Source: Candidatus Heimdallarchaeum aukensis
GTDB lineage: Archaea > Asgardarchaeota > Heimdallarchaeia > Heimdallarchaeales > Heimdallarchaeaceae
Direction: 5' to 3'
Length of the DNA: 64,000 nt
NCBI GenBank assembly: GCA_021513695.1
Contig: CP084166.1
Location: forward strand, 2,016,001-2,080,000
In this document: one piece after another, positions 1 through 64,000 of the stretch
How positions within the stretch are numbered: the stretch's first letter is position 1
How the letters are laid out: every line of letters starts with the position of its first letter
The notes under the pieces: model-generated
What the model was told of the DNA's origin: nothing
Database searches by the model: none
Seen by the model: only the letters and a program-made list of their open reading frames with translations
Position numbers and translations under genes: made by a program

Positions 1-628
1 ATTTAGTAAAGCTATTGAAGCTGTAAAAGAAAAATCGCCCAAAAGAAAGTTCGTTGAATCGATTGATATGGCTATAAATCTTAAGGATGTAAATCTCAAA
101 GATCCATCTAAGAGGTTTCAGATAGATGTTATTCTTCCCCACGAGATAGAAAAAGAAATAAAAATCTGTCTCTTTGGTGAAGGTTCTCATCTAATTGAAG
201 CACAGCAACTCAAAATATCTAAAGTAATTGATAGAAAAGAGTTGGAAAACATATCTCGTGATCCTAAGTTAGCAAAGAAGATTGCACAGAGTTATGATTT
301 CTTCATTTCCAGCGCACAACTTATGCCTGTTATCGGTAAAACATTAGGGCGATATTTAGGGCCTAGAGGAAAAATGCCTAGACCCGTCCCGCCAACCGAA
401 CAACTAGAACCCCTAGTGAAAAACTATAGTCGAACCGTTAAATTACGTTTAAGGCAAAATCCTGTCGTACATTCACGAATTGGAACAATGAACATGGATA
501 CACAATACTTAGCAGAAAATGCAATGGCTGTACTTCGTGCTGTAGAGGGAAAACTCGAAAGAGGCGCAAGTAACATAAAATCAATTTATCTTAAATCGAC
601 TATGGGTCCTTCAGTAAAAGTAGAATAG
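1..628 (+). CDS. rpl1: 50S ribosomal protein L1 (5' end lies outside the window)
   Basis: The reading frame is open from position 2. The translation (FSKAIEAVKEKSPKRKFVESIDMAINLKDV...GPRGKMP...) matches the L1 family. The gene sits immediately upstream of L10/P0 and L12/P1, as in archaeal L1-L10-L12 operons. Confidence 0.9.
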   Translation, partial: FSKAIEAVKEKSPKRKFVESIDMAINLKDVNLKDPSKRFQIDVILPHEIEKEIKICLFGEGSHLIEAQQLKISKVIDRKELENISRDPKLAKKIAQSYDFFISSAQLMPVIGKTLGRYLGPRGKMPRPVPPTEQLEPLVKNYSRTVKLRLRQNPVVHSRIGTMNMDTQYLAENAMAVLRAVEGKLERGASNIKSIYLKSTMGPSVKVE

Positions 629-637
629 GTGACATAA

Positions 638-1654
638 ATGTCGTCAGTAAGAATTTCAGAAGCAAAAATACAAACAGTAGAGAAACTCAAATCAGAATTG
701 CTTTCCTATCCTATTATCGGTCTCGTAAAAATTGAGAACATTAATGCACGTGTAGTACAGAAGATGAGATCAGAACTTAGAAAAGAAGCTAAAATAGTAA
801 TGGCAAAGAACAATTTAATGAAACTAGCAATAGATCAAGTGAAAGATAAAGTAAAGGGGATAGAACAACTAAAAGAATACATTAAAGGACCTTGTGCATT
901 TTTATTAACAAAAACTAATCCTTTCAAACTAGCAACATACATGAACACAAACAAAGTTCCTGCCCCAGCAAAACCAGGACAAATAGCTTCAAATGATATA
1001 GTTGTTCCTGCAATGAATACAGGTATCCCTCCAGGACCCGTAATATCTGAATTGCAATCACTCGGACTGAAAACTAGAATTGAAGGAGGACAGATAAAAA
1101 TAGCTGAACCCTCCGTCGTTACAAAAGAAGGAGAAAAAGTAACTCGTTCTGTTGCTTTATTACTACGAAGATTGAACATTGAGCCTTTCTTCGTGGGATT
1201 AAGCATGACAGTAGCTCTACAAGATGGAACACTATTACACGGAAAAGATTTGATAGTAGACTATGAACAATATCTCAATAACTTACAATATGCCCATAGC
1301 AGAGCTTTGAACTTAGCAGTTAATGCAGGAATCGTAACAAAAAGAAGCTTACCTATTTTGATACAAAAAGTCTATCAACAAGCAATAAACTTGACTGTTA
1401 ATGCTGGAATAGCAACAACACGCACATTACCTATGTTACTCGCAAAAGTAAGAAGCCAAGCATTAGCGTTGACTAGAATAATAGGTGAAATAGATAGTAA
1501 TGCTGTTTCTGCTAAAGCGCTAGAAGCAGCAAAAACGGCTTCGGTGGCACAAAAAACCACTGTAAGCACGGACAATAAACAAAAACAAGAAGAAAAAGAA
1601 GAAGAGCCAGAAGAAGAGGAAGAAGACCTCGGATTAGGCGCACTATTTGGATAG
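638..1654 (+). CDS. rplP0: 50S ribosomal protein L10 / acidic stalk protein P0
   Basis: 338 aa. The N-terminus is P0-like. The C-terminus has an acidic [18 protein letters not shown] stalk motif identical to that of the downstream P1/L12 gene. Confidence 0.92.
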   Translation: MSSVRISEAKIQTVEKLKSELLSYPIIGLVKIENINARVVQKMRSELRKEAKIVMAKNNLMKLAIDQVKDKVKGIEQLKEYIKGPCAFLLTKTNPFKLATYMNTNKVPAPAKPGQIASNDIVVPAMNTGIPPGPVISELQSLGLKTRIEGGQIKIAEPSVVTKEGEKVTRSVALLLRRLNIEPFFVGLSMTVALQDGTLLHGKDLIVDYEQYLNNLQYAHSRALNLAVNAGIVTKRSLPILIQKVYQQAINLTVNAGIATTRTLPMLLAKVRSQALALTRIIGEIDSNAVSAKALEAAKTASVAQKTTVSTDNKQKQEEKEEEPEEEEEDLGLGALFG

Positions 1655-1664
1655 GTGAAAAAAA

Positions 1665-1967
1665 ATGGAATATGTATATGCAGCAATGATCCTACATGAA
1701 TTAGGAAAAGAAATAAATGAACAAGCAGTAAAAAAGGTTCTTGAAGCAGCAGGAGCTTCAGTAGATGAGTCAAGAGTAAAAGCTCTAGTAGCAGCTCTTG
1801 AAGAAGTAGACATCGAACAAGCTCTAGAAACAGCAGTAATGGCTGCTGCAGCTCCTTCAGCTCCAGCTTCAGCAGGTGGTGCAGAAGAAAAAGCTGAAGA
1901 GAAAAAAGAAGAACCTGAAGAAGAGGAAGAAGAAGAAGATCTAGGTCTTGGAGCTTTATTCGGATAA
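1665..1967 (+). CDS. rpl12: 50S ribosomal protein L12 / P1 stalk protein
   Basis: 100 aa. [30 protein letters not shown] with an Ala-rich hinge and a C-terminal [15 protein letters not shown] motif typical of archaeal P1. Confidence 0.93.
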
Positions 1968-2186
1968 AGCAAAATAAAGACCAAAGTCTTCTGAAGAAAA
2001 TTTTTTCTTTTCTTTATTCTCTTTTTAATTATTTATTTTTTTTAAGAACAATATTTTGAGAAAAAGAGAGTAAACTAAAAAATAAAGTTTGAAGCTTTAA
2101 AAGAAGAAGATAACAATAGAAAAGCTTTTTTAGGTACAAAAAAAAAGAATTATCGTAAATTAAAAACGCTATGGAAAAAGAAGAAA

Positions 2187-2260
2187 GCGGGGTTAGCAGA
2201 GTAGTTATGCGGCGGTCTGCAAAACCGTGGACAGGAGTGCAAATCTCCTACCCCGCTCCA
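2187..2260 (+). tRNA. tRNA-Cys (anticodon GCA)
   Basis: Cloverleaf read by hand. Acceptor stem GCGGGGT/ACCCCGC (7 bp). Anticodon stem GCGGT/ACCGT with loop CTGCAAA. T-arm AGGAG-TGCAAAT-CTCCT. Discriminator T followed by an encoded CCA. The overlapping ORF 2171..2386 is spurious. Confidence 0.75.
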
Positions 2261-2438
2261 ATAAGAGAAGAAAAAAACTTTTTTGAAAAATATTATTGCG
2301 TCAAAAGTTATGCTACTAATAACAGTCTAAACTTAAAAAAAGAATGTTTAGAAAATCAGAAAGTAAGAACATTCAGAGTACAGTAATATCGTAGGAAAAA
2401 CAATACTTAAATTAAGTTAGACGAAAGAGCAAACAATT

Positions 2439-3326
2439 ATGGTTTTTGTAATCTTTGTAGCTGGTTTACTAGAACATGATTCAGGAAAAACTACTCTATC
2501 TAAAGAGATAATCAAACACTTTAAGGACGAAGAAAATATAATAGTACAACCTTTCAAACCTTTAAGTGGGAATAATTTATATTATAACTTCAAAGAAATA
2601 AGAAAAAATTTTGATAAATACAAAGAGATACTATCACTAGATATAATAGAACTAGTAGAACAAGCAGAGACTAAAGTAGAAAATCCAACAATTAATAACC
2701 CAGTTCATAAATTAAATACGCCAGCAATACCTTACGAATTCATAAAGGAAGGAGTGACTCAAACTTATTATAATAGATTTACAGAAAGTGTGGCGTTAAT
2801 ACAAAGATTTACAATTATAGAAGAAGAGAATAAAAGCAAAAATTACTATATAATAAATAATCAAAGCTATAAAAATGCAAAGTTCTTTAATGAAGAAGAG
2901 ATAATAGAAGAATTAAGAAAAAAGGCAGAGAAAATAAACACATACTCAAATGAAGAAGAGTATATAGCTCTAAATATGGATTATTATGCTAAAGCAACAG
3001 AATCAACATTTAATTATTTTGAAAAAAAAGAAAAAATAATACTAATTGAGGGGTTTAACAACTCAGCTCATCCAGCGTGGTGCGTGAGAAAAGCAAATAT
3101 AGTAATATTAGTAGGACCAGGAACAATAATAACATACGAACCAGAAAAATACTTTACAGCAATAGATAATTATAGAATGATAAATAGAGAAAAATTAACA
3201 ATAACAAGTGATATAGTAAAACTACAAAAACCTGATGCAATGTTTAGATTTTCACTAAATAAGGAAGATCTGGATAAAAAAATAAAAAAGTTAATTGAGG
3301 AAATAAACAAAAAAAAGATAAAATAA
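2439..3326 (+). CDS. hypothetical protein with a deviant P-loop-like N-terminus (VAGLLEHDSGKTT)
   Basis: 295-aa ORF, Lys/Glu-rich. The N-terminus resembles dethiobiotin-synthetase or CobQ-type nucleotide-binding loops, but the resemblance is not conclusive. Confidence 0.45.
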   Translation: MVFVIFVAGLLEHDSGKTTLSKEIIKHFKDEENIIVQPFKPLSGNNLYYNFKEIRKNFDKYKEILSLDIIELVEQAETKVENPTINNPVHKLNTPAIPYEFIKEGVTQTYYNRFTESVALIQRFTIIEEENKSKNYYIINNQSYKNAKFFNEEEIIEELRKKAEKINTYSNEEEYIALNMDYYAKATESTFNYFEKKEKIILIEGFNNSAHPAWCVRKANIVILVGPGTIITYEPEKYFTAIDNYRMINREKLTITSDIVKLQKPDAMFRFSLNKEDLDKKIKKLIEEINKKKIK

Positions 3327-3497
3327 ATTGAGAATAAGATAAAATTAATTTAAAACAAAAACAAAGTAAAATTCTAGATATGCTGATTCGTTAATTCTCT
3401 TTTTTAAATTGCTAGAGAAATATATTAGGCAAAAATCCGATCTCATACAGCATTTAAAAGTTGGAAAAGTCTTAATTTGAAATAAGAAAAATGCAAG

Positions 3498-3605
3498 TGG
3501 TGCACGCGCCGGGATTTGAACCCGGGTTCCGTCAGTTCCACAACTACTTTCATACAGAAAGCAGCTTGGCAGTGACGAGTCCTAGCCAAACTAGACTACG
3601 CGAGC
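3498..3605 (-). tRNA. tRNA-Gly (anticodon GCC) with an intron of about 31 nt at or next to the anticodon loop
   Basis: Minus-strand read: GCTCGCG TA GTCT AGTTTGGCTA GGAC T CGTCA CTGCCAA [intron] TGACG GAAC CCGGG TTCAAAT CCCGG CGCGTGC A CCA. There is one T-T mismatch at acceptor pair 3-70. Confidence 0.7.
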
Positions 3606-3763
3606 ATAAATTATTTTTAACTAATTTCTGATTAATGCTTTTTCCTTCTTAATTAAATTTTTCGCTTATTGTTATGCTTTTCTTGATGTTGTAAATTCAA
3701 CGAAAATGGTTTAATAACTTTCCAAAAGATCTATTTTTTTTGAGATAATGAATGTAATTTAAC

Positions 3764-4684
3764 TTACTGTTCTTGTTTAACCCTTATTTTTTTCCAAACA
3801 ATTTCTTCATTTTTGGGCATTGTTTTATTTTGTACAAAGAATTCATCTATATATTCACACATTCTACACGTTTTGTTACAATAGTTCTTGTCTTTAATTC
3901 TAGGTGATAATTGTTCTTCAGATTTTAGTTTCTCAACAAAGGATATAATACTACTAATCCTTTTTAATTCTATATCCTCCTTAGGTATATCTAATATTAT
4001 TCTTTTCTTTTCATCATTGTTATTTAAGTACCACAGTTCAGGAGTAATTTCGATATTAGGTTTCTTTTTTCTAATAATTTCTGAGTAGGTTAACACTTGC
4101 CTTTTATCTCTTGGTGATTTTTTTCCTGTTTTTAGTTCTATCACTCTTATTGCTGTTCGATCTACTGTCCAAGCTAATATGTCTATTCTGCCTGTTAAAA
4201 GAAATTTTTCTGATAATTCATACTCAATTTTGTATTCAGTTCCGATAACAAGAGAAATTAATCTTCCTTTATTATTCTCTTCAACTAAAGTAGAACAAAG
4301 CATAGCCAAAGAGCGTAAATTAAAATAAAGCTCATCGTCAAACTTTACTTCTTTTTCTCTTTCAATTATACAATCAAAGTCCTTTTCTCCATCAGGAAAG
4401 AAAAATCTTTCTGTCAACTCATATAAAGCGGTAAAAAAAGATTCTTTGACGGATAGTTTTTCGTGTATGTAAAAATGTTGTACTAAGTCGAAATTGTTTG
4501 ATAAAACAGATTGTAGAAGTAGATGGTAAAAAGTTCCTAGCTCCATAGATCTTGAAGAAGAAGCATACTCTCTCAATTTATTCATTTTAAGTAGAACTTC
4601 AATATACGGTCTTATTGTACAAAAATCATCTTCAAGAACATCAGTAACGCTAATACTAACATGTTTTTGGAACATGACATTCAC
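3764..4684 (-). CDS. Cas4-like / RecB-family PD-(D/E)xK nuclease with a 4-Cys Fe-S cluster signature (solo, no CRISPR array)
   Basis: 306 aa. Motifs GRIDILAWTVD (D), VIELKTGKK (ExK) and RQVLTYSEI (QxxxY). One N-terminal Cys (DDFCTIRPY) and a C-terminal CNKTCRMCEY (CX3CX2C) cluster, as in Cas4/DUF83 nucleases. Confidence 0.6.
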   Translation of the reverse strand: MNVMFQKHVSISVTDVLEDDFCTIRPYIEVLLKMNKLREYASSSRSMELGTFYHLLLQSVLSNNFDLVQHFYIHEKLSVKESFFTALYELTERFFFPDGEKDFDCIIEREKEVKFDDELYFNLRSLAMLCSTLVEENNKGRLISLVIGTEYKIEYELSEKFLLTGRIDILAWTVDRTAIRVIELKTGKKSPRDKRQVLTYSEIIRKKKPNIEITPELWYLNNNDEKKRIILDIPKEDIELKRISSIISFVEKLKSEEQLSPRIKDKNYCNKTCRMCEYIDEFFVQNKTMPKNEEIVWKKIRVKQEQ

Positions 4685-4764
4685 GCTAATCTTTAATCTT
4701 TTAATAAATTTATAAAAAAGAAAAAAACATAGTCAAAAATAACACATCTTATTTTTTTATTATT

Positions 4765-6219
4765 ATGTTTATATATCGAAAAGTTATTTTTGAATTTGAA
4801 ATGGCTTCAAGAACACATATTCAAGAATATGAATCATGTATTGTTTTCCAGAAATTTATGATCGAAGAAAACATACTTGTTAATTTCTGTAAACATATCG
4901 ATTTTGGCATAGATGGTGAGCTGGATATATTACAAGAAGAGCCAAGGGATGATTTTTACGAAGAACGTAGAGCAATAGATATAGATTTAAGGAAAAAGGC
5001 TTTTGTTCAACTCAAATCTAAAAGAGAAAAAAGTAGGGTAAATGAAGATGGAACTGTTTCATATAGCTTTAAAAAACGACATTTAAAACTATGGCAAAAT
5101 TCGCCCATACCCGTTTTTGTTTTTTTGGTTTACCTTGATGACTCAAAAGAGATCTATTGGACATATGTTGATATTGACTTACAAATAGAAGAAGGGGAAT
5201 CGGAATGCCAAAACCTTACTCTTGAAAAACTAGAGAGGGGATGTAGAAATAAATTCAATAAGATAATTGAGGAGCATTATAAAAAAACAGGATACAAATA
5301 TAATGTCTCAACAAAATTACCAATGTTTAGAGATTTTATTGAAAGGAGAAAGCAAGGTTTAGAACTAAGAAAAAGTTTGATTTTCAAGGAATTAAATCCA
5401 ATAGAAGATAAAAAGGCTAAAATGTTAAGTCCTTTTCCTAAATCAGGATTGAGAAGCAAAACCAGCTACTCAGGATATGCCTTATCTATAGATGATTTCT
5501 ATGAAAAAATAGATGACGATGAATACATTAATGAGCTTTTTAGCCGTAAATCAAGGATAGAAAGCAATATTATTGAGAGTGTATATAAAGCAGAAGTAGC
5601 AAAGATAAAATATGATCTTGTAAATAATCACGAAACATTTTTTGATGATAGTTGGATTGAAATATTTGAAAATATAACAAAAATAACAGAGGAATATACA
5701 AGACCTATTTTGTTTATTAATAGTGAACTAAGAGATATTATTCGAGGGATTCCTGCAGCAGATAGACCTAGTCTAGTAAATCAAGTTCTTCATAATTCAA
5801 AAGAAGATGCAATATCACATTCTCATTATGAAAACATAATAAATGGAAAAAATGTTTATTTCTATTTCTTTTATATTCCTAGACACTTAAGTAAAAAGTT
5901 TCCTGTGTTAAACGATATTAAAATAATTATCTTAGATAGAGAAAAGGTAAAATATATTGTTAAAGAGCCATTAAGATTAGAATGGAGGACGATTACTAGG
6001 CCAGTTCAAGTTGATATTATCGATGGCGCAGCATATAAAGTTACAAAAAAAGAAGAAGAGTGGGATTGGTTTGACTTTACTTGTTATACTATAGGAGAAA
6101 TAAGAAATGAAGGACCAATAAAAATATACAAATTTTCCGAAGATGAGAAAAAGGAATTACAAGACTTTGAAGATAGACTAATAAAACTTACAAAATCAAG
6201 AAAGATTACCAAGGAATAA
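4765..6219 (+). CDS. hypothetical protein with an N-terminal restriction-endonuclease-like signature (HIDFGIDGELDILQE ... QLKSK)
   Basis: 484 aa. Divergently transcribed from the Cas4-like gene with an 80-bp gap. From memory, the N-terminal pattern (D-GIDG-E ... QxK ... PVFVFLVYLD) resembles the DUF4365 family. This could not be verified without a search. Confidence 0.4.
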   Translation: MFIYRKVIFEFEMASRTHIQEYESCIVFQKFMIEENILVNFCKHIDFGIDGELDILQEEPRDDFYEERRAIDIDLRKKAFVQLKSKREKSRVNEDGTVSYSFKKRHLKLWQNSPIPVFVFLVYLDDSKEIYWTYVDIDLQIEEGESECQNLTLEKLERGCRNKFNKIIEEHYKKTGYKYNVSTKLPMFRDFIERRKQGLELRKSLIFKELNPIEDKKAKMLSPFPKSGLRSKTSYSGYALSIDDFYEKIDDDEYINELFSRKSRIESNIIESVYKAEVAKIKYDLVNNHETFFDDSWIEIFENITKITEEYTRPILFINSELRDIIRGIPAADRPSLVNQVLHNSKEDAISHSHYENIINGKNVYFYFFYIPRHLSKKFPVLNDIKIIILDREKVKYIVKEPLRLEWRTITRPVQVDIIDGAAYKVTKKEEEWDWFDFTCYTIGEIRNEGPIKIYKFSEDEKKELQDFEDRLIKLTKSRKITKE

Positions 6220-6240
6220 TCACGTTTATTTTTTATTTAC

Positions 6241-6540
6241 TTATTCGTCTATTATTTTTTGTATTTCTTGTATAAATTCTGCTACTTTAGTTCCTTTTTC
6301 TGTTAGGCTAAAAACACGTTTATTGTAAGGAGGTAGGTATTCCTCTTCTATGAGTTCAAGGACGAGAAGTTTGTTAAGTGAAGTATAAACAGATGTTTGT
6401 GCTATACCAGGTATATTATCTATCAGTTGTGTGATCATTGCTTTTTTTTCAGATAATAGGTATAACAGTATCCTAAGAGCTCCTTTTTGTTCAAGTAAAG
6501 AAAGGGAACCTTCTCGTTCTCTCATTCTTCGGTATCCCAT
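6241..6540 (-). CDS. winged-helix transcriptional regulator (PadR/ArsR-like)
   Basis: 99 aa. ALRILLYLLSEKKAMITQLIDNIPGIAQTSVYTSLNKLLVLELIEEE is a typical HTH plus wing. It lies in the divergent promoter region with the downstream Rep/Par-like pair. Confidence 0.6.
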   Translation of the reverse strand: MGYRRMREREGSLSLLEQKGALRILLYLLSEKKAMITQLIDNIPGIAQTSVYTSLNKLLVLELIEEEYLPPYNKRVFSLTEKGTKVAEFIQEIQKIIDE

Positions 6541-6986
6541 ACCCTTAAACTGTCTAAGAGCTAAAAAATATTCTTATACAATTAATGTATGCATATATAC
6601 GAATGTTTTATATATGAGTAAACCAAATAATACGTAGGGGTTAAGCGACAGAATAAAAATAGAAATGAACCTAAGGAGCGATGAAAAAAGAATGATGGGT
6701 CAAAGATATGAGAAGAAAAGAAGAAAAAAACGTATATACGCCTTCTTCTGTAGTCTGTTCCGTACATAAATATATAGGGGACAAAGAGTTAGGTGTTTTG
6801 TGGATAAGTATTCAACTAGAGGGTGTAAAGCCTGATTTTTATAGTTTTGTTAGTAGAACATTTATAGGAAAAAAGTTTCTTTTATTTTTTTCTGCGTTTA
6901 TAAATTATTTTTATGATAAATATTGTAAACAACAAACCAAGAGGAGGAAAGAGAAGGACTTCTTCACTTCAAAAAAGTGAAACCGT

Positions 6987-8180
6987 GTGGTGGAGTTTAT
7001 GACTGTAAGTGAAAGGGGAAAGGATAAGTTTTTTTCAAATATCTATTATGATTTTAAAGGGGAAAAAAATAGAACCTTAGCAGATATAATTCCGTTTGAG
7101 TTTGAAGCAGTAATACAAGAGGAACATCTGATTGCTATTCAAGATATTAGAATAAAGGCAGGAATAAAATATCATCTACATATTAAAAGTTTGGAGACAG
7201 ATCAAAAATTACAAGGAGTAGACCTTTTAATTAGAAAACGTGGAGAGAAGATAGTTTTTACTTTGTCGCATCGAATGAAAAAACTGTTCAAAAAAGGAGA
7301 AAAAGTAAAGGTCAGTATCTTTTGTCCAACAGAAGATTTTTACGGTTTTTACGGAAGAAAACAAAAAGAAGGAATAAGAGATGTATCCATCCACAACGAT
7401 GAGATCTTGTGTATAGCTTTTATCTATCAAATGGGAGAAAATAAAAGGCTAATCAGTCTCAATAGCGAAAATGAAGAGTATTTGTCAAAATTAGAAGGAA
7501 TACAAGAGACTTTTCGTATCTTGGATGATAGAATAATAAGGAGAGATGAGGAAGGAAATGTCCCCTTTGAAGCTAAAAGTTACTCTAATTATGCAATAGT
7601 AAGATACTACACGATAATGAACAGGTATGATTTCATAAAGAATCAAGAAAATCACTCTTCTGTTTATACTTACTTCGTAGGAGATGAAAAAATCCTTCCT
7701 ACAGTAACATCCGTCAAAGCTTGTTTAGTGATAGTAATAAACAAGTCCTTGATTCCTATATGTCTAGAAGAGAGAGTAAGAAAAGAAATAAACATGTTTC
7801 TGGACAAAAAAATGCCTTTATTTAAAATACAAGACCAACTTTATGAATTAAAAAGAGTAATTTTGCAATGTATTAGAGCGTATTATAGACCTCCAGTAGC
7901 AGAAGAGACATATAACGAGTTCAACATTAAATCAATGCTTTTTCATTTAAACCGTCCAACTTCTCCTGTATACAAAGCAATTATATCCCTCATTTCTTTT
8001 GACAACTACATCTCAGTGGAAAAACTGGTAAAATATGTAGAAAAGAGGTATAAAATAAAAGATAGACGTTACATCAGTGAATCGTTAACAGAACTGATAA
8101 ATCTTGGAATTATAAAAAGAAAGGTTGAGGACGGAAAAGTAGGGGTAGGGGTTGTGAGGTCATATGATGAAAAAAGATGA
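6987..8180 (+). CDS. hypothetical protein with a C-terminal winged-helix-like region; candidate partner (centromere-binding or Rep-like) of the downstream ParA/MinD ATPase
   Basis: 397 aa. Overlaps the ParA-like gene by 17 nt, which indicates an operon. The C-terminus (ISVEKLVKYVEKRYKIKDRRYISESLTELINLGIIKRK) looks like a wH domain. There is no Walker A motif. Confidence 0.35.
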   Translation: MVEFMTVSERGKDKFFSNIYYDFKGEKNRTLADIIPFEFEAVIQEEHLIAIQDIRIKAGIKYHLHIKSLETDQKLQGVDLLIRKRGEKIVFTLSHRMKKLFKKGEKVKVSIFCPTEDFYGFYGRKQKEGIRDVSIHNDEILCIAFIYQMGENKRLISLNSENEEYLSKLEGIQETFRILDDRIIRRDEEGNVPFEAKSYSNYAIVRYYTIMNRYDFIKNQENHSSVYTYFVGDEKILPTVTSVKACLVIVINKSLIPICLEERVRKEINMFLDKKMPLFKIQDQLYELKRVILQCIRAYYRPPVAEETYNEFNIKSMLFHLNRPTSPVYKAIISLISFDNYISVEKLVKYVEKRYKIKDRRYISESLTELINLGIIKRKVEDGKVGVGVVRSYDEKR

Positions 8181-8964
8181 ACAAGGAAAAGTAGTGAGTT
8201 TTTTCAGTTTTTCAGGAGGAGTAGGTAAAACGACTTTAGTTGTTAACATCGCCAAAATATTAGCAGAACAAGGGAAGAAAACAATAGTGCTAGAACTAGA
8301 ATTACTTTCACCTAAATACCAAACTATTTTTGGGTTTAATCCTGCGAAATCTATAGATGAATTATATATGCAAGATTATAGAAACATCCTTGAACTAGAA
8401 ACGATTGATAGAATAATTAAGAAAAGTATAATTACAAACGATTATGGAGTAGATTTCATTATCCCTACTGCTCCAGCAACAATAGAAGATCTAATTAACA
8501 GAGATAGAGACTATCATCATAAAGATTTTGCAAACTTTATAAGAAATTTACTAGCTTATCTGCGGAAGAAATACGAAATAGTGTTGATAGACTCTCCAAG
8601 TATAACGAACACCGAAATAATGAGTGTTTTACTGCTATCAGATAAATTAGTTTATGTCTGTATTCCCCCTTTGGGAGATATATCTAAAGGAATAGAAAAA
8701 ATAAAAAAATTTCCAGAGAGTACATTCATCGATCCGATTGATGTGATAATAAATAAAGTACCAGTAGAAACAGAGAAAGAGAGACAAATATTGGAAAGAA
8801 AAATGAAAGAACAACTAAAGAAAGAACAAATAAACAAAGTAAGAGTAGTAGAATTATCACTAGATTATATAAAAGAGAATGTAAAAGAAAGGAGAATATA
8901 CATAGAAAAAGAAAAGGAAAAAAACATGTACCAAACACTGCTAAACTACAGTAAAGAATTATGA
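8164..8964 (+). CDS. ParA/MinD-family (SIMIBI) ATPase
   Basis: 266 aa. Deviant Walker A FSFSGGVGKTTLVVN and Walker B EIVLIDSPS. Confidence 0.75.
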   Translation: MMKKDEQGKVVSFFSFSGGVGKTTLVVNIAKILAEQGKKTIVLELELLSPKYQTIFGFNPAKSIDELYMQDYRNILELETIDRIIKKSIITNDYGVDFIIPTAPATIEDLINRDRDYHHKDFANFIRNLLAYLRKKYEIVLIDSPSITNTEIMSVLLLSDKLVYVCIPPLGDISKGIEKIKKFPESTFIDPIDVIINKVPVETEKERQILERKMKEQLKKEQINKVRVVELSLDYIKENVKERRIYIEKEKEKNMYQTLLNYSKEL

Positions 8965-8995
8965 TATCAAATTTAAAAGAAAAGAAAAATAAAGT

Positions 8996-9047
8996 CTATC
9001 ACTATCCCTATCTCTAAAACTATCACTATCACTATCATTATCACTAT
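8996..9047. repeat. (CTATCA)n hexanucleotide repeat tract
   Basis: ctatcactatccctatctctaaaactatcactatcactatcattatcactatt. Its reverse complement shares 19-20 identical bases (gatagtgatagtgatagtt) with the tract at 54963..55011. Confidence 0.75.
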
Positions 9048-9131
9048 TATTTTCATTTGAACTAGCAAAAAATAAACAAAACAAAACGAAAAGGGAAAAA
9101 AACACAAAAGAATGGAGATAAGAGAAAGAGA

Positions 9132-10514
9132 CTATCTTCTATTTTTTAAAAAACGGAGGAGATTTTTAAGGGAGAAAAGAGAAACAAAGGATAAGGGAGT
9201 AATTACGATTATTAAATACATCATCTGATTCTTAACTAAGGGATTGGTATGATTGTAAAATTCTTCAAGATTAGTTAGACCGTCCCCGTCAAAATCAAGA
9301 TAAGAGTCATTAGTCAAAGGGTCAGAACCATAATGAACTTCCCAACCGTCAGGTAAAAGGTCTCCATCAGTGTCGCTAGACCAAGGATCAGTACCATAAA
9401 CATGATCTTCAAGATAATCCAGAAGGTTATCTCCATCGAAATCGCTCCCACGAGGAAAAGGGTCAAAAGCTTTAGCCGCGCCATCGATAGGGTAAGGTTC
9501 AGAGCCATCAGTATCTGACCAATAGTTGCCAATAGAATAGACGGGGTCAAACCAAGTGTTATTTATCCCATCATCAAAAGCTTGAGAAAGGTTCTTACCT
9601 TGATTGTTCTTGAAAAAAACATTACGAGAGATAAAGTTGTTAGAAGCAGATTTGTAAATATATAGTCCATACTCGCTGTTATTAAAAAAAACATTAGAAG
9701 AAAGGTGATTGTTAGAACCACTTACGGACAAACCACTTCTTCTGCTCTCGGAAATAACGTTATCGGTCACAGTGTTATTATCCCCACCTATTGCTAACCC
9801 ATCATAATTGGTATAAATAATGGTATTATTTGATATGAAGTTATTATGTCCTGAACTAAGAATTCCCCGTTCTCCACTATACAACAAGTAGTTATTAGTA
9901 ATAACGTTAAAACAAGTGTCGGTCATATCAATGCCACTTGCCCATCTAGTGTAAGAAATGTTATTACCGCTAACCAAGTTGTGAGAACCGTAGTGGATAT
10001 CTATTGCCTCCTCGGTGTGAGTGATAAAATTGTTAATAATGACATTATCAGAACTATGTAATGTTATCAATTCGCGTGAATAAGTTTTATTGGTCCCACC
10101 AATAAGAGTGGAGCCTTCAAGATGAAGATGGGCATTATCCCGTGCTCCAATATTCCAAGGACTGTCGGTGTAAGTTAGGATAGTAGTATCATAGATCGCT
10201 AAAGAAGAATTATCATAGGCATAAATACTTAGAGAACCTACTCGATCATGTTCAATAACAATAAAACAGTTACGAAGAATAAGAGAGCCTTCGTCCTTGA
10301 CATCAACTCTGTTGGTAAGTTTAATAAACTCGTTCTCAACTACAGTAGGTTCGGTAATGTTCCAAATACCATCAGGGGGAGGAAAAGAGCCAGAGCTAGA
10401 TGCTGAAGAAGTAACTATCGGACTAAAAGTAGGTGAAAATAACATAATAGAAGAAAAAATCATAAACACAAGTACAAACGAATTCTTTTTCCTTTTTTTT
10501 AGAATAAATATCAT
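9132..10514 (-). CDS. secreted right-handed beta-helix (PbH1/NosD-like) protein with C-terminal thrombospondin-type-3/dockerin-like Ca-binding repeats and a C-terminal hydrophobic anchor
   Basis: 460 aa. N-terminal signal/TM segment. Repeated NNxIxxN / GxxxxGSNN beta-helix rungs. DFDGDNLLD...DTDGDLLPDGWE...DFDGDGLTNLEE repeats of the DxDxDG type. C-terminal TM segment followed by a basic tail. Confidence 0.7.
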   Translation of the reverse strand: MIFILKKRKKNSFVLVFMIFSSIMLFSPTFSPIVTSSASSSGSFPPPDGIWNITEPTVVENEFIKLTNRVDVKDEGSLILRNCFIVIEHDRVGSLSIYAYDNSSLAIYDTTILTYTDSPWNIGARDNAHLHLEGSTLIGGTNKTYSRELITLHSSDNVIINNFITHTEEAIDIHYGSHNLVSGNNISYTRWASGIDMTDTCFNVITNNYLLYSGERGILSSGHNNFISNNTIIYTNYDGLAIGGDNNTVTDNVISESRRSGLSVSGSNNHLSSNVFFNNSEYGLYIYKSASNNFISRNVFFKNNQGKNLSQAFDDGINNTWFDPVYSIGNYWSDTDGSEPYPIDGAAKAFDPFPRGSDFDGDNLLDYLEDHVYGTDPWSSDTDGDLLPDGWEVHYGSDPLTNDSYLDFDGDGLTNLEEFYNHTNPLVKNQMMYLIIVITPLSFVSLFSLKNLLRFLKNRR

Positions 10515-10652
10515 GAATAAATAGACCTTTTTTTATTAATAAATTTTTGTAAATTATTGCTTTACCAGTCATTTAATGTTATAAAACAGTAAATTAAAGT
10601 CACATTATAAAAGAAATAAATGAATTAAGAATAGTAAATTGGTACCTATAAA

Positions 10653-10710
10653 AAACGTCTATAAAAACTATCGACACTTTTGAGAAACGTCTATAAAAAC
10701 TATCGACACT
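10653..10710. repeat. tandem direct repeat, 2 x 26 bp (aaacgtctataaaaactatcgacact) with 32-bp period, containing a TATA-box-like core
   Basis: Copies at 10653..10678 and 10685..10710 are identical. They lie in the 780-bp intergenic region between the beta-helix gene and the giant operon. Confidence 0.8.
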
Positions 10711-11293
10711 AACTCAATTTCTAGCAAAAAATATCTCTTAAAATTATTTATAAAGTGGTAAAAAATTCTCCTGAGTTTAAATACTACCAATAGCTATATA
10801 TATCAGTAATTGACCAAAAAGAAAAAACTTCACACGATACTAAAAAATGTATTTTTATTTAATTAAAAGGCTGAAGAATAAGAAGTGGGATATATATACA
10901 CTGTTAGATAAAAACAACTTACGGGTTATAAAATTAAAGACGAAATAAAGAAAAAGAGAAAAATTTACAGGTATTTATAAATACCATATTGATTTAAATA
11001 AAAAAAGAGATAGTCACATTTTATGAGTCAATATAGTAAGAAATTGGTCAACCCCAAGTACCCAAACACTACTATGTTGACTCATAAATCCTTGAAAAAA
11101 TCAAAGTCAAGGATAACCCAGAAAGAAAAAATTGACTCATGTTGCTTTTTAGCAAACTTTTTTTCAATGACAGATCTGGGTGAAAAAAGGAAAGTGAAGA
11201 TTTTTTCACTTTCCACACTCTCCTTTAAGTTTATTTTCAAGCATAATAGTGCTTCTTTTTGTTCTCTTTCAAAAAAAATAAAGGTGGATAAGA

Positions 11294-14200
11294 ATGGAGA
11301 AAATAAAGATAAAGAAAAAATTAACAATTTATTCAATTTTAATAATATTAATATTCTCTAATTTAAGTGGATTGAATTTTAAATTTTTGCAAGCAGAAAA
11401 TGGAGATCAAAGTCCTCCATCTATACTCAGAGTAACACAGTTTCCTGAAGTTCCTACCCAATTCGATGGAGTGGTAGTCTATGTAGAAGTGGAAGACGAA
11501 ACAGGGTTCAGTTCTATATATTTGATGTACGAAAGGAATAATAACTTAACATCCATACCAATGAAGTATTTACCCAATTATTATGGGAATGGAACATGTT
11601 TTTACGCTTCTCTTCCTTCTTTTTCTGCAGGAACTAAAATAACTTATTTTATCGAAGTGACTGATTCGAGTGAGAATCAGAATATTGCACACTCACTAAA
11701 ATATGATTATGTGGTGGTGAGTGACGGAATACCAAAAATACAGTTATTAAACGAACCAAAATTTCTGTATTTAGGAGATGAATATAAATTCCAGTTTACA
11801 ATTTATGATGAGGATAATATTTCTCTTCAAGATACAGGGATTGATCCACCTTTATTATATTACAGAACAGAAAGAGTAGAAGGAACACAACAAGTAGTTT
11901 ATAATTCCACAACAGGGGTATTTGAAAGCGTTTTACCTTCTGTGAATCTACTAGATGGAGAAATGAGTGAAGGAGAAAATATAGAGGTGTGGGTAGGAGC
12001 TTATGATAAAAGTCCTGCACACCAGTATGGGGAGAGCAAACATTTGCAGTTACCTGTCATTAACGAGAAACCTTACATTTATGGCGTAGATAGGTATCCA
12101 TATATTCCTTTGTATAATGAAAGTTTCAATTTAACCACAACAATCTATTATAGAGAAAATATAGGTATGAATATCACGCAAGTATCAGCAACTATAAACC
12201 GATATGATGAGGTTACACAAAAAATTACAAAACAAAGTTATATTTTAACCCAAAGTGAATATTCAAAATTTGTATTTACAGGAATAATAGAATCGATTGG
12301 GTATATAGACAATATAGAATTGAAAATAAATTGTAAGTACACTTCAGATTACCAAATAGAAGAAGCAGAAGTAGAAAAACAAGAAAAAAGTTTTAGAGTA
12401 AGAGATTGCGAAGCGCCAACAATATTAGAAAGTGGATTTAGCAACGGGGTATCAACATTAAAAGAAGGAGAAGAAGTAAAAATCTATGCTAATGTACTTG
12501 ATCGTTTGAATACAAAAGATGTCACTGCAATAATTACTGAAGAGTATAAATCAGGATTGCAACTTATTCGTTCATCAAAGGAATATTTCCAGAAAATGGG
12601 TTATTATGGAGATGACGGGATAAGTTTTATTCAACAGATGAGTATTGATCAGAGTATAAGTGGAGATTTTTATTTTGATGGATTAGTTCTAAAAGAAGAA
12701 TATGTTAGTGCAGTGAGAAAAGAAGCAGCAAGTGAAACATTAGTTATTTACGCGGTAGAAGGAAAAAATGAATTATTTATCAAGATTATCAACCCAGAAG
12801 GGTTTGTTCCTTTAAGTTATAATCAGTTGGTTATACAAGCAAAAGCTATAGGACAAGATATTCTTTTAGCAGGAGTATACACTGATTTAGGAGAAACAGT
12901 TGTTTGGAATGAAACAGTAGGAGAGTATGTTTACGATAATGTACTGCCTATAGACAAGGTTTTTACTATAGATGAATACGGAACAGCTTGTTTATACAAT
13001 CTTCAAAATATGGACGATATTACAAATGCGATATGGATAAAATTCGTTCCTGCTGAAGGAGGAAATTTTAGTTCATCTGATGGTTTAAGTATTGATAATA
13101 TTAGATTGTTTAGTATAAATACTTTAAATGGCGAGAGAATAGACTCTTATCATCAAGAAATAAATCATGATTTTGTTGAATACTATGGCTATTATCAAGC
13201 TAAAAAGGTTGATCAATTAATAACTTTCTATATCCAAGCGAGCGACGGAATAAATATCCAAACCCAAAATAATGAGGAAACAATAATAGTAACTGATGGT
13301 AGACCTCCAACATTTGCCATCAAACAAATTTCTGGAGTGGATATAGGTGATATTGAAATCAACTTTAGCATGGCTATCACTGATTATTCTATAATAGATC
13401 CAACTGATGCAGTAAATGTTCGTTTTCATTACAAGATTAACGGATTAGAAGAAATAAGTGCGAACTTAACAGTTGAGAATAACTGGGACGATAAAGGAAA
13501 AGTGTGGGTGTATAGGCTTGACACTACAACAAATTTAAATTTCAACGATATGTGGAAATATTGGTTCAGTGCAGAAGATCCTTGTGGTAATCGTGGAGAA
13601 AGTAAACATTACTCTTTTGTTGTAGAAGAAAATAGTGCACCTACAATATCTTTAACTTGTCAGACCGTTACATATAATGGAGAAGAAAAAACAGTTGTTG
13701 ATCCTGCAGGGGCAGAAATAGGAATATCTGGAGAATATTTAGACATAAACATGGATATAACAGAGAATGAAGGAGGAAGTGGAATAAAACTTATCCAGCT
13801 ATATTGGTATACTTCTTCTCATGAATCAAATTGCTGGAGTTCGGAAGTATATAGTTTTATGTCTAGCTATTCTATCACTAATTTAACTGTAGCAGAAAAA
13901 ATGATACATAATTTCGATAAAGTAGGTATACTTTATTATTATGCACAAGTAATTGATCATGCAGGAAACATTTATCAAACACCAGAATATCAAGTACAGC
14001 TAATAGATAATGTAAATCCTATAATAAAAATCAACTCTGAATATAATAGTCCAAATGGGTTGTATAATGTCGACAATTCGTATGGTGATATAAGCTATAA
14101 TGAAGATGCATATATCACTTTAGAAATAGAAGATGCATCTACTATAACTAACCTAATTTTGGAGGCAGAAACATCTCAAGGTACCTTTGTAGGAGAAGTG

Positions 14201-17200
14201 GTATGGGACGAATATTATCATGATTGGACATTACAACATTATCAGATTAAAATAAATAAAGCGTGGGAAGTAGGAGAAAATATCAATCTAAAGATTACAG
14301 CGGTAGATTCTTTTGGAAATGCACTAAATAATATTTTTTTGGGTACAGAATACATTGTAGACAAACTTCCTCCTGTTTTACTCTCCTATTCGGATAATAA
14401 TTATGAACTGGGGGGAGGAGAAATAACTATTTCTTATCAAGTTAAGGATATAGGAAGTGTTGTAGCTTACCTTTATTATAATTTCAATTCTTCAGTGGAA
14501 ACACCCTCAACTGAAAATGCTACTCTTTCAGATTTTCAAGTAGCTGTAATGGATCTTGAATCAATAGATAATACGAAATATGCTCCTTATACTGAATGGT
14601 CATTTACCAAAACATTATCTCTGCCATCGGGAATATTATATCCTGCGGTATCAATATATTTTGTAGCATTAGATGAATATAATAACAGTTTAACATGTAT
14701 TGGAGGAAAAGCATATTCCCTACCTAATTTTGATATAGAAACAAGTATTTATACTCCTCGTATTGAATCATATAAAAAACTTGCTGATAAATTTGGAGAT
14801 TTTAGAGAATACCCCAGAGATAACGTAGATAAAAGATGGGTGGGAGAAACAGAAACAACTATAATTTCCTATGATTTTAGTGTAGAAGAAAATTTTTCTA
14901 TAAACTACGCTCATCCTTATGGAGATAGATTTGCAAAAAGTGTAGTAGATTTTTACACTCATTATTGTGAAAATAGTTTCTATGCTCTTGGAGCACCAGA
15001 TGGAAACATGGCAGAAGTTACTGGAAGTATACGTTTAGACATGGGGCATGAAGGAATAATAGTAAGTAAGCCTGGAGATGGAGCAGATTTCACAGTTTAT
15101 GGAGGGTCAGGACAATATCAAGTATTAGTATTTAACTCGTGGTTTCCTATGGAAGAATATCATTATCTAGGAACAGGAACGGGTATAACTTCTTGGGACT
15201 TAGAAGATGAAGGGTTAGATAAAGCACGATATGTAGAAATATGGAGTGAAACCGTAGAGGATGACATTCCAGTATATATTGATGCAATAGAAGCAATACA
15301 TTGTGATGGAGATAGTTTCACTGCTCAAGAATGGCAGAATGCAGAAGAAAATAATGGAATTCCAGCAAATATAGAAGATAAGCAACTTTCAATGTATTAC
15401 CATGGATATAATGAAAATAATGAAATATTAGAAATCACAGCCAATCCTGAATTTTATGACTACTTATATTTACCCCTATGGATGAATACTTATCTCCCTC
15501 AAATAAAACTGTCAATCAATTTTGTACAGCAACCTTATTCTGTTGATCTTTTTGCGGTAGATAATATGGCAAGAGATACTCTGATGCAAAATGGAAGTTA
15601 TGTGCATCTAGGAAAAATAGATGGCTCAGGAGTGTATTATTTTGCATGTTCATACCCTAATAGATACACAGGTGTGTTGTTTAAAATAAGACATAACTGG
15701 GCAAGAATAACGAGCGAACTTGTGCAAATGTACAATTATGAATTTACGCTTGATTATATTAAATTATTTGGCATTTTTTATAGAATAGAAGAATTATCAG
15801 GACCAAATTATTTGGAATTCGAAAAAATGTATGAAAAAAATAGCGGGAGAAATCCTGACCCTCTATTTTTGCAAATGGAAAATTATAATGGTGAAAATCA
15901 GAAAAGTGCAAGTATAGGTAATATCACAGAGGAAATATGGTATGATGCAATTAATGAATTGGAAGTTTTTTATGGTACAAAGGGAGAATGGTTTTATCTT
16001 GCAATTGATAGAGCAAGTGAGAAACCTAATAATTCCATTGTTACAGATGTTCAAATTGTTTATGTAGACGGAGAAAGATTATATTGGAAGAGTGCATACA
16101 ATAACCAAAAAAGAATAGCTTTAATTTTTGACACTTTAGAATTCTATGAAACTTATGGAGTGAGTAATTACTTTTACATTATGTCGAATGCAACGATTGA
16201 TGGAGATGGATTTACAGCTTATTATTATTCTTTTTATTCTAATAATGAATTGTTACAAGGGTTCAACTATGAAGGGATACCTCAGGCAGATTTCAGGACA
16301 GGTGATGCACTTAACCCCACTCTTGAAGATACAAGTTACGATTCTCCATGGTGGAATAACCCATTAGATTTTACCTCTCTCCATTCAGATAAACACGGGT
16401 GTATAGTCGTACAAATCCAAGAAAATCAATCTGGTAATCTTGATCATCTAAATTTTGAAGGATATTACTCCTTCTTGTTGGATGATCTCTATCTTGGTGG
16501 AGAAGAATTACATGAAAATAGAATCGGTTATCTCCCTATACATATAGAAGGATTTAGCTACTATAATGGAATAATGAACGGTTTTTATATTACTGACGAT
16601 ATTCACCCCAAACTAAGATTACAGACATCTATCGAGAATCTTTATTCTCATCCCTTAGAATTAAAGTATGTTCTTCCTGTCGCATTTATTGATTATGGAG
16701 AAGGGTGGTTACCCAGAGAAATAGAAAATTATGATAATAGCTACTTAGCTAATGAAAGATATAGATGGATTGAGGTAGAATTTCACAATAAGATTCAATA
16801 TGATATTACAGAACTAAATAATGATTCATGCACGCTTTGGCAGAAAGTGTTTGACTCTCAATCAAATGAGATTTATTTTGAAGAGAGCTATACTCATTAT
16901 AAGAGTAAAAATGTAGATAATGAATTTACTAAAAGTTTCTCCCACATAATCCCTGAATCAGAAGCTATTTTTCCAAGTTCTTATCAGTACTTTACTTATA
17001 GAGCAAGTTTAAACTATGTAGGAAGTATTTCTTCTTCCGATTACATACAAGTTGATTCACCAGAGTTTAGAATAGGAAATACAAAAAAAGAAGATTCAAA
17101 TATCAATGAACAATATGAAAGAGCGAAAGATGGAAACAGATTCTATTATTTCCTTCCATATGAGAGTGATACAAATTCTATTGCATTTGTGAATATCTCA

Positions 17201-20200
17201 TCTAAAACTATAAGATTTGACGATGAAGCTTGTACTCCAAGTAACATAATAGACAAGATAAACATAAAAGCTCGTTTATCTCTCGATATAGGGGAAAGTA
17301 TAGAAAAAGTTTCAATTTACAAAATATACGCAATAGATATTGAAAATAAAGAACATGTTCTATACTTATCAAATGATGATGAATACTATTTCGATTATAC
17401 AAGTGATCTAAATTATGAAATAGAATTAAATATTTCAGCAGATTCAGCGTATTTCTATATAATAAAAGAGTTTAAAGTAGAATTTAAAATAAAAACCTTT
17501 ACACAAAGTGCTCAAAATGTATTAGAAATATGTTTTGCAGAGTTGAAAGTTATCACTGATGAATTTTTACCATATGATGTCACCTATCCAAAGGATACAT
17601 CACCTCCTTCAATCAATCTAATTCCTGTCTCTCCTCTGAGTCTAGAAAATAGCACTTGGACGTTTTTATACTCTGCAGAAGATTATTCTGGATTGAAAAA
17701 TAATCAGTTCCAATATCGTATAAAATATGATTGGGGAGGAATAGATGATCAAGGTATAGTATATACTAAATCCGATAGTTATTCAGAATACATGGTTTTT
17801 GATCTTGGAGATATTTTTAATATTTATAGCCCTAGCCCTCAAATTGAGGGGGATGTTACCTATTACGCAAAGCGAATATGGATAGAAATTTATGCTGTGG
17901 ATGGTTCAATATGGGAAAATGAATATATCTATGAAAAAACATGGCAGATAGATGATGGTATCAATCCTTGGATAGAACAACAATTTAATTATCTTATTGT
18001 GCAAATGTACAATAATAGTCAGCTGATCTGGACAGAAGCGAAAGATATAGCAGGAGTAAATACAGTTGAACTCATAATAGTAAATATCGAAGATTTTCAT
18101 CATAATATTTATCAAATTAATGATATTTACACATTAAACAAAATTAACAATAGATGGTATTTAGGAGATGGTTTAACTCCATTTAGTTTTTACAAATATG
18201 GAGACGAGGAAATCATACCTTACAAAGTAAATTACTATTACACCATTCATGCAGAAGATGGAAAAGTATGGGATTCAGAAATATTTACTCTTCAATATAA
18301 GGATGGAATAGCTCCCAGCTACTATACTCACTCAATAGAAGCTTATACCGACGCAGAAGATGTGATAATTGAGATATGGACGTATGATGAGATATTTACT
18401 AGCGATGAACTAAATGTTTCAGCAGAATATTGTCAATCTATTTATGAGAATTTTGAATGGACAAATAATGGAACAATATATTATGAGAGTTTCAGTTTGC
18501 AAACTGATGGAGAAATAATTCACAATGGAGAAACGTACTATAGATATAAACTAGTTATTCCTCATGATAGAATTGAAGCAGGGTACGGAATAGTAGGAAA
18601 AATAATTGTTTCAGATCTAGCATCAATACCTAATGTTTTTACTATTCCCATAGAATTACAATTATATGACTCGAGAATAGTATTAGGAACGCCTTATCTT
18701 AATCCTACTCCGGATCAAAATGGCTATGTTCATTTTCTTTCTGATTTATCCCTATCAGTTACTATCATTGAATCGTATTATCCTACTCCTGTCGTATGGG
18801 CAGACGTGTATGTCAATAACGTTTACTCTACTACATTGAATCTGGGAACAGGAGATTATGTTACATACGTTTATGGTTCATTTGACTATAATACCTTAGG
18901 AGCAACATTACAAGATGAAGTAAGATTAGAGTTACATGCTTCAGCAACTATTAACACAGAAACAGTGAATGAAGAAGAAACAAGAATAATAGATTTCGTT
19001 TATTGGGACATTGTTCCTCCCGAGATTACCTATGTTTCTTCTATTCCTGCAAGAATGAACCCTGCAGAATTTACATTTAAGGTAAAAGAAGATATTAGGA
19101 CTATTATTCCTGGGTTAATTACAATCGAATATTCTCCCTATAATCAAAACAATTGGAATCCGTGTAGTGTGGATTATACTGAATCTTTGGGAAATGGAGA
19201 ATGGTTAGTTAATGCTTCGTTCGACAGTTCAAGCATGTCCGCAGGAGAAATATATGATTTTAATATAACAGTAACGGATTATTATAGTGTTACAAACTTA
19301 ATAGTCAGTCGAACTTTGACAGATATTACAGCTCCCACGGTTTTATTCAATTCTCCCTCCTCTCCAGGATACAGTCAAGATATTACAGTGGAAGCAGTTT
19401 TGGTCGATGATTCGGCAGTGGATACAGAAAACGTGTATATTAACTACAAGAACGAAAATGGAGAATGGGTATATACAACAAATTTCAGCAACGAACAAAA
19501 AATGATCTATGATGCTAATACTAACTCTTTCCACTTTACACTAGTATCAGAAAATCATCAAGCTCCTTACGCTATGCTGATAAAAATATGGTGTCAAGAT
19601 GAATATGCTAATTCACATTGGTCAGAATTCACAATATCTCTAGAAGATGACACTCCACCACTTATTATGAATGATGAAGTGTTAGTGAATATAGATAACA
19701 TCAATGAAATTACAGCGGTAGCAGATACTGAAATTGTCATAAGAGCAAGAGATGCTTGGTCAGAAATAAGAGAAACAGAAGTTCAAGTGTATAAAGAAGT
19801 AGGTACTGATAGCTGGGAACTAATAGCTGTTATTCTTCTTTCTCCAGACAGTAGTAGAGATGAAGGAATATTTAAGGGATATAGTGGAATATTAAATAGA
19901 GAAACACTTGAAACAAACAATGTTGTAACAGGAACTCGGTTGAAATTTATTCCTTGGTTTGTCGATGATAAAGGAAATGAAGTCGATACTTTGGAAGTTA
20001 CAAGGACGGTAATTGAAGGAAAGCCTGAAATAAAATCAGTAACTATGAATCCTTCCCCTAGTTCATATCTTCCTTATAATTCTACAGTAAATATAGAAGT
20101 TAACGCCACTTGCGTTTATGGTGTAGAGGACGTTAAATTAGATATATATATTGATGAAGTGTTGAAGATAGCTGATTATTCTTTCACTTTTGATTCTGGA

Positions 20201-23200
20201 ACAAACACATGGAAAACAGTTTTGCCAGACTTAAGTCAGTATGCAAGACAAAATGTAAAATTGATGATTTATTCGTATACAACTCCACCAGGAGAAAATA
20301 GTCTTTCTTCTTCTCCTGAAATCATAGAATATTATCTGAAAGACATCTATGCCCCAGTTTATCTTGAAAATAATATTCCCTTACTTTTTGCTGAACAATC
20401 TAATAATAAAGTATGGTTTGCTGTTTATGAAGATATAACGATATTAGCAGAAACAAACATTGCTGTAAAATTCAAAAAACATGGTATTATATCCACATAT
20501 TATGCTACAATTAATAGTATAACAAACTATTATGATGGCGATTGCAAGAAATACAAAATAGAGGCTACCTTAGATGATTTAATCAATTTTAGTGCGGGAG
20601 AAAATATAGATATAATTCTTGAGGTAACAGATGATGAAGGTAACCTTTTATCTCAGACTTTTGATGGCAGTTATGGTACAGGAATAACACTTATAGAATC
20701 TAACCCTCCAACTATAACTGTAGAATCTTCTTTTACTTCTTCTCAAGAAGAAGGTGTGGATTATGAAATAGGGTATAACGAAGATCTGATATTTGATTTT
20801 AGTTTAAATGACGTCTCTGGTGTAGATGTGGGAAGTGTAGCTTACAGTTATACAATTATTGATCCTTCTTCTTCATTTTCTCCCTCTGGAACAAATCCTT
20901 TTTCTTTTACAATAGGAAGTACGAATTATGATTACAATGCGTTAATTACAATAAACATTAATGCACAAGATATTCATGGTTTTGGTTCTTCTTTTCTTTA
21001 TCGTTTTAGAACAATAGATAATGTTCTTCCTTCGGATATTGTCTTTACAAGTGGGTTAAGTTCTACGATAGAAGTAGATTCACCCTATTCCTTTAGTTTT
21101 AGAGGAATAGATGAAATAACCCCTAACAAAAACATTGAATGTAAATATCGTTTGTCTTATGATGGGGGTTCAACTTGGACAAGTTACACCGTCTTAGATA
21201 CTTCTTCTTATGACTCTGCTAATGATGAGTGGGATGTTACAATTGGAGCTTATTCTGATTTGAGAACTGTAACTGTAGAAGTAGTTGTTACTGACCAAAG
21301 TGCCAATAGCAGAAGTGAAACTTTCTCATATACAGTTATAGATACTTTAGTTCCTGATATTACATGGGATAATGCACCCACGAGTTATGGTGATAACTCT
21401 GATTTGTGGTTTAGCGCATTTATCACTGACAATATAGCCGTAGATGAGAGTAGTATAGACTTTTATTATGTTAAACAAGGAGATTCTACAGTTTATCATT
21501 TAAGCTATGAAACAGATCCTTTACTTACAAATCTCTATAAAGCAAAAATACCTAACAGTGCTCTATCATGGCAAAATGTTGTTACTTATTATGTTTATGC
21601 AGAAGATAGTTCTGGTAATAGTTTAGAGATTTCTAAAACCGTAACAATAAATATTGATGAAAAAAAACCTATTATAAATTATTTTGATTATGGAGCTGAA
21701 AACACATTTTACTATTATGACTATTCAGTTGATGTTATAAAAGATTCTTGGGATTTCGAAGATGATACTGATGGGTGGGCAGATGCAGGAATATATTCTA
21801 GCCAACGGTATGTGAATGAATATGGAAATTTGATTGTGAGAGTAGACTCTGGAACAAGATACTATTTTGGTACATATTATTATGAATATACTCACCCTAT
21901 CAACATGGTAGATACTTCTTATCGTGTTTTCCGAATATCTTGGCGAGTAAACCATGTTCCCTCTGGAGCAAGCGTTAGAATGTGTGTGGGTGTTAGTTCT
22001 TCTGGTAATGGAGAAAACTTCTGGGATCATGATACTTGGAGATACTCTTCATGGTATTCAGATACAAATTGGCATACAAGTGTTTTCTACTTTGATTCTT
22101 TTGATTCTTCAACTGACGGGAGAAACATACAAAAAATACGTTTACACGTTGCTTCTAGTTCCAGTAGCGCAACTTTTACTCCAAGTACAGATTATTGGGC
22201 ATGTCAATATATTAATCTTTACGCACATGAAAATAAACCTTCCTTTGATAGGAGTGGAGCAATATATGTTACAGTAGACGACAACTCTGATTTATCTTCG
22301 GTAAAAGCGTATGTCAAACGTAGTGATCAGTCTTCTTGGCAAGGAGGATGGACTTTAACAAATTATATGACAAATAGATGGTATATTTACGCTAATGAGA
22401 TGTATTTTATTTGGTATTCTTCTTCAAGTTGGTATGATATCAAAGTCGTTGCAACAGATAGCAACTCCAACACTGAAACAGTCACTTTTACACAAAAAAT
22501 ACAAACCTTAGATATGAGATGGCCATCTATCACCAGTATCTCTTCTGATGACTACAATATTTACAATGACGAGTATTGTTATATTACTGTAAATACTTAC
22601 GACCCTGGTGACCCTTGGAATGGAGATCAAGGAGCATCAAGAATCTATTACTCTACTAATGTCGACTTCTATTATAAAGCATCTAGTCAGTCATACTGGA
22701 CACACTTTTCAACCAACTATTTTTCCGAAAGTGGAAAGTATGCAAATGCCAAATTCTCCGCTGCAAGTTCTTTTCCAGATCAAGATATACAGTTTAAGGC
22801 AATAGTTACGGACAGAGCAGGAAACTCTATTACTAGCAGTATTATTACCGTTCATGTAACTAAACGTCATAATGCTCCTGTTGTTGTTAGTAGATGGGAT
22901 TCAGGATATGATCAAACAAAAGCTAACGATTATTTCTATGCTCGAGCACATATTACTTGTGATACCGATGATATTTCTTCTGTTGACATACGTTATGGTC
23001 CTTCGACCTCTTCTTACACAACTTTGTCAGGTGGAGCTTCTAAATATTCGGGAACTTTAAGAGATGGTTACTGGCAGAAAGGTCTTTATGGTGGTGATAC
23101 AATAGGAGAAAGAGTTTACTTCAGTTTTAGAGCAAAAAGCGTCGCAGGGGTTACAGGTAGTTGGAGTAGCTGGGACTATGTAGAATATAAAGGGATTTTA

Positions 23201-23965
23201 CTCTCCCAAGAATACTATTCGGTGGACGATACTATCTATAAGGAGGATAGTTTATATGTTATGTTCCGTAATTATTTCTCATCAGAAAACTATTCTGTTT
23301 ACCTCAATTTATATGTTGAAAATTATTCTTTACCTCTGTCTCTTCTCCATGAAAATGATGAAGAGAGAAATGTTTATTCTGTTTATATCAAAAATGTAAT
23401 AGATAAATACCAATTAGAATTGTTAACTTATTCAGTTTCTATCAGAGACTATTTCAAAGTTCTATATACCTCTCGCAATTTCACTCTTTCTGTAGGCGAC
23501 GTTTCCCCACCTGTGATAGAAGAAATAAAAGTTAACTCTTTTTACAAATACGGTACACCAATTACAATCACATCTGTTGTCTCTGATAAAAATATGGACA
23601 AAGTAGAAGTAGAATTACTAGATCTTGATGAAAACAACGAATGGCGAGTCTATGAAAAATTATCTATGAAAGATACCTTTTCTTACTATTTTGTGAAATT
23701 TGAAGCCTTACGTATTCCTGGATATTACATAAGAGTTAAAGCTTCTGATAAGTCGTTTAATGTAGCTTATAGTGAAATTTTACGGGTGCATGTAGGAGAA
23801 AAAGTAAATAAAAACACTCAATCTTATTTTAATCAAGCCTTAATTTTATCATTCAGCTTGTTTATTGGCTCGTTGACTTTTATTCGTAAACGAACCTTTT
23901 TAAAAACAAAATTTTACTCTCTGAAATTTTTCAAAATAATAAATAAACAGTTTAGGAGGAAATAA
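11294..23965 (+). CDS. giant secreted surface protein (4223 aa) with about 18 tandem Ig-like/beta-sandwich modules and a C-terminal TM anchor
   Basis: SD-like AAGGTGGA lies 8 nt upstream. N-terminal signal peptide. Recurrent module-boundary motifs (PPTFAI, LPPVLL, SPPSINL, VPPEITY, TAPTVLF, NPPTITV, VPDITW, KKPIINY, SPPVIEE). Tyr/Asn/Ser/Thr-rich. C-terminal hydrophobic helix plus a basic tail (LILSFSLFIGSLTFIRKRTFLKTK). Confidence 0.85.
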   Translation: MEKIKIKKKLTIYSILIILIFSNLSGLNFKFLQAENGDQSPPSILRVTQFPEVPTQFDGVVVYVEVEDETGFSSIYLMYERNNNLTSIPMKYLPNYYGNGTCFYASLPSFSAGTKITYFIEVTDSSENQNIAHSLKYDYVVVSDGIPKIQLLNEPKFLYLGDEYKFQFTIYDEDNISLQDTGIDPPLLYYRTERVEGTQQVVYNSTTGVFESVLPSVNLLDGEMSEGENIEVWVGAYDKSPAHQYGESKHLQLPVINEKPYIYGVDRYPYIPLYNESFNLTTTIYYRENIGMNITQVSATINRYDEVTQKITKQSYILTQSEYSKFVFTGIIESIGYIDNIELKINCKYTSDYQIEEAEVEKQEKSFRVRDCEAPTILESGFSNGVSTLKEGEEVKIYANVLDRLNTKDVTAIITEEYKSGLQLIRSSKEYFQKMGYYGDDGISFIQQMSIDQSISGDFYFDGLVLKEEYVSAVRKEAASETLVIYAVEGKNELFIKIINPEGFVPLSYNQLVIQAKAIGQDILLAGVYTDLGETVVWNETVGEYVYDNVLPIDKVFTIDEYGTACLYNLQNMDDITNAIWIKFVPAEGGNFSSSDGLSIDNIRLFSINTLNGERIDSYHQEINHDFVEYYGYYQAKKVDQLITFYIQASDGINIQTQNNEETIIVTDGRPPTFAIKQISGVDIGDIEINFSMAITDYSIIDPTDAVNVRFHYKINGLEEISANLTVENNWDDKGKVWVYRLDTTTNLNFNDMWKYWFSAEDPCGNRGESKHYSFVVEENSAPTISLTCQTVTYNGEEKTVVDPAGAEIGISGEYLDINMDITENEGGSGIKLIQLYWYTSSHESNCWSSEVYSFMSSYSITNLTVAEKMIHNFDKVGILYYYAQVIDHAGNIYQTPEYQVQLIDNVNPIIKINSEYNSPNGLYNVDNSYGDISYNEDAYITLEIEDASTITNLILEAETSQGTFVGEVVWDEYYHDWTLQHYQIKINKAWEVGENINLKITAVDSFGNALNNIFLGTEYIVDKLPPVLLSYSDNNYELGGGEITISYQVKDIGSVVAYLYYNFNSSVETPSTENATLSDFQVAVMDLESIDNTKYAPYTEWSFTKTLSLPSGILYPAVSIYFVALDEYNNSLTCIGGKAYSLPNFDIETSIYTPRIESYKKLADKFGDFREYPRDNVDKRWVGETETTIISYDFSVEENFSINYAHPYGDRFAKSVVDFYTHYCENSFYALGAPDGNMAEVTGSIRLDMGHEGIIVSKPGDGADFTVYGGSGQYQVLVFNSWFPMEEYHYLGTGTGITSWDLEDEGLDKARYVEIWSETVEDDIPVYIDAIEAIHCDGDSFTAQEWQNAEENNGIPANIEDKQLSMYYHGYNENNEILEITANPEFYDYLYLPLWMNTYLPQIKLSINFVQQPYSVDLFAVDNMARDTLMQNGSYVHLGKIDGSGVYYFACSYPNRYTGVLFKIRHNWARITSELVQMYNYEFTLDYIKLFGIFYRIEELSGPNYLEFEKMYEKNSGRNPDPLFLQMENYNGENQKSASIGNITEEIWYDAINELEVFYGTKGEWFYLAIDRASEKPNNSIVTDVQIVYVDGERLYWKSAYNNQKRIALIFDTLEFYETYGVSNYFYIMSNATIDGDGFTAYYYSFYSNNELLQGFNYEGIPQADFRTGDALNPTLEDTSYDSPWWNNPLDFTSLHSDKHGCIVVQIQENQSGNLDHLNFEGYYSFLLDDLYLGGEELHENRIGYLPIHIEGFSYYNGIMNGFYITDDIHPKLRLQTSIENLYSHPLELKYVLPVAFIDYGEGWLPREIENYDNSYLANERYRWIEVEFHNKIQYDITELNNDSCTLWQKVFDSQSNEIYFEESYTHYKSKNVDNEFTKSFSHIIPESEAIFPSSYQYFTYRASLNYVGSISSSDYIQVDSPEFRIGNTKKEDSNINEQYERAKDGNRFYYFLPYESDTNSIAFVNISSKTIRFDDEACTPSNIIDKINIKARLSLDIGESIEKVSIYKIYAIDIENKEHVLYLSNDDEYYFDYTSDLNYEIELNISADSAYFYIIKEFKVEFKIKTFTQSAQNVLEICFAELKVITDEFLPYDVTYPKDTSPPSINLIPVSPLSLENSTWTFLYSAEDYSGLKNNQFQYRIKYDWGGIDDQGIVYTKSDSYSEYMVFDLGDIFNIYSPSPQIEGDVTYYAKRIWIEIYAVDGSIWENEYIYEKTWQIDDGINPWIEQQFNYLIVQMYNNSQLIWTEAKDIAGVNTVELIIVNIEDFHHNIYQINDIYTLNKINNRWYLGDGLTPFSFYKYGDEEIIPYKVNYYYTIHAEDGKVWDSEIFTLQYKDGIAPSYYTHSIEAYTDAEDVIIEIWTYDEIFTSDELNVSAEYCQSIYENFEWTNNGTIYYESFSLQTDGEIIHNGETYYRYKLVIPHDRIEAGYGIVGKIIVSDLASIPNVFTIPIELQLYDSRIVLGTPYLNPTPDQNGYVHFLSDLSLSVTIIESYYPTPVVWADVYVNNVYSTTLNLGTGDYVTYVYGSFDYNTLGATLQDEVRLELHASATINTETVNEEETRIIDFVYWDIVPPEITYVSSIPARMNPAEFTFKVKEDIRTIIPGLITIEYSPYNQNNWNPCSVDYTESLGNGEWLVNASFDSSSMSAGEIYDFNITVTDYYSVTNLIVSRTLTDITAPTVLFNSPSSPGYSQDITVEAVLVDDSAVDTENVYINYKNENGEWVYTTNFSNEQKMIYDANTNSFHFTLVSENHQAPYAMLIKIWCQDEYANSHWSEFTISLEDDTPPLIMNDEVLVNIDNINEITAVADTEIVIRARDAWSEIRETEVQVYKEVGTDSWELIAVILLSPDSSRDEGIFKGYSGILNRETLETNNVVTGTRLKFIPWFVDDKGNEVDTLEVTRTVIEGKPEIKSVTMNPSPSSYLPYNSTVNIEVNATCVYGVEDVKLDIYIDEVLKIADYSFTFDSGTNTWKTVLPDLSQYARQNVKLMIYSYTTPPGENSLSSSPEIIEYYLKDIYAPVYLENNIPLLFAEQSNNKVWFAVYEDITILAETNIAVKFKKHGIISTYYATINSITNYYDGDCKKYKIEATLDDLINFSAGENIDIILEVTDDEGNLLSQTFDGSYGTGITLIESNPPTITVESSFTSSQEEGVDYEIGYNEDLIFDFSLNDVSGVDVGSVAYSYTIIDPSSSFSPSGTNPFSFTIGSTNYDYNALITININAQDIHGFGSSFLYRFRTIDNVLPSDIVFTSGLSSTIEVDSPYSFSFRGIDEITPNKNIECKYRLSYDGGSTWTSYTVLDTSSYDSANDEWDVTIGAYSDLRTVTVEVVVTDQSANSRSETFSYTVIDTLVPDITWDNAPTSYGDNSDLWFSAFITDNIAVDESSIDFYYVKQGDSTVYHLSYETDPLLTNLYKAKIPNSALSWQNVVTYYVYAEDSSGNSLEISKTVTINIDEKKPIINYFDYGAENTFYYYDYSVDVIKDSWDFEDDTDGWADAGIYSSQRYVNEYGNLIVRVDSGTRYYFGTYYYEYTHPINMVDTSYRVFRISWRVNHVPSGASVRMCVGVSSSGNGENFWDHDTWRYSSWYSDTNWHTSVFYFDSFDSSTDGRNIQKIRLHVASSSSSATFTPSTDYWACQYINLYAHENKPSFDRSGAIYVTVDDNSDLSSVKAYVKRSDQSSWQGGWTLTNYMTNRWYIYANEMYFIWYSSSSWYDIKVVATDSNSNTETVTFTQKIQTLDMRWPSITSISSDDYNIYNDEYCYITVNTYDPGDPWNGDQGASRIYYSTNVDFYYKASSQSYWTHFSTNYFSESGKYANAKFSAASSFPDQDIQFKAIVTDRAGNSITSSIITVHVTKRHNAPVVVSRWDSGYDQTKANDYFYARAHITCDTDDISSVDIRYGPSTSSYTTLSGGASKYSGTLRDGYWQKGLYGGDTIGERVYFSFRAKSVAGVTGSWSSWDYVEYKGILLSQEYYSVDDTIYKEDSLYVMFRNYFSSENYSVYLNLYVENYSLPLSLLHENDEERNVYSVYIKNVIDKYQLELLTYSVSIRDYFKVLYTSRNFTLSVGDVSPPVIEEIKVNSFYKYGTPITITSVVSDKNMDKVEVELLDLDENNEWRVYEKLSMKDTFSYYFVKFEALRIPGYYIRVKASDKSFNVAYSEILRVHVGEKVNKNTQSYFNQALILSFSLFIGSLTFIRKRTFLKTKFYSLKFFKIINKQFRRK

Positions 23966-23967
23966 AA

Positions 23968-26900
23968 ATGCAAAAAATCAAATCTAAAATGAATACTTTT
24001 CTAGGCAAATTGAATAAACGTAGTCTTGTTATTACAGGAGTAGCGTTATTTATTTCAGTAATTGTTATCCTTCAGAGTTTCTCTATTGCTCTCTATCCTC
24101 AATCATCAGACGATGATAGCTATACCTTTTTCTACTCTGACTTTTCAGATAAAGAAGAGTGGAAAGGAGTTTATCGCTTATCTTGGGGGTCTATAATTGT
24201 AGATAGTAATTTTAATGCTATGAGTAAAAAAATAGACCTTTATTGGTATGGTATGCAACAGTTGTTCTTAGAAGTGAAAGGAATAGATAGTTTAAAACTT
24301 GATTCTTCTTCAGCAATACAAGTTATAGACGCTGATACTTCTCGCATCTTATATGAACTTCGAGGATCTCAACTTTCTTCATTTAATGTCTCTGTAGACT
24401 TGTCCGCATACGTGTATGAAGACACTTCAGCGCTATATATCAATATTATTGGAAGCATAAAAATTATTGATTATATAAGAATTTTTACTCCTAAACTGTA
24501 TTATCATAATTTTCTTAACGATGGAAAAACTTTTCCGAATGCTTATCACGAATTTAATCAGTTATATATTGATTATTTAGCCTACACAGAAGAAGTGACC
24601 TATGAAACTCCAGTTATCAAAGTTCCAGAAGGTAATAACGTTAATCTTACTTTCGCTTTTAATTTAGTCCCATCGCTTACTTCTAATTATTCTATGTTTG
24701 CTCATATTTATGCCGATATATATGGATTAGGAGGTTTTGGTGAAGTAGAACAGCGAATAGAATTAGGATACAGTTATACAAATATGAGTTTTGGAGCAGA
24801 CTATGTCTCTCTTATTGATAAAGAAATAACACTTTTAGGAAACTACTATGTAAGATTTTACTTAAATTTTGATTGTTTTGAAACAAATGAGGAAGACATA
24901 CAAATAAAATTAATTGCTTTTTTCATTCAACCTCACAATAACGTTGAAGAGCAGTCTGAATATGTCGACCCTGCACTTTATATTCGCAAATCTCCCAATG
25001 CTTATATCTCTGAACAAGTAGTAGAAGGAAGGGTATTTAATGCTCTTACCGTTGATAGACAAGGATACATTGCTACATATAAGATCTCACATATGGATAC
25101 GATATTTTATGATAAATTAGATCCAAGCACTATTGAAGAAAATTATACAATAGGTAACCCTGATACCTTAGTATATGATTTCGACAGTTCTAAGAATCTG
25201 AGATTAAACTCCTCAGGTTACCTTTATTCCTCTGAGTCTATTGGTAGTGATTTCTCTGTTTCTACTTCTTTTAATCTTAATAGTTTAGCAAGTAACCGTA
25301 TTTTTGCAGGTATAGGTATTTATGGCACACATTCTTACGAATTTGCTGTAGGGAATATGACTCTTTATGAAGAAACTTATGTTGATGAAGAGACAACCAC
25401 AGTGAAAGTAAAAGAGGTTTATCAAGCTTATTTACATGTCTACAAAGACAATTTATTAATTCGCTCTTATGCTCTCAATCAGACTTTTGGAGAAGGACAA
25501 GTTATTTCTCTTTCCCTTTCCTCTAAATTTGGTTATAAAGCTTATAGTGTTCAAATTAATTATGAAGAAATAGTTATTTCTCTTTCCGAGATTATAGCGA
25601 TAGGAGGAAAACCAGGTATATTTGCTAAAATTCCTCAACCTAGCCCTGATAACTTTGTTTCCTTTTACTACTTATCCGCAAGTGGTATAACAGAATATAG
25701 TCCCCGTCGTTTATTGATTTATAGTAAAACTCAACAATATGTTACTGTTGTACTTAAAGCTACAAGAATCAATCCTTTGAGTTTTTCTTCGGAAAAAGTA
25801 GTTATAGACGAAAAGAAGTTATCTCAAAACAAAGAAGGTATACTTTATTTTTCTTATATTCCTAAACCTTTTGAGTATATTCATTTAGAAGTGTATTGTA
25901 CTAATCCTGATGAAGAGCTAACTAGTTCATTTAGTATTTTGGCTATGAAATTCTCAGGAATACACGAATATAATACAATTATCCCCTCTTATGATTACTA
26001 TGATATATCTGATTCTGTCTATTTCGAGAAACGTAATCTTATTTCTGAAGACCTTTCTGATAATTTTATTGCCTCTTATGACGCAATAGTAGAAGAAAGG
26101 TATAGTTTATTGGAGATAGGTGCTGAAGCACAAGACTCTCTTCCCGATACCCAAATAGATATTTATACTCGAAAATTAAATAGTGGGCTTCCTTTCACCT
26201 TCCAAGGAACAGTTTACTGGACTGAACATGAAAGTGGAAGTTTCTTTTCTCATGTTCTTTATCTTGATCTTTCACCCGGAAATTATGAGATAAGATTAGA
26301 ACGACCTTTAATTTTTACAAGTAAATTAAATATTAGTTACCTTCTTCTTCGACCTTTGACCTCTTATGCTAATGCTGTAACTGATTCAGTAGGTTTTACC
26401 AACCCTTTATCTTGGGAAAAAGATTTTACCACTGATAAAATTGATGCATTCAATGGTATAGACCAGTTTATAGAAGAGAGTTATTACTCTTTAGTTCATC
26501 CCAGTTGTTATATGAAAGACGATGGAAATGGGAACTATGAACAATATACTGATTGGACGCCTTCTACAGATGATACACAGATATGGTCAGTAGAAGATAA
26601 CCTTGCTTCCTTTGTAGGAGGAGTAAAACTTGATATTCCTGATGTTTCCACTGGTCCTGAAGGCTATCCCTATTTGCGTTTTGTTGCTAGAACATATTCA
26701 AACTGTACAATAGACTTAAAATTAACTTTAACTTACTCTGATGGAAGCACAAACGAGTACTATTATTCTGTTTCTCAAGAACCAAAAGTATACTTTTTCA
26801 ATTTTGATTATACTGATAGTCTTAAAATTTTATCGGGAATAGAATTTTTCACCAACTATATCCTTTATAACGATAAGGACGAGTCTGTTATCGTTTCCGA

Positions 26901-29900
26901 TATTCATCTTTATCGCTTTACTAACATAGAAGTCAAACTAGAAGATCAGTCGTATTTAGATGATAGTGGATTTGACACCTCTGACTATTCAGGAGACAAT
27001 TTTTCTGTTGCTCCCTTTTTGAGCGATTATTATGGCTTGCTTGATATAGATTTAAATTATATTCCATCAAACGAAAGGGTTAAAGTATGGACAGATAACG
27101 ATGCGGAAGGATTAAAACAATATTACTATAATTATAACAACCATTATTTGCTTCCTTCTACCGTTACTGTTCCTATAAACGATTGGAGGGTAAATAAAGG
27201 AGCGTCAGTAGGAATCTATTCTACTCCCTTAACTTCATTGAATCTTAATTTTATGATTAGTATGGATATTGAAAATAGAAAGACGTTTAATGAGGATATG
27301 ACAATTGAACTTTTTGAATATAAATTCAAGCCTAATACTGATGCTTATGCTACTTCTCTTCCTTATTCTTATTATAAACTTAAGTTCTATCTTTATGGTT
27401 CAATTGAAATGCAAAATGAAGAAGGAGAGATGGAAGGAGGATATTTGTACTACCGTTTATTTGCTTATGATGGAGTAGAAGAAACTGAACTTACTCCTAC
27501 TTACGATATGTTGAGCGATAATACTGATTTTCTTCAAGCTATATCTACTAATACTTTAGACTTTCCTAATATGCTAAGAATAACTGAAAATTATGAAAAA
27601 GGTATTACGCACCTTATTTATAATACAAATGAAGAAAGTGAACTTCGTGCTGTTTTTCCTGTCAATTTTGAAGAAGCGTATACTATTTCTATTCACTTTG
27701 GTCAAGATCAAGAAATTAAAAGAGAGTATGCCGATGCTGATTCTAAAGATGAGGTTTTTGACACACCATTTTTTGTAGGTGTATCCTCTTTTGACACTTT
27801 TCTGGATCTATATGGAGGAAGTGGAGAAAAAGCTACTCTATTATTCGCTGATGTAACAATTCCTAGTTCAATGTTTCCTTCTCTTTTTATTCAGACTTCT
27901 GAAGCTATTAACTCCACTACTGAACTTACATGGGGAACAGATTATTCTATTAATTGGTCACCTGAACCTACTTTCTATGTTAATTCTTACGAACCTTCTA
28001 GAAACGAAGAGACAGGGTATAAACCTCTTGCACATCACATTAACTTGTTTGAAAACCGTTATTTACTTTTGGAAGATTTAAAAACAATTTTTGAAGAAAT
28101 AGATGTTACTCCCTATTTAGTAAACGAAAACTATGGAGACTTTATTTATTTACCCAAATATTATTCTGCCACGCTTTCTACTCTTCAAGATGTATATGTT
28201 ACTACTTATGACTTAAGCTTTGAAGGGACAGGAAATTTCCAACTTATAGGTAATACCATACTCAAATCTTATATTTTTGATTATAACGACGAGAAAAACA
28301 AAAATTGGAAAAATGAATTTATTGATAAAACTGTTAGTTCTTTGAAGTTTATTTCTACTTATGAAAAAGACACTTTACCTAAAACCTATCTTTCATGTTT
28401 AGATTATTTATCTTATGAATATTACGCAAAAAACAAAAAAAGAGAGTATTCTTTTACTGACGGTTTTACTAATTATGAAGACTGGACAACAGTTGATTTT
28501 AGCCTCTTTGAAAGAGTAAAAGAACCTTCTTTACGTTCTTCTCCTCTAGGCTTAGTTATAGATGAGAATTCCATAGATTTTACCAGCGAAAATATGGATA
28601 GTATTTACGATTATTTTGACCCCACTGATGAGTTAGAAGATCTTTTCTCTTTTTCTGGAAAAACTATATATTATCTTCCCAGTTACTATATGAAAGGAGG
28701 AAATGACCAACCTGGTCATAGCCTTTGGGATAGAGTAATTGCAGGTGAAGCATTTCAAGGATTTAACCCTTCCTCTTCCCCCTATTATCAGAACCAGCTA
28801 TATCTTTACAACAATTGGATGTACGATTTGCAAAGCCAAATAATACAAAAAGAAGGATATAATATATATGACCAGAATGAATTACAGATTTATAATATCT
28901 ACGATGAAATTCCAGGTGATCACCGTGACTTTTCTTGTATGTTACCCGATTATTTAAGATTTAAACCAGTTTACTATTCTACTAGTTTACCTAAAAATTT
29001 TATATGGTCGTTTGATATAAACGTTGATTCATGGAGTCTTGGTAACCTTGCTGAAAACTATGTCAAATTTTTTGACAAAGAAGAAGGAAGATACTCTTTC
29101 TATATTAGTATACCTATTATTTTACCTTCTCATGGAAACAAACCTTATTATCAAGATTTAGCCCAAGCTCCCAATGTGTTAAGACTTTTCATCTATTATG
29201 ATTCAGGAACAGAATATCACGATTCAGATACAGAGACAGGATTTTTTAAACTTGACCCCCATTATAGTATCTATTTAGGTCGATCGATAATAGGAATTTG
29301 GAAGGCTTCAGAAAGTGTATCCCTCCATTTCGAAATAGCGGTAGAGGAAAAAGAGATAGACGAGAGTTATGCTATTTATCAAGAGGGTGTTAATGGAGGT
29401 CCTCAAATTACAGCTTATTACGATTATAACCTCCAGATGTGGATAAATAATGACAATATGTACTGGGATTTGCTTAAATTGCCGATGTGGATGTTGACAA
29501 TAGCTTATCCATATAAAGACAAAGATGATAATAAAGCAATACCCAATAACTACCAGTACGACCTCATGTATAATCAGTTATTTAATACTCAAAACTCTGA
29601 AAACGGTTATATCAACCCTCAATATTCTGAGGCTTTTAACACTTACTACAAAGGATTATATGGGGATAAAGAACCTAATGGTTTTCAACCTGACGCTAGA
29701 CTGTTTTTCGATACTGGGTCATTAACTGAACATACTTACCATTGGTTGCAATATCAACGTTCTTTAGTTTCCGATAAATATTACTCTTTATCTTTATCCG
29801 AGTACGGTATCGACCCTTCTAACCCTTCTCTTTACGATTGGGATTATCACTATTATAGCAGAGACAATTATGCAGGAATGGTTCGTTCAGATTTAGCGGA

Positions 29901-32900
29901 TGTAAGGTTTGAGAACCCTCGATATGTTAGTGGAGAATATAATTGGGCTAACATAGCAAATGAAATTTATGAATATGATACTGCTTTATATAACATAGAT
30001 TATGCTTTAGATAATAGTTTATACAAAATCCCACAAAGAACAATAGGTTTTGGAGTCAATTATCCTTTTGTGGGGATAAGTGACGTTTCTATTACTCCTC
30101 TTAACTCTATTCAGACAACTGATCTGGATGAGGATGGAGAAGAAGATTTCTCAATTATCAACGGAGACGTAGCAACGGATGGAGAAAATGTTATAGTTAA
30201 ACCTGGTAGTGCAATAACCTCTTTAGATCTGACAAATGATTTGGATATAGCTATTAAATATAAAGACATAATATCTTCTTGTAGGGGTTATTATGATAAC
30301 ACTTTTCTAGACTACTCTTTCGAAGTTGGGTTACAAGATTTGCATAACCCTAATCTTAAATATTATTTTTATATGAAAAATAGCTATCCATATAACCAAT
30401 ATTTTGAGTATGTAAATTCAGGACAGATTGATAATATCGTTCCTTTTACAGAAGACGATTCTTTACCAAGTTTAGATTCAGAAATAACTCAACCACTTAT
30501 GGGAACATATGTGGGGATAAAAGGTTACGCTCAGAGTTCGTCAGACTATTCATTAATAACAGACACACTTTCTTCTACTTTCAAACGTATATTTCAACCC
30601 AAGAATTCGATTTTATATGATTATTTAAATATAAAATATGATGTTACCACTAAAATATTGACTTTTATACTCTGGTCGGAAAAATACGGTAATAAGCAAT
30701 CCTATGAAATAAGCTATAACCTTTCGGAAACAGGAGAATTAGGAACGAATGATTTGACAAATTATACCTTATATTTTAAGACAGAGAACGCTTACTTGTT
30801 TATAGATAAGATTTACACTCGAACCTTTATGCCTGTAGAGGATACTAATTCTGAACGCTATTACAGAGGAGCAGGAAAACTAGGGGATTATTATCTTTAC
30901 TCTCCTGTTAATCATGGGTTAGAATTACAAAATCAAGTTAAACTTAACTATGAAGATTATAATCTTAATTCTTTTCCTTCCACTGAATTTTATTTCATAC
31001 CTACTTCAGAGTCCAGTTTCTCCTTAGATTTATTTGGAATAAAGAGTGATGATACACTCGAGAATTTTCTTAAGTTGGAAATAAATGGAAAAGAGTGTAA
31101 ACTTTCATTAGATTCTGGAGACTCATGGAATTCTCTCAATAATACAGAAATAGAGAATATGTTTGATGTGGTGAATAGTTATACTTGGAACAGTTTATCT
31201 ATTCATCGTGGGAGTGAAGAAGACCAGCTGATTATAACTCTGAATAATCAAGATTATCCTTTCGTTTTTCATATTGATACCGAGGAATATTATAAGTACA
31301 AGTTCACTTTAACTCATAAGCGTTCAAGAACTATAATAGACAATTTATCTTTCCTTTCTCTCTATGAGGAATTTGAAAATGAAAGAAAATTGTTAGACGA
31401 TGAGTGGGAAAAAGATATTTCTCGAGGATTTTACAGACAGATACAGGTGACAAAAGCTCAATCCCAACTAATTATTTATGGTGCATCGATTATAGAAGGA
31501 GAAACAGAAGTTACAGTGACCTTCAATGATGACCCCACTACTACTGTCAGTCAAATTTGGAAACAATCTTCTATAGGATTGAAAATGGACTATTATTCTT
31601 ATCTTATACCTTCTTCTGTCGATATGTCTTTGCCAGTTAAAGTTTCTCTTTCTGTTAGTAATATGGCTATAATCAATTGGTTAAGTATTGAACCGATGAA
31701 AGATATTGAGTCTATACTTTATCTTTCTAACAATAATAAGTATATAGACCAAGTCTATAGTCCAATGGAGTATCTTTCTGGTTCAGAACTTGTCTATTCT
31801 TCCACCTATGAGCAACCTCATGCTCTTGAAGTCGGAGGAACAACACAAGTAAAGTTCAAGTATAATTATTCTCCTGAAGATCTAGATGTCGCTCCTAACG
31901 TGGTTTTTGAAGGATTTATAAAAGGACAAGGTAAAATCTCTTTCTCTTTTCAAGTTAAACTTCCAGACAAATTTACTAGTTTGAATGTGAATTTCATAGG
32001 TTTAGTAGGTGTAGGAGAGAGTACAGAGCAGTATATTGCTACAATCAGCAGAGAAGAAAAAACGATTACTTATTCCGCTATTCTAAGTTCAGCAGAGGAG
32101 CAAGAACAGTGGAAATATTTCTATATTAGCCTTTATCAGCTTGCGAGACATATTCCTAAAGAATTACTTGTAGATAATTATTCAAATGGAAATAAAGAGG
32201 TTGATCTATTAGATGAAAATTACCCTGTTTCTGGTATAATTTCTGATGCAAAAATGGTCGTTAATTATGAAGGTTCATATGTGGAAAAAATCATCCAATT
32301 AGAAAAAGGAGCAAATCAAAATCTATACATTTCTGACTTGAAATCTACAATTACTAACATCCATAGCGCATATCCTTACGAAAATGCTTTATCTTCTTTG
32401 CCTGAGGAAATAAAATGGAAAAAATATGATGTTCCATTTGATGGGTATATTCCTCTTGATAATGTCTATCTTGATGATTTTGACGGTAGTTCGTATTATA
32501 TCTACGATGTAGTGGTTTATGTTGATGCTTCCACTTATTCTAAAGTACATTTAACAGTTGAAACTGAGGGATCTTTTGTTCTTTCTAACCGCTACTCTAT
32601 AATATTACAAAAGATGGGTTTTTCAAACGAAGTTGTTTCTACAGTCTTTAGCGCACAACAAGGATATACTCCCTTGTATCTTCACGTTGTTTTTCCAAAA
32701 ACAGCTTTTAATCAGAATATACGCATTCAATACATCTCCAATGGAGGAGTGGCTATAAGTGCTGAAAACAATAGAGAAGGAGATGCCATATCAGAGTGGT
32801 TGATCTCTACTCCTTTCTATTCGGAAAAAAATGAGGACACCGTTGATTATCTTAATTTTATTTCACAAGTTACACCTATGGAAGGAGAGCGATTCGAAAA

Positions 32901-35900
32901 AAGAGTAGTAGATTCAGAAGGATTTACCCACACAGAAACAATAGAATTTTCTGAATTCACTTTTCCTGGATTTTGTCCTATCTTAGACTTTGTTCCTCAT
33001 GCTGTTCCTTCAGGTTATTCTGTTATTCTCACTACTACGCTCGATTTCGCCAAAAGTTTGAACACTTCCTTAGTTCTACTTCTAAACAAAGAAAGTGGCA
33101 TAACAATACAATCCTTACTTTGGGATGAGACTCCACTTCTTTACATCAATGAAGGAGTATTTAACGAAATTGACTCCGATTTGGAAAATGGTATGATTAC
33201 TATACCTTTGAATAGTGAAGGGTTAACTGTCAACAGTCTCTTTTCTCCTAAAGAAAACAACCCTAATGAGTATGGTTTCATAGAAAACGACCCTGATTAT
33301 AACTTTCATTTTTCATCTTCTGACCCTTATAGTATAAAAACATCCTCTGTTAACCCTGATTCTGTTATTTTGAACAACAAAGGCATTCACAGAATAGTTA
33401 TCCAATTAACCTTTCCTTCTCCTTATAATACAGATTTTGGAATATATTTGGAAAATGTAGATGATAGCGTGCGAACTGTTTTATCTCCCTCAGATAAAGC
33501 AATAGACTTTCATGCAATCGCACAGAAGAACTTTATTCAATTTGAAAACGATCTTCATCAACCTCAAACTCTTGCTCAATTAGAGAAAAACGAGAATACT
33601 TTATTTAAATCACGATATTTCAAAGATGACTATGGTCAATACCATTCCTATAGAATTTATAGTCTTGGCTTTTCTGATGAATACACCTTAGATAAAGGAA
33701 AGAAATGGAAAATATATGATGGTGATACTGATGATTCTAACGATGTTATCTATGAAAGTACAGCTCACTACAATTGGAAACATGTAATAGGAAAGATGAA
33801 TTTTGCAATTGTTATAGATGAAGGAACTCCACAAGTTTTGCAATTGCCTTTTAATTTTCTAGTAGGTTACATGGTCTTTTGTGATTGGCTAGATACAAAT
33901 GGAGATGGATTAGAAGATACATGTGCTCCTTATATAGGTCTAGCAGACCCCTTAGATGCTAGTTCTACTTACGATGATGTAAAAAAAGGTGTAGTGTATA
34001 ATACAGAGGAAGAGAAGAAAATAAGTTATGATGTTACTGATGAACAACAAGCAGAACTCAAGAATCTTACTGTACGCCAATCGTTGATATCTTCTCTTTC
34101 AACTACAGTAATTACAAAAACAGAAGAAACCATCCCCTTATCCTACACTTCTGACGAAATAGCTGCTATTCAAAACAATGGATTAACTCTTGATCGTTAT
34201 CTTCATTCTTTAATAGAAAATGACTATTTGACCTACTCTGAAGATATTGCAAGAGTAGAAATAACTATTAGTTCTTCAAATAATAAAGAAATTGACCTTG
34301 CTTATGATTATGATAAAGAAATATTGTTCACCCACAGTGTTGATAATGCTACAGGAGAAGAAGAAAAAATAGTCTATGATTTTAGATATGACTGTTTTTC
34401 TGTCCTCACTCCTGATGCTCTTGCTAACGACAACTACAGAGTAGATTTTTATACTTTTAATAATAAACTAAGTCTCTATGATACCGATTTGTATAAACTT
34501 AAAGAAACGCCTAATTCTTACGGATTGTTAGATGATCCACAAACTCTTTCACCTATGGTAGTCTTAGAAAATTATAACTATGAAATAAAAGAAACAGTTA
34601 ATAGTCTTGATTCAAAAGATGAAGAAATTTTAAACAATAGTCCAACAACAATTGTAGACGCTTTTGTTCAAGGATTAAGTCTTTCTCAACTAAGCGTGGA
34701 AATGTATGATGCTGAAATAGAGATGGATTATTACAGTTTAGATCTCTTCTATTCTGTTTTCTTTAATGAATATTTGACTCTACAACAATTCTTCTATTCT
34801 CAAGAAACATTAAATAACAACCAGAATTATCAGTATTATCCTACTGGGACAATCCAATTTGCTAAATGGATTAGTTCAATACTTAACTCCTATATAATCC
34901 AACAATCAGACAAATTATTTGATGAATACCAAAACCGTACTTCTCGATATGATTCAGAGAAAAAAGCTATAGCTGCTATGTCCTTTTTGTTAGACCTTAT
35001 TATTCCTTATCGCGGATTCAAAACCTACGGTTCGGAACCTAAACCAGAAGAGACTCATCACCCACGTTTCTCTAGTTATGTGGACTTCAAATATAGTCTA
35101 GTTATGTTTTGGGGATTAATCTTAGGTAATAGTGCAGGCTGTGGAATACCTAAAAATTCTGTCTCTCTGTTTAGCGAGAGTGAGAGAACTGGAAAACTCT
35201 TGATGATTGACGAATTATGGGATAAAGCTATTAAACACTGGAACTTGGCAGATAAAAGTAGAATAGATGATCCTAGCGAATATTTGCCCTATACTGACCG
35301 AGCTGTAGTAGACAAAATACTGTTTGACGCCAGAGTAAGAGGAGATGAAGCTATGATCGACTGGATAACAAATGAAGATTATAGTGCTGAGGCTTATTAC
35401 ATGCAACCCTATGGAGTGGATTATTCGATCTATTACTGGTTGAAGGCTTTTACTATTCAACAAGGATATGACCCTTATGCTATCAAGGTTTACACCATTG
35501 AAGAGATGAATAGTCAAGAGAGAGAAGATTTTGACGAAAATTATTTTGTTATAGGCGTTCCTGTTTCCACAATCGAAGACCAATATTTAGAATATAACTG
35601 GTTTGTAAGTCTAGATAAAGAAACACGTGTGCCCACTTCTGCTACATCACAACTAATAGACTTTATCCCTCTTGTATTCGGTCAAAGTTCTAATCCACAT
35701 ATAAGAACAATGATGAAAATAATTAAAAGATTAGGAAATGCAGCAAAAGGAGAAAATTTCGGTTATAATACTTTTAGCATGAGTGAATTCAGCTTAATCG
35801 TTACTTTAGAATTTTTAGTTAATCTTGTAGATATAGGCGCTTTACTTATTGATATCAGAGATGCCTATATAGGAGCTACTCCTTTCATACGCAAAATGTC

Positions 35901-38900
35901 GCTCATGCAAATACCAATGGATATACTAGATTTGTTCACTCCAGGACCTTTTTCTCTCGTAGGAAATACAATGAATAAAATTTTCAAATCTATAGTCGGA
36001 GACGTTACCTTAGAAGTAAATAGGATAACAAAAACATTTAATTTACTAGATATTGTACAAAATTTCCCAAAAGGAGAGTGGAAAAGCATTGCTCGAGCAG
36101 CAGGAAAATCAGAACTAATGATCTGGATAGTTGGAGCAGCACAAGTGACTTACCGTTTCTCTAAACTAGCCAATCAATTCTATCAATGGTTCTTCTTCCT
36201 CCCGCAAAAGATTTTCATGAGTAGTTTACAAATAACTTTAGGGTCATTCATGATATTTGCCTCTAAAATGATTTATGCCATCAGAAGAATGGATATCGAA
36301 GAAGCAATGTTGTTAAACATTAAAGCGCAAAAATACTTCAACCAAGGACTAGATGATACCGCTAAAATGACAAGAGCTATATTAAGCCATCCAAAAATGC
36401 TAGCAAGATTTGGAACTGAAGAACTTATAGAACGAGCAAATATAGTAGCAAAATATTACATGAACATTATTATAAAGAAAGTAATGGAATTGGAAGCAAC
36501 ATCAAAAGCAATACTAGAATCGGTTGAAAAGTCACGCTTCTATGTTATGATGGCCTTAAGATATGCTACACATATGTACATGAACACCCCAGGAGGAGTA
36601 GGTATACACTTCTCTCCCAATTTAATTGATAATGAGAAAGAAACTGAAGGAATAAGACATTTCAACACCGTGGATAATATTTTGCCAAAATTAGAATATG
36701 AAATAGCAATGTATTACTGGAAGCATGAATATCTAGCGGATGATGAAAAAATAAAAGAGTATAATAGTGAAAAATTCAATTTCAGAGATGTAGAAAGCGC
36801 AAAAATACATATAACTATAGCTTTTTCATCTATTGCTGCAATACATTCGACACCAGAATCATTCCAAAGATATAAAGAACTACTAGAATACACAGATAAG
36901 AGGTTAATAGAAATAAAAAATGAAAAGGGTGAAAATCTAGAGTATACACCTATATGGTGGATTTTACATTTGCCTGTTGATCCCTCGCTACAAAAACTAG
37001 CCCTTAGCCACATATTTGATGAATCACCTGCAGTTTCACTGCTTCTAAAAGTTCTAATGGTAGAGAAAGGTCTTAACGAAGACTTATTAGAAAATAATAT
37101 CGACGATATAGATGAATACAATAAAGAAGTTCATTCCATTTTAGATCAAATTTTATCTTCTTCCCCCCTAAATATAAGTCATAAAGTCTTTATCCTTGAA
37201 AAAGATGAAAAAGGGAATCATATCTGGAAAGCAAGAATTTTAGATTTGTTAGGGCAATCTGAAGGATCATTAACTAAGTTAAGGACACGAGATGAATATA
37301 TTAAGTGGTCTGTAATCGGTAGAACAGGAATAGACTTGTTAGGCCTTTTCGGAAGTGAAGAATTAAAAAACTATTTTCCCAAAGGAGTAAGAAATGCTTT
37401 AACTGCTAGAAATGATCAAACTTCAATAATCTATGAGCTTATATGTATGGGATTATTAGATTTTAGATTTTATACAGATGATAAAAATGTAAAGGATCAA
37501 TTAAAAATTGATTTTCCAGAGCATGACTTTGAAAAAGAACCCAGTATTAGCATTGCTGAATTAGCTAAAAAATATAGTAAATATGATATTCTAGAATTAT
37601 TTGAAAAAAGTAATTTTATTAGACAGACTCTTATAAGTAATGGAGTAGACGGATTAATACACAGTACAAAAATAGGAAAGTCTCTTTATTCTGTTAAAGA
37701 TTCAACGGGAATATTCAATAAAGCTAATTCAAAAAATATTTTATACTCTGTAGCAGCTGAAAATGCATATATAGGTCATGGAAGTGTTATTTATTATTAT
37801 GATAAGCTACAAGGTGATATTATCACGGATATAGATAATAAATTGATATACAATGCTAGATATTATGATCCTACAGCTTCAAAATCACCTAAACCTTTTG
37901 TTCCAGGCGATGCAATATTACTCTATGATTCCAATGTAAATCGTTATCTGTTTTTAAGAACTAATTTTCCTGAGGACACTATGCTAAATCAAAATCAGAA
38001 ACTAGATGAATATAGTGGTTTTAAAAGAGAAATTAACGTGTTTTGGTTTCAAATAAACAAAGATACAAATGAGGGAGAGATAGTTTATGATACATTAGAA
38101 CACTATTGTTATGAAAATGAAAAACTGAAGGAAGGAATAAAAGTTGTTGGAACGGAGGATATTTTGCAAGAGGTAGATAAGTTTCATCCAAAGAGAAATA
38201 AAATAAGAAGTAGTCAACCTATAATATCAATAGAAGCAAAGCAAAATGGAGGGAACATAGATTACGTTGTCTCAATGGATGAACAACTTCCTTTATTTAG
38301 GTTTATAGGTGGAGATTATTCAACTGCAACAGAAAAAGACATCAATTTTGCTAGTTTTCTTTACCCAAGAAAACATTCCAACGATATTGTTTTCGGATTG
38401 CAAGATGATAACTTAGATTTTATCGATGAAAAGGGTTTATGGCCTATCCATATGGGTTTAAGCCCAGGAAGGTTTACATACAACGTGCAAAACATATATT
38501 TAGATGAGATTAATTCAGCAAAAGCGTTATTGGATAAATTAGATGAATTAGATAACTTGCCTGTAGTAGAAGTTAAAACAAAGGATAATGAATATATAAC
38601 TCGACCAGCAACAGTTCAGGAAGTAAATCAACAGAGAGTATATGAGTTAATTAGATGGTACTCTACAAGTCAAGTGTATACTTATTATGTGTCTAGTTTA
38701 AATAAAGAAAATAAAGCATTTTTGTGCAGAGCATATCTAGATGATTGGAATGCAGCTAAATCGTTAGGTGAAATCATAGAAATAGCAGAAGATACTAATG
38801 GAAATCTATACCAGAAATATGGTTATGAGAATAAACAAGAATATCTAACCTTTAGAATGAATGTTATTCAAACAATAATAAACGAACAAGAACAGTTCTA

Positions 38901-40641
38901 TAAATACAAGTTTAAAGATGAAAGTGATTTAACAAAAGAAGAAAAGTTGGTAATATTTCTAAAAGAACAAAAAGAATTTTTTGAAAGATTACATAATGAC
39001 GCTGCTAAAATAGAGGCATTTCAAGAACCATTTTTTTCAAACTTGAGACTAGACATTAAAGAAGTCGATACATATAATGTACTTAATTATCGCAGTTTAG
39101 AATCGTCAATTGAATTACTTTTATTAAATAGATTTGACTCGTATAATAAGATACACTTATTCGAAGGAGATGTACCTTTTTCAAGAAACCCGATGAAATT
39201 CGGTTTCGATAATGTAATTGTCCAAATAGGTACGAGAGCATTCATAAACAAGGTCAAAGAAGAGGGAATATTAGATTTTGATGAAGATAAAAATTCAGTA
39301 TTAGAACTAGCTAATAAAGTATTTAAAAGAAAAACAGTTATAAAACCATTAATCCGCGGACCAATAAAAGCAAAATCAATTGCTTTTCTCCAACATGAAG
39401 AAACAATGGCTAAACTGAACAATTATAAAACATTGCAAAAAATATCCAAAGAAGAAATAAGGCTCTGGAAACTTTACAACAAAAAATTAGATAATGAAAA
39501 AGGCCATTTGACTGTAGAGCAACTATACGAAATAGAAGAAGAGTTCAACAATATAAATGGAAAAAATATAGTAGGAAAACAAGGAGCAGGGATGACAGTA
39601 ATAGAAGATGGAAACACATATGTTGTAAAAATATACAGTCTCATCAGTGATTTAAGATATAATAACAAAATTCATGCAGGTAGTGAGGCAAATAAGTATG
39701 ATATTGCAGAAAGAGTGTTGGGACTAGCACAACACATAAAGTACGTAGCAAAGGAAGGAAGAATATACATTAATTATGCAATGGCAAACATTCTTTATCT
39801 GATAAAAACACTAACAAACGGTAAAATGGAAATAGATGACGTCCAGAATCTAAGGGACCTGGGAAATCCAAAGGAATTAGAAGCTATACTAGTAAATAAT
39901 TTAGGGGAAGAAAGAACAAAAGAAATACTAAATATTTTAGAAGAAGTAACCATAAGAACGAAAAGAAAAATAAAACAAGGAAAAGATTATTCCATAGAAA
40001 ATATAGAAAAAGGACAATCGTTGGCTTTTCAAATTGGATATGTGGATCTGAAAAATATAACCCCTGAGGTAAGAGGAAAATTAAGGCTACAAGGGATGTT
40101 ATTGAGAGAAATCTTGATGTTACTGGATATAATATATGGACTATATTATACAGGAAGAAATTATATGAAACGCCTAGATATTAATTTAGCGCAAACAACA
40201 GTAATTTTCGAAAAAACAACGGAAGAAGGCAAAACAATACTAAAATTAAAAGACGTAAAAACAAGCACAGAACAAGAAATGAATGGAGAGTTCATATCAT
40301 CACTGAACGATTTCGACCAAAAAACAGCATCAATAATAGAAAAACTGGCTGAAACTAAATATTCATCAGTATTTGGACCAGAATTTATGACTAGAGAACA
40401 ATTAAGAAAATTGGTAGATGAAATAATAGAAGAATATGAGAGTATACTAAAATTGAAAATAAGAAAATTCAATGAAATATTAACTCAAGACGATATGGAA
40501 GTAGAACTAGTAGCAAAGAAATTCAAAATAGAAGAATTGCTAAAAATGCTAACACCTAAAGGATTATGGTCAATGTACGAGCAAAAGAAAAGAAATAATG
40601 AAAAAAGAGGACAAACAAAAATAACAGACTTCCTAATTTAA
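23968..40641 (+). CDS. giant membrane protein (5557 aa): N-terminal signal-anchor, about 3600-aa ectodomain, cluster of hydrophobic helices, and an about 1400-aa Lys/Glu-rich cytoplasmic tail
   Basis: The start codon is 3 nt after the stop of the preceding giant gene, with GGAGG 8 nt upstream. N-terminal TM segment (LVITGVALFISVIVILQSF). Hydrophobic segments near aa 3660-4100 (KYSLVMFWGLILGNSAG, LMIWIVGAAQV, QITLGSFMIFASKMIYAI). The C-terminal third has a charged, helical-looking composition. Confidence 0.85.
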   Translation: MQKIKSKMNTFLGKLNKRSLVITGVALFISVIVILQSFSIALYPQSSDDDSYTFFYSDFSDKEEWKGVYRLSWGSIIVDSNFNAMSKKIDLYWYGMQQLFLEVKGIDSLKLDSSSAIQVIDADTSRILYELRGSQLSSFNVSVDLSAYVYEDTSALYINIIGSIKIIDYIRIFTPKLYYHNFLNDGKTFPNAYHEFNQLYIDYLAYTEEVTYETPVIKVPEGNNVNLTFAFNLVPSLTSNYSMFAHIYADIYGLGGFGEVEQRIELGYSYTNMSFGADYVSLIDKEITLLGNYYVRFYLNFDCFETNEEDIQIKLIAFFIQPHNNVEEQSEYVDPALYIRKSPNAYISEQVVEGRVFNALTVDRQGYIATYKISHMDTIFYDKLDPSTIEENYTIGNPDTLVYDFDSSKNLRLNSSGYLYSSESIGSDFSVSTSFNLNSLASNRIFAGIGIYGTHSYEFAVGNMTLYEETYVDEETTTVKVKEVYQAYLHVYKDNLLIRSYALNQTFGEGQVISLSLSSKFGYKAYSVQINYEEIVISLSEIIAIGGKPGIFAKIPQPSPDNFVSFYYLSASGITEYSPRRLLIYSKTQQYVTVVLKATRINPLSFSSEKVVIDEKKLSQNKEGILYFSYIPKPFEYIHLEVYCTNPDEELTSSFSILAMKFSGIHEYNTIIPSYDYYDISDSVYFEKRNLISEDLSDNFIASYDAIVEERYSLLEIGAEAQDSLPDTQIDIYTRKLNSGLPFTFQGTVYWTEHESGSFFSHVLYLDLSPGNYEIRLERPLIFTSKLNISYLLLRPLTSYANAVTDSVGFTNPLSWEKDFTTDKIDAFNGIDQFIEESYYSLVHPSCYMKDDGNGNYEQYTDWTPSTDDTQIWSVEDNLASFVGGVKLDIPDVSTGPEGYPYLRFVARTYSNCTIDLKLTLTYSDGSTNEYYYSVSQEPKVYFFNFDYTDSLKILSGIEFFTNYILYNDKDESVIVSDIHLYRFTNIEVKLEDQSYLDDSGFDTSDYSGDNFSVAPFLSDYYGLLDIDLNYIPSNERVKVWTDNDAEGLKQYYYNYNNHYLLPSTVTVPINDWRVNKGASVGIYSTPLTSLNLNFMISMDIENRKTFNEDMTIELFEYKFKPNTDAYATSLPYSYYKLKFYLYGSIEMQNEEGEMEGGYLYYRLFAYDGVEETELTPTYDMLSDNTDFLQAISTNTLDFPNMLRITENYEKGITHLIYNTNEESELRAVFPVNFEEAYTISIHFGQDQEIKREYADADSKDEVFDTPFFVGVSSFDTFLDLYGGSGEKATLLFADVTIPSSMFPSLFIQTSEAINSTTELTWGTDYSINWSPEPTFYVNSYEPSRNEETGYKPLAHHINLFENRYLLLEDLKTIFEEIDVTPYLVNENYGDFIYLPKYYSATLSTLQDVYVTTYDLSFEGTGNFQLIGNTILKSYIFDYNDEKNKNWKNEFIDKTVSSLKFISTYEKDTLPKTYLSCLDYLSYEYYAKNKKREYSFTDGFTNYEDWTTVDFSLFERVKEPSLRSSPLGLVIDENSIDFTSENMDSIYDYFDPTDELEDLFSFSGKTIYYLPSYYMKGGNDQPGHSLWDRVIAGEAFQGFNPSSSPYYQNQLYLYNNWMYDLQSQIIQKEGYNIYDQNELQIYNIYDEIPGDHRDFSCMLPDYLRFKPVYYSTSLPKNFIWSFDINVDSWSLGNLAENYVKFFDKEEGRYSFYISIPIILPSHGNKPYYQDLAQAPNVLRLFIYYDSGTEYHDSDTETGFFKLDPHYSIYLGRSIIGIWKASESVSLHFEIAVEEKEIDESYAIYQEGVNGGPQITAYYDYNLQMWINNDNMYWDLLKLPMWMLTIAYPYKDKDDNKAIPNNYQYDLMYNQLFNTQNSENGYINPQYSEAFNTYYKGLYGDKEPNGFQPDARLFFDTGSLTEHTYHWLQYQRSLVSDKYYSLSLSEYGIDPSNPSLYDWDYHYYSRDNYAGMVRSDLADVRFENPRYVSGEYNWANIANEIYEYDTALYNIDYALDNSLYKIPQRTIGFGVNYPFVGISDVSITPLNSIQTTDLDEDGEEDFSIINGDVATDGENVIVKPGSAITSLDLTNDLDIAIKYKDIISSCRGYYDNTFLDYSFEVGLQDLHNPNLKYYFYMKNSYPYNQYFEYVNSGQIDNIVPFTEDDSLPSLDSEITQPLMGTYVGIKGYAQSSSDYSLITDTLSSTFKRIFQPKNSILYDYLNIKYDVTTKILTFILWSEKYGNKQSYEISYNLSETGELGTNDLTNYTLYFKTENAYLFIDKIYTRTFMPVEDTNSERYYRGAGKLGDYYLYSPVNHGLELQNQVKLNYEDYNLNSFPSTEFYFIPTSESSFSLDLFGIKSDDTLENFLKLEINGKECKLSLDSGDSWNSLNNTEIENMFDVVNSYTWNSLSIHRGSEEDQLIITLNNQDYPFVFHIDTEEYYKYKFTLTHKRSRTIIDNLSFLSLYEEFENERKLLDDEWEKDISRGFYRQIQVTKAQSQLIIYGASIIEGETEVTVTFNDDPTTTVSQIWKQSSIGLKMDYYSYLIPSSVDMSLPVKVSLSVSNMAIINWLSIEPMKDIESILYLSNNNKYIDQVYSPMEYLSGSELVYSSTYEQPHALEVGGTTQVKFKYNYSPEDLDVAPNVVFEGFIKGQGKISFSFQVKLPDKFTSLNVNFIGLVGVGESTEQYIATISREEKTITYSAILSSAEEQEQWKYFYISLYQLARHIPKELLVDNYSNGNKEVDLLDENYPVSGIISDAKMVVNYEGSYVEKIIQLEKGANQNLYISDLKSTITNIHSAYPYENALSSLPEEIKWKKYDVPFDGYIPLDNVYLDDFDGSSYYIYDVVVYVDASTYSKVHLTVETEGSFVLSNRYSIILQKMGFSNEVVSTVFSAQQGYTPLYLHVVFPKTAFNQNIRIQYISNGGVAISAENNREGDAISEWLISTPFYSEKNEDTVDYLNFISQVTPMEGERFEKRVVDSEGFTHTETIEFSEFTFPGFCPILDFVPHAVPSGYSVILTTTLDFAKSLNTSLVLLLNKESGITIQSLLWDETPLLYINEGVFNEIDSDLENGMITIPLNSEGLTVNSLFSPKENNPNEYGFIENDPDYNFHFSSSDPYSIKTSSVNPDSVILNNKGIHRIVIQLTFPSPYNTDFGIYLENVDDSVRTVLSPSDKAIDFHAIAQKNFIQFENDLHQPQTLAQLEKNENTLFKSRYFKDDYGQYHSYRIYSLGFSDEYTLDKGKKWKIYDGDTDDSNDVIYESTAHYNWKHVIGKMNFAIVIDEGTPQVLQLPFNFLVGYMVFCDWLDTNGDGLEDTCAPYIGLADPLDASSTYDDVKKGVVYNTEEEKKISYDVTDEQQAELKNLTVRQSLISSLSTTVITKTEETIPLSYTSDEIAAIQNNGLTLDRYLHSLIENDYLTYSEDIARVEITISSSNNKEIDLAYDYDKEILFTHSVDNATGEEEKIVYDFRYDCFSVLTPDALANDNYRVDFYTFNNKLSLYDTDLYKLKETPNSYGLLDDPQTLSPMVVLENYNYEIKETVNSLDSKDEEILNNSPTTIVDAFVQGLSLSQLSVEMYDAEIEMDYYSLDLFYSVFFNEYLTLQQFFYSQETLNNNQNYQYYPTGTIQFAKWISSILNSYIIQQSDKLFDEYQNRTSRYDSEKKAIAAMSFLLDLIIPYRGFKTYGSEPKPEETHHPRFSSYVDFKYSLVMFWGLILGNSAGCGIPKNSVSLFSESERTGKLLMIDELWDKAIKHWNLADKSRIDDPSEYLPYTDRAVVDKILFDARVRGDEAMIDWITNEDYSAEAYYMQPYGVDYSIYYWLKAFTIQQGYDPYAIKVYTIEEMNSQEREDFDENYFVIGVPVSTIEDQYLEYNWFVSLDKETRVPTSATSQLIDFIPLVFGQSSNPHIRTMMKIIKRLGNAAKGENFGYNTFSMSEFSLIVTLEFLVNLVDIGALLIDIRDAYIGATPFIRKMSLMQIPMDILDLFTPGPFSLVGNTMNKIFKSIVGDVTLEVNRITKTFNLLDIVQNFPKGEWKSIARAAGKSELMIWIVGAAQVTYRFSKLANQFYQWFFFLPQKIFMSSLQITLGSFMIFASKMIYAIRRMDIEEAMLLNIKAQKYFNQGLDDTAKMTRAILSHPKMLARFGTEELIERANIVAKYYMNIIIKKVMELEATSKAILESVEKSRFYVMMALRYATHMYMNTPGGVGIHFSPNLIDNEKETEGIRHFNTVDNILPKLEYEIAMYYWKHEYLADDEKIKEYNSEKFNFRDVESAKIHITIAFSSIAAIHSTPESFQRYKELLEYTDKRLIEIKNEKGENLEYTPIWWILHLPVDPSLQKLALSHIFDESPAVSLLLKVLMVEKGLNEDLLENNIDDIDEYNKEVHSILDQILSSSPLNISHKVFILEKDEKGNHIWKARILDLLGQSEGSLTKLRTRDEYIKWSVIGRTGIDLLGLFGSEELKNYFPKGVRNALTARNDQTSIIYELICMGLLDFRFYTDDKNVKDQLKIDFPEHDFEKEPSISIAELAKKYSKYDILELFEKSNFIRQTLISNGVDGLIHSTKIGKSLYSVKDSTGIFNKANSKNILYSVAAENAYIGHGSVIYYYDKLQGDIITDIDNKLIYNARYYDPTASKSPKPFVPGDAILLYDSNVNRYLFLRTNFPEDTMLNQNQKLDEYSGFKREINVFWFQINKDTNEGEIVYDTLEHYCYENEKLKEGIKVVGTEDILQEVDKFHPKRNKIRSSQPIISIEAKQNGGNIDYVVSMDEQLPLFRFIGGDYSTATEKDINFASFLYPRKHSNDIVFGLQDDNLDFIDEKGLWPIHMGLSPGRFTYNVQNIYLDEINSAKALLDKLDELDNLPVVEVKTKDNEYITRPATVQEVNQQRVYELIRWYSTSQVYTYYVSSLNKENKAFLCRAYLDDWNAAKSLGEIIEIAEDTNGNLYQKYGYENKQEYLTFRMNVIQTIINEQEQFYKYKFKDESDLTKEEKLVIFLKEQKEFFERLHNDAAKIEAFQEPFFSNLRLDIKEVDTYNVLNYRSLESSIELLLLNRFDSYNKIHLFEGDVPFSRNPMKFGFDNVIVQIGTRAFINKVKEEGILDFDEDKNSVLELANKVFKRKTVIKPLIRGPIKAKSIAFLQHEETMAKLNNYKTLQKISKEEIRLWKLYNKKLDNEKGHLTVEQLYEIEEEFNNINGKNIVGKQGAGMTVIEDGNTYVVKIYSLISDLRYNNKIHAGSEANKYDIAERVLGLAQHIKYVAKEGRIYINYAMANILYLIKTLTNGKMEIDDVQNLRDLGNPKELEAILVNNLGEERTKEILNILEEVTIRTKRKIKQGKDYSIENIEKGQSLAFQIGYVDLKNITPEVRGKLRLQGMLLREILMLLDIIYGLYYTGRNYMKRLDINLAQTTVIFEKTTEEGKTILKLKDVKTSTEQEMNGEFISSLNDFDQKTASIIEKLAETKYSSVFGPEFMTREQLRKLVDEIIEEYESILKLKIRKFNEILTQDDMEVELVAKKFKIEELLKMLTPKGLWSMYEQKKRNNEKRGQTKITDFLI

Positions 40642-40664
40642 AAATAGTAAATAAAGAAAAAAAC

Positions 40665-40768
40665 TGGTGCGTCAACCGGGAATTGAACCCGGGCCGTCGA
40701 ATCTCTTCTTGAGGCTTCTAGACGCCATATAATGGAAGTCCGACGTACTACCACTATACTATTGACGC
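40665..40768 (-). tRNA. tRNA-Gly (anticodon TCC) with an intron of about 30 nt
   Basis: Minus-strand read: GCGTCAA TA GTAT AGTGGTA GTAC G TCGGA CTTCCAT [intron] TTCGA CGGC CCGGG TTCAATT CCCGG TTGACGC A CCA. Confidence 0.7.
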
Positions 40769-40984
40769 TTTCTTTGTTTTTTTCTTTCTATTCTTTTGAT
40801 TACCGATTTCTTTTTAACTTTTATGGATTTTGTCTTTTTCTTTTTTTTCTTCTTTCTCTTCTTTTTTTTATTTTTAATTTATGTTTCTCTTCTTTTTTTT
40901 ATTTGTTTAAAATCAATATATTTAAGTAACGTTGTTTTGTTTCTGACTTAAGATATACTAACATTATTTAGAGGAGAATATATT

Positions 40985-41482
40985 ATGAGTTCAGATACAG
41001 TTACTGTTGATCTTTTAGTAGATGGTGGTAAAGCTACCCCTGGTGGTGCTATGGGCCCTGCTCTTGGTCCTACTGGTGTTAATATCAAGCAAGTTGTCGA
41101 TGAAATTAACAAGCAAACTCAAGCTTATAAAGGTATGAAGGTTCCTGTTACTGTTACCGTTTTCAAGAAAACACGTGAGTTTACCCTTTCCGTTGGTATT
41201 CCTCCTGCTTCTGCTCTTATTTTAAAAGAAGCTGGTATTTCCAAGGGTTCTGGTACTCCTAATACTGAGGTTGTTGGTAATATTACTTTTCAACAGTTGA
41301 TCAATGCTGCTAAAGCTAAATGGCCTGATCTTACTGCTGCTACCCTTGCTGCTGCTTGTAAAGAGTTGCTTGGGACCATGGTTTGTATGGGTATTACTTG
41401 TGATGGTAAAGCTCCTCGTGTAGTTCAGAAGGAGATAGATGAAGGAGTATATGATGATATTCTCTCTGAGAATGAGGATTAA
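40985..41482 (+). CDS. rpl11: 50S ribosomal protein L11
   Basis: 165 aa. VDGGKATPGGAMGPALGPTGVNIKQVVDEIN and PPASALILKEAGI are hallmark L11 motifs. Strongly biased (T/C-ending) codon usage, typical of highly expressed genes. Confidence 0.93.
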   Translation: MSSDTVTVDLLVDGGKATPGGAMGPALGPTGVNIKQVVDEINKQTQAYKGMKVPVTVTVFKKTREFTLSVGIPPASALILKEAGISKGSGTPNTEVVGNITFQQLINAAKAKWPDLTAATLAAACKELLGTMVCMGITCDGKAPRVVQKEIDEGVYDDILSENED

Positions 41483-41558
41483 ATTTCGTTATAAACAAAG
41501 TTTATGAATGCTAGTAAAAAATTAAACATGAAGTATATTTAAAATAGAGGTATAGATA

Positions 41559-41753
41559 ATGAGCAAATTTATTAACAATACTCGTTCTTTCGTTATTCGT
41601 AGTAGACGTTTACTTCGTCATGCTAAAAAGCCTAGTCGTCGAGAGCTTTCCATGACTGCTAAAATTACTGCTTTAGGTATTATAGTCATTGGATTAATCG
41701 GTTGGGTTCTTCATCTTATGTTCAACGTTATACTTGACGCTATTAACAAATGA
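41559..41753 (+). CDS. secE: protein translocase subunit SecE / Sec61-gamma
   Basis: 64 aa. A basic N-terminus followed by a single TM helix (ITALGIIVIGLIGWVLHLMFNVIL). Located directly upstream of spt5, as in archaea. Confidence 0.75.
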   Translation: MSKFINNTRSFVIRSRRLLRHAKKPSRRELSMTAKITALGIIVIGLIGWVLHLMFNVILDAINK

Positions 41754-41799
41754 TATTATTCTTTCTTACGTTTTACTTAAACCTCGTGGAGATGAAATT

Positions 41800-42294
41800 A
41801 TGCCAATATATGCATTGAGAACAGCAATAGGGCAGGAACAATCTGTTTCTGAGTATTTAGCTCGTCGAGCAGATAAACGACCAGAGCTTGATATTAAAGC
41901 TATTTTGGTTACTGGTTCTCTTAAAGGTTATATCTTTATAGAATCAAGTTCAATTGATCACATAGAGTTACTAGTTGAAGGAGTCAGACACGTAAGGAAA
42001 CGTCCTCGTTCTTCTAGAGCTGAAGAGATACCTATTAATGAGCTAGAACATTTTCTTATGCCTCGTCCTGTTATTGAAGGGGTAAACCCTGGTGATATAG
42101 TAGAAATCGTCTCTGGTCCCTTTAAGGGTTCTCGAGCACGTGTCACAGATATTCATTCTGCAAAAGAAGAAGTTACCTTGGAGCTTTTAAGTGTTGATCT
42201 TCAAATACCCGTTACTATTTCTGGAGAATCAATACGCGTTATCGAAAAGGCCGCAACTGAAAAGGAAGAGGAAGAAGGAGAGTATCTTTTATAG
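41800..42294 (+). CDS. spt5: transcription elongation factor Spt5 (NusG homolog)
   Basis: NGN domain (MPIYALRTAIGQEQSVSEYLARR) plus a KOW motif (GDIVEIVSGPFKGSRARV). The in-frame ATG at 41800 was chosen over the upstream ORF-track start at 41734. Confidence 0.85.
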   Translation: MPIYALRTAIGQEQSVSEYLARRADKRPELDIKAILVTGSLKGYIFIESSSIDHIELLVEGVRHVRKRPRSSRAEEIPINELEHFLMPRPVIEGVNPGDIVEIVSGPFKGSRARVTDIHSAKEEVTLELLSVDLQIPVTISGESIRVIEKAATEKEEEEGEYLL

Positions 42295-42326
42295 ATAACT
42301 AATTATTTTTTGCCTATTTTTCTTTC

Positions 42327-44684
42327 TTGTTCAGAACTTTATTCTTTTTTTGTTCCTTAAGCGTAACCTTTTTTATTTTTCCTCAATACATACTCTGGAT
42401 AGCAAAATTGACCTCCTATATTCCTTTATCTCTTTCTGATGTTGTGCATAAAATAAGTATCTATGAGTCTGAATTGAATTTATTTAATAGTTCCAAGAAA
42501 AAAAACTTTGGTATCTACTATACCCCTGACTTTATAGTTGATTATATTGTTTCTAACGCTTTTCTTAGATATTTATCGAAGTTTGACAGCGATATTCCGC
42601 AATTAGTTAAGAAAATCTTGTCTCTTAACTCAAACCTCTCAAATCATGAAAAAAAGATTCTAATATATTTACACCAACATATTTTTCCAAATATAACTGT
42701 CTGTGATATATCGATGGGTTGGGGTGTCTTCCTCATCCATACATTTGATTACTTATTTTTACTGCGTAAAAACGTATTTATTCTTTTATATTCTCCTTCT
42801 TCTTCTGAATTAGAAGAGGAAAGCAAAAAAATCGCTATAGATATCATTCAGAATAGTCTTTTTGGTGCTGATCTTTCCGAAAAGGCTATAGAATTGGCTC
42901 AATTAAAGTTATTTAAACAAGTAATGGAAGCTCTAAATTGTTCTAATATTAAACTTCCTCGTGCTAATTTTAGACAAGGAAATAGTTTACTAGGTTTTAT
43001 TAATAAAGAATATATTAATGGAAAGGATTCTACAAACTACTGGGTTGAACTTTTTTTATCTAAATTTAAAAAGAAAACATTAATCACAGAAGTTTATAAC
43101 TTTTTAAGAAAACAAAAACTAGTTCATTGGAAATCATTTTTTCCTCAATTGAGAAATCGAGAAGGTTTTGATATTATCGTAGGAAATCCCCCCTACATCA
43201 ATGTTAAACGTTTACCACAAATTGAGAGATATATTTATGCAAGCATTTATGAAACTTATAATTCCAACGGTGATCTATCTAACGTTTTCTGGGAACGTGC
43301 ATTATCAATATTACGTCCCTCTGGAGTTGTTTCTTTTATAGTTCCTCGATACTGGTTAGAGGGTAAAGATAGCAATAAATTGAGATATTTTATCCAGAAG
43401 AATTCTAGAATCCTTGAAATCATGGACTTCCAAAGTAATAGGAGTTTGTTTTCTGAGAGCGAAAAAAAGTTGGGGGTCGATGTTTCTATTGTAACTTTAG
43501 AAAAAAGAAAAGAAAAAGGATTGTTTGACGTTTATATTTTACAAAATTCTGAGAGAATAACCTCTGTCAATAAACATAATTTTCTTGTTAAACAAATCGA
43601 TCAAGAATCCCTCTCCTCTTCAAGATGGAACTTTAATGTTCCTAAACTGGTTGAATATCTCGATGAACATAGTTGTTTAACACTTGGGGGAGATAAAGAA
43701 AATAATATTCCTGGTGTGTGTTATATCGGGAAAGGTTGTTCAACAGGTAATAATTCAATATTTACTTTAAAAAAAATTAAAGATAATATATTTGAAGGAT
43801 ATAAAAAAGTTAAACTTTCTCTCCCTGAAAATGAACAAAGAGTTTTAAGAAGATTAATTAAAAATAGTGATATTACCCGCTATTTTCTTAAAAAACAAGA
43901 GCGATATTGGATATTTCTCAAAGACAAGTCTATTTCAGATTACCCTATGATTGAGCAGTATCTACATAAGTATATCGAGAAACTCAAAGAAACACAAAAA
44001 AAATATGGTAGTAAGAACTTCTTTGACTATGCAGCCTATCGCTCTTTAAATTTAATTGATAGTGTTCCAAAAATCGTAACGCCATATCAGTCTTCAATTA
44101 ATAGATTTGCTTTAGTTAAAAGTAAAGCGCCCCTAACAATTAATGAAACAGATGTTATCACTCTTGTTATCAAACAAGAAATGCGTTCTAAGTTGGACTG
44201 GTTTTTTCTTCTTTCTCTTCTAAATTCTGAACTTTTACATTATTATATTAAACACAGAAACAAAAAAATTTACTATCTCTACGATTTTAGAACAAGTCAA
44301 ATTACCACTCTACCTATTCAAGTCTCTCACAACCAAAAAGTGGTAAGTTTCTTTTCTGAATGTATGTACAGAGCACAAGCACTTCAATTGGATGATAGAC
44401 TATATATGCAAGTCAGATCTAAACTCGAGTTTATAATAAATTCTTTGGTTTTTGAAATTTATCTTAGAGAGAAACTATCTTCAGAATTAGAAGAAGTGTT
44501 GCAAGAAATTGTCTTTACGCAGAAACCTGAAGTCATTAATTTTAAACGCGAAAATGAATTTCTTTCAAAAATATTGTCCTCTCCTACAATTATTAAACAA
44601 CTAAGACAGATTTACTCAAATAAGGAAGTAACCTCTGTAGTTAAAGATTTAAGTTTACCCTATTCAAAATTTATTATAAAGTGA
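42327..44684 (+). CDS. gamma-class N6-adenine DNA methyltransferase (Eco57I/TaqI-like) with a large C-terminal target-recognition region; orphan, with no adjacent restriction nuclease
   Basis: 785 aa. Motif X GIYYTPDFIVDYIV, motif I CDISMGWGVFL and motif IV IVGNPPYIN occur in that (gamma) order. The true start is probably downstream of the hydrophobic N-terminal 40 aa. Confidence 0.75.
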   Translation: MFRTLFFFCSLSVTFFIFPQYILWIAKLTSYIPLSLSDVVHKISIYESELNLFNSSKKKNFGIYYTPDFIVDYIVSNAFLRYLSKFDSDIPQLVKKILSLNSNLSNHEKKILIYLHQHIFPNITVCDISMGWGVFLIHTFDYLFLLRKNVFILLYSPSSSELEEESKKIAIDIIQNSLFGADLSEKAIELAQLKLFKQVMEALNCSNIKLPRANFRQGNSLLGFINKEYINGKDSTNYWVELFLSKFKKKTLITEVYNFLRKQKLVHWKSFFPQLRNREGFDIIVGNPPYINVKRLPQIERYIYASIYETYNSNGDLSNVFWERALSILRPSGVVSFIVPRYWLEGKDSNKLRYFIQKNSRILEIMDFQSNRSLFSESEKKLGVDVSIVTLEKRKEKGLFDVYILQNSERITSVNKHNFLVKQIDQESLSSSRWNFNVPKLVEYLDEHSCLTLGGDKENNIPGVCYIGKGCSTGNNSIFTLKKIKDNIFEGYKKVKLSLPENEQRVLRRLIKNSDITRYFLKKQERYWIFLKDKSISDYPMIEQYLHKYIEKLKETQKKYGSKNFFDYAAYRSLNLIDSVPKIVTPYQSSINRFALVKSKAPLTINETDVITLVIKQEMRSKLDWFFLLSLLNSELLHYYIKHRNKKIYYLYDFRTSQITTLPIQVSHNQKVVSFFSECMYRAQALQLDDRLYMQVRSKLEFIINSLVFEIYLREKLSSELEEVLQEIVFTQKPEVINFKRENEFLSKILSSPTIIKQLRQIYSNKEVTSVVKDLSLPYSKFIIK

Positions 44685-44708
44685 TTTTACCGATACAATT
44701 TTCTATTT

Positions 44709-45146
44709 TTAAGTCAATAATTTGCCTAATTTAATAGCTGCTCTTTCTAAATCTAAAAATAGTAAACCAAGTTTTGTGTCTGGTGTAGTGGAAACGGTGA
44801 TAACTGCATTTTCTCCTGCTTGCATTGTAACAATATATCCATTATCTCCTTCAATAAGAATCTTCTTTACTTTTCCTTTTCTTAATTCTGAAACCACACG
44901 TTCCCCTAGAGACAAGCTTGCTGCAGTCATTGCTGAAATGCGAGTTTCATCAATGTTGTCCAACATTAATGAAGCTATGGGTAACCCTTCGACAGAAACA
45001 ACCGCGATATCTAAAATCCCTGGGGACTTGAATCTTAATTCACTTATACAATCAGTTATTTCTTCACTAATTTTGTTTGTTAGAATTCCAAAAGACAATA
45101 TTTTCACTCCTAATTTTTCCTTTGATTGTTCTCCTTTTTTATACAA
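44709..45146 (-). CDS. Roadblock/LC7 (MglB-like) domain protein
   Basis: 145 aa. ILDIAVVSVEGLPIAS ... KILIEGDNGYIVTMQAGENAVITV is the typical roadblock fold signature. The antisense ORF 44722..45207 is rejected. Confidence 0.65.
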   Translation of the reverse strand: MYKKGEQSKEKLGVKILSFGILTNKISEEITDCISELRFKSPGILDIAVVSVEGLPIASLMLDNIDETRISAMTAASLSLGERVVSELRKGKVKKILIEGDNGYIVTMQAGENAVITVSTTPDTKLGLLFLDLERAAIKLGKLLT

Positions 45147-45434
45147 AAATAGAACTTATAAAGACCACAAAATGTTAGTGATAATTCAAAAAGAAAATAG
45201 TTTTTAGCAGTAGGCACTAACCTTTCTTCTAAAGTTTTTGCAATATGTCTGTCTCAACCCTCTCCTTTCATTGTATGTTTAGGTTGAGTTACCAAGTGAT
45301 TAAACTTCCTTTAGTTTTCTCTCTTGAAAGACTGAGTGCGAAAAACTTACGTAAAAAAGTAAATTATATCAATCGACACACTTAAATCATTTAATAATCG
45401 GTTGAGGACAAAGGTTAGATTTTGGTGAATCAGT

Positions 45435-47549
45435 GTGACTAAGCTTGAAAAACTATTAAGGCCTGAAAGCGTAGTAATTATTGGCGCTTCTTCTGATGAA
45501 AAGAAAGTTGGTTATGCAGCATTAAAAAATATGATTGATTGTGGGTTCAAAGGAAGGTTATATGCTGTTAATCCCAAAGCTGAACGCTATAATTATGAAA
45601 TTTTGGGTGTCAAGTGTTATTCTCGTGTAAGCGATATCGAAGATACAATTGATCTAGCAGTAATTTGCATTCCTGCACGGTTTATTCCTGCAACTATTGA
45701 AGAATTAGGTGGAAAGAAAGTCCCATATGTTGCTGTAATAACTGCTGGTTTTAAAGAAGTTGGAGAAGAAGGAGCAAAACTTGAAAAGGAACTAGTTGAA
45801 CTTGTGAAAAAATACAACATGAGAATGGTAGGGCCGAATATTTTAGGTATAATAGATACTATTGCACCTATAAATGCAAGTTTTGCAGAACAAACTCCAA
45901 TAAGAGGAGATATTGCATTTATATCCCAAAGTGGAGCTCTTTTAACGGGTATTCTAGATTGGAGTAGAGCAGAGGGAATAGGCTTCTCATCTTTTATAAG
46001 TATAGGTAATAAAGCAGATCTGGACGCAACAGACTTTATTGAAGCTTTAGGTGAGGATAAGCATACAAAAGCAATATTGGCTTATTTGGAAAGTATAAAT
46101 CGAGGGGAAGAATTCATTAAGATTTGTTCTGAAGTAACGAGGACAAAACCTGTCCTTATTATTAAATCAGGAAGATCAAAAGCTGGAGCAAAGGCAGCAT
46201 CTTCACACACAGGAAGTATGGCTGGTGCAGATACAACTTATGATGTTGCTTTTGAAAAATGTGGTGTAATAAGAGCTGATGATGCTGAAGAATTGTTTGA
46301 TATGGCATTTTCATTCAGTTGTATGCCTATACCAAAAGGAAATAGAATAGTAATAATTACTAATGCTGGTGGACCTGGAATTCTGGCAACTGATGCTGCC
46401 GAAAGAGAAGGGTTAGAATTAGCAGAGATATCCCCCGAGTTTGAGGCAAAATTAAGAGAATTTCTACCTCCTGCATCAAGTTTCAAAAATCCGATAGATG
46501 CCTTAGGAACAGCACAAGGAGAGGATTATGGACGGATAATAGAACTAGCATGTAAAGAAGAAAATATAGATGGAATAGTCGTTATTTTAACGCCACAAGC
46601 TATGACCGAAGGACAAGAAACTGCAGAAAGAATTGTGGAGATGCATGAAAAATATCCTGAAAAACCTATCATTGCAGTTTTTATAGGGGGAGAATCATTA
46701 GGCCCCGCAATATATTATTTGAAGAAACACAAAATACCCACATTTACACTTCCAGAGAGAGGGGTTGGAGCTATGGCCGCTATGGCAAGATATGCTAAAA
46801 TAAAAAACAGGCCAGAAGATGAACCTATACCTGAAATAGAAGTAGATAAACAGAGAGTAGAAGAAATATTCAAGAAAGTAAGGGCTGAAGGTAGAAAAAC
46901 GTTATATGGCACAGAAGCAAAAGAAGTGGTAAAGGTATATGGAATAACTACTCCTGCGGCTAAATTAGCAAAAACAAGCGATGAAGCTAAACAAATCGCT
47001 AAAGAACTAGGTTTCCCTGTAGTTATGAAGATAACAGGGGAAGGAATTATGCATAAAAGTGACATCGGAGGAGTAAAAGTAGGTATAAAAAATGAAGAAG
47101 AAGTAGAAAAAGCTTTTACTGAAATAATGGAAAATGTAAAGAAACATTATCCAAACGCAGAAAGCCTAATAGAAGTGCAATATATGGCTCCTCTAGGAAG
47201 AGAATTAATAACAGGAATATTACAAGATCCTCAATTTGGTCCACTAGTAATGATAGGATTAGGAGGAATATATACCAACTTCCTTAAAGATGCAGCTTTC
47301 GGTTTAGCTCCACTAAGCTACAAAGAAGCTGAAATTGTGTTAAGAAAAACAAAATCTTACACATTGTTAAAAGGAGTAAGAGGAGAAAAACCTTCAGATA
47401 TAAAGGCAATAGTTGACACTATGGTGAAAATATCACTGCTTGCAAGAGATTTCAAAAACGATATTAAAGAGATGGACGTAAACCCATTCTTCGCTTATGA
47501 AGAAGGAAAAGGAATCTCAGCAGTAGATGTAAAAATAGTACTTAATTAA
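45435..47549 (+). CDS. acd: acetyl-CoA synthetase (ADP-forming), fused alpha/beta subunits
   Basis: 704 aa. N-terminal CoA-binding domain (SVVIIGASSDEKKVGYA), succinyl-CoA-synthetase-like middle region, C-terminal ATP-grasp (LYGTEAKEVVKVYGI...PVVMKI). Confidence 0.85.
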   Translation: MTKLEKLLRPESVVIIGASSDEKKVGYAALKNMIDCGFKGRLYAVNPKAERYNYEILGVKCYSRVSDIEDTIDLAVICIPARFIPATIEELGGKKVPYVAVITAGFKEVGEEGAKLEKELVELVKKYNMRMVGPNILGIIDTIAPINASFAEQTPIRGDIAFISQSGALLTGILDWSRAEGIGFSSFISIGNKADLDATDFIEALGEDKHTKAILAYLESINRGEEFIKICSEVTRTKPVLIIKSGRSKAGAKAASSHTGSMAGADTTYDVAFEKCGVIRADDAEELFDMAFSFSCMPIPKGNRIVIITNAGGPGILATDAAEREGLELAEISPEFEAKLREFLPPASSFKNPIDALGTAQGEDYGRIIELACKEENIDGIVVILTPQAMTEGQETAERIVEMHEKYPEKPIIAVFIGGESLGPAIYYLKKHKIPTFTLPERGVGAMAAMARYAKIKNRPEDEPIPEIEVDKQRVEEIFKKVRAEGRKTLYGTEAKEVVKVYGITTPAAKLAKTSDEAKQIAKELGFPVVMKITGEGIMHKSDIGGVKVGIKNEEEVEKAFTEIMENVKKHYPNAESLIEVQYMAPLGRELITGILQDPQFGPLVMIGLGGIYTNFLKDAAFGLAPLSYKEAEIVLRKTKSYTLLKGVRGEKPSDIKAIVDTMVKISLLARDFKNDIKEMDVNPFFAYEEGKGISAVDVKIVLN

Positions 47550-47645
47550 TTAAAATAAAGAATTTTAAATAAATTCTCTTCTTTTTTTGTTTTTTATTTA
47601 TAAAAGCAAATAAATTTTAAATAATACCATAAAAGTAGGAAAAAC

Positions 47646-48335
47646 ATGGTGCTTTTAGAGATTCTTGTACTCCTTGTAGGATATATCTGTGGCTCGATTC
47701 CCGTAGGTTTCTTAATAGGAAAAATAGGTTATAATATTGATGTAAGAAAACATGGTAGTGGAAATATAGGAATGGCAAATGTAATGCGTCTATGCGGAAA
47801 AAAAGCAGGAATAATGACAATGATAGGTGATATGGTAAAAGGAACAATTGCCGTTCTAAGTGGGAGAATATTAATATGGACAAAAAATTTTGAAGGATTA
47901 GGAAAAATAGGACAAGTAGAATTAACAAATGAAGGGTTATTTCTGTCATTAATAGTCTTTACAACAATAATAGGGCATAGTTTTCCAATATGGTTAAAGT
48001 TTAAAGGAGGGAAATCAGCAAGTGTGGGAGGAGGAGCAATATTAGGAATAAACCCAATAGCATTTGTAATAATAATGAGTTTATGGATTGTTATACTTAA
48101 AAAAACTAAATATACTTCACTTTCAAATTTAGTAGCAGGTATGCTCTATCCTCCATTGTTATGGGTGTTCGCGGGAACTGATCCTTTCTTTAACAACAAT
48201 TGGCAAGCAGCAATAGTAGGAGCAATATGTTTGTTGTTTGTAATCTGGAGACATAGGGAAAATGTGTCAAGGTTAATAAAAGGAACAGAAAGAAAAATTG
48301 GACAAAAAGAAAAAATAGAAGAGAAAAAAGACTAG
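47646..48335 (+). CDS. plsY: PlsY-like glycerol-3-phosphate acyltransferase family membrane protein
   Basis: 229 aa, multi-TM. N-terminus LLVGYICGSIPVGFLIGK and the signature HGSGNIGMANVMR (compare GSGNxGATN of PlsY). Confidence 0.6.
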   Translation: MVLLEILVLLVGYICGSIPVGFLIGKIGYNIDVRKHGSGNIGMANVMRLCGKKAGIMTMIGDMVKGTIAVLSGRILIWTKNFEGLGKIGQVELTNEGLFLSLIVFTTIIGHSFPIWLKFKGGKSASVGGGAILGINPIAFVIIMSLWIVILKKTKYTSLSNLVAGMLYPPLLWVFAGTDPFFNNNWQAAIVGAICLLFVIWRHRENVSRLIKGTERKIGQKEKIEEKKD

Positions 48336-48431
48336 AATTAAAATAATGGATAGTTTAGTTCTTTTTAAGTTCTTTTTTGAAAAATTGATTTTTCTTATTT
48401 TTTACTGATTAAAAACGTTTTAATTATTGAA

Positions 48432-49178
48432 ATGAGAGAAAAGAATATAATGAAGAGAAAAATCTCAAAGTCAATCAGTGCACTAGAAATCATAGGTATA
48501 ATAATAGTTGCGTCAGCAGCAACAATATTGATAGTAACAAACATTCAACTAGTAAAAGTAGAAGAGATTTTTCTTGAAAAAGAGTACATAAAAGGAGAGA
48601 ATGTGACATTAAAAGTCCAAATAAATAAAAAAATAGAAGAGATCTCAGAAATAGATTATTGTCTGGTGGGGATAAAATCAGAAAATTACTCTTATGAGGG
48701 AGTGTTCAAAGCAAACATAGAAAAAATAGAAATAGATAATTTAAAAACAAAAAGAACAAACATCACAGTATCATTAAAACCATTAATTAAAAATGAAAAT
48801 GGATATTATGCATTAAACGTAGGAAATTATGAAATAGAAAGCCTAGAGTTAAAAATAGGAAGAAAAATAATCAAGCATAGATTAAATGCAAATTTCGTTA
48901 TAAAACATGGAGAAGAGGAAGAAAGAATAAAAAATGGAAATTTTGAACAAGAAGGAGATTATTGGATAATAGAATACAATAAAGAAAAATTTACACTAAA
49001 TTTTAAAGAAAATGAGTATACAGATGGAAAAGCACTAATCTTAAGAAAAAATGAGGAAAAGACAGAAACAAATCAAACATCTATATTGACTATGACACAG
49101 AAAATTAAACTAAAAGATATACACTACCTAGAAATGGATGTAAAAGTAATAAGTGAAAATGAGAGTAAAGTAAATTAA
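48432..49178 (+). CDS. putative type IV pilin-like protein (class III signal peptide)
   Basis: 248 aa. N-terminus MKRKISKSISALEIIGIIIVASAATILIV has basic residues, a small residue at -1, Glu at +5 and then a hydrophobic helix. The rest is Lys/Glu/Asn-rich. Confidence 0.4.
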   Translation: MREKNIMKRKISKSISALEIIGIIIVASAATILIVTNIQLVKVEEIFLEKEYIKGENVTLKVQINKKIEEISEIDYCLVGIKSENYSYEGVFKANIEKIEIDNLKTKRTNITVSLKPLIKNENGYYALNVGNYEIESLELKIGRKIIKHRLNANFVIKHGEEEERIKNGNFEQEGDYWIIEYNKEKFTLNFKENEYTDGKALILRKNEEKTETNQTSILTMTQKIKLKDIHYLEMDVKVISENESKVN

Positions 49179-49180
49179 GT

Positions 49181-50032
49181 GTGAAAATTAACAATAAAGA
49201 AAGAAAACATGTGCAAGAAATAGATGAAAAAAGCAAAATGCATCAAAAAATAATTTTTGGAGAAATAAAAGAAGAAAATGAAGAAGCAAACATATCAATA
49301 GAAATAACAACAACAGAAGAAATAAACAAAGATTTTGAAATAATAATTGACAACGTGTCAATAAAAGCTTATGAAAAAAAGATTTTCATAGCAATATTAG
49401 ATAATAACTGGAAAATAGCACAAGGAAAGGTAATAAGAAACGAGACAGAGATAGCAGTAGAAAGAGCATCAAAATATTTCGAGAAGAACCTGGGTATAAA
49501 ACTAATACCACTGGTAAGAGTAGAGTGGAAACTAGAAAGTGAAAACAAAATAATAAGCTTAGATGAGATGCATGAAAAAGCAATAAAAGATGCAGAAAAA
49601 TTGTTGGGATTAAAACAAGAGTGGATAGTAGAAAAAGGAAGATCAGAAAAAAATAATGGGTTCGATATGCTAAACGCTTTCACAAATAAAACAGGAGAAC
49701 ATTTCGGATTTATATTCGGAGGAGAAAATGCAGCCTTCCACTTCGCTCAATCAAATTACCTGCAAAAAGCACTAAATGAAGCAGGAATGGGATACATACA
49801 AGTAACAGTGATAGATGAATGGGCAGAAAGCCTGGTACAACATGAAGTAAGCCATATATTCGGAGCAAAAGATAGAGACAGTAGAGAGTATGAACCAAGT
49901 GTGATGACAAAACAATTGACAACAGAAGAAGTAATAAAAGCATTTATAGAAGGAAAAATGTGGTTACAATGCAATAATTGGTTAATAGAAGACATGAAAA
50001 TAATGATAGAAAATGTAGAACTATTCAAATAA
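49181..50032 (+). CDS. hypothetical protein with an HExxH zincin-like motif (LVQHEVSHIFGAKDRD)
   Basis: 283 aa. Starts 3 nt after the upstream pilin-like gene (GTG start, or ATG at 49238). Only one HExxH motif, so the metalloprotease call is tentative. Confidence 0.35.
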   Translation: MKINNKERKHVQEIDEKSKMHQKIIFGEIKEENEEANISIEITTTEEINKDFEIIIDNVSIKAYEKKIFIAILDNNWKIAQGKVIRNETEIAVERASKYFEKNLGIKLIPLVRVEWKLESENKIISLDEMHEKAIKDAEKLLGLKQEWIVEKGRSEKNNGFDMLNAFTNKTGEHFGFIFGGENAAFHFAQSNYLQKALNEAGMGYIQVTVIDEWAESLVQHEVSHIFGAKDRDSREYEPSVMTKQLTTEEVIKAFIEGKMWLQCNNWLIEDMKIMIENVELFK

Positions 50033-50200
50033 AAATAAAGAAAAAAGACAAAAGAAGCAATGGGTGGGAAAAAGAAAAATTGTAACTATCAGAAAGCGAA
50101 AACTTTAATTAATAATTTGGAAGCAGTAATCCGTCAATAAAAAGAAAAAATTGACAAAAAAGAAAAAAGAAAAATGGCAAAAACGCCCACTAAAAGCGCT

Positions 50201-50277
50201 GGCGGGGTAGTCTAGCTTGGTATGGCCCCTGGTTTGGGACCAGGTGATCAGGAGTTCAAGTCTCCTCTCCGCCACCA
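50201..50277 (+). tRNA. tRNA-Pro (anticodon TGG)
   Basis: GGCGGGG TA GTCT AGCTTGGTA TGGC C CCTGG TTTGGGA CCAGG TGATC AGGAG TTCAAGT CTCCT CTCCGCC A CCA. No intron. Confidence 0.8.
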
Positions 50278-50425
50278 TTTTCCTTTGTTTTGAGGCTTTT
50301 TCAGTTCTTTCTTCTGGGAAGATATGCATATTTTACTATTTGAATAAATAATCTAATTATTATGACCAATAATTGTTAGCTCATATTCACTGTATTCTCG
50401 TAACTAACAACAAAAAAACGCTTTG

Positions 50426-51178
50426 TTATTCTGACGAACTGGAGAGTAAATCCTCTGCTCTTAACTTTTTACTAGTTCTCCTATTATAATTTTCTTGAAT
50501 TCTATTAAGGCCGCTATAAAAATCATTATACCTGTTAATTTGTTTTGTAGTTTTTCTTTTTTCTTCATTTTTTCTCTCACGATTAAAAAGATAAGAGAAA
50601 TATTCTCTAACTGACAAACCTGTCTCCTTTATATGATTAAATAATAAACCAATTACGTAGGCAATAGGAAAAACAATTATGGCTATAATAAAGAGATATT
50701 TAAGCCAATCTACACTTTTTCCTACTACTAGAAGAACAATAACAGTTGGTAAATATAATGCTGAAATAGTAGCTACGATTATTGCTATTATATAAAAAAA
50801 TTCAAAAAAAAGTCTACTTATGCTATATGCACCACTTGAAAGATACTTAAACAACAGCCCAACTCCAAAGTTCACAGTAAAAATACCCAAAATAGTGAAC
50901 ATAAATAGATAAACAAGGCTGTTTGTAGGATACTTTTTAAGAGCAATTACATAAAGAATCGAGGATCCTAAAACAGTACAAATAATCTGGACAAAAGGCT
51001 TCCATCTCGACCAGTTTTTACTCACATACTTAGAGGTTTTTCTTTTTGGTGGAGTCTTTATACTAGCCTCAGCTTCGCCATATTCAGCAAGTTTTACAGC
51101 TGTAGAATATAGGCTCATACGTCTCCTCTTTTGTGTTAATTGCTTATGAAAGTCCTTTTCCTTTTTTTTACTGTACAT
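50426..51178 (-). CDS. multi-pass membrane protein, function unknown
   Basis: 250 aa. A basic N-terminal region followed by about 5 hydrophobic helices. Confidence 0.5.
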   Translation of the reverse strand: MYSKKKEKDFHKQLTQKRRRMSLYSTAVKLAEYGEAEASIKTPPKRKTSKYVSKNWSRWKPFVQIICTVLGSSILYVIALKKYPTNSLVYLFMFTILGIFTVNFGVGLLFKYLSSGAYSISRLFFEFFYIIAIIVATISALYLPTVIVLLVVGKSVDWLKYLFIIAIIVFPIAYVIGLLFNHIKETGLSVREYFSYLFNRERKNEEKRKTTKQINRYNDFYSGLNRIQENYNRRTSKKLRAEDLLSSSSE

Positions 51179-51658
51179 TAAAACGAAAATCTCAATAAAT
51201 ATTTATAAATTTTATCTATTAAGAAGTATTATGACTAATTAGAACTATCTTGATAATACTCTAAAAGACTAGTTACTAAAAGTAAACAATAAACATAAAA
51301 AACAACCACACCCTAGAAAACTTAGAAAGAGAGTAGTTAAAAAGTACAGAATGGAGAGGAAGTAACCTAAACCGCAGTATAGTAAATATTGAGTAGAAAA
51401 ACCATCTATAAGCGAATTAAAAAGATAAGGAAGATACTAATAAAGAATGGTGTGTAAACACTCGGATGTATCAAAGAAGGGAAAGCGGAAGATCCACCAT
51501 AATTATCACTGATTTAATATCCTGTACTCAGTAGGACACCTAAACCTCTCAAACGGGTATCGAAGATGACAAAAGATTCTTCCATGAGAAGGTAATCCAT
51601 TTTGTTAGTAATTGACCTCTTAATCTTAATTCTCTATAAACTAATTAAAATAGGAACT

Positions 51659-51797
51659 TGGTGCCCCGACCGGGAACCTCAAAAAAAATGCCTCAACATT
51701 TTTCTTTTTGAACCCGGGTCTGCGGATATTCCTGCCACATCCGCGAACTTTAGCATGTGAAAGTCCGCAATGATTGGCCGAGCTACACCATCGGGGC
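51659..51797 (-). tRNA. tRNA-Glu (anticodon TTC) with two introns (anticodon loop, about 30 nt; T-loop, about 33 nt)
   Basis: Minus-strand read: GCCCCGA ... T GCGGA CTTTCAC [ATGCTAAAGTTCGCGGATGTGGCAGGAATA] TCCGC AGAC CCGGG TTCAA[AAAGAAAAATGTTGAGGCATTTTTTTTGAGG]TT CCCGG TCGGGGC A CCA. The acceptor and T stems are perfect. The T-loop is 41 nt long unless an intron is removed from it. Confidence 0.65.
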
Positions 51798-51999
51798 ATA
51801 GAGTTTTTGTCTTGTTGAAATGATAGAATTAAATTGATTTTTAATATTTTTGTTTGTCGTGTCCTCTTATTAATAATGATTTTCTTTATATTCTGTTATT
51901 ATCTTACAGAGATAAATTTAAAAAATAAATGTTAACTCGTTTCTTAATCCATATAGAAAAACTGCTCGTTTCCTACTTTGTTCATTTGCTTAAAATTTC

Positions 52000-52084
52000 G
52001 CGGGGATTGCCGAGCGGTCAAAGGCGCTGGACTTAGGATCCAGTCCTTAGTGGTTCGAGAGTTCGAATCTCTCTCCCCGCACCA
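52000..52084 (+). tRNA. tRNA-Leu (anticodon TAG), class II with a long variable arm
   Basis: GCGGGGA TT GCC GAGCGGTCAAA GGC G CTGGA CTTAGGA TCCAG [long variable arm] GAGAG TTCGAAT CTCTC TCCCCGC A CCA. Confidence 0.85.
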
Positions 52085-52095
52085 TTTCTTCTTTT
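52057..52095 (+). repeat. attL-like 39-bp direct repeat (3' end of tRNA-Leu plus 11 nt downstream)
   Basis: gagagttcgaatctctctccccgcaccatttcttctttt is repeated identically at 54886..54924. Confidence 0.85.
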
Positions 52096-52127
52096 ATCTT
52101 TATATATTTCCTTTTCCTTTTTTCTTT

Positions 52128-54881
52128 ATGGTTGCTTTTTCTCCTACTTTTTCTGTTATCGATTCTTTCTCTTTTCTTCACGACCCTCAATTTGTTTTTT
52201 TACTTCAGACTTTTATTGATTCTTCCCCTGACTTTTTTTCGTTTCTTTCTCTTCTTTCTTCCTCTTCTCCCTCTTCTCTTTCTTCTTTTGTAAGGGACAT
52301 TTTTTTACTTATTTCTTTTGATGATCCTTTTTCTCTTTCTTCTTCCTCTTTTCATTTTTTTGATTCTCATTTTAATTGGAAATCTTTTCTTTCCTTTTTC
52401 CTTGATTCTTTTTCTTCCCGTAAATTTTCTCTTTGCAATTTTTCTTTATTTTATGCTCATTTTTCTTTTTTGCATTTTTCTATTCCTAATTTTTTATCTG
52501 ATTTTGCATTCTTTTTTTTATCTGATTTAGATTTTAATTTTTTATCTTCTTCCTTTTTCAGTTCTTTTTTCTCTTTTGAATCTTTTTATGATTTTTTCTT
52601 TTCTTATTTTGATTCTTTTTTACCTTCCTATCGTCTCCTTATGCGTCATCGTTTTAATTCTTCTCCTAACCATTTTTTTCCTCCTTTTCTTCCATTCCTT
52701 CGTTCTGAAGAGGTTAGCTCTTATTTTAAGTCCTTTCTGTATATTTGTGGCTTTGATAAATCTGTTTTCGGTTTTGGTTCTTCTCGTGCTAAGGTTGATC
52801 CTCGTCAATTTGCTGAGTCTTTTCAAACTTCTTGGATTAAATTGCACTTTCATTTAGACAAAATGCGTTTTCCTTTTACTCTTTCTTCTACTCGTGTTCT
52901 TTCTCTTTATCATCCTGGTCGTTATGTTTCTTCTGTTAATCCAAGTAATGGTTTTGACGATCTAATTGTTTTTTCTTCCTCCTCTTCCATTCCATCCTCT
53001 CTTTCCTCTTCTCCTTCTTCTCTTTCTTCCTTTTCTTCTCCCGTTTCTCCCTGCTTTACTATTTGTGTTATTGAGCAAAAAATGAACCATTTAGACGTTA
53101 AGCGTTTAGATAGTCCTTCTTCCTCTTCCGATTTTACGCGTTATCTCTCTTACCTTGCTAAAACCCACTTAAATCCCTTTATTCTTCTTTTACAAGCGTT
53201 TCATTATCCTGAAAAAGATAGACTTAAATTGTCCTCTCTATTGTATGATCGCTCTTTAACTTATTCTAACTCTGTTGGATTAGACTTTTTACGTAAAATC
53301 ACGAATGGTGATTTTCTATCTTCTCTTAAACTAATTGAACCTTCTTTAGATGATCAAACTATCAATAATATTCTTCGGGGTTCTATTATCCAGCACCAGC
53401 TTATTTCTTTGATTAAGTCTGGTTTTTGTTTTAAATTGGCTTTTGTTGATGGTTATTATACCGTTAAAAAGAGGTATCCTGGTGACCTGGTCTCTTCTGT
53501 TATATGTTATTATAATTGTTTAAATGGTTCTTGCGTTGAAATCCATTTTCCTTCGTCGCTATTTGAAATAAGAATAGATTCTAGGGGTCATTTTCTTGTA
53601 CCTCAGTACTCTGAATCTCAGATTTCTTCATATGCAAAGACAGAAAACGAGCTTATGGCTTATCAGGAACTCAACAATCTATTTAACACTTTACGGAGCG
53701 ATATGATTTTTAATGTAAATATTTTGTCTCTCCCTCCTTTTGAAATTGTAAAAAAAGTTAATTTATATCAAAAAAAGATTCTCTTTTTTTTACTTAATTC
53801 TAGACGAATTGCTGATTTAAGTATCTTTAACGATGGTTTTGTTAAATCTTATTTGGAAATTTTTACTTTACCAAAAACAGCTCATCGGATCAAGAGATAC
53901 TTATCCTATATACACGATTCACTTTCAATTTTTCCCTATTCGTTTTATCAGCAGTGGAATGCTCCTTTTGGCGATAGACTAAAAAACATGTTCTCTGGTT
54001 CTTTTAGTCGTGATACCCTTCTTTGTAAGCGTTTTAAAGAAAAGCTTCTTGAGTTTATTTTATCCTCTGATTATGATTTTTCCGAAATGCCTTTAGAATT
54101 TATTGAAACTAAGTTACGTCATTCACCTGATATTCAAATTTTTTTAGATTGCTATTTTAGTCAGTTTGCTCTTTATCCTGACGGTAATTTTTTACGGTTT
54201 AAACATAATAAAATTTCTTTGAAAGCTCTTGCTTTTTGGGATGAGACCAACAATCAATGGTTTTCGCTTAACAAGAAGCGTTTTTACATTTTATTGAACT
54301 TTGAAGATATTTTAGCTAATATAAGTAAGGAAGTGTCTTTTAAAGTAACAAAAAATCTTTTGCTTTTTCCTATTAAATTTAGTTTAAATAAACGCACAGG
54401 GCAGTTATCAGCTCTATTTAATACTGATTTTACTAACACTGAAGTAAACAGAATTTGGGTTGCATATCTTAAAAAATTGAAAGGAATGGATCTTTCCTTT
54501 GAGATTTTGTCCTCTTTTTCTTATGGTCAACGAAATAAGCGGAGTGGAATTGATTTATTCTATAACTGTAACCAAAAAAAGCTTTCAATATTGTTGGCAA
54601 TATTATCAGAAACTATTAAGTTGTGGAGTTTGGTTAAAGAACTTGTCCTTAACGTTGTTTATAAAAAATTAGATTCTGAAATGGATAAAATTATCTTATC
54701 TACCAAAGGAGATAAAATTGTTCTCAATGGCAAGCAATACAAAATGGTCTTACTCAATTACAATGAAAGTAATTCAAGGGTTAGGTGGTCGTTTAAACAC
54801 TACCTATTTCCTGTTGAAGGAACAATTATTGATGATTTTGTTAAAAAATGTTATTCTATTTATACTGATTTATTTTCTTAG
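52128..54881 (+). CDS. element-encoded hypothetical protein; start uncertain (the ORF-track start at 51978 runs through tRNA-Leu and is an artefact)
   Basis: A long frame stays open to 54881. The first roughly 320 codons are Ser/Phe/Leu-rich low complexity from the polypyrimidine tract, where all three plus frames lack stops. The C-terminal roughly 600 aa (from about MNHLDVKRLD at 53084) have normal protein-like composition. No catalytic motifs were recognised. Confidence 0.4.
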   Translation: MVAFSPTFSVIDSFSFLHDPQFVFLLQTFIDSSPDFFSFLSLLSSSSPSSLSSFVRDIFLLISFDDPFSLSSSSFHFFDSHFNWKSFLSFFLDSFSSRKFSLCNFSLFYAHFSFLHFSIPNFLSDFAFFFLSDLDFNFLSSSFFSSFFSFESFYDFFFSYFDSFLPSYRLLMRHRFNSSPNHFFPPFLPFLRSEEVSSYFKSFLYICGFDKSVFGFGSSRAKVDPRQFAESFQTSWIKLHFHLDKMRFPFTLSSTRVLSLYHPGRYVSSVNPSNGFDDLIVFSSSSSIPSSLSSSPSSLSSFSSPVSPCFTICVIEQKMNHLDVKRLDSPSSSSDFTRYLSYLAKTHLNPFILLLQAFHYPEKDRLKLSSLLYDRSLTYSNSVGLDFLRKITNGDFLSSLKLIEPSLDDQTINNILRGSIIQHQLISLIKSGFCFKLAFVDGYYTVKKRYPGDLVSSVICYYNCLNGSCVEIHFPSSLFEIRIDSRGHFLVPQYSESQISSYAKTENELMAYQELNNLFNTLRSDMIFNVNILSLPPFEIVKKVNLYQKKILFFLLNSRRIADLSIFNDGFVKSYLEIFTLPKTAHRIKRYLSYIHDSLSIFPYSFYQQWNAPFGDRLKNMFSGSFSRDTLLCKRFKEKLLEFILSSDYDFSEMPLEFIETKLRHSPDIQIFLDCYFSQFALYPDGNFLRFKHNKISLKALAFWDETNNQWFSLNKKRFYILLNFEDILANISKEVSFKVTKNLLLFPIKFSLNKRTGQLSALFNTDFTNTEVNRIWVAYLKKLKGMDLSFEILSSFSYGQRNKRSGIDLFYNCNQKKLSILLAILSETIKLWSLVKELVLNVVYKKLDSEMDKIILSTKGDKIVLNGKQYKMVLLNYNESNSRVRWSFKHYLFPVEGTIIDDFVKKCYSIYTDLFS

Positions 54882-54885
54882 GCTT

Positions 54886-54924
54886 GGAGAGTTCGAATCT
54901 CTCTCCCCGCACCATTTCTTCTTT
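54886..54924 (+). repeat. attR-like 39-bp direct repeat (copy of the tRNA-Leu 3' end)
   Basis: Identical to 52057..52095. The flanking sequence diverges immediately outside the repeat. Confidence 0.85.
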
Positions 54925-54962
54925 TCTTTTGTTTTCTTTTTCGTTTTGTTTCGTTTTGTTTA

Positions 54963-55011
54963 TTTTTTGATAGTGATAGTGATAGTTACACCTTTTTTGA
55001 TAGTGATAGAC
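54963..55011. repeat. (GATAGT)n repeat tract, inverted copy of the 8996..9047 tract
   Basis: ttttttgatagtgatagtgatagtt...ttttttgatagtgatagac. Lies just outside attR, at a convergent gene end. Confidence 0.75.
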
Positions 55012-55012
55012 T

Positions 55013-55708
55013 TTATTTTTCTCTTATTGTTCCGTAAATTCTCATATATCTTGGTTTTATTTTTTTTCTTTTGATGTATCTTTTTATTATCGTCACATCT
55101 ACTATTATTTTTACTCCTATCATTATCATCAATATTGTTTCTATTGTTCCATTGAATACCAGTAGATAAATTAGGAATTCTTCATCTCCTGCTGCATTAG
55201 CTATTGAAGCTATTACTGAAACAATTATTGAATAGAATCCGAATATTTGGTATAATATACTTCCCACTTTAATATCTGTTATTTTTTTTATTCTTGTTAG
55301 CATTAGATCTATTTTTCTGAATCCTATTGCTCTTGACGCTAGACTTATTAGAATCGCAAAGCTTCCGAAAACCACACTTCCTATAGTGAATGGTTTTAAT
55401 ATTTCTCCTATTGCATAAATCAACAAATATGTTCTTCCTTGCATTCCTTCCTTTCTGACGTGGTCTTTAAAGTATAGGTCTGCTATTCCTCCGAAGCTTA
55501 ATGCTATTGGTATTAAGCTTAGAGCTATTACTGCAGCAAAAATATAATCAAAAAACCAATTTACTGCTCTTAAGTATTGTATTGTCCTGTTCGACAGATT
55601 TATTGCTGCTGCTATTGTAAACAAAATGCTTCCCGTTATTGCTAAAAAAGAAAATTTGTTTATTTCTGTGTTAAATATTTTCTTCTGCTTTTCTTCGTTT
55701 GAGACCAT
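55013..55708 (-). CDS. membrane protein, paralog of the 59285..59950 gene
   Basis: 231 aa, about 6 TM segments. Conserved blocks are shared with the 59285 protein (REGx...L.IY.I.E ... SI.Y..FG.Y.I.V....IA.A.....E...YL......E.I....IG.K...D...I..YI). Confidence 0.5.
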   Translation of the reverse strand: MVSNEEKQKKIFNTEINKFSFLAITGSILFTIAAAINLSNRTIQYLRAVNWFFDYIFAAVIALSLIPIALSFGGIADLYFKDHVRKEGMQGRTYLLIYAIGEILKPFTIGSVVFGSFAILISLASRAIGFRKIDLMLTRIKKITDIKVGSILYQIFGFYSIIVSVIASIANAAGDEEFLIYLLVFNGTIETILMIMIGVKIIVDVTIIKRYIKRKKIKPRYMRIYGTIREK

Positions 55709-55723
55709 GCTTAAACCCTTTTT

Positions 55724-56593
55724 TTATACTTCTGATGCTAAGAGAAAGTCTGCTTCCTTTGCGTTAAATGAGCTTCTCACAAACGGAGCTGAAGCTACGA
55801 ACTTAAATCCCAGCTCATAACCTATTTTTTCATATTCCTTAAAAGTATCTGGGTGAACGTATTCTTCTATTTCTAAGTTTGAGCTTGGTGGTTTCAGATA
55901 TTGTCCTATAGTTAATATGTCACAATCTACTTTTCTTAAATCCTTTAATACTTGTATTACTTCTTCTTTTGTTTCTCCTAGTCCAACCATTATTCCTGAT
56001 TTAGTTAATATTTCCTTACTATATTCTTTGACCATCTTCAGTACTTTTAATGATATTTCATAATTTGCTTGTGGTGTGACTTTTTTATATAATCTTGGTA
56101 CTACCTCTACATTGTGATTAATTATGTTTGGTTTTGCTTCTATTATTGTTTTAATGCTCTCCTCTTTTCCTTTCATGTCAGGTATAAGTAGTTCTATTAT
56201 CAAATCTTCTTTATATTCTCTTAATTTTCTTGTTATTTCGGCGAAATGTGCAGCTCCTCCATCTGGTAAATCATCTCTTGTTACTGATGTGACTACTACG
56301 TGCTCTAAATTTAGTTTTTTAGCTGCTTCAACAATATGTTTTGGTTCCATGGGATCTAGTGGTTGTGGTCTTCCTGTTGTAATATCGCAAAATTTACAAT
56401 TTCTTGTACAGACATTTCCCATCACTAGAAATGTTGCAGTTTTATTTACAAAGCATTTTCCTATATTTGGGCACATTGATTCTTCGCATACTGTATGTAG
56501 ATGCAGTTCTCTCATAAGTTTTTGAACTTGTTTTATCTCTTCCCTCTGCACCTTCCCAATTCTTAACCATTCTGGCTTTCTTACATTTGGCAT
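55724..56593 (-). CDS. lipA: lipoyl synthase
   Basis: 289 aa. Radical-SAM CxxxCxxC motif (CTRNCKFCDI) plus an N-terminal Cys cluster (CEESMCPNIGKC). Confidence 0.88.
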   Translation of the reverse strand: MPNVRKPEWLRIGKVQREEIKQVQKLMRELHLHTVCEESMCPNIGKCFVNKTATFLVMGNVCTRNCKFCDITTGRPQPLDPMEPKHIVEAAKKLNLEHVVVTSVTRDDLPDGGAAHFAEITRKLREYKEDLIIELLIPDMKGKEESIKTIIEAKPNIINHNVEVVPRLYKKVTPQANYEISLKVLKMVKEYSKEILTKSGIMVGLGETKEEVIQVLKDLRKVDCDILTIGQYLKPPSSNLEIEEYVHPDTFKEYEKIGYELGFKFVASAPFVRSSFNAKEADFLLASEV

Positions 56594-56617
56594 TATTACT
56601 CACTTTTCTTTATTGTT

Positions 56618-57349
56618 TTATTGTTTTTCTATTTCTCTTTCTCTTTCTTTTTTTTCTATTTTTGTCAATAAATCTCTTGGTGAAAGATCCTTAATTTCTA
56701 TGTTAAATACTTTAGTAAAATTGTTTTTAAATTTCTCATACACTTCACGCATATCAACGCTTCTATTTAGAACTTCCTCGAGTGATATGGGTATAAAATC
56801 TGTTATTCCGCATGGAATTATCATTTGAAAATGACTCATATTTGTATTTACATTCAGTGCTAATCCGTGTGATGTTATATGCTTTGATGCTCTCGCTCCG
56901 ACAGCAGCTATTTTGGATATTTGACCATTATGTTCTATCCACACTCCAGGATATTCTTCTCTTCTGAAACCTTTTATGTTGTATTCCATTATCGTTTGAA
57001 TTACTACTTCTTCCATTTTGTGAACGAACTCGGGTATAGTGATTTTCAATTGTATTAAATCTAATAAAAAGTAAGCTACTAATTGTCCTGGGCCGTGATA
57101 TGTTACTTTTCCACCTCTTCTAATTTCAACAACTTCAATTCCTTCTTTTTCCAACACCTCATCACTAACAAGAATTTCACTTCTCTTTCCTTGTTTCCCT
57201 AAAGTAAAAACTGGTGGATCATGTTGTAACAATAACAGAAAATTGTCGTATTGTCTATCTTCCTCTTTTATGTTTCTTATTTTATTCTGTATCTCTAATG
57301 CGCTTAAATAATCGATAGTATCGTATTTTATAACAAAACATTCACTCAT
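56618..57349 (-). CDS. lipB: octanoyltransferase (lipoyl(octanoyl) transferase)
   Basis: 243 aa. RRGGKVTYHGPGQLVAYFLLDL is the LipB signature. Located immediately upstream of lipA. Confidence 0.85.
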   Translation of the reverse strand: MSECFVIKYDTIDYLSALEIQNKIRNIKEEDRQYDNFLLLLQHDPPVFTLGKQGKRSEILVSDEVLEKEGIEVVEIRRGGKVTYHGPGQLVAYFLLDLIQLKITIPEFVHKMEEVVIQTIMEYNIKGFRREEYPGVWIEHNGQISKIAAVGARASKHITSHGLALNVNTNMSHFQMIIPCGITDFIPISLEEVLNRSVDMREVYEKFKNNFTKVFNIEIKDLSPRDLLTKIEKKEREREIEKQ

Positions 57350-57510
57350 TAAGTTATTTTTTTCTTATTCTTTTTACAGATTTCGATTGGACGATACCCC
57401 TAATATTTGTGATTAAAACTCTCTTTCTTTTATTTTTGTCCTTTTTTAAAGAAACACTAAATTCAAAAACTTGAAAAAGGTACTAATCAACGCTCCTATG
57501 AGATAAAAAG

Positions 57511-57786
57511 GTGAACTCAATGAGCGTAAAAGTTTACAAAATTACTGGACATTATAAGAAGGGCAAACAAAGGATAAAATTCAGCAAGTTTGTTCGTGCG
57601 TTAAATCCACAAGATGCTTTGGAAAATATTTATGCAATTATGGGTAGTAAACATCACGTAAAGAGAACTGAGATCGTTCTTACTGAAGATAGCATTCGTG
57701 AAATTACTGATCCCAATGAAATAACAGATCAGTATGTTCATACATTCACAACTGACGATAACCTAAAAATCCCAAAAAAGGCTTAG
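57511..57786 (+). CDS. rplX: 50S ribosomal protein LX (L18Ae/L20A family)
   Basis: 91 aa. KVYKITGHYKKGKQRIKFSKFVRALNPQDALENIYAIMGSKHHVKRTEIVL. First gene of the conserved archaeal LX-pfdA-ftsY cluster. Confidence 0.8.
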   Translation: MNSMSVKVYKITGHYKKGKQRIKFSKFVRALNPQDALENIYAIMGSKHHVKRTEIVLTEDSIREITDPNEITDQYVHTFTTDDNLKIPKKA

Positions 57787-57787
57787 T

Positions 57788-58225
57788 GTGATAAGATTGG
57801 CAAGTAATAAACCCCAAATTGGCCAGGAAGAATTAAGTAAGTTACTTTATTCTGCTCAACAACTAGAGCAACAAGCTGGTCAATATCAGAAACAGCTAGA
57901 GGTCTTTCAAAGTTATTTAGCTGATATGAATAATGCTGAAAAAGCAATGAAAGAGCTCAAGAATATCTCTGATGAAAAAAATATTCTCGTTCCAATAGGT
58001 GCAGGTAATTTCATTCATGCATCAGTAAAGAAAACAGAGAAAGTTATTTCCTCTTTAGGTGCAGGAGTACATGCAGAGATACCAATCGACCAGGCATTAG
58101 CTAACATAGAAAAAAGAAAAACTGATGTAAACAATCAAATCTCACAAGTACAGGCAAATTATAACCAAGTAATTGAGAGACTAAAAGAAATCGATTCTTT
58201 TGTTAGAATGATACAACAAGGATAA
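57788..58225 (+). CDS. pfdA: prefoldin alpha subunit
   Basis: 145 aa. Coiled-coil, beta-hairpin (ILVPIGAGNFIHASV), coiled-coil architecture. Position matches the archaeal LX-pfdA-ftsY cluster. Confidence 0.8.
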   Translation: MIRLASNKPQIGQEELSKLLYSAQQLEQQAGQYQKQLEVFQSYLADMNNAEKAMKELKNISDEKNILVPIGAGNFIHASVKKTEKVISSLGAGVHAEIPIDQALANIEKRKTDVNNQISQVQANYNQVIERLKEIDSFVRMIQQG

Positions 58226-58248
58226 TCTTTCTTTACGGGGGAATTTTT

Positions 58249-59163
58249 TTGTTCAAAAATATGAAAAAAAGCCTTTCTTCTCTTTTGAAGAAGATCACTA
58301 TTGCCGAACTTAACCAAAAGACTATAAAAAAGGTAATTCACCCCCTTAAGGACATACTAATACAAAATGAAGTAGCGGTGGTAACAGCTGATAAAATTTG
58401 TGAAAGTGTTTCAGATAAGTTACTAAATGTTGAGTATAAACGTATGTCTTCTCCAAAAAGCCTTATCCTAGAAGCTTTACGCTCTTCATTATTAGAAATT
58501 TTACAACCAGAAGAGACAATTGATTTATTGAGTTTAGTAGAAGAATATAAAAAGAAAAAACAGCCTTTAGTCATTGCCTTCTTTGGAATAAATGGCGTTG
58601 GTAAAACTCTTTCAATAGCTAAATTAGGCTATTACTTGAAAAAAAATGACATTTCTTCTGTTTTTGCTGCGTCAGATACCTTTAGAGCTGGAAGTATACA
58701 ACAATTGGAGCAACATGCAAAAAAAGTAGGGGTAAAAATTATTTCTCAAACATATGGTTCTGATGCTGCAGCAGTAGCTTTTGATGCAGTATCACATGCT
58801 TCAGCTAAAGGAATTGATGTAGTTCTAATTGATACGGCAGGAAGGATGGAAACAAATAAGAACTTAATGGCTGAATTACAGAAATTAGATAGAGTTGTTG
58901 AACCTGATTTGAAGATTTTTGTAGGTGATGCTTTAACAGGTAATTCTTTAGTATCTCAAGCAGAATTATTTAATAGTAAGATAGGTATTGATGCTTCAAT
59001 TATTAATAAGATGGATGCAGATGTTAAAGGAGGAGCAACAATCTCTGTTGTGCATGCTACAAGGAAACCAATTTTATTTATAGGCGTAGGACAAAAATAT
59101 AATGACTTAAAACCATTTATTCCTGAACAAATAATCAAGAATGTTCTTCCAGATAAAATTTGA
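58249..59163 (+). CDS. ftsY: signal recognition particle receptor FtsY
   Basis: 304 aa. SRP-GTPase motifs FFGINGVGKTLSIAKL, DTFRAGSIQQL, DTAGRMETN and NKMDADVKGG. The start may be the ATG at 58261. Confidence 0.9.
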   Translation: MFKNMKKSLSSLLKKITIAELNQKTIKKVIHPLKDILIQNEVAVVTADKICESVSDKLLNVEYKRMSSPKSLILEALRSSLLEILQPEETIDLLSLVEEYKKKKQPLVIAFFGINGVGKTLSIAKLGYYLKKNDISSVFAASDTFRAGSIQQLEQHAKKVGVKIISQTYGSDAAAVAFDAVSHASAKGIDVVLIDTAGRMETNKNLMAELQKLDRVVEPDLKIFVGDALTGNSLVSQAELFNSKIGIDASIINKMDADVKGGATISVVHATRKPILFIGVGQKYNDLKPFIPEQIIKNVLPDKI

Positions 59164-59284
59164 ATTGAACCTTTTCACCTTTTACACTTGGAGTTCTATA
59201 GATAACTTGATTATTCACTATCGTAATGTTTAAAGAACTGATTTTTTGTTTGAAAACTACTAACGATAAGGTTTGTGAATTAAA

Positions 59285-59950
59285 TTGGACGTTTCTCACG
59301 AAGCATTACTACCGTTAAAAATAGAATATCATTTTAAGGAAACATTCATTTGGAGCTTTTCAGGTGTAATTTTGTTATTGCTTTCTTCATTATTCAACAT
59401 CATAGACCTTTTAGTTACAAGATGGGCTTATGTCGGATGGTTCCGACAATACCTAATAAGATCAACGATGTCTATTAGCTTTCTTCCCCTTGCAATAGGT
59501 TTTGGGATGATTTTTTCTAACTTTTTTGTAGGTTTTATAAGGCGAGAAGGAGAATTAGCAAAAAATTGGCTGATTGTTTATAGTATAGCAGAAATGGTCT
59601 CGCTTTTTACATTAAGTACAATAGTATTAGGTGCGTTTACTCTGCTAGCAATTATTTTCGGTAAATTGATAGCATTTATTTACTTAGACAGAGTTTTTTT
59701 GAAACTTAAAAAAAATGATGAGGTAAAGATAAATTTTAGTTTAATTTATCCGCTTTTTGGCTCCTACAGGATAGTAGTAGCTATAGTTGTAGGAATAGCA
59801 GCAAATGTAAGAGATTATGAAACAGAGCTATATTTGATAGCTGTAAATGCAACACTAGAAGCAATTTTTACCTTTATTATAGGAATAAAGTTGTTAATAG
59901 ACCTACTTAAAATTCGTTCTTATATAAATAGTAAAAGAAAGAAAAAATGA
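59285..59950 (+). CDS. membrane protein, paralog of the 55013..55708 gene
   Basis: 221 aa, about 6 TM segments. See the paralog entry. Confidence 0.5.
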   Translation: MDVSHEALLPLKIEYHFKETFIWSFSGVILLLLSSLFNIIDLLVTRWAYVGWFRQYLIRSTMSISFLPLAIGFGMIFSNFFVGFIRREGELAKNWLIVYSIAEMVSLFTLSTIVLGAFTLLAIIFGKLIAFIYLDRVFLKLKKNDEVKINFSLIYPLFGSYRIVVAIVVGIAANVRDYETELYLIAVNATLEAIFTFIIGIKLLIDLLKIRSYINSKRKKK

Positions 59951-59967
59951 AAAATAAAATCTTTGAA

Positions 59968-60936
59968 TCACTCAAATACCTTTTTCACAGGTTCAAAGAT
60001 TTTTGCTAATTCGGTAGCAATAACTTTCTTTAAATCTAGAGGATGAAGATTTCCCTCAACAAAGGTTTTTTCTAATTCTTCATAATTATTGAAAGAAATA
60101 TCTCCGCCAAATTTTTCGGGTCTTTCAACAGTTAATGATTTAATGTTCGGAAAAATAATCAATTTTGCAATCTGAAGAACAGGATTGTCTTCAACGATTT
60201 TAGCAGGACAATATGCCTTCTTAAGTTTGCGTTGAATATCCTCCTTGGAATCTATGACAGATATCATCGATTCTGGGATTGAAGAAGACATCTTTGATCC
60301 TGGGCCCATGAGGGAAGAAATAAGAGGAGTGTGAATACATACGGGAGGTTTTAACTTTAATTCACTAGGGAAAACTTCTCTAGCTAACATGTGAATCTTT
60401 CTTTGCTCCATTCCTCCTTGTGCAGCGTCAAGATCAAGATATTTAATATCTAATACTTGCATAAGTGGATAAATCATCTGAGATACGGTAGCATTTTCAA
60501 TATCTCGAGCAATTTCTTGCATAGATCGTAAACCACGGTTAATAGTTACACGCAAAGCTAGACGGTGTAAGTCTTGAATGTATTCCTTGTCATATTGAAA
60601 CTCGCTACCAAGAACGATTTCAGGATTTTTAAGGCCTAAGGCACGCATAGCTTTTTCCCAGAGAACGCAATTTTCACTTATTTCCTCTTCAGTACCTTTT
60701 TTGTTCAAAAGTGCATGAACGTCAGCTAGTAAAATCTTAATATGAAAACCGGCACTTTCAAGATCTTTTAACTTCATTACAGTAACTGCATGACCAAGAT
60801 GAACAGGACCACTAGGTTCGTAGCCAGTATAAATGTTAGGTGAATCTTTAGTCTCTAAAAGCTCTTTTAATTCCTGTTCAGTAACAATTTCAGTAGTATT
60901 ATACTTAATAAGATCAATTTTTTTTGCAGTGTCCAT
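59968..60936 (-). CDS. tyrS: tyrosyl-tRNA synthetase (archaeal type)
   Basis: 322 aa. HIGH-type motif YTGYEPSGPVHLGHAV, ILLADVHALLNKKG, and a KMSKS-type motif KMSSS. Confidence 0.85.
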   Translation of the reverse strand: MDTAKKIDLIKYNTTEIVTEQELKELLETKDSPNIYTGYEPSGPVHLGHAVTVMKLKDLESAGFHIKILLADVHALLNKKGTEEEISENCVLWEKAMRALGLKNPEIVLGSEFQYDKEYIQDLHRLALRVTINRGLRSMQEIARDIENATVSQMIYPLMQVLDIKYLDLDAAQGGMEQRKIHMLAREVFPSELKLKPPVCIHTPLISSLMGPGSKMSSSIPESMISVIDSKEDIQRKLKKAYCPAKIVEDNPVLQIAKLIIFPNIKSLTVERPEKFGGDISFNNYEELEKTFVEGNLHPLDLKKVIATELAKIFEPVKKVFE

Positions 60937-61279
60937 TTAAATCAACAGTTAAAGTGGGTTAAAAACCATTTTACTAAAAATAATAAATACTTGTTGTTTC
61001 TGAGGAGAAAAAGGAAGAGAATTAGAACGAATAGTTCAATAAACTATTTTGATTTACAAATTAGCATCCTGTTTATTCACTTGGACATTAATAACTTTTC
61101 ATTTAATTGATAGTAAACTGGGCGTAGTTAAATATTGATTAGCTTAATTTTTGTAAGACAACTTTGCTCTCAAGGATAGTTAGAAAAAAACCATCTAAAG
61201 AAGAAAAAAAGAATAAAAGCTATTTTTATCTGAAAAAGATTTTTAACAGAAAAAATCAGTATACTACATAGGTGATTAA

Positions 61280-61513
61280 ATGGCAACAGCTTTTATATTA
61301 ATAAATAGTGAAATAGGAGAAGAAAAATCTGTTCTCGAACAACTGCTAGGGATGCCAAATGTGAAAGAAGCTCATGTAGTTTATGGTGTATATGACCTAA
61401 TAGCTAAAATTGAATCGGAAACAATGGATTCTTTAAAAAAGATTGTAACTGATAACTTAAGAGTATTAGAAAATGTTCGCTCAACAATGACTATGATTTG
61501 TGTAGAAAAATAA
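61280..61513 (+). CDS. stand-alone Lrp/AsnC-type RAM (ligand-binding) domain protein
   Basis: 77 aa. ILINSEIGEEKSVLEQLLGMPNVKEAHVVYGVYDLIAKIES matches the AsnC C-terminal domain fold signature. Confidence 0.65.
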   Translation: MATAFILINSEIGEEKSVLEQLLGMPNVKEAHVVYGVYDLIAKIESETMDSLKKIVTDNLRVLENVRSTMTMICVEK

Positions 61514-61617
61514 CTAAGATAACAATAATTAGTTAATAAATAACAAAAAAAAAAGAAATTTGTCTCTTTTTTTCCTTTTTTCTTTTTCCCCATCTACTAC
61601 TTTTTGAAATAATTTTT

Positions 61618-62325
61618 TTATAGGTTGACATTTTGTTCTTCTTCAAAGTTATAAAGTGAAGCTAAAACGTGAGAAATAACAGAAAAAAGCTCTAATCCAT
61701 GAGGATAAATTGATAATCGATAATCAACAAATTTAGAGTCAATATTAAGGTGTCCATGGGAAAATCCACCAAAAATGAGCAGAGGATTTGAACAACGAGA
61801 AGAAAGAAGATAAGCATATTCACGAGAAGGTAAGACATCTCCCTTTTGAGAAAATTCAACAATAAGGTCATGTTTTTCACGAGCAGAAATTAAGAATTGA
61901 GTTAAAGATTGAGGATGAAGAGTGAGTAAAGGCTCATCAGAAAGAGGAGGAACACGGCCTTCCTTGAAAAGTTGAATCATAAGCCCCTTAAAACGATCTA
62001 AATTTTTAGGAAGACGAATAGAAGGATGGAATTCTATGATTAGATCATTAATGGTATGAATAAAGACACGAAGACGGCGATCTTGAGAAAGAAGAGAACC
62101 AAAACAGGCAAGAAGAGCTAAATGTGGAATATCAGGACGACCACGCTTGGATAAATTAGGTAAATTAGACATAAAACGAGAATGATAATTGGAATCAAGA
62201 ATAATATCACTAGGTTTTTTCTTTATCTTGCGAAAAAAGTTACGGACGGGTAAATTGGATAAAAGCTCTGAAGGAAAAGTTTCCAGAGAAGAATCAGCAA
62301 CAAGGATGGTATAAACATGGGGCAT
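61618..62325 (-). CDS. nep1: ribosome biogenesis protein Nep1 (Emg1; SPOUT pseudouridine-N1 methyltransferase)
   Basis: 235 aa. ILDSNYHS ... RGRPDIPHLALL matches the Nep1 RPDIxHxxLL signature. Confidence 0.75.
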   Translation of the reverse strand: MPHVYTILVADSSLETFPSELLSNLPVRNFFRKIKKKPSDIILDSNYHSRFMSNLPNLSKRGRPDIPHLALLACFGSLLSQDRRLRVFIHTINDLIIEFHPSIRLPKNLDRFKGLMIQLFKEGRVPPLSDEPLLTLHPQSLTQFLISAREKHDLIVEFSQKGDVLPSREYAYLLSSRCSNPLLIFGGFSHGHLNIDSKFVDYRLSIYPHGLELFSVISHVLASLYNFEEEQNVNL

Positions 62326-62469
62326 AATTTGGCATGCGCAACAAACGTAATTAATTTTTCTGATACGAGGATAAATTGGAAGGAAAAGAAGAAGGGAAAA
62401 AAGAAGAAAAAAATAAGCGAAAAAACAACTTTTTAATGGGAAAAAAAAACAGTAATTAGGAATATAAAC

Positions 62470-63516
62470 ATGCCAAGTATTGTAAAATATGAAAATGGAA
62501 TAAGAGTGATAGATACAGAAAGAAAAACTAGTCTAATAGCTGATCCAACAACAATAGCAACAGCAAAAAAGAATACAGCAGCAATAATAACACATGCACA
62601 TACAGATCACGCAATAGCCTTCCCAAATGAAGGAATAAAAGTATACGCAACAAAAATAGCAAGTGAATTGTTTTCAACATTAACAGGAAAAAAAAGCAAA
62701 AATACATTTTTCATGGAATATAATAAAGAAATAAAAATTAAAGAAATGAATATAGAAGCACTGCCAGCAGGACACTTGCTAGGAGCAGCACAAATTCTGT
62801 TTAAAACAGAAAAAAAGAACATACTGTATACAGGAGATATAAGCTTTGGAAAAATGAAAACAGTAAAAGAAGCAAAAGAACCAGAAGAAAAAATAGACAT
62901 ACTGATAACAGAAGCAACATACGGAAAACCAGACCTATACTTCGAACCAAGAGAAACAGTAAAAATGAAAATATTCAACTGGATAGTAGAAAAAATAAAA
63001 GAAAATAACTTGGCAGTAATAAATGTGGGAAATCTGGGGCCCGCACAAGAAATAATAGCTTATCTAAATGAAATGCTAGAAATAGATATCTATTGCAACA
63101 AAAAAACAAGTAGAATAAATGAAGTGTACAAAAAAAACGGAATAAAACTAAAATACAAAGAAATAGAAGAAATAGAAGAAAAAATAGACCCAAAAAATAG
63201 CCTGATACTGTTATCAAGAGGAGAAAAAAAAATACCAGAAAAAATAATAAAAGAAAAAATAAAAGTGAAAAGAGCAATAGTAACAGGACAGGCAGCAAGA
63301 TTTAATTATACAAGTTTCGAAAAAGCTTTTCCGTTCTCGATGCACGCAAATACAAAAGAAATAGAAGAATACGCTAAAAAAATAAAACCAAAGAAAATAT
63401 ATACATTATATGGATTTGAAAGTGAATTGGCAGCTTATCTAAGAAAAAAAATAAATGTGGATGCTAGGCCATTAAAAATAGCAAATGAAAAATTACCAAT
63501 AGAGGAGTTCTTTTAA
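62470..63516 (+). CDS. metallo-beta-lactamase-fold hydrolase, probably a small beta-CASP-family nuclease
   Basis: 348 aa. HAHTDH (HxHxDH), LPAGHLLG, TGDISF, TEATYG and SMHAN motifs in the MBL/beta-CASP order. Confidence 0.55.
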   Translation: MPSIVKYENGIRVIDTERKTSLIADPTTIATAKKNTAAIITHAHTDHAIAFPNEGIKVYATKIASELFSTLTGKKSKNTFFMEYNKEIKIKEMNIEALPAGHLLGAAQILFKTEKKNILYTGDISFGKMKTVKEAKEPEEKIDILITEATYGKPDLYFEPRETVKMKIFNWIVEKIKENNLAVINVGNLGPAQEIIAYLNEMLEIDIYCNKKTSRINEVYKKNGIKLKYKEIEEIEEKIDPKNSLILLSRGEKKIPEKIIKEKIKVKRAIVTGQAARFNYTSFEKAFPFSMHANTKEIEEYAKKIKPKKIYTLYGFESELAAYLRKKINVDARPLKIANEKLPIEEFF

Positions 63517-63607
63517 AGAATATAAATCTAAGAAAGGAGAAAAAGAGACCCAAAAAGAAAAATTTAAGAAAGAAAGAGAAAGAGTAAAACGAAAAAAAGT
63601 CAAGACA

Positions 63608-63733
63608 GGGGCATTAGCTCAGCTTGGTTTAGAGCATCCGGCTCATAATTTGCGTCCTAGAAACAGTCTAATTCATTAAGAACGCAAAAGAGCGACCGGA
63701 TGGTCATCGGTTCAAATCCGATATGCCCCACCA
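63608..63733 (+). tRNA. tRNA-Met/Ile2 (anticodon CAT) with an intron of about 47 nt; elongator type
   Basis: GGGGCAT TA GCTC AGCTTGGTTT AGAGC A TCCGG CTCATAA [intron] CCGGA TGGTC ATCGG TTCAAAT CCGAT ATGCCCC A CCA. It lacks the three G-C pairs of initiator tRNAs. Confidence 0.75.
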
Positions 63734-63896
63734 GCTCTTTTGATATAGTTTATCGTTTTTCTTCAGTGCAAGAAAAAGGCTATTGGAAAATTTTTTTATT
63801 ATATTCTTATTTTCCGTTTTTACACTTTTTCTCTTTCTTTGCTTTAACGATAAATCTATAAATTGTTTTCTTTAATTTATTTATTGTCTAATATAG

Positions 63897-64000
63897 GTGA
63901 TTGAACTGGATGATAAATTTCAGAAAATAGTTGATGATATCCGAGCTCTTCGTATTCAAGGAGCGACCAATATTGCTATTGAGGGCGTTAAGGCTTTCTC
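63897..64000 (+). CDS. eIF-2B alpha/delta / MTR-1-P isomerase family protein (N-terminal fragment; runs off the window end)
   Basis: GTG start. MIELDDKFQKIVDDIRALRIQGATNIAIEGVKAF matches the conserved N-terminal helix of the eIF-2B-like family. Confidence 0.55.
   Translation, partial: MIELDDKFQKIVDDIRALRIQGATNIAIEGVKAF

Follow-up and report, generated by a model that had tools for sequence, protein, structure and literature searches.

A family-wide split of the L11-L1-L10-L12 ribosomal cluster in Heimdallarchaeaceae, and an aloposon between the two units in 'Candidatus Heimdallarchaeum aukensis'

The archaeal SecE-Spt5-L11-L1-L10-L12 cluster is split in every Heimdallarchaeaceae lineage that allows a judgement, with L11 identities as low as 66%, and the split is a real, ordinary and already published trait. 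In 'Candidatus Heimdallarchaeum aukensis' isolate PM71 the two resulting units enclose a 39 kb block that carries a mobile element. Very probably, two unrelated events underlie this layout: an old reshuffle of the cluster and, later, the arrival of accessory DNA at tRNA genes.

Gene order of the two ribosomal units

The window, that is, the whole stretch of 64,000 nucleotides analyzed here, comes from the closed PM71 genome (CP084166.1). ORFs and Pfam matches place all six genes on the + strand and bear out the predicted split, with L1-L10-L12 at 2-1967, L11-SecE-Spt5 at 40985-42294 and 39,017 bp between the L12 stop and the L11 start. L1 (uL1; 2-628, +; Pfam Ribosomal_L1, E = 1.1e-53) is cut by the window start. 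Its complete gene occupies 9350-9991 (213 aa) of locus L001, in which base 9364 corresponds to window base 1; the ATG lies 13 nt upstream of the window, and the first four codons and a conserved 5' leader fall just outside it (L001 9284-9363). L10/P0 (638-1654, +; Ribosomal_L10, 1.1e-20; RL10P_insert, 9.7e-20; Ribosomal_60s) starts 9 nt past L1, and L12/P1 (1665-1967, +; Ribosomal_60s, E = 2.8e-18), which closes this compact unit, starts 10 nt past L10. The second unit consists of L11 (uL11; 40985-41482, +; N-terminal domain, 8.8e-24; C-terminal domain, 1.5e-22; identical to UJG40000.1), SecE/Sec61-gamma (41559-41753, +; Pfam SecE, E = 2.8e-09) and Spt5/NusG (41800-42294, +; Spt5-NGN, 1.3e-17; KOW, 2.7e-07). 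L11 thus stands ahead of SecE-Spt5, as had been claimed, and the order differs from the canonical one. The Spt5 reading frame extends back to a TTG at 41734; starting at the ATG at 41800 yields a product of 164 aa, the version called in other assemblies of H. aukensis.

Outside the Heimdall group, L11 adjoined L1 at 39 of 42 decidable archaeal loci, a sample that is non-independent, and the full canonical order was recovered in Baldrarchaeum, Thermococcus, Desulfurococcales and many metagenomic archaea. The original prediction that the six genes are contiguous in nearly all archaea was therefore right about a common arrangement and overstated its reach, as exceptions exist. No SecE or Spt5 match was found upstream of L11 at three Promethearchaeota (Loki-group) loci and one Alkanophaga locus, and in M. 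vannielii rplK lies away from rplA (PMC3616713).

Among Heimdallarchaeaceae, L11 adjoined L1 at none of the nine decidable loci. The L11-SecE-Spt5 order was retrieved at L11 identities of 97, 85, 76, 76, 72, 70 and 66% (L010-L012 and L041-L044), and compact L1-L10-L12 trios without L11 were retrieved at L1 identities from 76% down to 52% (L092-L097). Relatives were mostly compared within 10 kb on either side of the locus, and the region compared at L042-L044 did not show the L1-L10-L12 genes. A shared split in related complete genomes had been named as the finding that would refute a recent insertion, and the complete genome of the sister species PR6 indeed shows it: L11-SecE-Spt5 is there, and the 10 kb ahead of L11 contain no L1, L10 or L12. 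In three lineages only, a single contig carried both units, which are on the same strand and 5-39 kb apart. The same-strand distances from L12 to L11 were 39,017, 4,788, 17,931 and 15,683 bp; the 4.8 kb gap is that of strain L002, which has the same gene order in DNA 97-98% identical to PM71, and core genes fill the 15.7 and 17.9 kb gaps in two other lineages. The sections of Tirumalai et al. (2023, Archaea 2023:5512414, PMC10833476) dealing with this cluster report L11 detached from L1-L10-L12 in every Heimdallarchaeote examined, PM71 included, and describe the rearrangements of PR6 and PM71 as identical.

Sequences upstream of the two units

Looking for an mRNA structure upstream of L1, as had been suggested, we found a conserved structured leader abutting the L1 ATG in seven Heimdallarchaeaceae lineages. 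Long blocks of it are invariant in five lineages, as is a TTTAAAA some 90 nt before the ATG. The leader folds with z = -3.63, RNAalifold returned the same structure, and a covariance model matched two lineages outside its building set (63 and 61 bits), the matches ending 3 nt past the L1 ATG. The model matched none of the non-Heimdallarchaeaceae archaeal loci compared, and the corresponding check upstream of L11 revealed no copy of the leader there. A nearly invariant segment of about 65 nt is predicted to form a stem-loop with an asymmetric internal loop, ending 5 nt before the AUG, and to mask a GAGG that may serve as the ribosome-binding site.

In M. vannielii, the target of L1 is an RNA structure immediately ahead of rplA, on an rplA-rplJ-rplL transcript with rplK elsewhere (PMC3616713); this Methanococcus mRNA target comprises 38 nt folded into a stem-loop whose loop is asymmetric (PMC1920258). 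The position of our leader before rplA and its predicted stem-loop with an asymmetric internal loop match this archaeal target; moreover, both stem arms are invariant and the length of the terminal loop ranges between 9 and 33 nt, which points to constraint on the RNA. The leader is the strongest candidate for a site of L1 feedback. The chance that it is something else is only a little below even: it may bind another protein such as P0/L10, act in processing or stability, or be a conserved promoter-proximal DNA element. Support for the predicted structure comes from conservation; covariation is weak, with two compensatory pairs and 77 of 500 shuffles scoring equally well, and no Rfam family matches the leader. 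We also count for a non-L1 function that bacterial L10(L12)n regulates its own operon, and that the leader's likeness to the L1 motif at the nucleotide level is putative.

On the L1 feedback reading, L1-L10-L12 would probably be regulated as in Methanococcus, with L11 likewise outside the L1 circuit. The original prediction that L1 autoregulation of an L11-L1 mRNA would be uncoupled does not stand, as it rests on the E. coli arrangement; Methanococcus L1 regulates an operon that lacks L11. Upstream of L11, a block conserved in seven lineages (40901-40952, +; alignment A3) has no significant RNA fold (z = 0.0) and may be the promoter region of an independent L11-SecE-Spt5 unit. Spacing and upstream conservation are the basis on which we predict these transcription units.

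Accessory DNA at the tRNA genes

Three tRNA genes lie within the 39 kb block. The first, tRNA-Cys(GCA) (2187-2260, +), was found with ARAGORN; the other two carry introns, were overlooked by the default ARAGORN scan and were recovered with aragorn -i. These are tRNA-Gly(GCC) (31-nt intron; 3498-3605, -), which forms the left flank of the inserted DNA, and tRNA-Gly(UCC) (30-nt intron; 40665-40768, -; also Rfam tRNA, 59.3 bits, E = 6e-12, and alignment), which forms the right flank; 24 nt separate its 3' end from the stop codon at the end of the second giant gene, described below. The two tRNA-Gly genes stand in tandem in L041, 9 nt apart, and alignment showed the tRNA-Gly(GCC) alleles of L002 and L041 to be intron-less.

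Strains diverge from 4 nt past the 3' end of tRNA-Cys, and L003, L004 and L006 match the window only to 2264. A Cas6 gene follows tRNA-Cys in assemblies L003 and L004, and in PR6 Cas3-Cas4-Cas1 and a 47-repeat CRISPR array lie upstream of the next gene of the window; a type I CRISPR-Cas locus occupies the tRNA-Cys site, next to that of the mobile element, in PR6 and two other assemblies. That next gene encodes a weak P-loop protein (295 aa; 2439-3326, +; weak Pfam matches only). It was present in all Heimdallarchaeum strains seen, at 89-98% DNA identity in L002, L006 and PR6, and lies outside the variable DNA. A PD-(D/E)XK nuclease gene (3764-4684, -; Pfam PDDEXK_1, E = 2.2e-11) is present in PR6, which matches window 3457-4919, and absent from L002, which diverges at 3754, and therefore belongs to the variable DNA between the tRNA-Gly genes. 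The island originally placed at 2.4-10.5 kb is accordingly mixed: 2397-4919 is common to PR6, and only from about 4.9 kb does the left part of the mobile element begin.

Foreign DNA with a pair of giant genes does lie between the two ribosomal units, as claimed, and the approximately 37 kb between the two tRNA-Gly genes (3606-40664) comprise the nuclease gene and an aloposon, whose giant pair are the Otus/Ephialtes genes. Its left arm (4765-10514, mixed strands; Pfam) encodes a DUF4365 protein (4765-6219, +), an HxlR-like regulator (6241-6540, -), ORFs of 90 aa (6708-6980, +) and 397 aa (6987-8180, +), a ParA/MinD-like ATPase (8164-8964, +) and a NosD/beta-helix secreted protein (9132-10514, -); window 4920-40532 is missing in PR6. 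The first giant gene (4223 aa; 11294-23965, +) has a product identical to UJG39998.1, whose 90% cluster includes a 4225-aa H. endolithica protein, and the product of the second (5557 aa; 23968-40641, +) is identical to UJG39999.1. Wu et al. (2022, Nat Microbiol, PMC8813620) name a ParA-like gene upstream of the giant Otus/Ephialtes pair as an aloposon feature and describe movement of the element from one tRNA site to another. The element seen here is the aloposon of these authors, by elimination their Aloposon3. Pfam searches identified no integrase or transposase in the element, and no tRNA-derived repeat flanks it, the only shared word being 12 nt, A-rich and at chance level in AT-rich sequence.

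Pieces of the element persist in strains that lack it. In the PR6 scar, 155 nt from the start of the DUF4365 ORF are fused to 108 nt from the end of the second giant gene, with the frame broken. In L002, window 3754-40449 is replaced by about 2.5 kb, and a 214-aa ORF aligns with residues 5129-5258 (61%) and 5494-5557 (83%) of the second giant protein. Because these decayed pieces lie at the site, the aloposon was probably already present in the common ancestor of PM71, PR6 and L002 and later lost by internal deletion. A less likely history is a recent arrival of the aloposon at a tRNA-Gly site that was empty in PM71, the pieces in PR6 and L002 being left by separate, older insertions at the same favoured site. 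The L002 remnant is indeed only 61-83% identical to the PM71 giant protein, compared with 97-98% DNA identity of the flanks, and the tRNA-Gly(UCC) regions of PM71 and PR6 are only 87% identical; however, each side of the PR6 scar is 87% identical to the corresponding end of the PM71 element, and the scar joins internal points of the first left-arm gene and the last gene, as a deletion in a resident copy leaves. The direction of change, ancestral presence and then loss, is read from remnants, and a similar picture would result if elements had inserted and decayed repeatedly at a favoured site.

Origin of the split and comparison with known systems

The reshuffle would be older than the sampled Heimdallarchaeaceae lineages and would have turned SecE-Spt5-L11-L1-L10-L12 into a tight L1-L10-L12 unit (gaps of 9 and 10 nt) and an L11-SecE-Spt5 unit, each with its own conserved upstream sequence, probably in two or more rearrangement steps. 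Accessory DNA would have begun to settle at tRNA genes in the interval between the two units much later. An insertion or rearrangement at an ancient operon junction had been proposed; the old rearrangement is upheld, and the tRNA-Gly-flanked accessory block is not its cause, as the present order is unreachable from the canonical one by a single insertion. It is extremely improbable that a contiguous cluster was recently broken when the 39 kb block inserted between L11 and L1. Most of this block is strain-specific (missing in PR6 and L002) and it carries a mobile element, but its removal would leave L1-L10-L12-L11-SecE-Spt5, L002 keeps this order without it, the L11-L1 junction is missing at all nine decidable family loci, and the inserted DNA sits between two tRNA-Gly genes rather than at an operon junction; the L002 order and the family-wide occurrence of L11-SecE-Spt5 and the L11-less trio refute a recent insertion. 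Less probable still is an assembly or binning artefact joining unrelated contigs across repeats, which the long, internally repetitive-looking giant genes and a Logan assembly breaking inside the second might suggest, but independent Logan assemblies run at 100% identity from L12 through tRNA-Cys and the left arm into the first giant gene over 11.6 kb (window 1-11654) and from the second giant gene through tRNA-Gly to L11 over 12 kb (33284-45345), the PM71 genome is closed (PMC8813620), and the L1-L10-L12 context is reproduced in five other samples.

The L1 unit resembles the MvaL1 operon of M. vannielii in its L1-L10-L12 order, in having L11 elsewhere and in a structured RNA before L1 (PMC3616713, PMC1920258), but regulation by L1 is established there and only predicted here, and the leader sequence is Heimdallarchaeaceae-specific among the archaeal loci compared. 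As in tRNA-targeted islands, the accessory DNA borders tRNA-Cys and tRNA-Gly(UCC) at their 3' ends and cargo at the same sites differs by strain; unlike such islands and integrative elements, it lacks a recognisable integrase and a duplicated 3' segment of a tRNA. The PM71 element is no different in kind from the aloposons of Wu et al. (2022), sharing tandem genes of 4223 and 5557 aa, an upstream ParA/MinD-like gene, a downstream tRNA and, in H. endolithica, an at least 90% identical copy of an H. aukensis giant protein. Our analysis adds its position inside a formerly tandem tRNA-Gly pair, the deletion remnants in PR6 and L002, and the absence of integrase, transposase and flanking repeat. 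Tirumalai et al. (2023) reached the same conclusion on L11 detachment from the same genome. In the parts of their paper on this cluster, L12-L10-L1 abutting an opposite-strand S19e..eIF6 block (the L31e / L11-L1-L10-L12 super-cluster) matches L001, and L10-spt5-secE of bin6, bin76, bin272 and bin2.246 corresponds to our Hodarchaeota loci L015 and L016 (PMC10833476). Beyond those parts, we describe the family-wide L11-SecE-Spt5 unit, the strain-variable L12-L11 distance, the tRNA genes and the conserved upstream sequences.

Gene order in PM71 and its relatives

The genes for SecE, Spt5, L11, L1, L10 and L12 are all present in PM71, single-copy within the region and on the + strand, and ORF listing together with Pfam confirmed the original prediction that they are split and re-ordered. 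L1 (2-628, its first four codons lying outside the window), L10/P0 (638-1654) and L12/P1 (1665-1967) lie close together, separated by 9 and 10 nt. L11 (40985-41482), SecE (41559-41753) and Spt5 (41800-42294; an alternative ORF opening is the TTG at 41734) are spaced more loosely, with gaps of 76 and 46 nt. L11 is located downstream of L12, its start 39,017 bp from the L12 stop. The L11 protein matches UJG40000.1 exactly, an entry of Ca. Heimdallarchaeum aukensis, whose isolate is PM71 (PMC8813620; CP084166.1 in PMC10833476). The canonical arrangement fails both in contiguity, as L11 is not immediately upstream of L1, and in order, as SecE and Spt5 follow L11 instead of preceding it. In independent Logan assemblies of run SRR15988954, window 1-11654 and 33284-45345 are reproduced at 100% identity, so this layout is not an assembly artefact.

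L001, an assembly of the same species, adds 9.4 kb to the left of the window, and L11 is absent upstream of L1 in this stretch. It carries, 5' of L1, a divergent 67-aa ORF, a DUF87 ATPase gene and an Arf-like GTPase gene, followed further upstream, on the other strand, by genes for S19e, a dsDNA-binding protein, L39e, L31e and eIF6 and, beyond eIF6, by YhbY, Rpr2 and FtsZ. Directly after Spt5 lies a gene for a 785-aa Eco57I/MmeI-type N6 DNA methyltransferase (42327-44684); since homologues recur near L1 or L11 units in other lineages (L041, L092, L093 and L097), it behaves like a long-standing neighbour and not like strain-specific cargo. ORFs of 65 and 51 aa at 40732-40951 overlap a tRNA-Gly(UCC) gene and a T-rich tract and are almost certainly not genes.

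Comparison with related genomes showed that the split is not recent and that the reshuffle is old and family-wide. The L11-SecE-Spt5 order was found in seven Heimdallarchaeaceae loci, namely the complete genome of the sister species H. endolithica PR6 (L010), two GTDB species representatives (L011 and L012; L11 identity 76%) and four further contigs (L041-L044; L11 identity 85, 72, 70 and 66%). A compact L1-L10-L12 trio without L11 is present in six further lineages (L092-L097), among which L1 identity falls from 76% to 52%. Two locus pairs, each on a single contig, have L1-L10-L12 on the same strand 17,931 and 15,683 bp upstream of L11, and these gaps are filled by core genes, for example FtsY, prefoldin, LX, eIF6, L31e, L39e, S19e, Arf and Roadblock. 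L11-SecE-Spt5 is a conserved unit, and a conserved block precedes L11 across the family (alignment A3). The canonical SecE-Spt5-L11-L1-L10-L12 order was found in Baldrarchaeum, Thermococcus, Desulfurococcales and many metagenomic archaea; in this phylogenetically non-independent sample, L11 and L1 are adjacent in 39 of the 42 decidable loci outside the family compared with none of nine in Heimdallarchaeaceae. The metagenome scan with L1 retrieved same-species loci and distant archaea without intermediate relatives, which were obtained through exact-protein look-ups.

The close strain L002 (97–98% DNA identity) has the same order as PM71, with an L12-to-L11 distance of only 4,788 bp occupied by tRNA-Cys, a 295-aa gene and two tRNA-Gly genes 2.9 kb apart. 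Comparison showed that the 295-aa P-loop gene differs from the genes of similar size that adjoin L1-L10-L12 in L096 and L097. One reading of the original prediction, that the accessory block split the cluster, is contradicted by the short gap in L002 and by the fact that a single insertion cannot convert the canonical order into that of PM71. Its broader wording, insertion or rearrangement at an operon junction, holds in that both rearrangement and inserted DNA are present, and falls where insertion is made the cause of the split.

The Hodarchaeota loci L015 (4276-10459) and L016 (151-6272) show a different break, in which SecE-Spt5 is directly followed by L10, and L1 closely precedes L11 but is encoded on the other strand; this agrees with bin6, bin76 and bin272 as described in PMC10833476. 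Within the family, L043 contains, between LSM and L11, a gene (6443-8029) for a TnpB-like protein of 528 aa whose TNB domain is Cas12f1-like, and this gene is missing from the matching interval in L042 and L044; here another mobile gene landed just upstream of L11.

Our gene-order results agree with those of Tirumalai et al. (PMC10833476), the available portion of which reports L11 detachment in Heimdallarchaeotes, describing PM71 and PR6 specifically, and gives the L10-spt5-secE arrangement of Hodarchaeales-like bins. Relative to that portion, the conserved L11-SecE-Spt5 unit, its upstream block and the impossibility of a single insertion are added here. Both the L11 detachment and the aloposon discussed below were already in the literature for the PM71 genome itself, and what remains new is the L1 leader, the tRNA-Gly tandem as a target, the deletion scars and the tRNA intron polymorphism. 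The significance beyond published work is therefore small, the gain being clarity on an old reshuffle as distinct from later insertion.

Accessory DNA between tRNA genes

Within the L12-to-L11 block, default ARAGORN detected only tRNA-Cys(GCA) at 2187-2260. A minus-strand match to the Rfam tRNA model at 40668-40768 (59.3 bits) carries 32 inserted nt in its anticodon loop, and intron-aware ARAGORN placed two tRNA-Gly genes on the minus strand, tRNA-Gly(GCC) at 3498-3605 (31-nt intron) and tRNA-Gly(UCC) at 40665-40768 (30-nt intron). The intron-aware scan also recovered a tRNA-Met(CAU) with a 47-nt intron at 63608-63733, which the default scan had missed. In L041 only 9 nt separate the two tRNA-Gly genes, a tandem pair shortly before L11, and this identifies PM71 3606-40664 as inserted DNA. 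It encodes a PD-(D/E)XK nuclease, a DUF4365 protein, an HxlR-like regulator, two ORFs of unknown function, a ParA/MinD-like ATPase, a NosD/beta-helix secreted protein and a giant pair of 4223 and 5557 aa whose genes are 2 nt apart. The accessory DNA came later and occupies tRNA sites between the two units in a strain-variable manner; as the reshuffle is old and family-wide, the locus is not an example of a mobile element breaking an operon and should not be presented as one.

The tRNA-Gly genes themselves vary. Both carry a clean intron (about 30–32 nt) in PM71 and PR6, and both are intron-less in L002 (12861-12936 and 15849-15923) and L041 (9173-9331), the anticodon stems differing between intron-containing and intron-less alleles. 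This is a presence/absence polymorphism of tRNA introns that separates very similar strains and affects each of the two genes bordering the variable DNA.

At tRNA-Cys, downstream of L12, sequence identity among assemblies ends 4 nt past the tRNA. Cas6 adjoins this tRNA in the assemblies L003 and L004 (11963-12700), and PR6 (L010 15-6724) has Cas3, Cas4 and Cas1 with 47 repeats of GTTAAAATTGGACTAATATAGGATTGAAAT upstream of the 295-aa gene, so that a type I CRISPR-Cas locus adjoins the tRNA-Cys in PR6 and two other assemblies. This fits the statement of Wu et al. (PMC8813620) that the CRISPR-Cas systems C3 and C4 adjoin tRNA genes. The PR6 repeat was not found in the window, and PR6 spacers gave only short chance matches to the window, including the PM71 aloposon.

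Aloposons, as described by Wu et al. (2022; PMC8813620), comprise tandem genes for proteins of 3,000–6,000 aa (Otus and Ephialtes), a tRNA site downstream and four upstream genes including a MinD/ParA-like ATPase. The giant proteins of 4223 aa (11294-23965) and 5557 aa (23968-40641) are identical to UJG39998.1 and UJG39999.1, and tRNA-Gly(UCC) (40665-40768) lies 24 nt past the stop of the second (40641). The ParA-like gene at 8164-8964 (AAA_31, 1.6e-14; CbiA, 3.3e-12) is preceded by two consecutive + strand ORFs. As the giant pair, the downstream tRNA and a ParA-like gene are present and the 4223-aa protein falls into one ≥90% identity cluster with an H. endolithica protein of 4225 aa, the accessory block is the published aloposon. 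Wu et al. treat Aloposon3, from H. aukensis, and Aloposon2, from H. endolithica, as counterparts, and by elimination the block is identified as Aloposon3.

In PR6, the accession of the giant protein with ≥90% identity is about 200 away from that of L11. A stretch of PR6 (L010 19474-20471) is 93% identical to window 8366-9368, covering the 3' part of the ParA gene and the following DNA, and begins around 30 nt after tRNA-Pro(UGG); nothing comparable adjoins the PM71 tRNA-Pro (50201-50277). PR6 thus probably has a further copy, or part of one, of an aloposon next to a different tRNA.

At the PM71 site itself, window 4920-40532 is missing from PR6, and the junction (L010 9150-9530) is not an empty site. 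Some 260 nt match window 4658-4919, which holds the first 155 nt of the DUF4365 ORF and the sequence before it. They run directly into a match that starts at window 40533 and includes the final 108 nt of the second giant gene, with 87% identity on both sides and a broken reading frame. In L002, a 214-aa ORF aligns with the second giant protein in two separate C-terminal segments (61% and 83%). From these sequence matches we infer that the PR6 scar and the L002 ORF are deletion remnants of resident copies; the alternative is repeated insertion and decay at a favoured site. A 631-aa ORF of L002 was also considered as a giant-gene remnant and rejected, having no Pfam match and no similarity to the second giant protein, the only one compared.

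A tRNA-targeted element moved by an integrase is not indicated, as Pfam returned no transposase, integrase or other recombinase family, tyrosine and serine recombinases included, among the ORFs at 2.4–11.4 kb, and comparison of the 3' region of tRNA-Gly(UCC) with the left junction for an att or target-site duplication revealed no tRNA-derived flanking repeat or duplicated tRNA 3' segment. The sole flanking repeat, a 12-nt A-rich word at 4717 and 40653, is at chance level. Read as deletion remnants, the scars could be a useful by-product, as evidence on how aloposons are lost, namely by deletion, with no recombinase or att sites found.

A conserved leader upstream of L1

The original prediction also held that L1 autoregulation of the L11-L1 mRNA would be uncoupled. 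This assumes the situation in E. coli and is undercut by M. vannielii, in which rplK is not co-localised with rplA, rplA, rplJ and rplL are co-transcribed and the L1-binding structure directly precedes rplA (Fu et al., 2013; PMC3616713). For this last reason, the region 5' of L1 was examined. The search for an L1-binding structure yielded a candidate upstream of L1 and none upstream of L11, where an Rfam E-value scan, the leader covariance model (run over the window and 45 loci) and folding (z = 0.0) all failed to detect an L1-type site.

The leader region lies outside the window, at L001 9255-9352, and the leader proper spans around 65 nt (L001 9284-9349; fold on 9284-9352). A TTTAAAA box around 90 nt upstream of the L1 ATG is invariant in five aligned lineages, in which the stretch GUUCU-nn-CCGC-(5-6 nt)-CCGUU-loop-AACGG-RA-GCGG-UAGAGGU-UGAUA-(2-3 nt)-AUG is nearly invariant. 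The predicted fold (z = -3.63), which RNAalifold also returned, has three main stems, a 6-nt/2-nt internal loop and a weaker outer stem. A GAGG lies within the innermost of the lower stems, which ends 5 nt before the AUG, and could be the ribosome-binding site.

With a covariance model trained on these five lineages, the leader was found in two further lineages (63 and 61 bits, the matches reaching 3 nt past the L1 ATG). The leader is thus present in seven of seven Heimdallarchaeaceae lineages, at L001 9284-9352 (window -79 to -12), L092 3438-3512, L093 9930-10006, L094 9936-10006, L095 9935-10006, L096 6680-6749 and L097 9925-10006, with 97.6% of cells paired and a terminal loop of 9 to 33 nt. 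Covariation is weak (two compensatory pairs, with 77 of 500 shuffles doing as well) because the stem arms hardly vary. No other copy was found in 717 kb, window included, no non-Heimdall archaeal locus matched the model, and an Rfam scan of the leader gave neither a family match nor an LSU match. A Methanococcus-type L1 site, searched as a sequence pattern, had no match in the loci searched, which probably include no Methanococcales locus. As a lead only, the leader may resemble at the nucleotide level the GG-GA-GC / GC-G...A-CC motif of L1 sites.

Based on its predicted structure and position, we consider the leader a candidate L1 operator of the L1-L10-L12 unit, and hence a candidate regulatory RNA of this unit in Heimdallarchaeaceae, a second by-product that could be useful. 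If so, ribosomal-protein feedback would have been kept on L1-L10-L12 after the departure of L11, in the archaeal family placed closest to eukaryotes. Our fullest reading, in which the leader is a lineage-specific, L1-responsive translational operator outside Rfam and, as a lesser point, the tRNA-Gly site was ancestrally held by an aloposon, lost in PR6 and L002 by internal deletion and not by clean excision, is put forward tentatively, as a possibility falling somewhat short of an even chance. In archaea, the minimal mRNA target of L1 comprises 38 nt that form a stem-loop containing an asymmetric loop (PMC1920258), and the predicted shape and position of the leader match the archaeal L1 target as described, an asymmetric-loop stem-loop directly before the gene start (PMC1920258, PMC3616713).

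Follow-up and report, generated by a model that had tools for sequence, protein, structure and literature searches.

The window, a stretch of 64,000 nucleotides, is from Candidatus Heimdallarchaeum aukensis: the 397-aa protein encoded in it is 100% identical to K9W45_09080 of that organism. Reading from the 5' side, it contains a tRNA-Cys gene, a P-loop protein gene and a tRNA-Gly(GCC) gene, a divergent pair of nuclease-type genes, a block of four genes ending with a ParA-like ATPase, a beta-helix protein gene, two giant genes and a second tRNA-Gly gene (Table 1). All open reading frames listed in the first-pass annotation of positions 2439-10514 were present, as was the tRNA-Cys gene that it had placed on their 5' side. 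The tRNA-Gly gene that it had put at 3498-3605 is real, but the Rfam match is slightly shorter, on the minus strand and interrupted by an intron. This gene was undetected by ARAGORN; its acceptor stem carries one U-U mismatch, and its 5' end faces the nuclease genes. The second one, tRNA-Gly(UCC), directly follows the giant genes and was absent from the first-pass annotation.

Table 1. Features of the locus, in window coordinates
Feature	Position	Strand	Remarks
tRNA-Cys(GCA)	2187-2257	+	host flank
P-loop protein, 295 aa	2439-3326	+	weak DUF1611_C/MobB-type similarity only; host flank
tRNA-Gly(GCC), 33-nt intron	3501-3605	-	Rfam RF00005, 45.9 bits
Left edge of repeated (mobile) unit	3683-3763		homology with Aloposon2 of H. 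endolithica (L001) begins at ~3683
Cas4-like PD-(D/E)xK nuclease	3764-4684	-	PF12705 PDDEXK_1, E 2e-11; four Fe-S-type cysteines
484-aa protein, N-terminal DUF4365 (DREN/Mrr-like) nuclease domain	4765-6219	+	E 5e-12
Left deletion breakpoint (L005)	4919-4920		within DUF4365 codon ~53
HxlR-type winged-helix regulator	6241-6540	-	E 2e-7; first gene of conserved four-gene block
Small basic ORF, 90 aa	6708-6980	+	position conserved in all modules
397-aa protein (NCBI K9W45_09080: 393 aa)	6987-8180	+	final 17 nt overlap ParA gene
ParA/MinD-like ATPase	8164-8964	+	AAA_31, E 2e-14
NosD-type beta-helix protein with TSP3 repeats, membrane-anchored	9132-10514	-	domain matches
32-bp tandem iteron, core AACGTCTATAAAAACTATCGAC	10644-10707	+	2 copies
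Inverted repeats (conserved) based on ATGAGTCAAT / ATTGACTCAT	11020-11140		5' of giant gene 1
Giant gene 1, 4223 aa	11294-23965	+	Otus/Ephialtes pair member (PMC8813620)
Giant gene 2, 5557 aa	23968-40641	+	tandem with giant gene 1
Right deletion breakpoint (L005)	40532/40533		within giant gene 2
tRNA-Gly(UCC), intron-containing	40668-40768	-	3' end abuts right end of element

"Aloposon" is a published term from the Asgard archaeon Ca. Heimdallarchaeum (Wu et al. 2022, Nat Microbiol, PMC8813620), defined by tandem giant genes, a tRNA gene downstream and a conserved upstream four-gene block with a MinD/ParA-like AAA ATPase. All of these were found in or directly beside window ~3683-40600. The two giant genes lie in tandem, with tRNA-Gly(UCC) directly 3' of them (in Aloposon2 the equivalent is tRNA-Asn), and the block, whose ParA-like gene is the ATPase of the published definition, is kept in four further modules (Aloposon2, L002, HeimV2 and L007). 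The stretch is a single integrated mobile element of ~37 kb, Aloposon3 of Wu et al. 2022, flanked on both sides by intron-containing tRNA-Gly genes; beside the published Aloposon2/3 and HeimV2 it shows no difference in kind, organism and element being the same. The first-pass annotation had described an island distinct from the giant-protein operon, but both belong to this one element. With high probability, ~3683-10514 is its left, non-giant arm, forming one unit with the two giant genes, and 2439-3605 is host flank.

Outside the element, the P-loop gene and tRNA-Gly(GCC) belong to the host sequence and are in synteny with the sister species Ca. H. endolithica. There, the P-loop ortholog is 94% identical (dN/dS 0.22) and has the same position with respect to the Cas4-like and tRNA-Gly(GCC) genes; synteny ends at ~2397, where that genome carries a CRISPR array and cas genes. 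Homology with Aloposon2 extends from 3683 as far as ~40550, and a short stretch just beyond the Cas4-like stop codon is also common to the L007 module and in part to HeimV2; the left boundary rests on where copy-to-copy homology ends. Domain searches found no integrase or transposase in the element, and searches for att-like direct repeats and terminal inverted repeats were negative, in line with the earlier failure to see a flanking att repeat. Because no recombinase was identified, the element is called mobile from comparative positions only; neither a circular nor an extrachromosomal form of it was seen.

At the orthologous site of H. endolithica (L005), window positions 2397-4919 are joined directly to 40533-50004, so that 35.6 kb of the window is absent. 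At the junction there is a microhomology, ATAGA(T/A)G. Because 53 codons of DUF4365, in degenerate form, and the terminal part of giant gene 2 persist there, the site is an element with an internal deletion rather than an empty target. H. endolithica therefore harbors a decayed copy of Aloposon3 at the same site, shortened by deletion at a microhomology, a point not made in the text of PMC8813620. Aloposon3 and its near-identical sister-species copy, Aloposon2, occupy different chromosomal sites; given the deleted copy at the Aloposon3 site, their relationship is not a simple move between tRNA sites.

Comparison of the copies also showed that the element genes are under purifying selection (dN/dS 0.09-0.56 between copies) and have undergone mosaic exchange. 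The DUF4365 gene is closer to Aloposon2 (98.5% nucleotide identity) than to L002 (88.9%), whereas the 397-aa gene is closer to L002 (99.6%) than to Aloposon2 (96.2%). This mosaicism is likewise not in the text of PMC8813620.

Base composition does not set the element apart from its host. The annotated stretch (2439-10514) had been called the most AT-rich part of the window, but the difference is slight (30.4% GC versus 31.8% for both the window and the whole element) and only three genes have low values: P-loop (26.1%), Cas4-like (29.0%) and DUF4365 (28.9%). The core gene at 48432-49178 has just as low a value (26.0%), and GC3 of the genes in the stretch is no different from that of core genes. 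The host-like composition and GC3, the lack of detected recombinase genes and terminal repeats, and a gene order that is constant across three genomes or metagenomes would suit ordinary chromosomal genes specific to the genus, without a mobile element. This explanation is highly improbable and is contradicted by the comparison with H. endolithica: the two sister species have the unit at different places in the chromosome, the orthologous site either lacks it or shows its deletion, and one genome holds several paralogous modules. Moreover, its copies are mosaic relative to one another, and no homologs were found outside Heimdallarchaeaceae. The region is accessory DNA, as first proposed, with the Cas4-like and 397-aa families confined to Heimdallarchaeaceae and 35.6 kb lacking in the sister.

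The assignment of the gene at 3764 to a Cas4/RecB-like Fe-S nuclease was borne out by Pfam and by conservation in the family. E183-x-K185, Q196xxxY200, C22, C269 and C273 are invariant in all eight family members, and D168 and C276 are kept in seven. Stand-alone Cas4/RecB-like PD-(D/E)xK Fe-S nucleases are found in archaeal viruses, plasmids and casposons. Like these, the window protein has the D...ExK...QxxxY motifs and a 1+3 cysteine pattern, and its gene resides on a mobile element rather than beside cas1/cas2; unlike canonical Cas4, it is ~100 residues longer and scores below the TIGR00372 cutoff (39 versus 65 bits), and no PDB relative was found by sequence. Members of its family occur in Heimdallarchaeaceae only. 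Among known plasmids, phages and IMG/VR contigs, no relatives of this protein or of the 397-aa protein were found, and in this respect the earlier reading of a solo Cas4 as a plasmid or virus marker was not supported.

A Cas4-like gene accompanies every aloposon-type module examined. H. endolithica has four copies, each beside such a module or remnant: one inside HeimV2, with the ParA gene on one side and the giants on the other; one at the left edge of Aloposon2, interrupted by an IS; one beside the third module (L007); and one in the L005 remnant (dN/dS 0.73 between the window gene and this near-identical ortholog). We considered whether the gene could be a chromosomal landing pad beside which aloposons insert. 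It is intact at the L005 site (96% amino acid identity), which has lost the remainder of the element, and in three loci a tRNA gene lies with its 5' side ~150 nt away. A landing pad is nevertheless quite improbable: L005 is a deleted element, the HeimV2 copy is internal, and the window protein is only 90% identical (aligned part) to the Aloposon2 copy, against 96% to the positional ortholog, as would be the case for a gene that moves together with its own copy of the element. Aloposons carry the Cas4-like gene as a fifth recurrent gene, a point not found in the text of PMC8813620, where the words "Cas4", "nuclease" and "DUF4365" do not occur.

The neighboring 484-aa protein, first seen as PD-(D/E)xK-like, indeed has an N-terminal DUF4365 nuclease domain (Pfam); NCBI starts its H. 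endolithica ortholog at the residue matching codon 13 here (window 4801). Its C-terminal domain (aa ~160-484) is rare, with only 8 cluster representatives among 1.84 billion, joined to DUF4365 in some and to a CBASS/Shedu effector-type HNH nuclease in others. In SPARDA, the DREN-APAZ protein is a DUF4365 nuclease fused to APAZ, with a short pAgo as partner. The window protein is similar in overall size and also combines an N-terminal DUF4365/DREN-type nuclease with a regulatory-looking C-terminal domain of ~300 aa; unlike DREN-APAZ, it has no detected APAZ similarity and no Argonaute gene in its neighborhood, and its C-terminal domain is a separate rare family that also occurs on HNH nucleases.

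These features raise the alternative of a defence island, in which the divergent Cas4-like/DUF4365 pair, perhaps with the winged-helix regulator, would act against viruses beside the tRNA genes and independently of the giants. PADLOC gave weak matches to Argonaute-associated nucleases (Aga_Cas4-like_Nuc, 3e-4; Aga_REase-PNTD1-PNTD2, 5e-8), there is a weak match between the DUF4365 domain and SPARDA DREN-APAZ structure 9jsb, relatives carry the C-terminal domain on an HNH effector-type nuclease, and the pair recurs on metagenomic contigs. However, PADLOC found only single nuclease-domain similarities and no complete known defence system, and no pAgo, APAZ or cas1/cas2 lies near the pair. The remaining two aloposon-type modules (HeimV2 and L007) have a Cas4-like gene but no DUF4365, so the pair is not an obligate unit, and both nuclease genes fall within the stretch common to Aloposon2 and Aloposon3. 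We consider a defence island unlikely; what stands of the earlier reading is accessory, mobile DNA. The DUF4365 gene is cargo specific to the Aloposon2/3 lineage; neither this nor the occurrence of its C-terminal domain on HNH effector nucleases elsewhere is in the text of PMC8813620.

In the four-gene block, the small winged-helix regulator of the first-pass annotation is of HxlR type; its gene (dN/dS 0.09) is divergent from the other three. The 90-aa ORF shares an MR(R/K)KE N-terminus between modules, with the rest of its sequence poorly conserved. For the 397-aa protein, earlier described as an unknown winged-helix protein, a low-confidence AF2 model (pLDDT 53) places a winged helix at the C-terminus, after a beta-rich N-terminal region, but there is no Pfam match, and no similarity to ParB, pNOB8 ParB or any solved structure was found. 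As for the proposed Par-like pair, the ATPase matches AAA_31, but its Walker A box is a variant (SFSGGVGKTT) without the ParA/MinD signature lysine, and among solved structures it is nearest to archaeal MinD proteins rather than to plasmid ParA.

Judging by gene order and domain type only, we infer that the block may be a maintenance cassette of the plasmid-partition type, with the HxlR protein as a putative divergently transcribed autoregulator and the 397-aa protein as a possible DNA-binding adaptor for the ATPase. The pNOB8 segregation cassette of Sulfolobus is reportedly organized as aspA-parB-parA. Both that cassette and the window genes are tricistronic, with a small protein, a mid-sized DNA-binding adaptor and a Walker-type ATPase, and in both the last two genes overlap; unlike pNOB8, the 397-aa protein resembles no ParB or PDB chain detectably, the ATPase lacks the signature lysine and the element is integrated. 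The ATPase and the 397-aa protein might instead position or assemble the giant surface proteins, much as other ParA/MinD-family ATPases do with protein cargo. In the modules examined and in PMC8813620, the block always accompanies giant or large surface-protein genes; the MinD-like relatives and missing lysine would fit such a role, and an integrated element has no obvious need for partitioning. Protein positioning seems doubtful, since the modelled winged helix is of a DNA-binding type, the divergent regulator and nearby iterons suit a DNA-centred system, and the L007 block has no adjacent giant genes.

The intergenic region that contains the iterons measures 780 bp and is 94% conserved. Their number varies between element copies (2 here, 2 in L002, 3 in Aloposon2), which is not in the text of PMC8813620, and they are a candidate cis site (centromere or operator) that the proposed partition-type cassette could use. 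The beta-helix protein was confirmed by NosD/beta-helix domains and TSP3 repeats, and its gene is the most divergent between copies (85% nucleotide identity to Aloposon2). Giant gene 1 has no Pfam domain matches, and its product is hydrophobic at both termini.

Aloposons are published, yet poorly understood mobile elements. From family knowledge, the Cas4-like Fe-S nuclease may process DNA ends in the course of recombination-dependent replication, integration or exchange between copies. The DUF4365 protein would be exchangeable cargo, a nuclease effector with a sensor-like C-terminal domain for defence or addiction, and the beta-helix protein and the two giants would be surface-anchored cargo.

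Aloposons were described in the genomes of Ca. Heimdallarchaeum endolithica and Ca. H. aukensis as elements with tandem genes for products of 3,000-6,000 aa (Otus, Ephialtes), a tRNA site of integration downstream of these giant genes, and an upstream run of four genes, one of which encodes a MinD/ParA-like ATPase; Aloposon2 of H. endolithica and Aloposon3 of H. aukensis were reported as one element that occupies a different tRNA site in each species (Wu et al. 2022, PMC8813620). The supplementary files of that paper contained no text on aloposon gene content. In the window, two tandem genes (11294-23965 and 23968-40641) encode proteins of 4223 and 5557 aa, and tRNA-Gly(UCC), located with Rfam at 40668-40768(-), starts 27 nt past the stop codon of giant gene 2; tRNA-Asn shows the same geometry in Aloposon2. 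Upstream, four genes (6241-8964) encode an HxlR-type regulator, a 90-aa product, a 397-aa protein and a ParA-like ATPase. The same block, with a third gene of ~390 aa, was found in Aloposon2 (L001), a metagenomic relative (L002), HeimV2 (L006, beside a 16S rRNA gene) and a further H. endolithica module (L007). By BLASTN, positions 3686-16211 were ~92-93% identical to the Aloposon2 locus at 2.35 Mb of the H. endolithica genome. The 397-aa protein was 100% identical to K9W45_09080 of H. aukensis, and the DUF4365 protein was 98% identical to a protein of H. endolithica. Because the window shows every one of the published aloposon features, the stretch ~3683-10514 is the left arm of Aloposon3. It forms one published element with the giant-protein operon, from which the first-pass annotation had separated it as an island, and the element itself is already known (Wu et al. 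2022).

All ORFs listed in the first-pass annotation were present, and its domain assignments (Cas4-like nuclease, PD-(D/E)xK-like protein, small wHTH regulator, ParA/MinD ATPase and beta-helix protein) were borne out by domain searches, which identified the second as a DUF4365 protein and the third as HxlR-type. Its observations were largely correct and its interpretation was partly right.

Features of the left arm of Aloposon3 and its flank (window positions)
Feature	Position	Strand	Evidence
tRNA-Cys	2187-2257	+	tRNA search
Cas4-like PD-(D/E)xK nuclease	3764-4684	-	PF12705, E 2e-11
DUF4365 protein	4765-6219	+	N-terminal PF14280, E 5e-12
HxlR-type winged helix	6241-6540	-	domain search
397-aa protein	6987-8180	+	no match in Pfam, NCBIfam, PADLOC or PDB
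ParA/MinD-like ATPase	8164-8964	+	domain search
NosD-type beta-helix protein with TSP3 repeats	9132-10514	-	domain search

Comparison with H. endolithica delimited the element. Homology between Aloposon2 and the window starts at ~3683, 80 nt past the stop codon of the Cas4-like gene, and reaches ~40550, within the C-terminal part of giant gene 2, and the outer flanks are unrelated (BLASTN). From these limits, the mobile unit extends from ~3683 to a point between 40550 and 40667, and the P-loop gene at 2439-3326(+) and tRNA-Gly(GCC) belong to the host flank. The Aloposon2 homology stops 36 codons short of the end of giant gene 2. The left-flank protein of Aloposon2 (442 aa) is a widespread bacterial-type enzyme; the 80 loci retrieved with it included neither Heimdallarchaeum genome, and the two outgroup loci compared for that flank showed no synteny.

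At the orthologous site in H. endolithica (L005), window positions 2397-4919, with the P-loop gene, tRNA-Gly(GCC) and the Cas4-like gene, are fused directly to 40533-50004, with tRNA-Gly(UCC), the genes for L11, SecE and Spt5 and more genes; the 35.6 kb of 4920-40532 are absent (BLASTN). L005 retains 53 degenerate, frame-shifted DUF4365 codons together with the final ~108 nt of giant gene 2. The junction lies inside both ORFs, where the two sides share the imperfect microhomology ATAGA(T/A)G. Given these remnants of both genes, the element was once present at this site in H. endolithica and has lost its interior by deletion; the site is an internally deleted copy rather than a naive empty one.

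Synteny is also interrupted at ~2397, the point at which a CRISPR array and a cas operon occupy the H. endolithica locus. The array (L005 12509-15534; CP084167.1, ~2.10 Mb) consists of ~47 repeats of ATTTCAATCCTATATTAGTCCAATTTTAAC with cas2/cas1/cas4/cas3/cas5 and occupies the place of tRNA-Cys and ribosomal protein genes in H. aukensis. Matches between its 46 spacers and the element were all short and at chance level, and none targets the aloposon. Archaeal ribosomal protein clusters usually have the order L11-L1-P0-P1. Here the cluster is split: L1/P0/P1 are at 68-1967 and L11-SecE-Spt5, on one strand, at 40985-42294, ~39 kb to the right, with tRNAs, the P-loop gene and the aloposon in between. 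Directly after Spt5 is the gene for a 785-aa protein of the Eco57I/N6-methylase type (42327-44684); at 97% conservation in H. endolithica, this restriction-modification-like gene seems to be fixed in a core neighbourhood. The P-loop protein (295 aa), encoded between two tRNA genes, has the most AT-rich gene of the stretch (26.1% GC); it showed only sub-threshold matches to DUF1611_C and MobB and no PDB relative, and its gene is conserved in the sister species with a dN/dS of 0.22.

The tRNA-Gly that the first-pass annotation placed at the 5' side is real by Rfam; it proved to lie on the minus strand at 3501-3605, with anticodon GCC and a 33-nt intron, which accounts for its absence from the ARAGORN output. 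Two more intron-containing tRNA genes, tRNA-Gly(UCC) and a gene at 63608-63730(+), were likewise detected by Rfam but not by ARAGORN. The two tRNA-Gly genes (GCC, UCC) share one orientation and bracket the element. The acceptor stem of tRNA-Gly(GCC) contains a U-U mismatch, and the sequence of this tRNA is identical in H. endolithica.

Direct or inverted repeats at the element ends did not exceed the shuffled background, in agreement with the first-pass annotation, which had found no flanking att repeat. A/T-rich inverted matches (4702-4739 / 40772-40846) were dismissed as terminal repeats, both being placed outside the element and retained in L005. No integrase, transposase or recombinase domain was detected in the annotated element ORFs scanned, a set that excludes the small ORFs of the intergenic region upstream of the giants; the two giants gave 0 Pfam-A hits at E <= 1e-3. 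An integrase-mediated tRNA island or provirus would have a tyrosine or serine recombinase gene and att direct repeats copying the tRNA 3' end; neither was found in the ORFs scanned or at the element ends. Both giants have hydrophobic N- and C-terminal segments, which suggest surface anchoring.

The Cas4-like protein resembles CRISPR-associated Cas4 in its PD-(D/E)xK motifs and four Fe-S-type cysteines. In the family alignment, E183-x-K185, Q196xxxY200, C22, C269 and C273 were invariant in 8/8 members, and D168 and C276 were kept in 7/8. Unlike CRISPR-associated Cas4, however, it scored only 39 bits against TIGR00372 (cutoff 65 bits), and no cas domains were found among the ORFs of 2439-10514. 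H. endolithica has a separate canonical Cas4 (PF01930, 170 aa) in the nearby cas operon. The same species carries four copies of the Cas4-like gene. In HeimV2 the gene is internal, with the ParA gene on one side and the giants on the other; the copy that forms the left edge of Aloposon2 is interrupted by an rve-family IS (L001 8120-9132); a third, degraded, lies beside the L007 module; and the fourth is in the deletion remnant at L005. By these positions, the Cas4-like gene apparently belongs to the element as a recurrent aloposon gene. The family is limited to Heimdallarchaeaceae, with no relatives in IMG/VR, PLSDB or INPHARED; one metagenome scan recovered a single contig of 2.1 kb on which the Cas4-like and DUF4365 genes are again paired, and another gave no match. 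In other Heimdallarchaeaceae, distant homologs (36-39% identity) close a conserved six-gene operon (L088 3024-10915, L091 4312-10915) with products of ~122/263/250/236/775/653 aa and no Pfam match; its neighbours are a type I restriction-modification system in one locus and very large TSP3-repeat proteins in the other. This operon may represent an uncharacterised system.

The DUF4365 protein is missing from HeimV2 and the L007 module and is lineage-specific cargo. Its AF2 model was unusable (pLDDT 29). In an exhaustive HMMER search, its C-terminal 325 residues retrieved only 8 cluster representatives among 1.84 billion, some with an N-terminal DUF4365 and others with an HNH nuclease of the CBASS/Shedu effector type. 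A shared tail with swapped nuclease heads is a typical pattern of effector-plus-sensor proteins. Because nuclease heads are exchanged on a shared tail, we infer that the tail may be a regulatory or sensor domain. The DUF4365/DREN domain recalls SPARDA (DREN-APAZ plus short pAgo), with a weak match to the DREN-APAZ structure PDB 9jsb (E 0.08). Unlike SPARDA, however, the protein has no APAZ similarity: its PADLOC and PDB matches end at residue ~167 and cover only the nuclease part, and no PIWI/MID protein is encoded among its neighbours. With neither APAZ nor pAgo, a SPARDA/Argonaute system was rejected, and PADLOC showed single-domain similarities but no complete defence system. Of the two readings offered by the first-pass annotation, a plasmid-like element or a defence island, mobile-element DNA was borne out, but the stretch does not amount to a recognisable defence island.

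In the four-gene block, the gene for the 397-aa protein overlaps that for the ParA-like ATPase by 17 nt. The 397-aa protein matched no ParB, RHH or other family and had no relatives in IMG/VR or PLSDB; a likeness to pNOB8 ParB was discarded for want of sequence similarity. Its AF2 model is poor (pLDDT 53). In this low-confidence model, the C-terminal 60 residues form a predicted winged helix, for which Foldseek retrieved DNA-binding winged-helix proteins; longer matches to GATOR1/SEAC/FLCN chains (TM 0.2-0.25) were set aside as unreliable. The ParA-like ATPase scored under the cutoffs of ParA/MinD family models. Type I (Walker ParA) partition systems have a deviant Walker A motif, KGGxGK[ST], with a signature lysine, whereas the Walker A motif here (SFSGGVGKTT, and SFEGGTGKTM in HeimV2 and the L007 module) keeps GK[T] with the signature lysine replaced. 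The nearest solved structures are archaeal MinD, and under a rival explanation the ATPase would serve to position the giant surface proteins. Judged by its architecture, the block is best read as a partition-type maintenance cassette, whose four products would be regulator, small protein, DNA-binding adaptor and ATPase, with iterons as the candidate cis site. The 32-bp iteron (10644-10707), 1.7 kb from the ParA-like operon, is present in 2 copies in H. aukensis and 3 in Aloposon2. It lies in an intergenic region of 780 bp (10515-11293) that precedes giant gene 1. Conservation of this region across three element copies is 94%, higher than the ~93% nucleotide identity over the whole aligned stretch of the window and Aloposon2 (BLASTN). 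The region matched no Rfam family and contains ATGAGTCAAT inverted repeats at 11020-11140; it is better conserved than several coding regions.

Between element copies, the element genes showed dN/dS of 0.09-0.56 and are therefore functional. The Cas4-like gene and its near-identical ortholog in the L005 remnant gave a dN/dS of 0.73 at a dS of only 0.02. Divergence was patchy: the DUF4365 gene is 98.5% identical to that of Aloposon2 and 88.9% to that of L002 (nucleotides), the 397-aa gene 96.2% and 99.6%, respectively, and the beta-helix gene only 85% to that of Aloposon2. This patchiness indicates that element copies exchange cassettes by recombination, a process that the Cas4-like protein could serve as a resident end-processing nuclease. 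A foreign composition of the element was rejected. The stretch had been called the most AT-rich of the window, a weak claim at 30.4% GC versus 31.8%: only three genes are at 26-29%, one core gene elsewhere in the window is equally GC-poor, and GC3 was indistinguishable from that of core genes.

Integrated mobile elements of a non-viral kind have very seldom been reported from Asgard archaea, and aloposons are among them; a 2024 description called them the only ones up to that time (PMC11529989). What we add to the published element is incremental: a Cas4-like nuclease as a recurrent gene, a decayed copy in H. endolithica, a protein family in which DUF4365 and HNH domains are swapped, the variation in iteron copy number, the mosaicism, and ends and ORFs in which no terminal repeats or recombinase were detected. 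They narrow the question of how aloposons move and persist, and make the nuclease, the 397-aa protein and the iterons concrete biochemical targets. A bolder and rather improbable proposal is that aloposons move and persist with no transposase or integrase, by means of the Cas4-like nuclease and the ParA-like/winged-helix cassette, and that the DUF4365/HNH tail family is a new single-protein nuclease-sensor defence family. The Fe-S nuclease at the element edge and the cassette would then constitute the element's own recombination and maintenance machinery, which would work in the vicinity of tRNA genes and cause copies to exchange cassettes. If this were true, aloposons would form a class of archaeal mobile elements with a new mechanism.

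Follow-up and report, generated by a model that had tools for sequence, protein, structure and literature searches.

The giant gene pair and its reading frames

Two giant genes stand next to each other on the same strand in the stretch of Candidatus Heimdallarchaeum aukensis PM71 DNA analysed here (64 kb in length, hereafter the window), and together they occupy 29 kb, or 45.9%, of it. The first-pass annotation had described two giant ORFs of 4223 and 5557 aa filling almost half the window, and both were recovered at exact coordinates:

11294..23965, + strand: giant gene 1 (protein A, 'Otus'), ATG start, 4223 aa, UJG39998.1, K9W45_09095, predicted type I membrane protein
23955..23959, + strand: GGAGG, ribosome-binding site of B, within the 3' end of A; the stop/start spacing is the same in H. 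endolithica PR6
23968..40641, + strand: giant gene 2 (protein B, 'Ephialtes'), ATG start, 5557 aa, UJG39999.1, K9W45_09100

The junction of the two genes, GGAGGAAATAAAAATG, consists of GGAGG at 23955-23959, the TAA stop codon of A at 23963-23965, two bases, and the ATG start codon of B at 23968. The translational coupling first proposed retains the GGAGG before the second start and the adjacency of the genes, but the gap, initially given as 3 nt, is 2 nt long (3 nt is the coordinate difference). Tandem giant genes were named Otus and Ephialtes by Wu et al. (2022; Nat Microbiol 7:200, PMC8813620) and taken as the hallmark of 'aloposons'. Here the two names were assigned to A and B from gene order and size and not from a published table.

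Both reading frames were found to be open throughout. At a stop probability of 0.081 per codon, the log10 probability of an open frame by chance was -155 for A and -204 for B, and the longest open stretch among 50 shuffles was 167 codons, so chance ORFs are excluded. The orthologs of H. endolithica PR6 are also intact (4225 and 5541 aa), with a junction identical in layout. Comparison with PR6 gave dN/dS of 0.15 for A and 0.33 for B, each 300-codon window being at or below 0.37. Frameshifts or stop codons in other sequence data, as for concatenated pseudogenes, had been named at first reading as a point on which the pair could fail. In a wider form of this reading, which includes an assembly artefact, neither long ORF would yield one continuous protein. 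One case of broken frames was observed, in that the Logan assembly SRR15988958 shows B split into four ORFs. However, these breaks are three 1-nt homopolymer deletions (CCC, A7 and C6) with zero substitutions, and B reads through in the finished genome, in a contig of another run and in the PR6 ortholog. In addition, dN/dS is far below 1 over the full length. The artefact or pseudogene reading is effectively refuted, and A and B are intact, tightly coupled genes on which purifying selection is acting.

Architecture of the two proteins

Signal peptide and transmembrane (TM) topology of both proteins were deduced from hydropathy, the positive-inside rule and composition. Sequence searches of A and B against Pfam, NCBIfam, PHROG, PADLOC and PDB gave no match at all, in line with the initial impression from the letters that neither has a recognisable enzymatic domain. 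The following segments were assigned to A:

11294..11395, + strand: Sec-type signal peptide (aa 1-34; K-rich n-region, hydrophobic core, ...LQA followed by E; hydropathy and sequence reading)
11405..11695, + strand: Ig-like module of the first block (aa 38-134, HMM score 73)
13295..14704, + strand: four tandem Ig-like modules (aa 668-1137, HMM scores 51-73)
19007..21640, + strand: eight tandem Ig-like modules (aa 2572-3449, HMM scores 38-90)
23828..23884, + strand: C-terminal TM anchor (aa 4179-4197, KD 1.64), followed by a 26-aa K/R-rich tail

Secretion and C-terminal anchoring of A, as proposed in the first-pass annotation, agree with the hydropathy profile, in which a signal-like segment lies at aa 10-32 and a TM segment at aa 4179-4197; the basic terminal tail has a cytoplasm-like composition score of +0.38. 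The count of about 18 Ig-like modules was sustained in part. Iterative HMM search identified 13 solid modules with scores of 37-90 (shuffle maximum, 3.0) and one marginal module, while about five more are marked by the boundary motif only. The modules are arranged in three blocks with long non-Ig inserts between them, and the identity from module to module is about 20%. The structure-prediction test proposed for the repeats gave a folded domain. For the module at aa 3350-3449, AF2 predicted eight strands with pLDDT 96.1 and pTM 0.86, and Foldseek against PDB returned Ig V/I-set domains, the PPAD Ig-like domain and titin at TM 0.6-0.7 and probability of about 1.0. PDB profile search matched the module weakly over its full length to streptococcal R28 repeats (E=0.004), and a weak profile match to MpAFP RII was also obtained (E=0.01). 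Designed Kelch 'SAKe' proteins, which headed the PDB profile matches of the Ig module, were rejected as an artefact of a summed weak short yD..tneW motif.

No Pfam or NCBIfam match at E<=1 was obtained for any part of the 4223 aa of A, the families Big_x, HYR, Cadherin, PKD, fn3 and Rib included. The C-terminus, ALILSFSLFIGSLTFIRKRTF, lacks a PGF motif and gave no match to archaeosortase or S-layer families in Pfam and NCBIfam. In a word-indexed search the C-terminal half of A matched nothing, itself included; this tool saturates and its negatives are weak. These observations strongly indicate that A is an exported protein with a C-terminal TM anchor and at least 13 Ig-like beta-sandwich modules, which form a sequence family outside Pfam.

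The segments of B are as follows:

24025..24081, + strand: N-terminal signal-anchor TM (aa 20-38, KD 2.49, five K/R before and none after)
24082..35787, + strand: ectodomain (aa 39-3940), acidic and Y/N/S-rich, assigned by composition
35788..35850, + strand: main second TM (aa 3941-3961, KD 2.21)
36112..36279, + strand: weakly hydrophobic pair (aa 4049-4104, KD 1.2-1.4), possibly a membrane-associated hairpin
36500..40449, + strand: hypervariable stretch that encodes about aa 4180-5494 of the tail, 64-83% identical to PR6 at the nt level

The layout originally read for B, in which a signal-anchor at the N-terminus is followed by a very large ectodomain and an extended cytoplasm-like tail, was borne out by hydropathy and composition. 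The hydrophobic-helix cluster described with it shrinks to one strong segment, aa 3941-3961, the others (aa 3709-3727, 4049-4067 and 4082-4104) being marginal. With a composition model trained without B, all 20 tiles up to aa 4000 scored by log-odds as ectodomain-like and the later tiles as cytoplasm-like or neutral, the change falling right after aa 3941-3961. Neither internal repeats in B nor similarity between A and B was detected by BLASTP, tiled phmmer or the module HMM, and domain scans of the B ectodomain gave no family match. The hhalign comparison on two-row ortholog profiles was uninformative, as known Ig repeats were not recovered (maximum probability, 7%). N-glycosylation sequons, which are not enriched in the putative ectodomains of A and B, were likewise uninformative as a topology test. 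AF2 on a two-row MSA gave pLDDT 32 for the B tail, and this model was discarded. In exhaustive phmmer against 1.84 billion representative proteins the B tail matched same-genus proteins only, and two scans of metagenomes, one of IMG/VR and a search of PDB profiles gave no relatives of it.

Taken together, B is strongly indicated to have an N-terminal anchor with its N-terminus inside, a non-repetitive acidic ectodomain of about 3,900 aa, a second membrane passage at aa 3941-3961 and, after it, some 1,600 aa of cytoplasm-like tail. Composition favours a cytoplasmic location of this tail; it would lie outside if exactly one weak segment in aa 4049-4104 spans the membrane.

The accessory block and variation of the tail

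The giant pair makes up 29 kb of an accessory block of 36.7 kb that is flanked by two tRNA-Gly genes and has the same G+C content as its surroundings:

3501..3605, - strand: tRNA-Gly(GCC), intron-containing, directly left of the block (Rfam 45.9 bits; the intron-less L006 homolog is Gly-GCC by ARAGORN)
3686..3753, no strand: 68-bp segment, candidate left terminus, found at the left end in the window, in PR6 (both in Aloposon2 and in a second copy) and at the L006 relic site
3754..40449, no strand: accessory block (Aloposon3 of Wu et al. 2022), 36.7 kb, from blastn of L006, the identity profile and PR6 comparison
3764..4684, - strand: Cas4-like PD-(D/E)XK nuclease, 306 aa (Pfam PDDEXK_1 2.1e-11; PHROG exonuclease)
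4765..6219, + strand: DUF4365 protein, 484 aa, with restriction-endonuclease-like N-terminal domain (Pfam 5.4e-12; PADLOC Aga_REase 5e-8); present in PR6
6241..6540, - strand: HxlR-type winged-helix regulator, 99 aa (Pfam HxlR 1.5e-7); present in PR6
6708..6980, + strand: 90-aa ORF, no family match; 97-aa PR6 counterpart
6987..8180, + strand: protein K9W45_09080 of about 393-397 aa, overlapping the ParA start; no Pfam, NCBIfam or PADLOC match; 390-aa PR6 counterpart
8164..8964, + strand: MinD/ParA-family ATPase, 266 aa (Pfam AAA_31/CbiA/ParA; PHROG ParA-like 7.6e-16; NCBIfam MinD/ParA)
9132..10514, - strand: NosD-like parallel beta-helix surface protein, 460 aa (Pfam NosD 1.4e-19, Beta_helix, TSP3_bac); present in PR6
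40450..40800, no strand: right transition zone with the last 64 codons of B and the tRNA, 75-98% identity to the relic-site relative
40668..40768, - strand: tRNA-Gly(UCC), intron-containing (Rfam 59.3 bits), 3' end 27 nt from the B stop; the L006 homolog is Gly-UCC

At the left end, homology with PR6 starts from about 3686 and that with the relic-site relative extends to 3753; at the right end, host-level identity to the latter resumes at about 40800. The tRNA-Gly(UCC) differs from its L006 homolog by the intron and paired stem changes. The nuclease matches Cas4 profiles of PADLOC and TIGR at about 1e-10, under the curated cut-off; PR6 retains its gene on the left side of the element, interrupted there by an IS. 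The sole database match of the K9W45_09080 protein is itself in H. aukensis, at 100% identity over 397 aa. The NosD-like protein has a signal at its N-terminus, a TM with a basic tail at its C-terminus, and TSP3 calcium-binding repeats.

Aloposons were defined by tandem genes for proteins of 3,000-6,000 aa that are followed by a tRNA and preceded by four consecutive genes, MinD/ParA among them (PMC8813620). In the window, the giants are adjacent on one strand, tRNA-Gly(UCC) lies 27 nt past B (a different tRNA stands there in PR6), and the DUF4365 gene, the 90-aa ORF, the 397-aa ORF and ParA lie upstream at 4765-8964, as they also do in PR6; mapping these to the four genes of Wu et al. is our own reading. 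According to the same paper, Aloposon2 of H. endolithica and Aloposon3 of H. aukensis represent one element that occupies a different tRNA site in each species, and a genome carries several paralogous copies (PMC8813620). Here the window proteins were identical to K9W45_09080, K9W45_09095 and K9W45_09100 of H. aukensis, and the PR6 locus was collinear at 90.8-92.9%. Organism, locus and defining anatomy all agree with the published description, without difference. The locus fits the already published aloposon pair of Ca. Heimdallarchaeum aukensis PM71, almost certainly encoding membrane-anchored surface proteins, and the initial view of an undescribed system is withdrawn. Nor does the initial description of the host as a reduced-genome archaeon hold, the genome of this Asgard archaeon of the Heimdall group being 3.08 Mb (a contig of 3,081,793 bp; PMC8813620). 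What is new beyond Wu et al. is the domain and topology model, the borders at 3753/3754 and about 40450-40800, the relic or near-empty site, the negative result for recombinases and terminal repeats, and the swappable tail.

The synteny test proposed at first reading gave a positive result, the pair in PR6 being collinear (about 91-93%) and located at another chromosomal site, with different flanks; on its right are another tRNA and housekeeping genes. A second left end was also seen in PR6. In L006, L007 and L008, between flanks that share 97-98% identity with those of the window, the 36.7 kb give way to 2.6 kb in which the 68-bp left end persists, along with a decayed Ephialtes tail and a different gene for a smaller TM-anchored surface protein. 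This site is a relic or replacement and no clean empty site. The 631-aa relic-site protein appeared by eye to end in an Otus-type module; its HMM score was within noise and the assignment was dropped.

Neither the giants nor the genes at 3764-10514 gave an rve, DDE, tyrosine/serine recombinase or Cas1 match; PR6 does have an rve gene, as part of a distinct IS that shows a target-site duplication of its own. Repeats longer than 9 nt were absent between the block ends in the window, and the PR6 element ends share a single 14-nt match, away from the borders. The search did pick up a 56-nt repeat at a separate small tRNA-Leu insertion of the window, so it is able to detect att repeats. The block also contains no conjugation, secretion or DNA-transfer genes. 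Because neither a recombinase nor terminal repeats were found, the label 'transposon' is mechanistically not supported. The block resembles tRNA-targeting archaeal elements of the SSV or pTN3 type in adjoining a tRNA 3' end, with the tRNA gene itself inside the diverged junction zone, in its partition ATPase and in presence/absence among relatives. Unlike these elements, it yielded neither a complete nor a split integrase gene, and duplicated tRNA fragments and att repeats were likewise not found. A defence-system reading was discarded, PADLOC matching only the Cas4-like and REase-like accessory proteins and neither giant.

The tail of B was the most variable part of the locus. Identity to PR6 at the nucleotide level is 64-83% in the hypervariable tail region versus 90-100% elsewhere, and dS between B and its PR6 ortholog rises from about 0 at aa 1-1200 to 0.9-1.3 at aa 4200-5557. 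A further homolog, P0001, is 100% identical to B at aa 2540-3955 and about 62% identical thereafter, and the tail remnant at the relic site shows 72% nt identity on a 97-98% background. At least four tail alleles with mutual identity of 45-80% were distinguished, three of them mutually distant and a fourth in P0003/L006. The breakpoints lie at the membrane boundary, and the ectodomains are near-identical. The tail of B would be an exchangeable cassette, at least four alleles being joined beside the membrane to near-identical ectodomains. Such cassette-like exchange suggests that the tail binds a partner that differs among element lineages.

A conserved giant N-terminal part, here 3,950 near-identical aa, that switches sharply to a diverged C-terminal region with several alleles is also known from CdiA, Rhs and WapA, and a giant filament-like surface protein would suit a polymorphic toxin of contact-dependent competition, in which a conserved delivery scaffold carries a variable C-terminal effector. 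Unlike the tips of those toxins, the variable part of B is long (about 1,500 aa), homologous among all alleles, predicted to be cytoplasmic and under purifying selection (dN/dS 0.18-0.37), with no unrelated toxin tips. There was no match to toxin, nuclease or immunity families, the breakpoint sequence shows no obvious demarcation motif of the VENN or PxxxxDPxGL type, and B is followed directly by the tRNA at 27 nt, with no ORF for an immunity protein. A toxin is thus very improbable.

A proposed surface apparatus of the element

A surface role of A and B is the most reasonable reading of these sequences, from which we infer an adhesion or cell-contact function of the pair. A and B, probably with the beta-helix protein, may form an element-encoded cell-surface apparatus, with Otus as an extended Ig-like stalk or adhesin and Ephialtes as a partner that spans the membrane and connects the outside with the cytoplasmic tail. 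Its most likely role would be attachment or cell-cell contact from which the element profits, either by colonising hosts or by passing from cell to cell. With respect to A, a close likeness is with bacterial giant Ig-like adhesins (MpIBP/MpAFP RII, SiiE, Bap/LapA and streptococcal Alp/R28), which are also very long and built from tandem Ig-like beta-sandwich modules of about 100 aa. By this analogy, A probably works as an extended stalk presenting binding regions. A differs from these adhesins in several respects: it has no Pfam Big, Rib or Cadherin match; its modules are about 20% identical to each other, versus near-identical repeats in the bacterial proteins; its predicted anchor is a C-terminal TM helix instead of T1SS/RTX, sortase or outer-membrane retention; its host is archaeal; and its gene is paired with that of a second giant. 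As context by analogy, an imaged Lokiarchaeon has no S-layer and a single membrane with 'complex surface proteins' (PMC9834061).

A variable genomic island, recombination-prone and not self-mobile, could hold ordinary host envelope genes, that is, the cell's own surface coat or matrix-binding proteins for mineral or sediment life. Several features fit such an island: the failure to find an integrase, transposase, terminal inverted repeats or att duplications; the G+C content shared with the surroundings; the co-located third TM-anchored surface protein; the different, smaller surface-protein gene at the relic site, as for a surface-antigen island; and the mosaic divergence, which indicates homologous recombination throughout. 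However, the same 37-kb block, partition and nuclease genes included, is found at different places and tRNAs in two species, several paralogous copies exist per genome (PMC8813620), with a second left end in PR6, and all copies have the 68-bp left end in common. A purely host-encoded envelope apparatus is less likely because the pair is cargo of a block of about 37 kb with ParA, a Cas4-like nuclease and edge tRNA genes, and we regard the island as unlikely. Further from the evidence is a derivation from particles, with the block as a defective or satellite provirus or a vesicle-spread plasmid and the giants as recognition or fusion proteins of the particle envelope. The putative virus HeimV2 does carry the same tandem giants and was termed a virus-aloposon hybrid (PMC8813620), ParA ATPases and Cas4-like nucleases are frequent in archaeal viruses and plasmids, membrane anchoring of both giants is as expected for envelope proteins, and the block is polymorphic for presence and absence. 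Yet the block contains no capsid, portal, terminase or other virion hallmark, its PHROG matches being the exonuclease and ParA only, relatives of the tail were absent from IMG/VR scans, and an internal tail of 1,600 aa with an ectodomain of 3,900 aa far exceeds known archaeal envelope proteins. Such an origin is rather improbable.

The reading preferred here, an aloposon pair that encodes a membrane-anchored surface apparatus with a contact or attachment role and an exchangeable tail, is given as a whole a probability of about 0.6. A bolder proposal, to which we attach little likelihood, is that Otus, Ephialtes and the beta-helix protein constitute an element-encoded cell-cell contact machine of a previously undescribed kind. 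The ectodomains would make the contact, and the tail, as a coupling cassette specific to each lineage, would recruit the DNA or partition machinery of the element (ParA and the 397-aa protein) or tell competing aloposons apart. If this were true, an element without recognisable recombinase or conjugation genes could spread between cells.

As the locus was published in 2022, its rediscovery is not new. The outcome of this analysis is a testable model, which comprises a TM-anchored Ig-like stalk, a bitopic partner with an orphan tail, the borders of the element, strains without the block, and a tail swapped at the membrane boundary. The pair amounts to nearly 10,000 aa of protein, and each copy takes up about 1% of the genome, in archaea that are closest to eukaryotes; few features of Asgard genomes of the Heimdall group are as strange. 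Cell-cell contact is central to models of eukaryogenesis; hence the interest of the giant proteins of the Heimdall group.

Coding integrity and identity of the giant gene pair

The first-pass annotation described two adjacent plus-strand giant ORFs, and their sizes and coordinates were confirmed. Together they make up 45.9% of the window.

Giant genes of the window
11294..23965, plus strand: ORF A, 4223 aa; UJG39998.1 (K9W45_09095), annotated 'hypothetical protein'
23968..40641, plus strand: ORF B, 5557 aa; UJG39999.1 (K9W45_09100), annotated 'hypothetical protein'

At their junction, GGAGG (23955-23959) is followed by the TAA stop of A (23963-23965), two bases and the ATG of B at 23968. The expected stop spacing at the base composition of the window is about 12 codons, and the longest open run among 50 shuffles was 167 codons; the chance of open stretches this long was 1e-155 and 1e-204 for the two ORFs. 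In the sister species H. endolithica PR6, both orthologs are intact, at 4225 and 5541 aa; gene order and stop/start spacing are unchanged. Against PR6, the dN/dS ratio (Nei-Gojobori) came to 0.15 in A and 0.33 in B, never exceeding 0.37 in a 300-codon window. In the independent public Logan assembly SRR15988958, B is split into four ORFs, and protein databases list the fragments individually (P0010-P0012). This assembly differs from the window by three 1-nt homopolymer deletions (in CCC, A7 and C6, at 28111, 32825 and 37163) and by zero substitutions, indicating that the split is an assembly artefact, and B as a broken gene was rejected. Fragmented giant genes from automated assemblies should be read with such deletions in mind. 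With intact orthologs and these dN/dS ratios, frameshifted or pseudogene origin was not borne out, and it is extremely improbable that the giant ORFs themselves are an artefact.

The 397-aa protein adjoining ParA is 100% identical to K9W45_09080 of Ca. H. aukensis (3,081,793-bp contig), and the neighbour genes in the window are archaeal (Spt5 NGN-KOW, ribosomal proteins L11, L1, L10 and L12, and intron-containing tRNAs). The host is an Asgard archaeon of 3.08 Mb and therefore not the reduced-genome archaeon supposed before. Its genome was assembled, together with that of Ca. H. endolithica PR6, by Wu et al. 2022 (Nat Microbiol, PMC8813620). Aloposons are defined there by tandem genes for proteins of 3,000-6,000 aa (called Otus and Ephialtes) with a tRNA site downstream of them, and by four genes in a row on the upstream side, one of them for a MinD/ParA-like ATPase; Aloposon2 of H. 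endolithica and Aloposon3 of H. aukensis are stated to be a single conserved element that occupies different tRNA sites (PMC8813620). All three features (tandem giants, downstream tRNA and upstream gene set with ParA) were found in the window, and a scan of species-representative genomes gave exactly one related locus, in PR6. Given these features and the prior naming, the locus is a rediscovery of the Otus/Ephialtes aloposon pair and not an undescribed system; we put the probability of this identity at about 95%. A and B are assigned to Otus and Ephialtes, respectively, by order and size. In the later literature, where aloposons are cited only in passing, no function is offered for either giant. 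The domain model, borders, relic site and tail cassette described below are useful additions to the published description.

Architecture of Otus and Ephialtes

Otus begins with a K-rich start, a hydrophobic core (aa 10-32) and an LQA/E site, and ends with a transmembrane segment (aa 4179-4197) and a 26-aa K/R-rich tail, so that hydropathy and sequence agree with the proposed secretion and C-terminal anchoring. Between these ends the protein is strongly acidic, with a net charge of -40 to -57 per 500 aa and a high content of Y, N and S. Two boundary motifs, 'D..xP.I' (27 observed vs 5.9 expected) and '(A/V).D..GN' (14 vs 3.1), were enriched in Otus; neither was enriched in Ephialtes. By iterative HMM search, 13 solid modules of about 105 aa were recognized in three blocks (aa 38-134, 668-1137 and 2572-3449), with one further module marginal and about five candidates that begin at a boundary motif and score within noise. 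The modules are mutually about 20% identical, and no internal repeats were seen by BLASTP. AlphaFold2, with the 13 paralogous modules as its MSA, predicted an eight-stranded all-beta domain (pLDDT 96.1, pTM 0.86), for which Foldseek matched Ig V/I-set domains, the Ig-like domain of P. gingivalis PPAD, and titin (TM 0.6-0.7). A PDB profile search matched streptococcal R28 repeats over the full module length, but weakly (E=0.004); its top matches to 'SAKe' were artefacts. No Pfam or NCBIfam match was found anywhere along Otus. The AlphaFold2, Foldseek and HMM results altogether support folded modules of predicted Ig-like structure, yet forming a sequence family of their own; of the 'about 18' originally counted, 13 stand. 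Long non-Ig inserts occupy about aa 249-667, 1138-2571 and 3450-4175.

Ephialtes has an N-terminal transmembrane segment (aa 20-38, KD 2.49) with five K/R before it and none after, which places the N-terminus inside. The following ectodomain (aa 39-3940) is acidic and Y/N/S-rich, resembling the body of Otus; no repeats, no similarity to Otus, and no family or PDB match were found in it. Only one second strongly hydrophobic segment was detected (aa 3941-3961, KD 2.21), those at aa 3709-3727, 4049-4067 and 4082-4104 being marginal. By a log-odds composition score trained on cytoplasmic proteins of the window versus the Otus ectodomain and the NosD-like protein, all 20 of the 200-aa tiles up to aa 4000 were ecto-like, and tiles past 4000 were cyto-like or neutral. 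Sequon density was uninformative for topology. The simplest topology that we infer would be N-in, with a 3,900-aa ectodomain, one transmembrane segment and a cytoplasmic tail of about 1,600 aa, in which aa 4049-4104 perhaps form a membrane-associated hairpin. The signal-anchor, huge ectodomain and cytoplasmic-type tail of the first-pass annotation were thus retained, and its helix cluster is reduced to one strong segment plus marginal ones.

The accessory block and the apparently exchangeable tail

Both giant genes lie in a 36.7-kb block (3754-40449) that, judged by sequence comparison, is accessory: present, located elsewhere or decayed. The left side in PR6 (L003) has the same genes and order at 92.9% identity, namely, a Cas4-like PD-(D/E)XK nuclease, DUF4365, HxlR, ORFs of about 95 and 390 aa, ParA, a NosD-like beta-helix protein and the giants; homology starts at window position ~3686. 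The PR6 nuclease gene is split by an rve-family (HTH + rve) IS at L003 1619-2631, with target-site duplication CAACAAAGGATATAGTC. After the PR6 Ephialtes gene follow a different tRNA and housekeeping genes (XPD-like helicase, RNase P p30, GT2 and RPA-like). A third occurrence of the left end was found in PR6, 7.5 kb to the right of this Ephialtes gene, beside yet another tRNA. This second PR6 copy of tRNA, 68-bp left end and Cas4-like nuclease (PR6 locus L002, 34045-35000) probably marks where a further aloposon-type element begins.

Three JGI metagenome contigs of a close relative (L006-L008) share the host synteny of the window, in the order L1-L10-L12-tRNA-Cys-297 aa-tRNA-Gly(GCC) ... tRNA-Gly(UCC)-L11-SecE-Spt5-..., with 97.8% identity up to 3753 and 97.2% from 40450. 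Only 2.6 kb separates the points matching 3753 and 40450, and the whole block is replaced by one gene.

Relic-site gene
L006 8041-9936 (JGI 3300033148), also on L007 and L008: 631-aa TM-anchored surface protein

Its product combines a signal peptide with beta-helix-like repeats and ends in a transmembrane segment with basic tail; no Pfam match and no significant similarity to Otus, Ephialtes or the NosD-like protein were found. A decayed piece of the Ephialtes tail (214 aa) is also present. On the left, identity breaks off sharply at 3753/3754. The right side has an intermediate zone of 75-98% identity, over the last 64 codons of Ephialtes and tRNA-Gly(UCC), and host-level identity returns at ~40800. 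As tRNA-Gly(UCC) differs from the relic copy in its intron and in paired stem substitutions, this tRNA travels with the variable segment. The block-flanking tRNA-Gly genes of H. aukensis (3501-3605 and 40668-40768) have introns of about 30 nt, and the homologous genes on L006 (7676-7751 and 10664-10738) are intron-less despite 97-98% identical flanks; the stem substitutions of tRNA-Gly(UCC) are compensatory. The difference is intron gain/loss or whole-gene replacement between very close lineages.

The ribosomal/transcription genes L1-L10-L12 and L11-SecE-Spt5 usually form one conserved archaeal gene cluster; here they lie at 68-1967 and 40985-42294, so that the aloposon site is between its halves. 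Beyond it, the region 42327-45207 includes an Eco57I/MmeI-like type IIG restriction-modification methylase (785 aa) followed by a gene of the Roadblock/LC7 family, an Asgard 'eukaryotic signature' protein, on the minus strand per syntenic L006 gene calls. A PlsY-type glycerol-3-phosphate acyltransferase (47646-48335; Pfam G3P_acyltransf, 1.2e-48), a bacterial-type membrane-lipid gene in this archaeal genome, is located beside ADP-forming acetyl-CoA synthetase.

No integrase, transposase, Cas1 or other recombinase was detectable in the block or the giants, and a repeat search found no terminal inverted repeats or duplicated tRNA fragment at the block ends. The same search is able to detect such duplications, because it found a 56-nt duplication of the 3' end of tRNA-Leu that flanks an unrelated insertion of 2.8 kb (52-55 kb). 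There, the 3' 56 nt of tRNA-Leu(UAG) (52000-52084) recur at 54884-54939 with 88% identity, forming an att-like direct repeat of the kind that small integrated elements typically have. The insertion is T/C-rich, and its only long ORF (51978-54881; 967 aa, N-terminal third F/S-rich) had no Pfam or NCBIfam match. Within the block, candidates for DNA transactions are both PD-(D/E)XK-type proteins, and ParA with the 397-aa protein. With neither recombinase nor terminal repeats found, 'transposon' is so far a label rather than a proven mechanism.

By exhaustive phmmer search of 1.84 billion representatives, the Ephialtes tail (aa 4110-5300) gave three matches, all from the same genus. It had no match in Pfam, NCBIfam, PHROGs or PADLOC, nor in PDB by single sequence or three-allele profile, and no relatives were found in two metagenome scans and one IMG/VR scan; AlphaFold2 with one extra MSA row reached pLDDT 32. 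The genomes of H. aukensis and PR6 have an ANI of 88% (PMC8813620), and the locus is mostly 90-96% identical. Identity reaches ~100% along 3.5 kb at the beginning of the Ephialtes gene (dS ~0 across aa 1-1200), and the last 4 kb of this gene are 64-83% identical in nucleotides and 47-75% in amino acids (dS 0.9-1.3, dN/dS 0.18-0.37). The raised synonymous divergence indicates more than relaxed constraint. P0001, an incomplete protein of a different MAG, matches Ephialtes of the window at 100% identity across aa 2540-3955, beyond which identity falls to ~62%. The three tail alleles are pairwise 45-80% identical, and a fourth variant, at the relic site (P0003/L006), has 61% identity (72% in nucleotides) where its surroundings have 97-98%, and 83% over the last 64 residues of Ephialtes. 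The breakpoints, at ~aa 3960-4000 (P0001) and ~4100-4200 (PR6), fall at the membrane boundary. As read from these alignments, old tail lineages appear to have recombined, at least twice, onto a recently homogenised or transferred ectodomain, for which no earlier account was found in the literature consulted.

Possible roles of the giant proteins

Three proteins of the block carry export signals and transmembrane anchors, and nothing enzymatic was seen in them. Among Asgard archaea, the one that has been imaged at high resolution lacks an S-layer, and its single membrane carries 'complex surface proteins' (PMC9834061). A surface architecture of Otus and Ephialtes is considered probable; a role in contact or adhesion is tentative. 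That the giants are ordinary envelope genes of the host, in an island prone to recombination, is unlikely for a block which is conserved with its upstream genes at a different tRNA site in PR6. Virion or vesicle envelope proteins, which would also be membrane-anchored, are rather improbable; the tail had no PHROGs match and no relative in the IMG/VR scan. A polymorphic toxin would have variable tails on a conserved ectodomain, as seen here, but these tails are homologous to one another, and this reading is very improbable.

Altogether, the observation of the first-pass annotation was confirmed and its interpretation partly supported. In the surface reading that we prefer, the block would encode a surface apparatus of the element. 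Otus may act in it as an adhesin or extended stalk of Ig-like type; Ephialtes would be the membrane-spanning partner of Otus, with a tail that may bind a lineage-specific cytoplasmic partner. Such an apparatus would serve attachment or cell-cell contact favouring the element.
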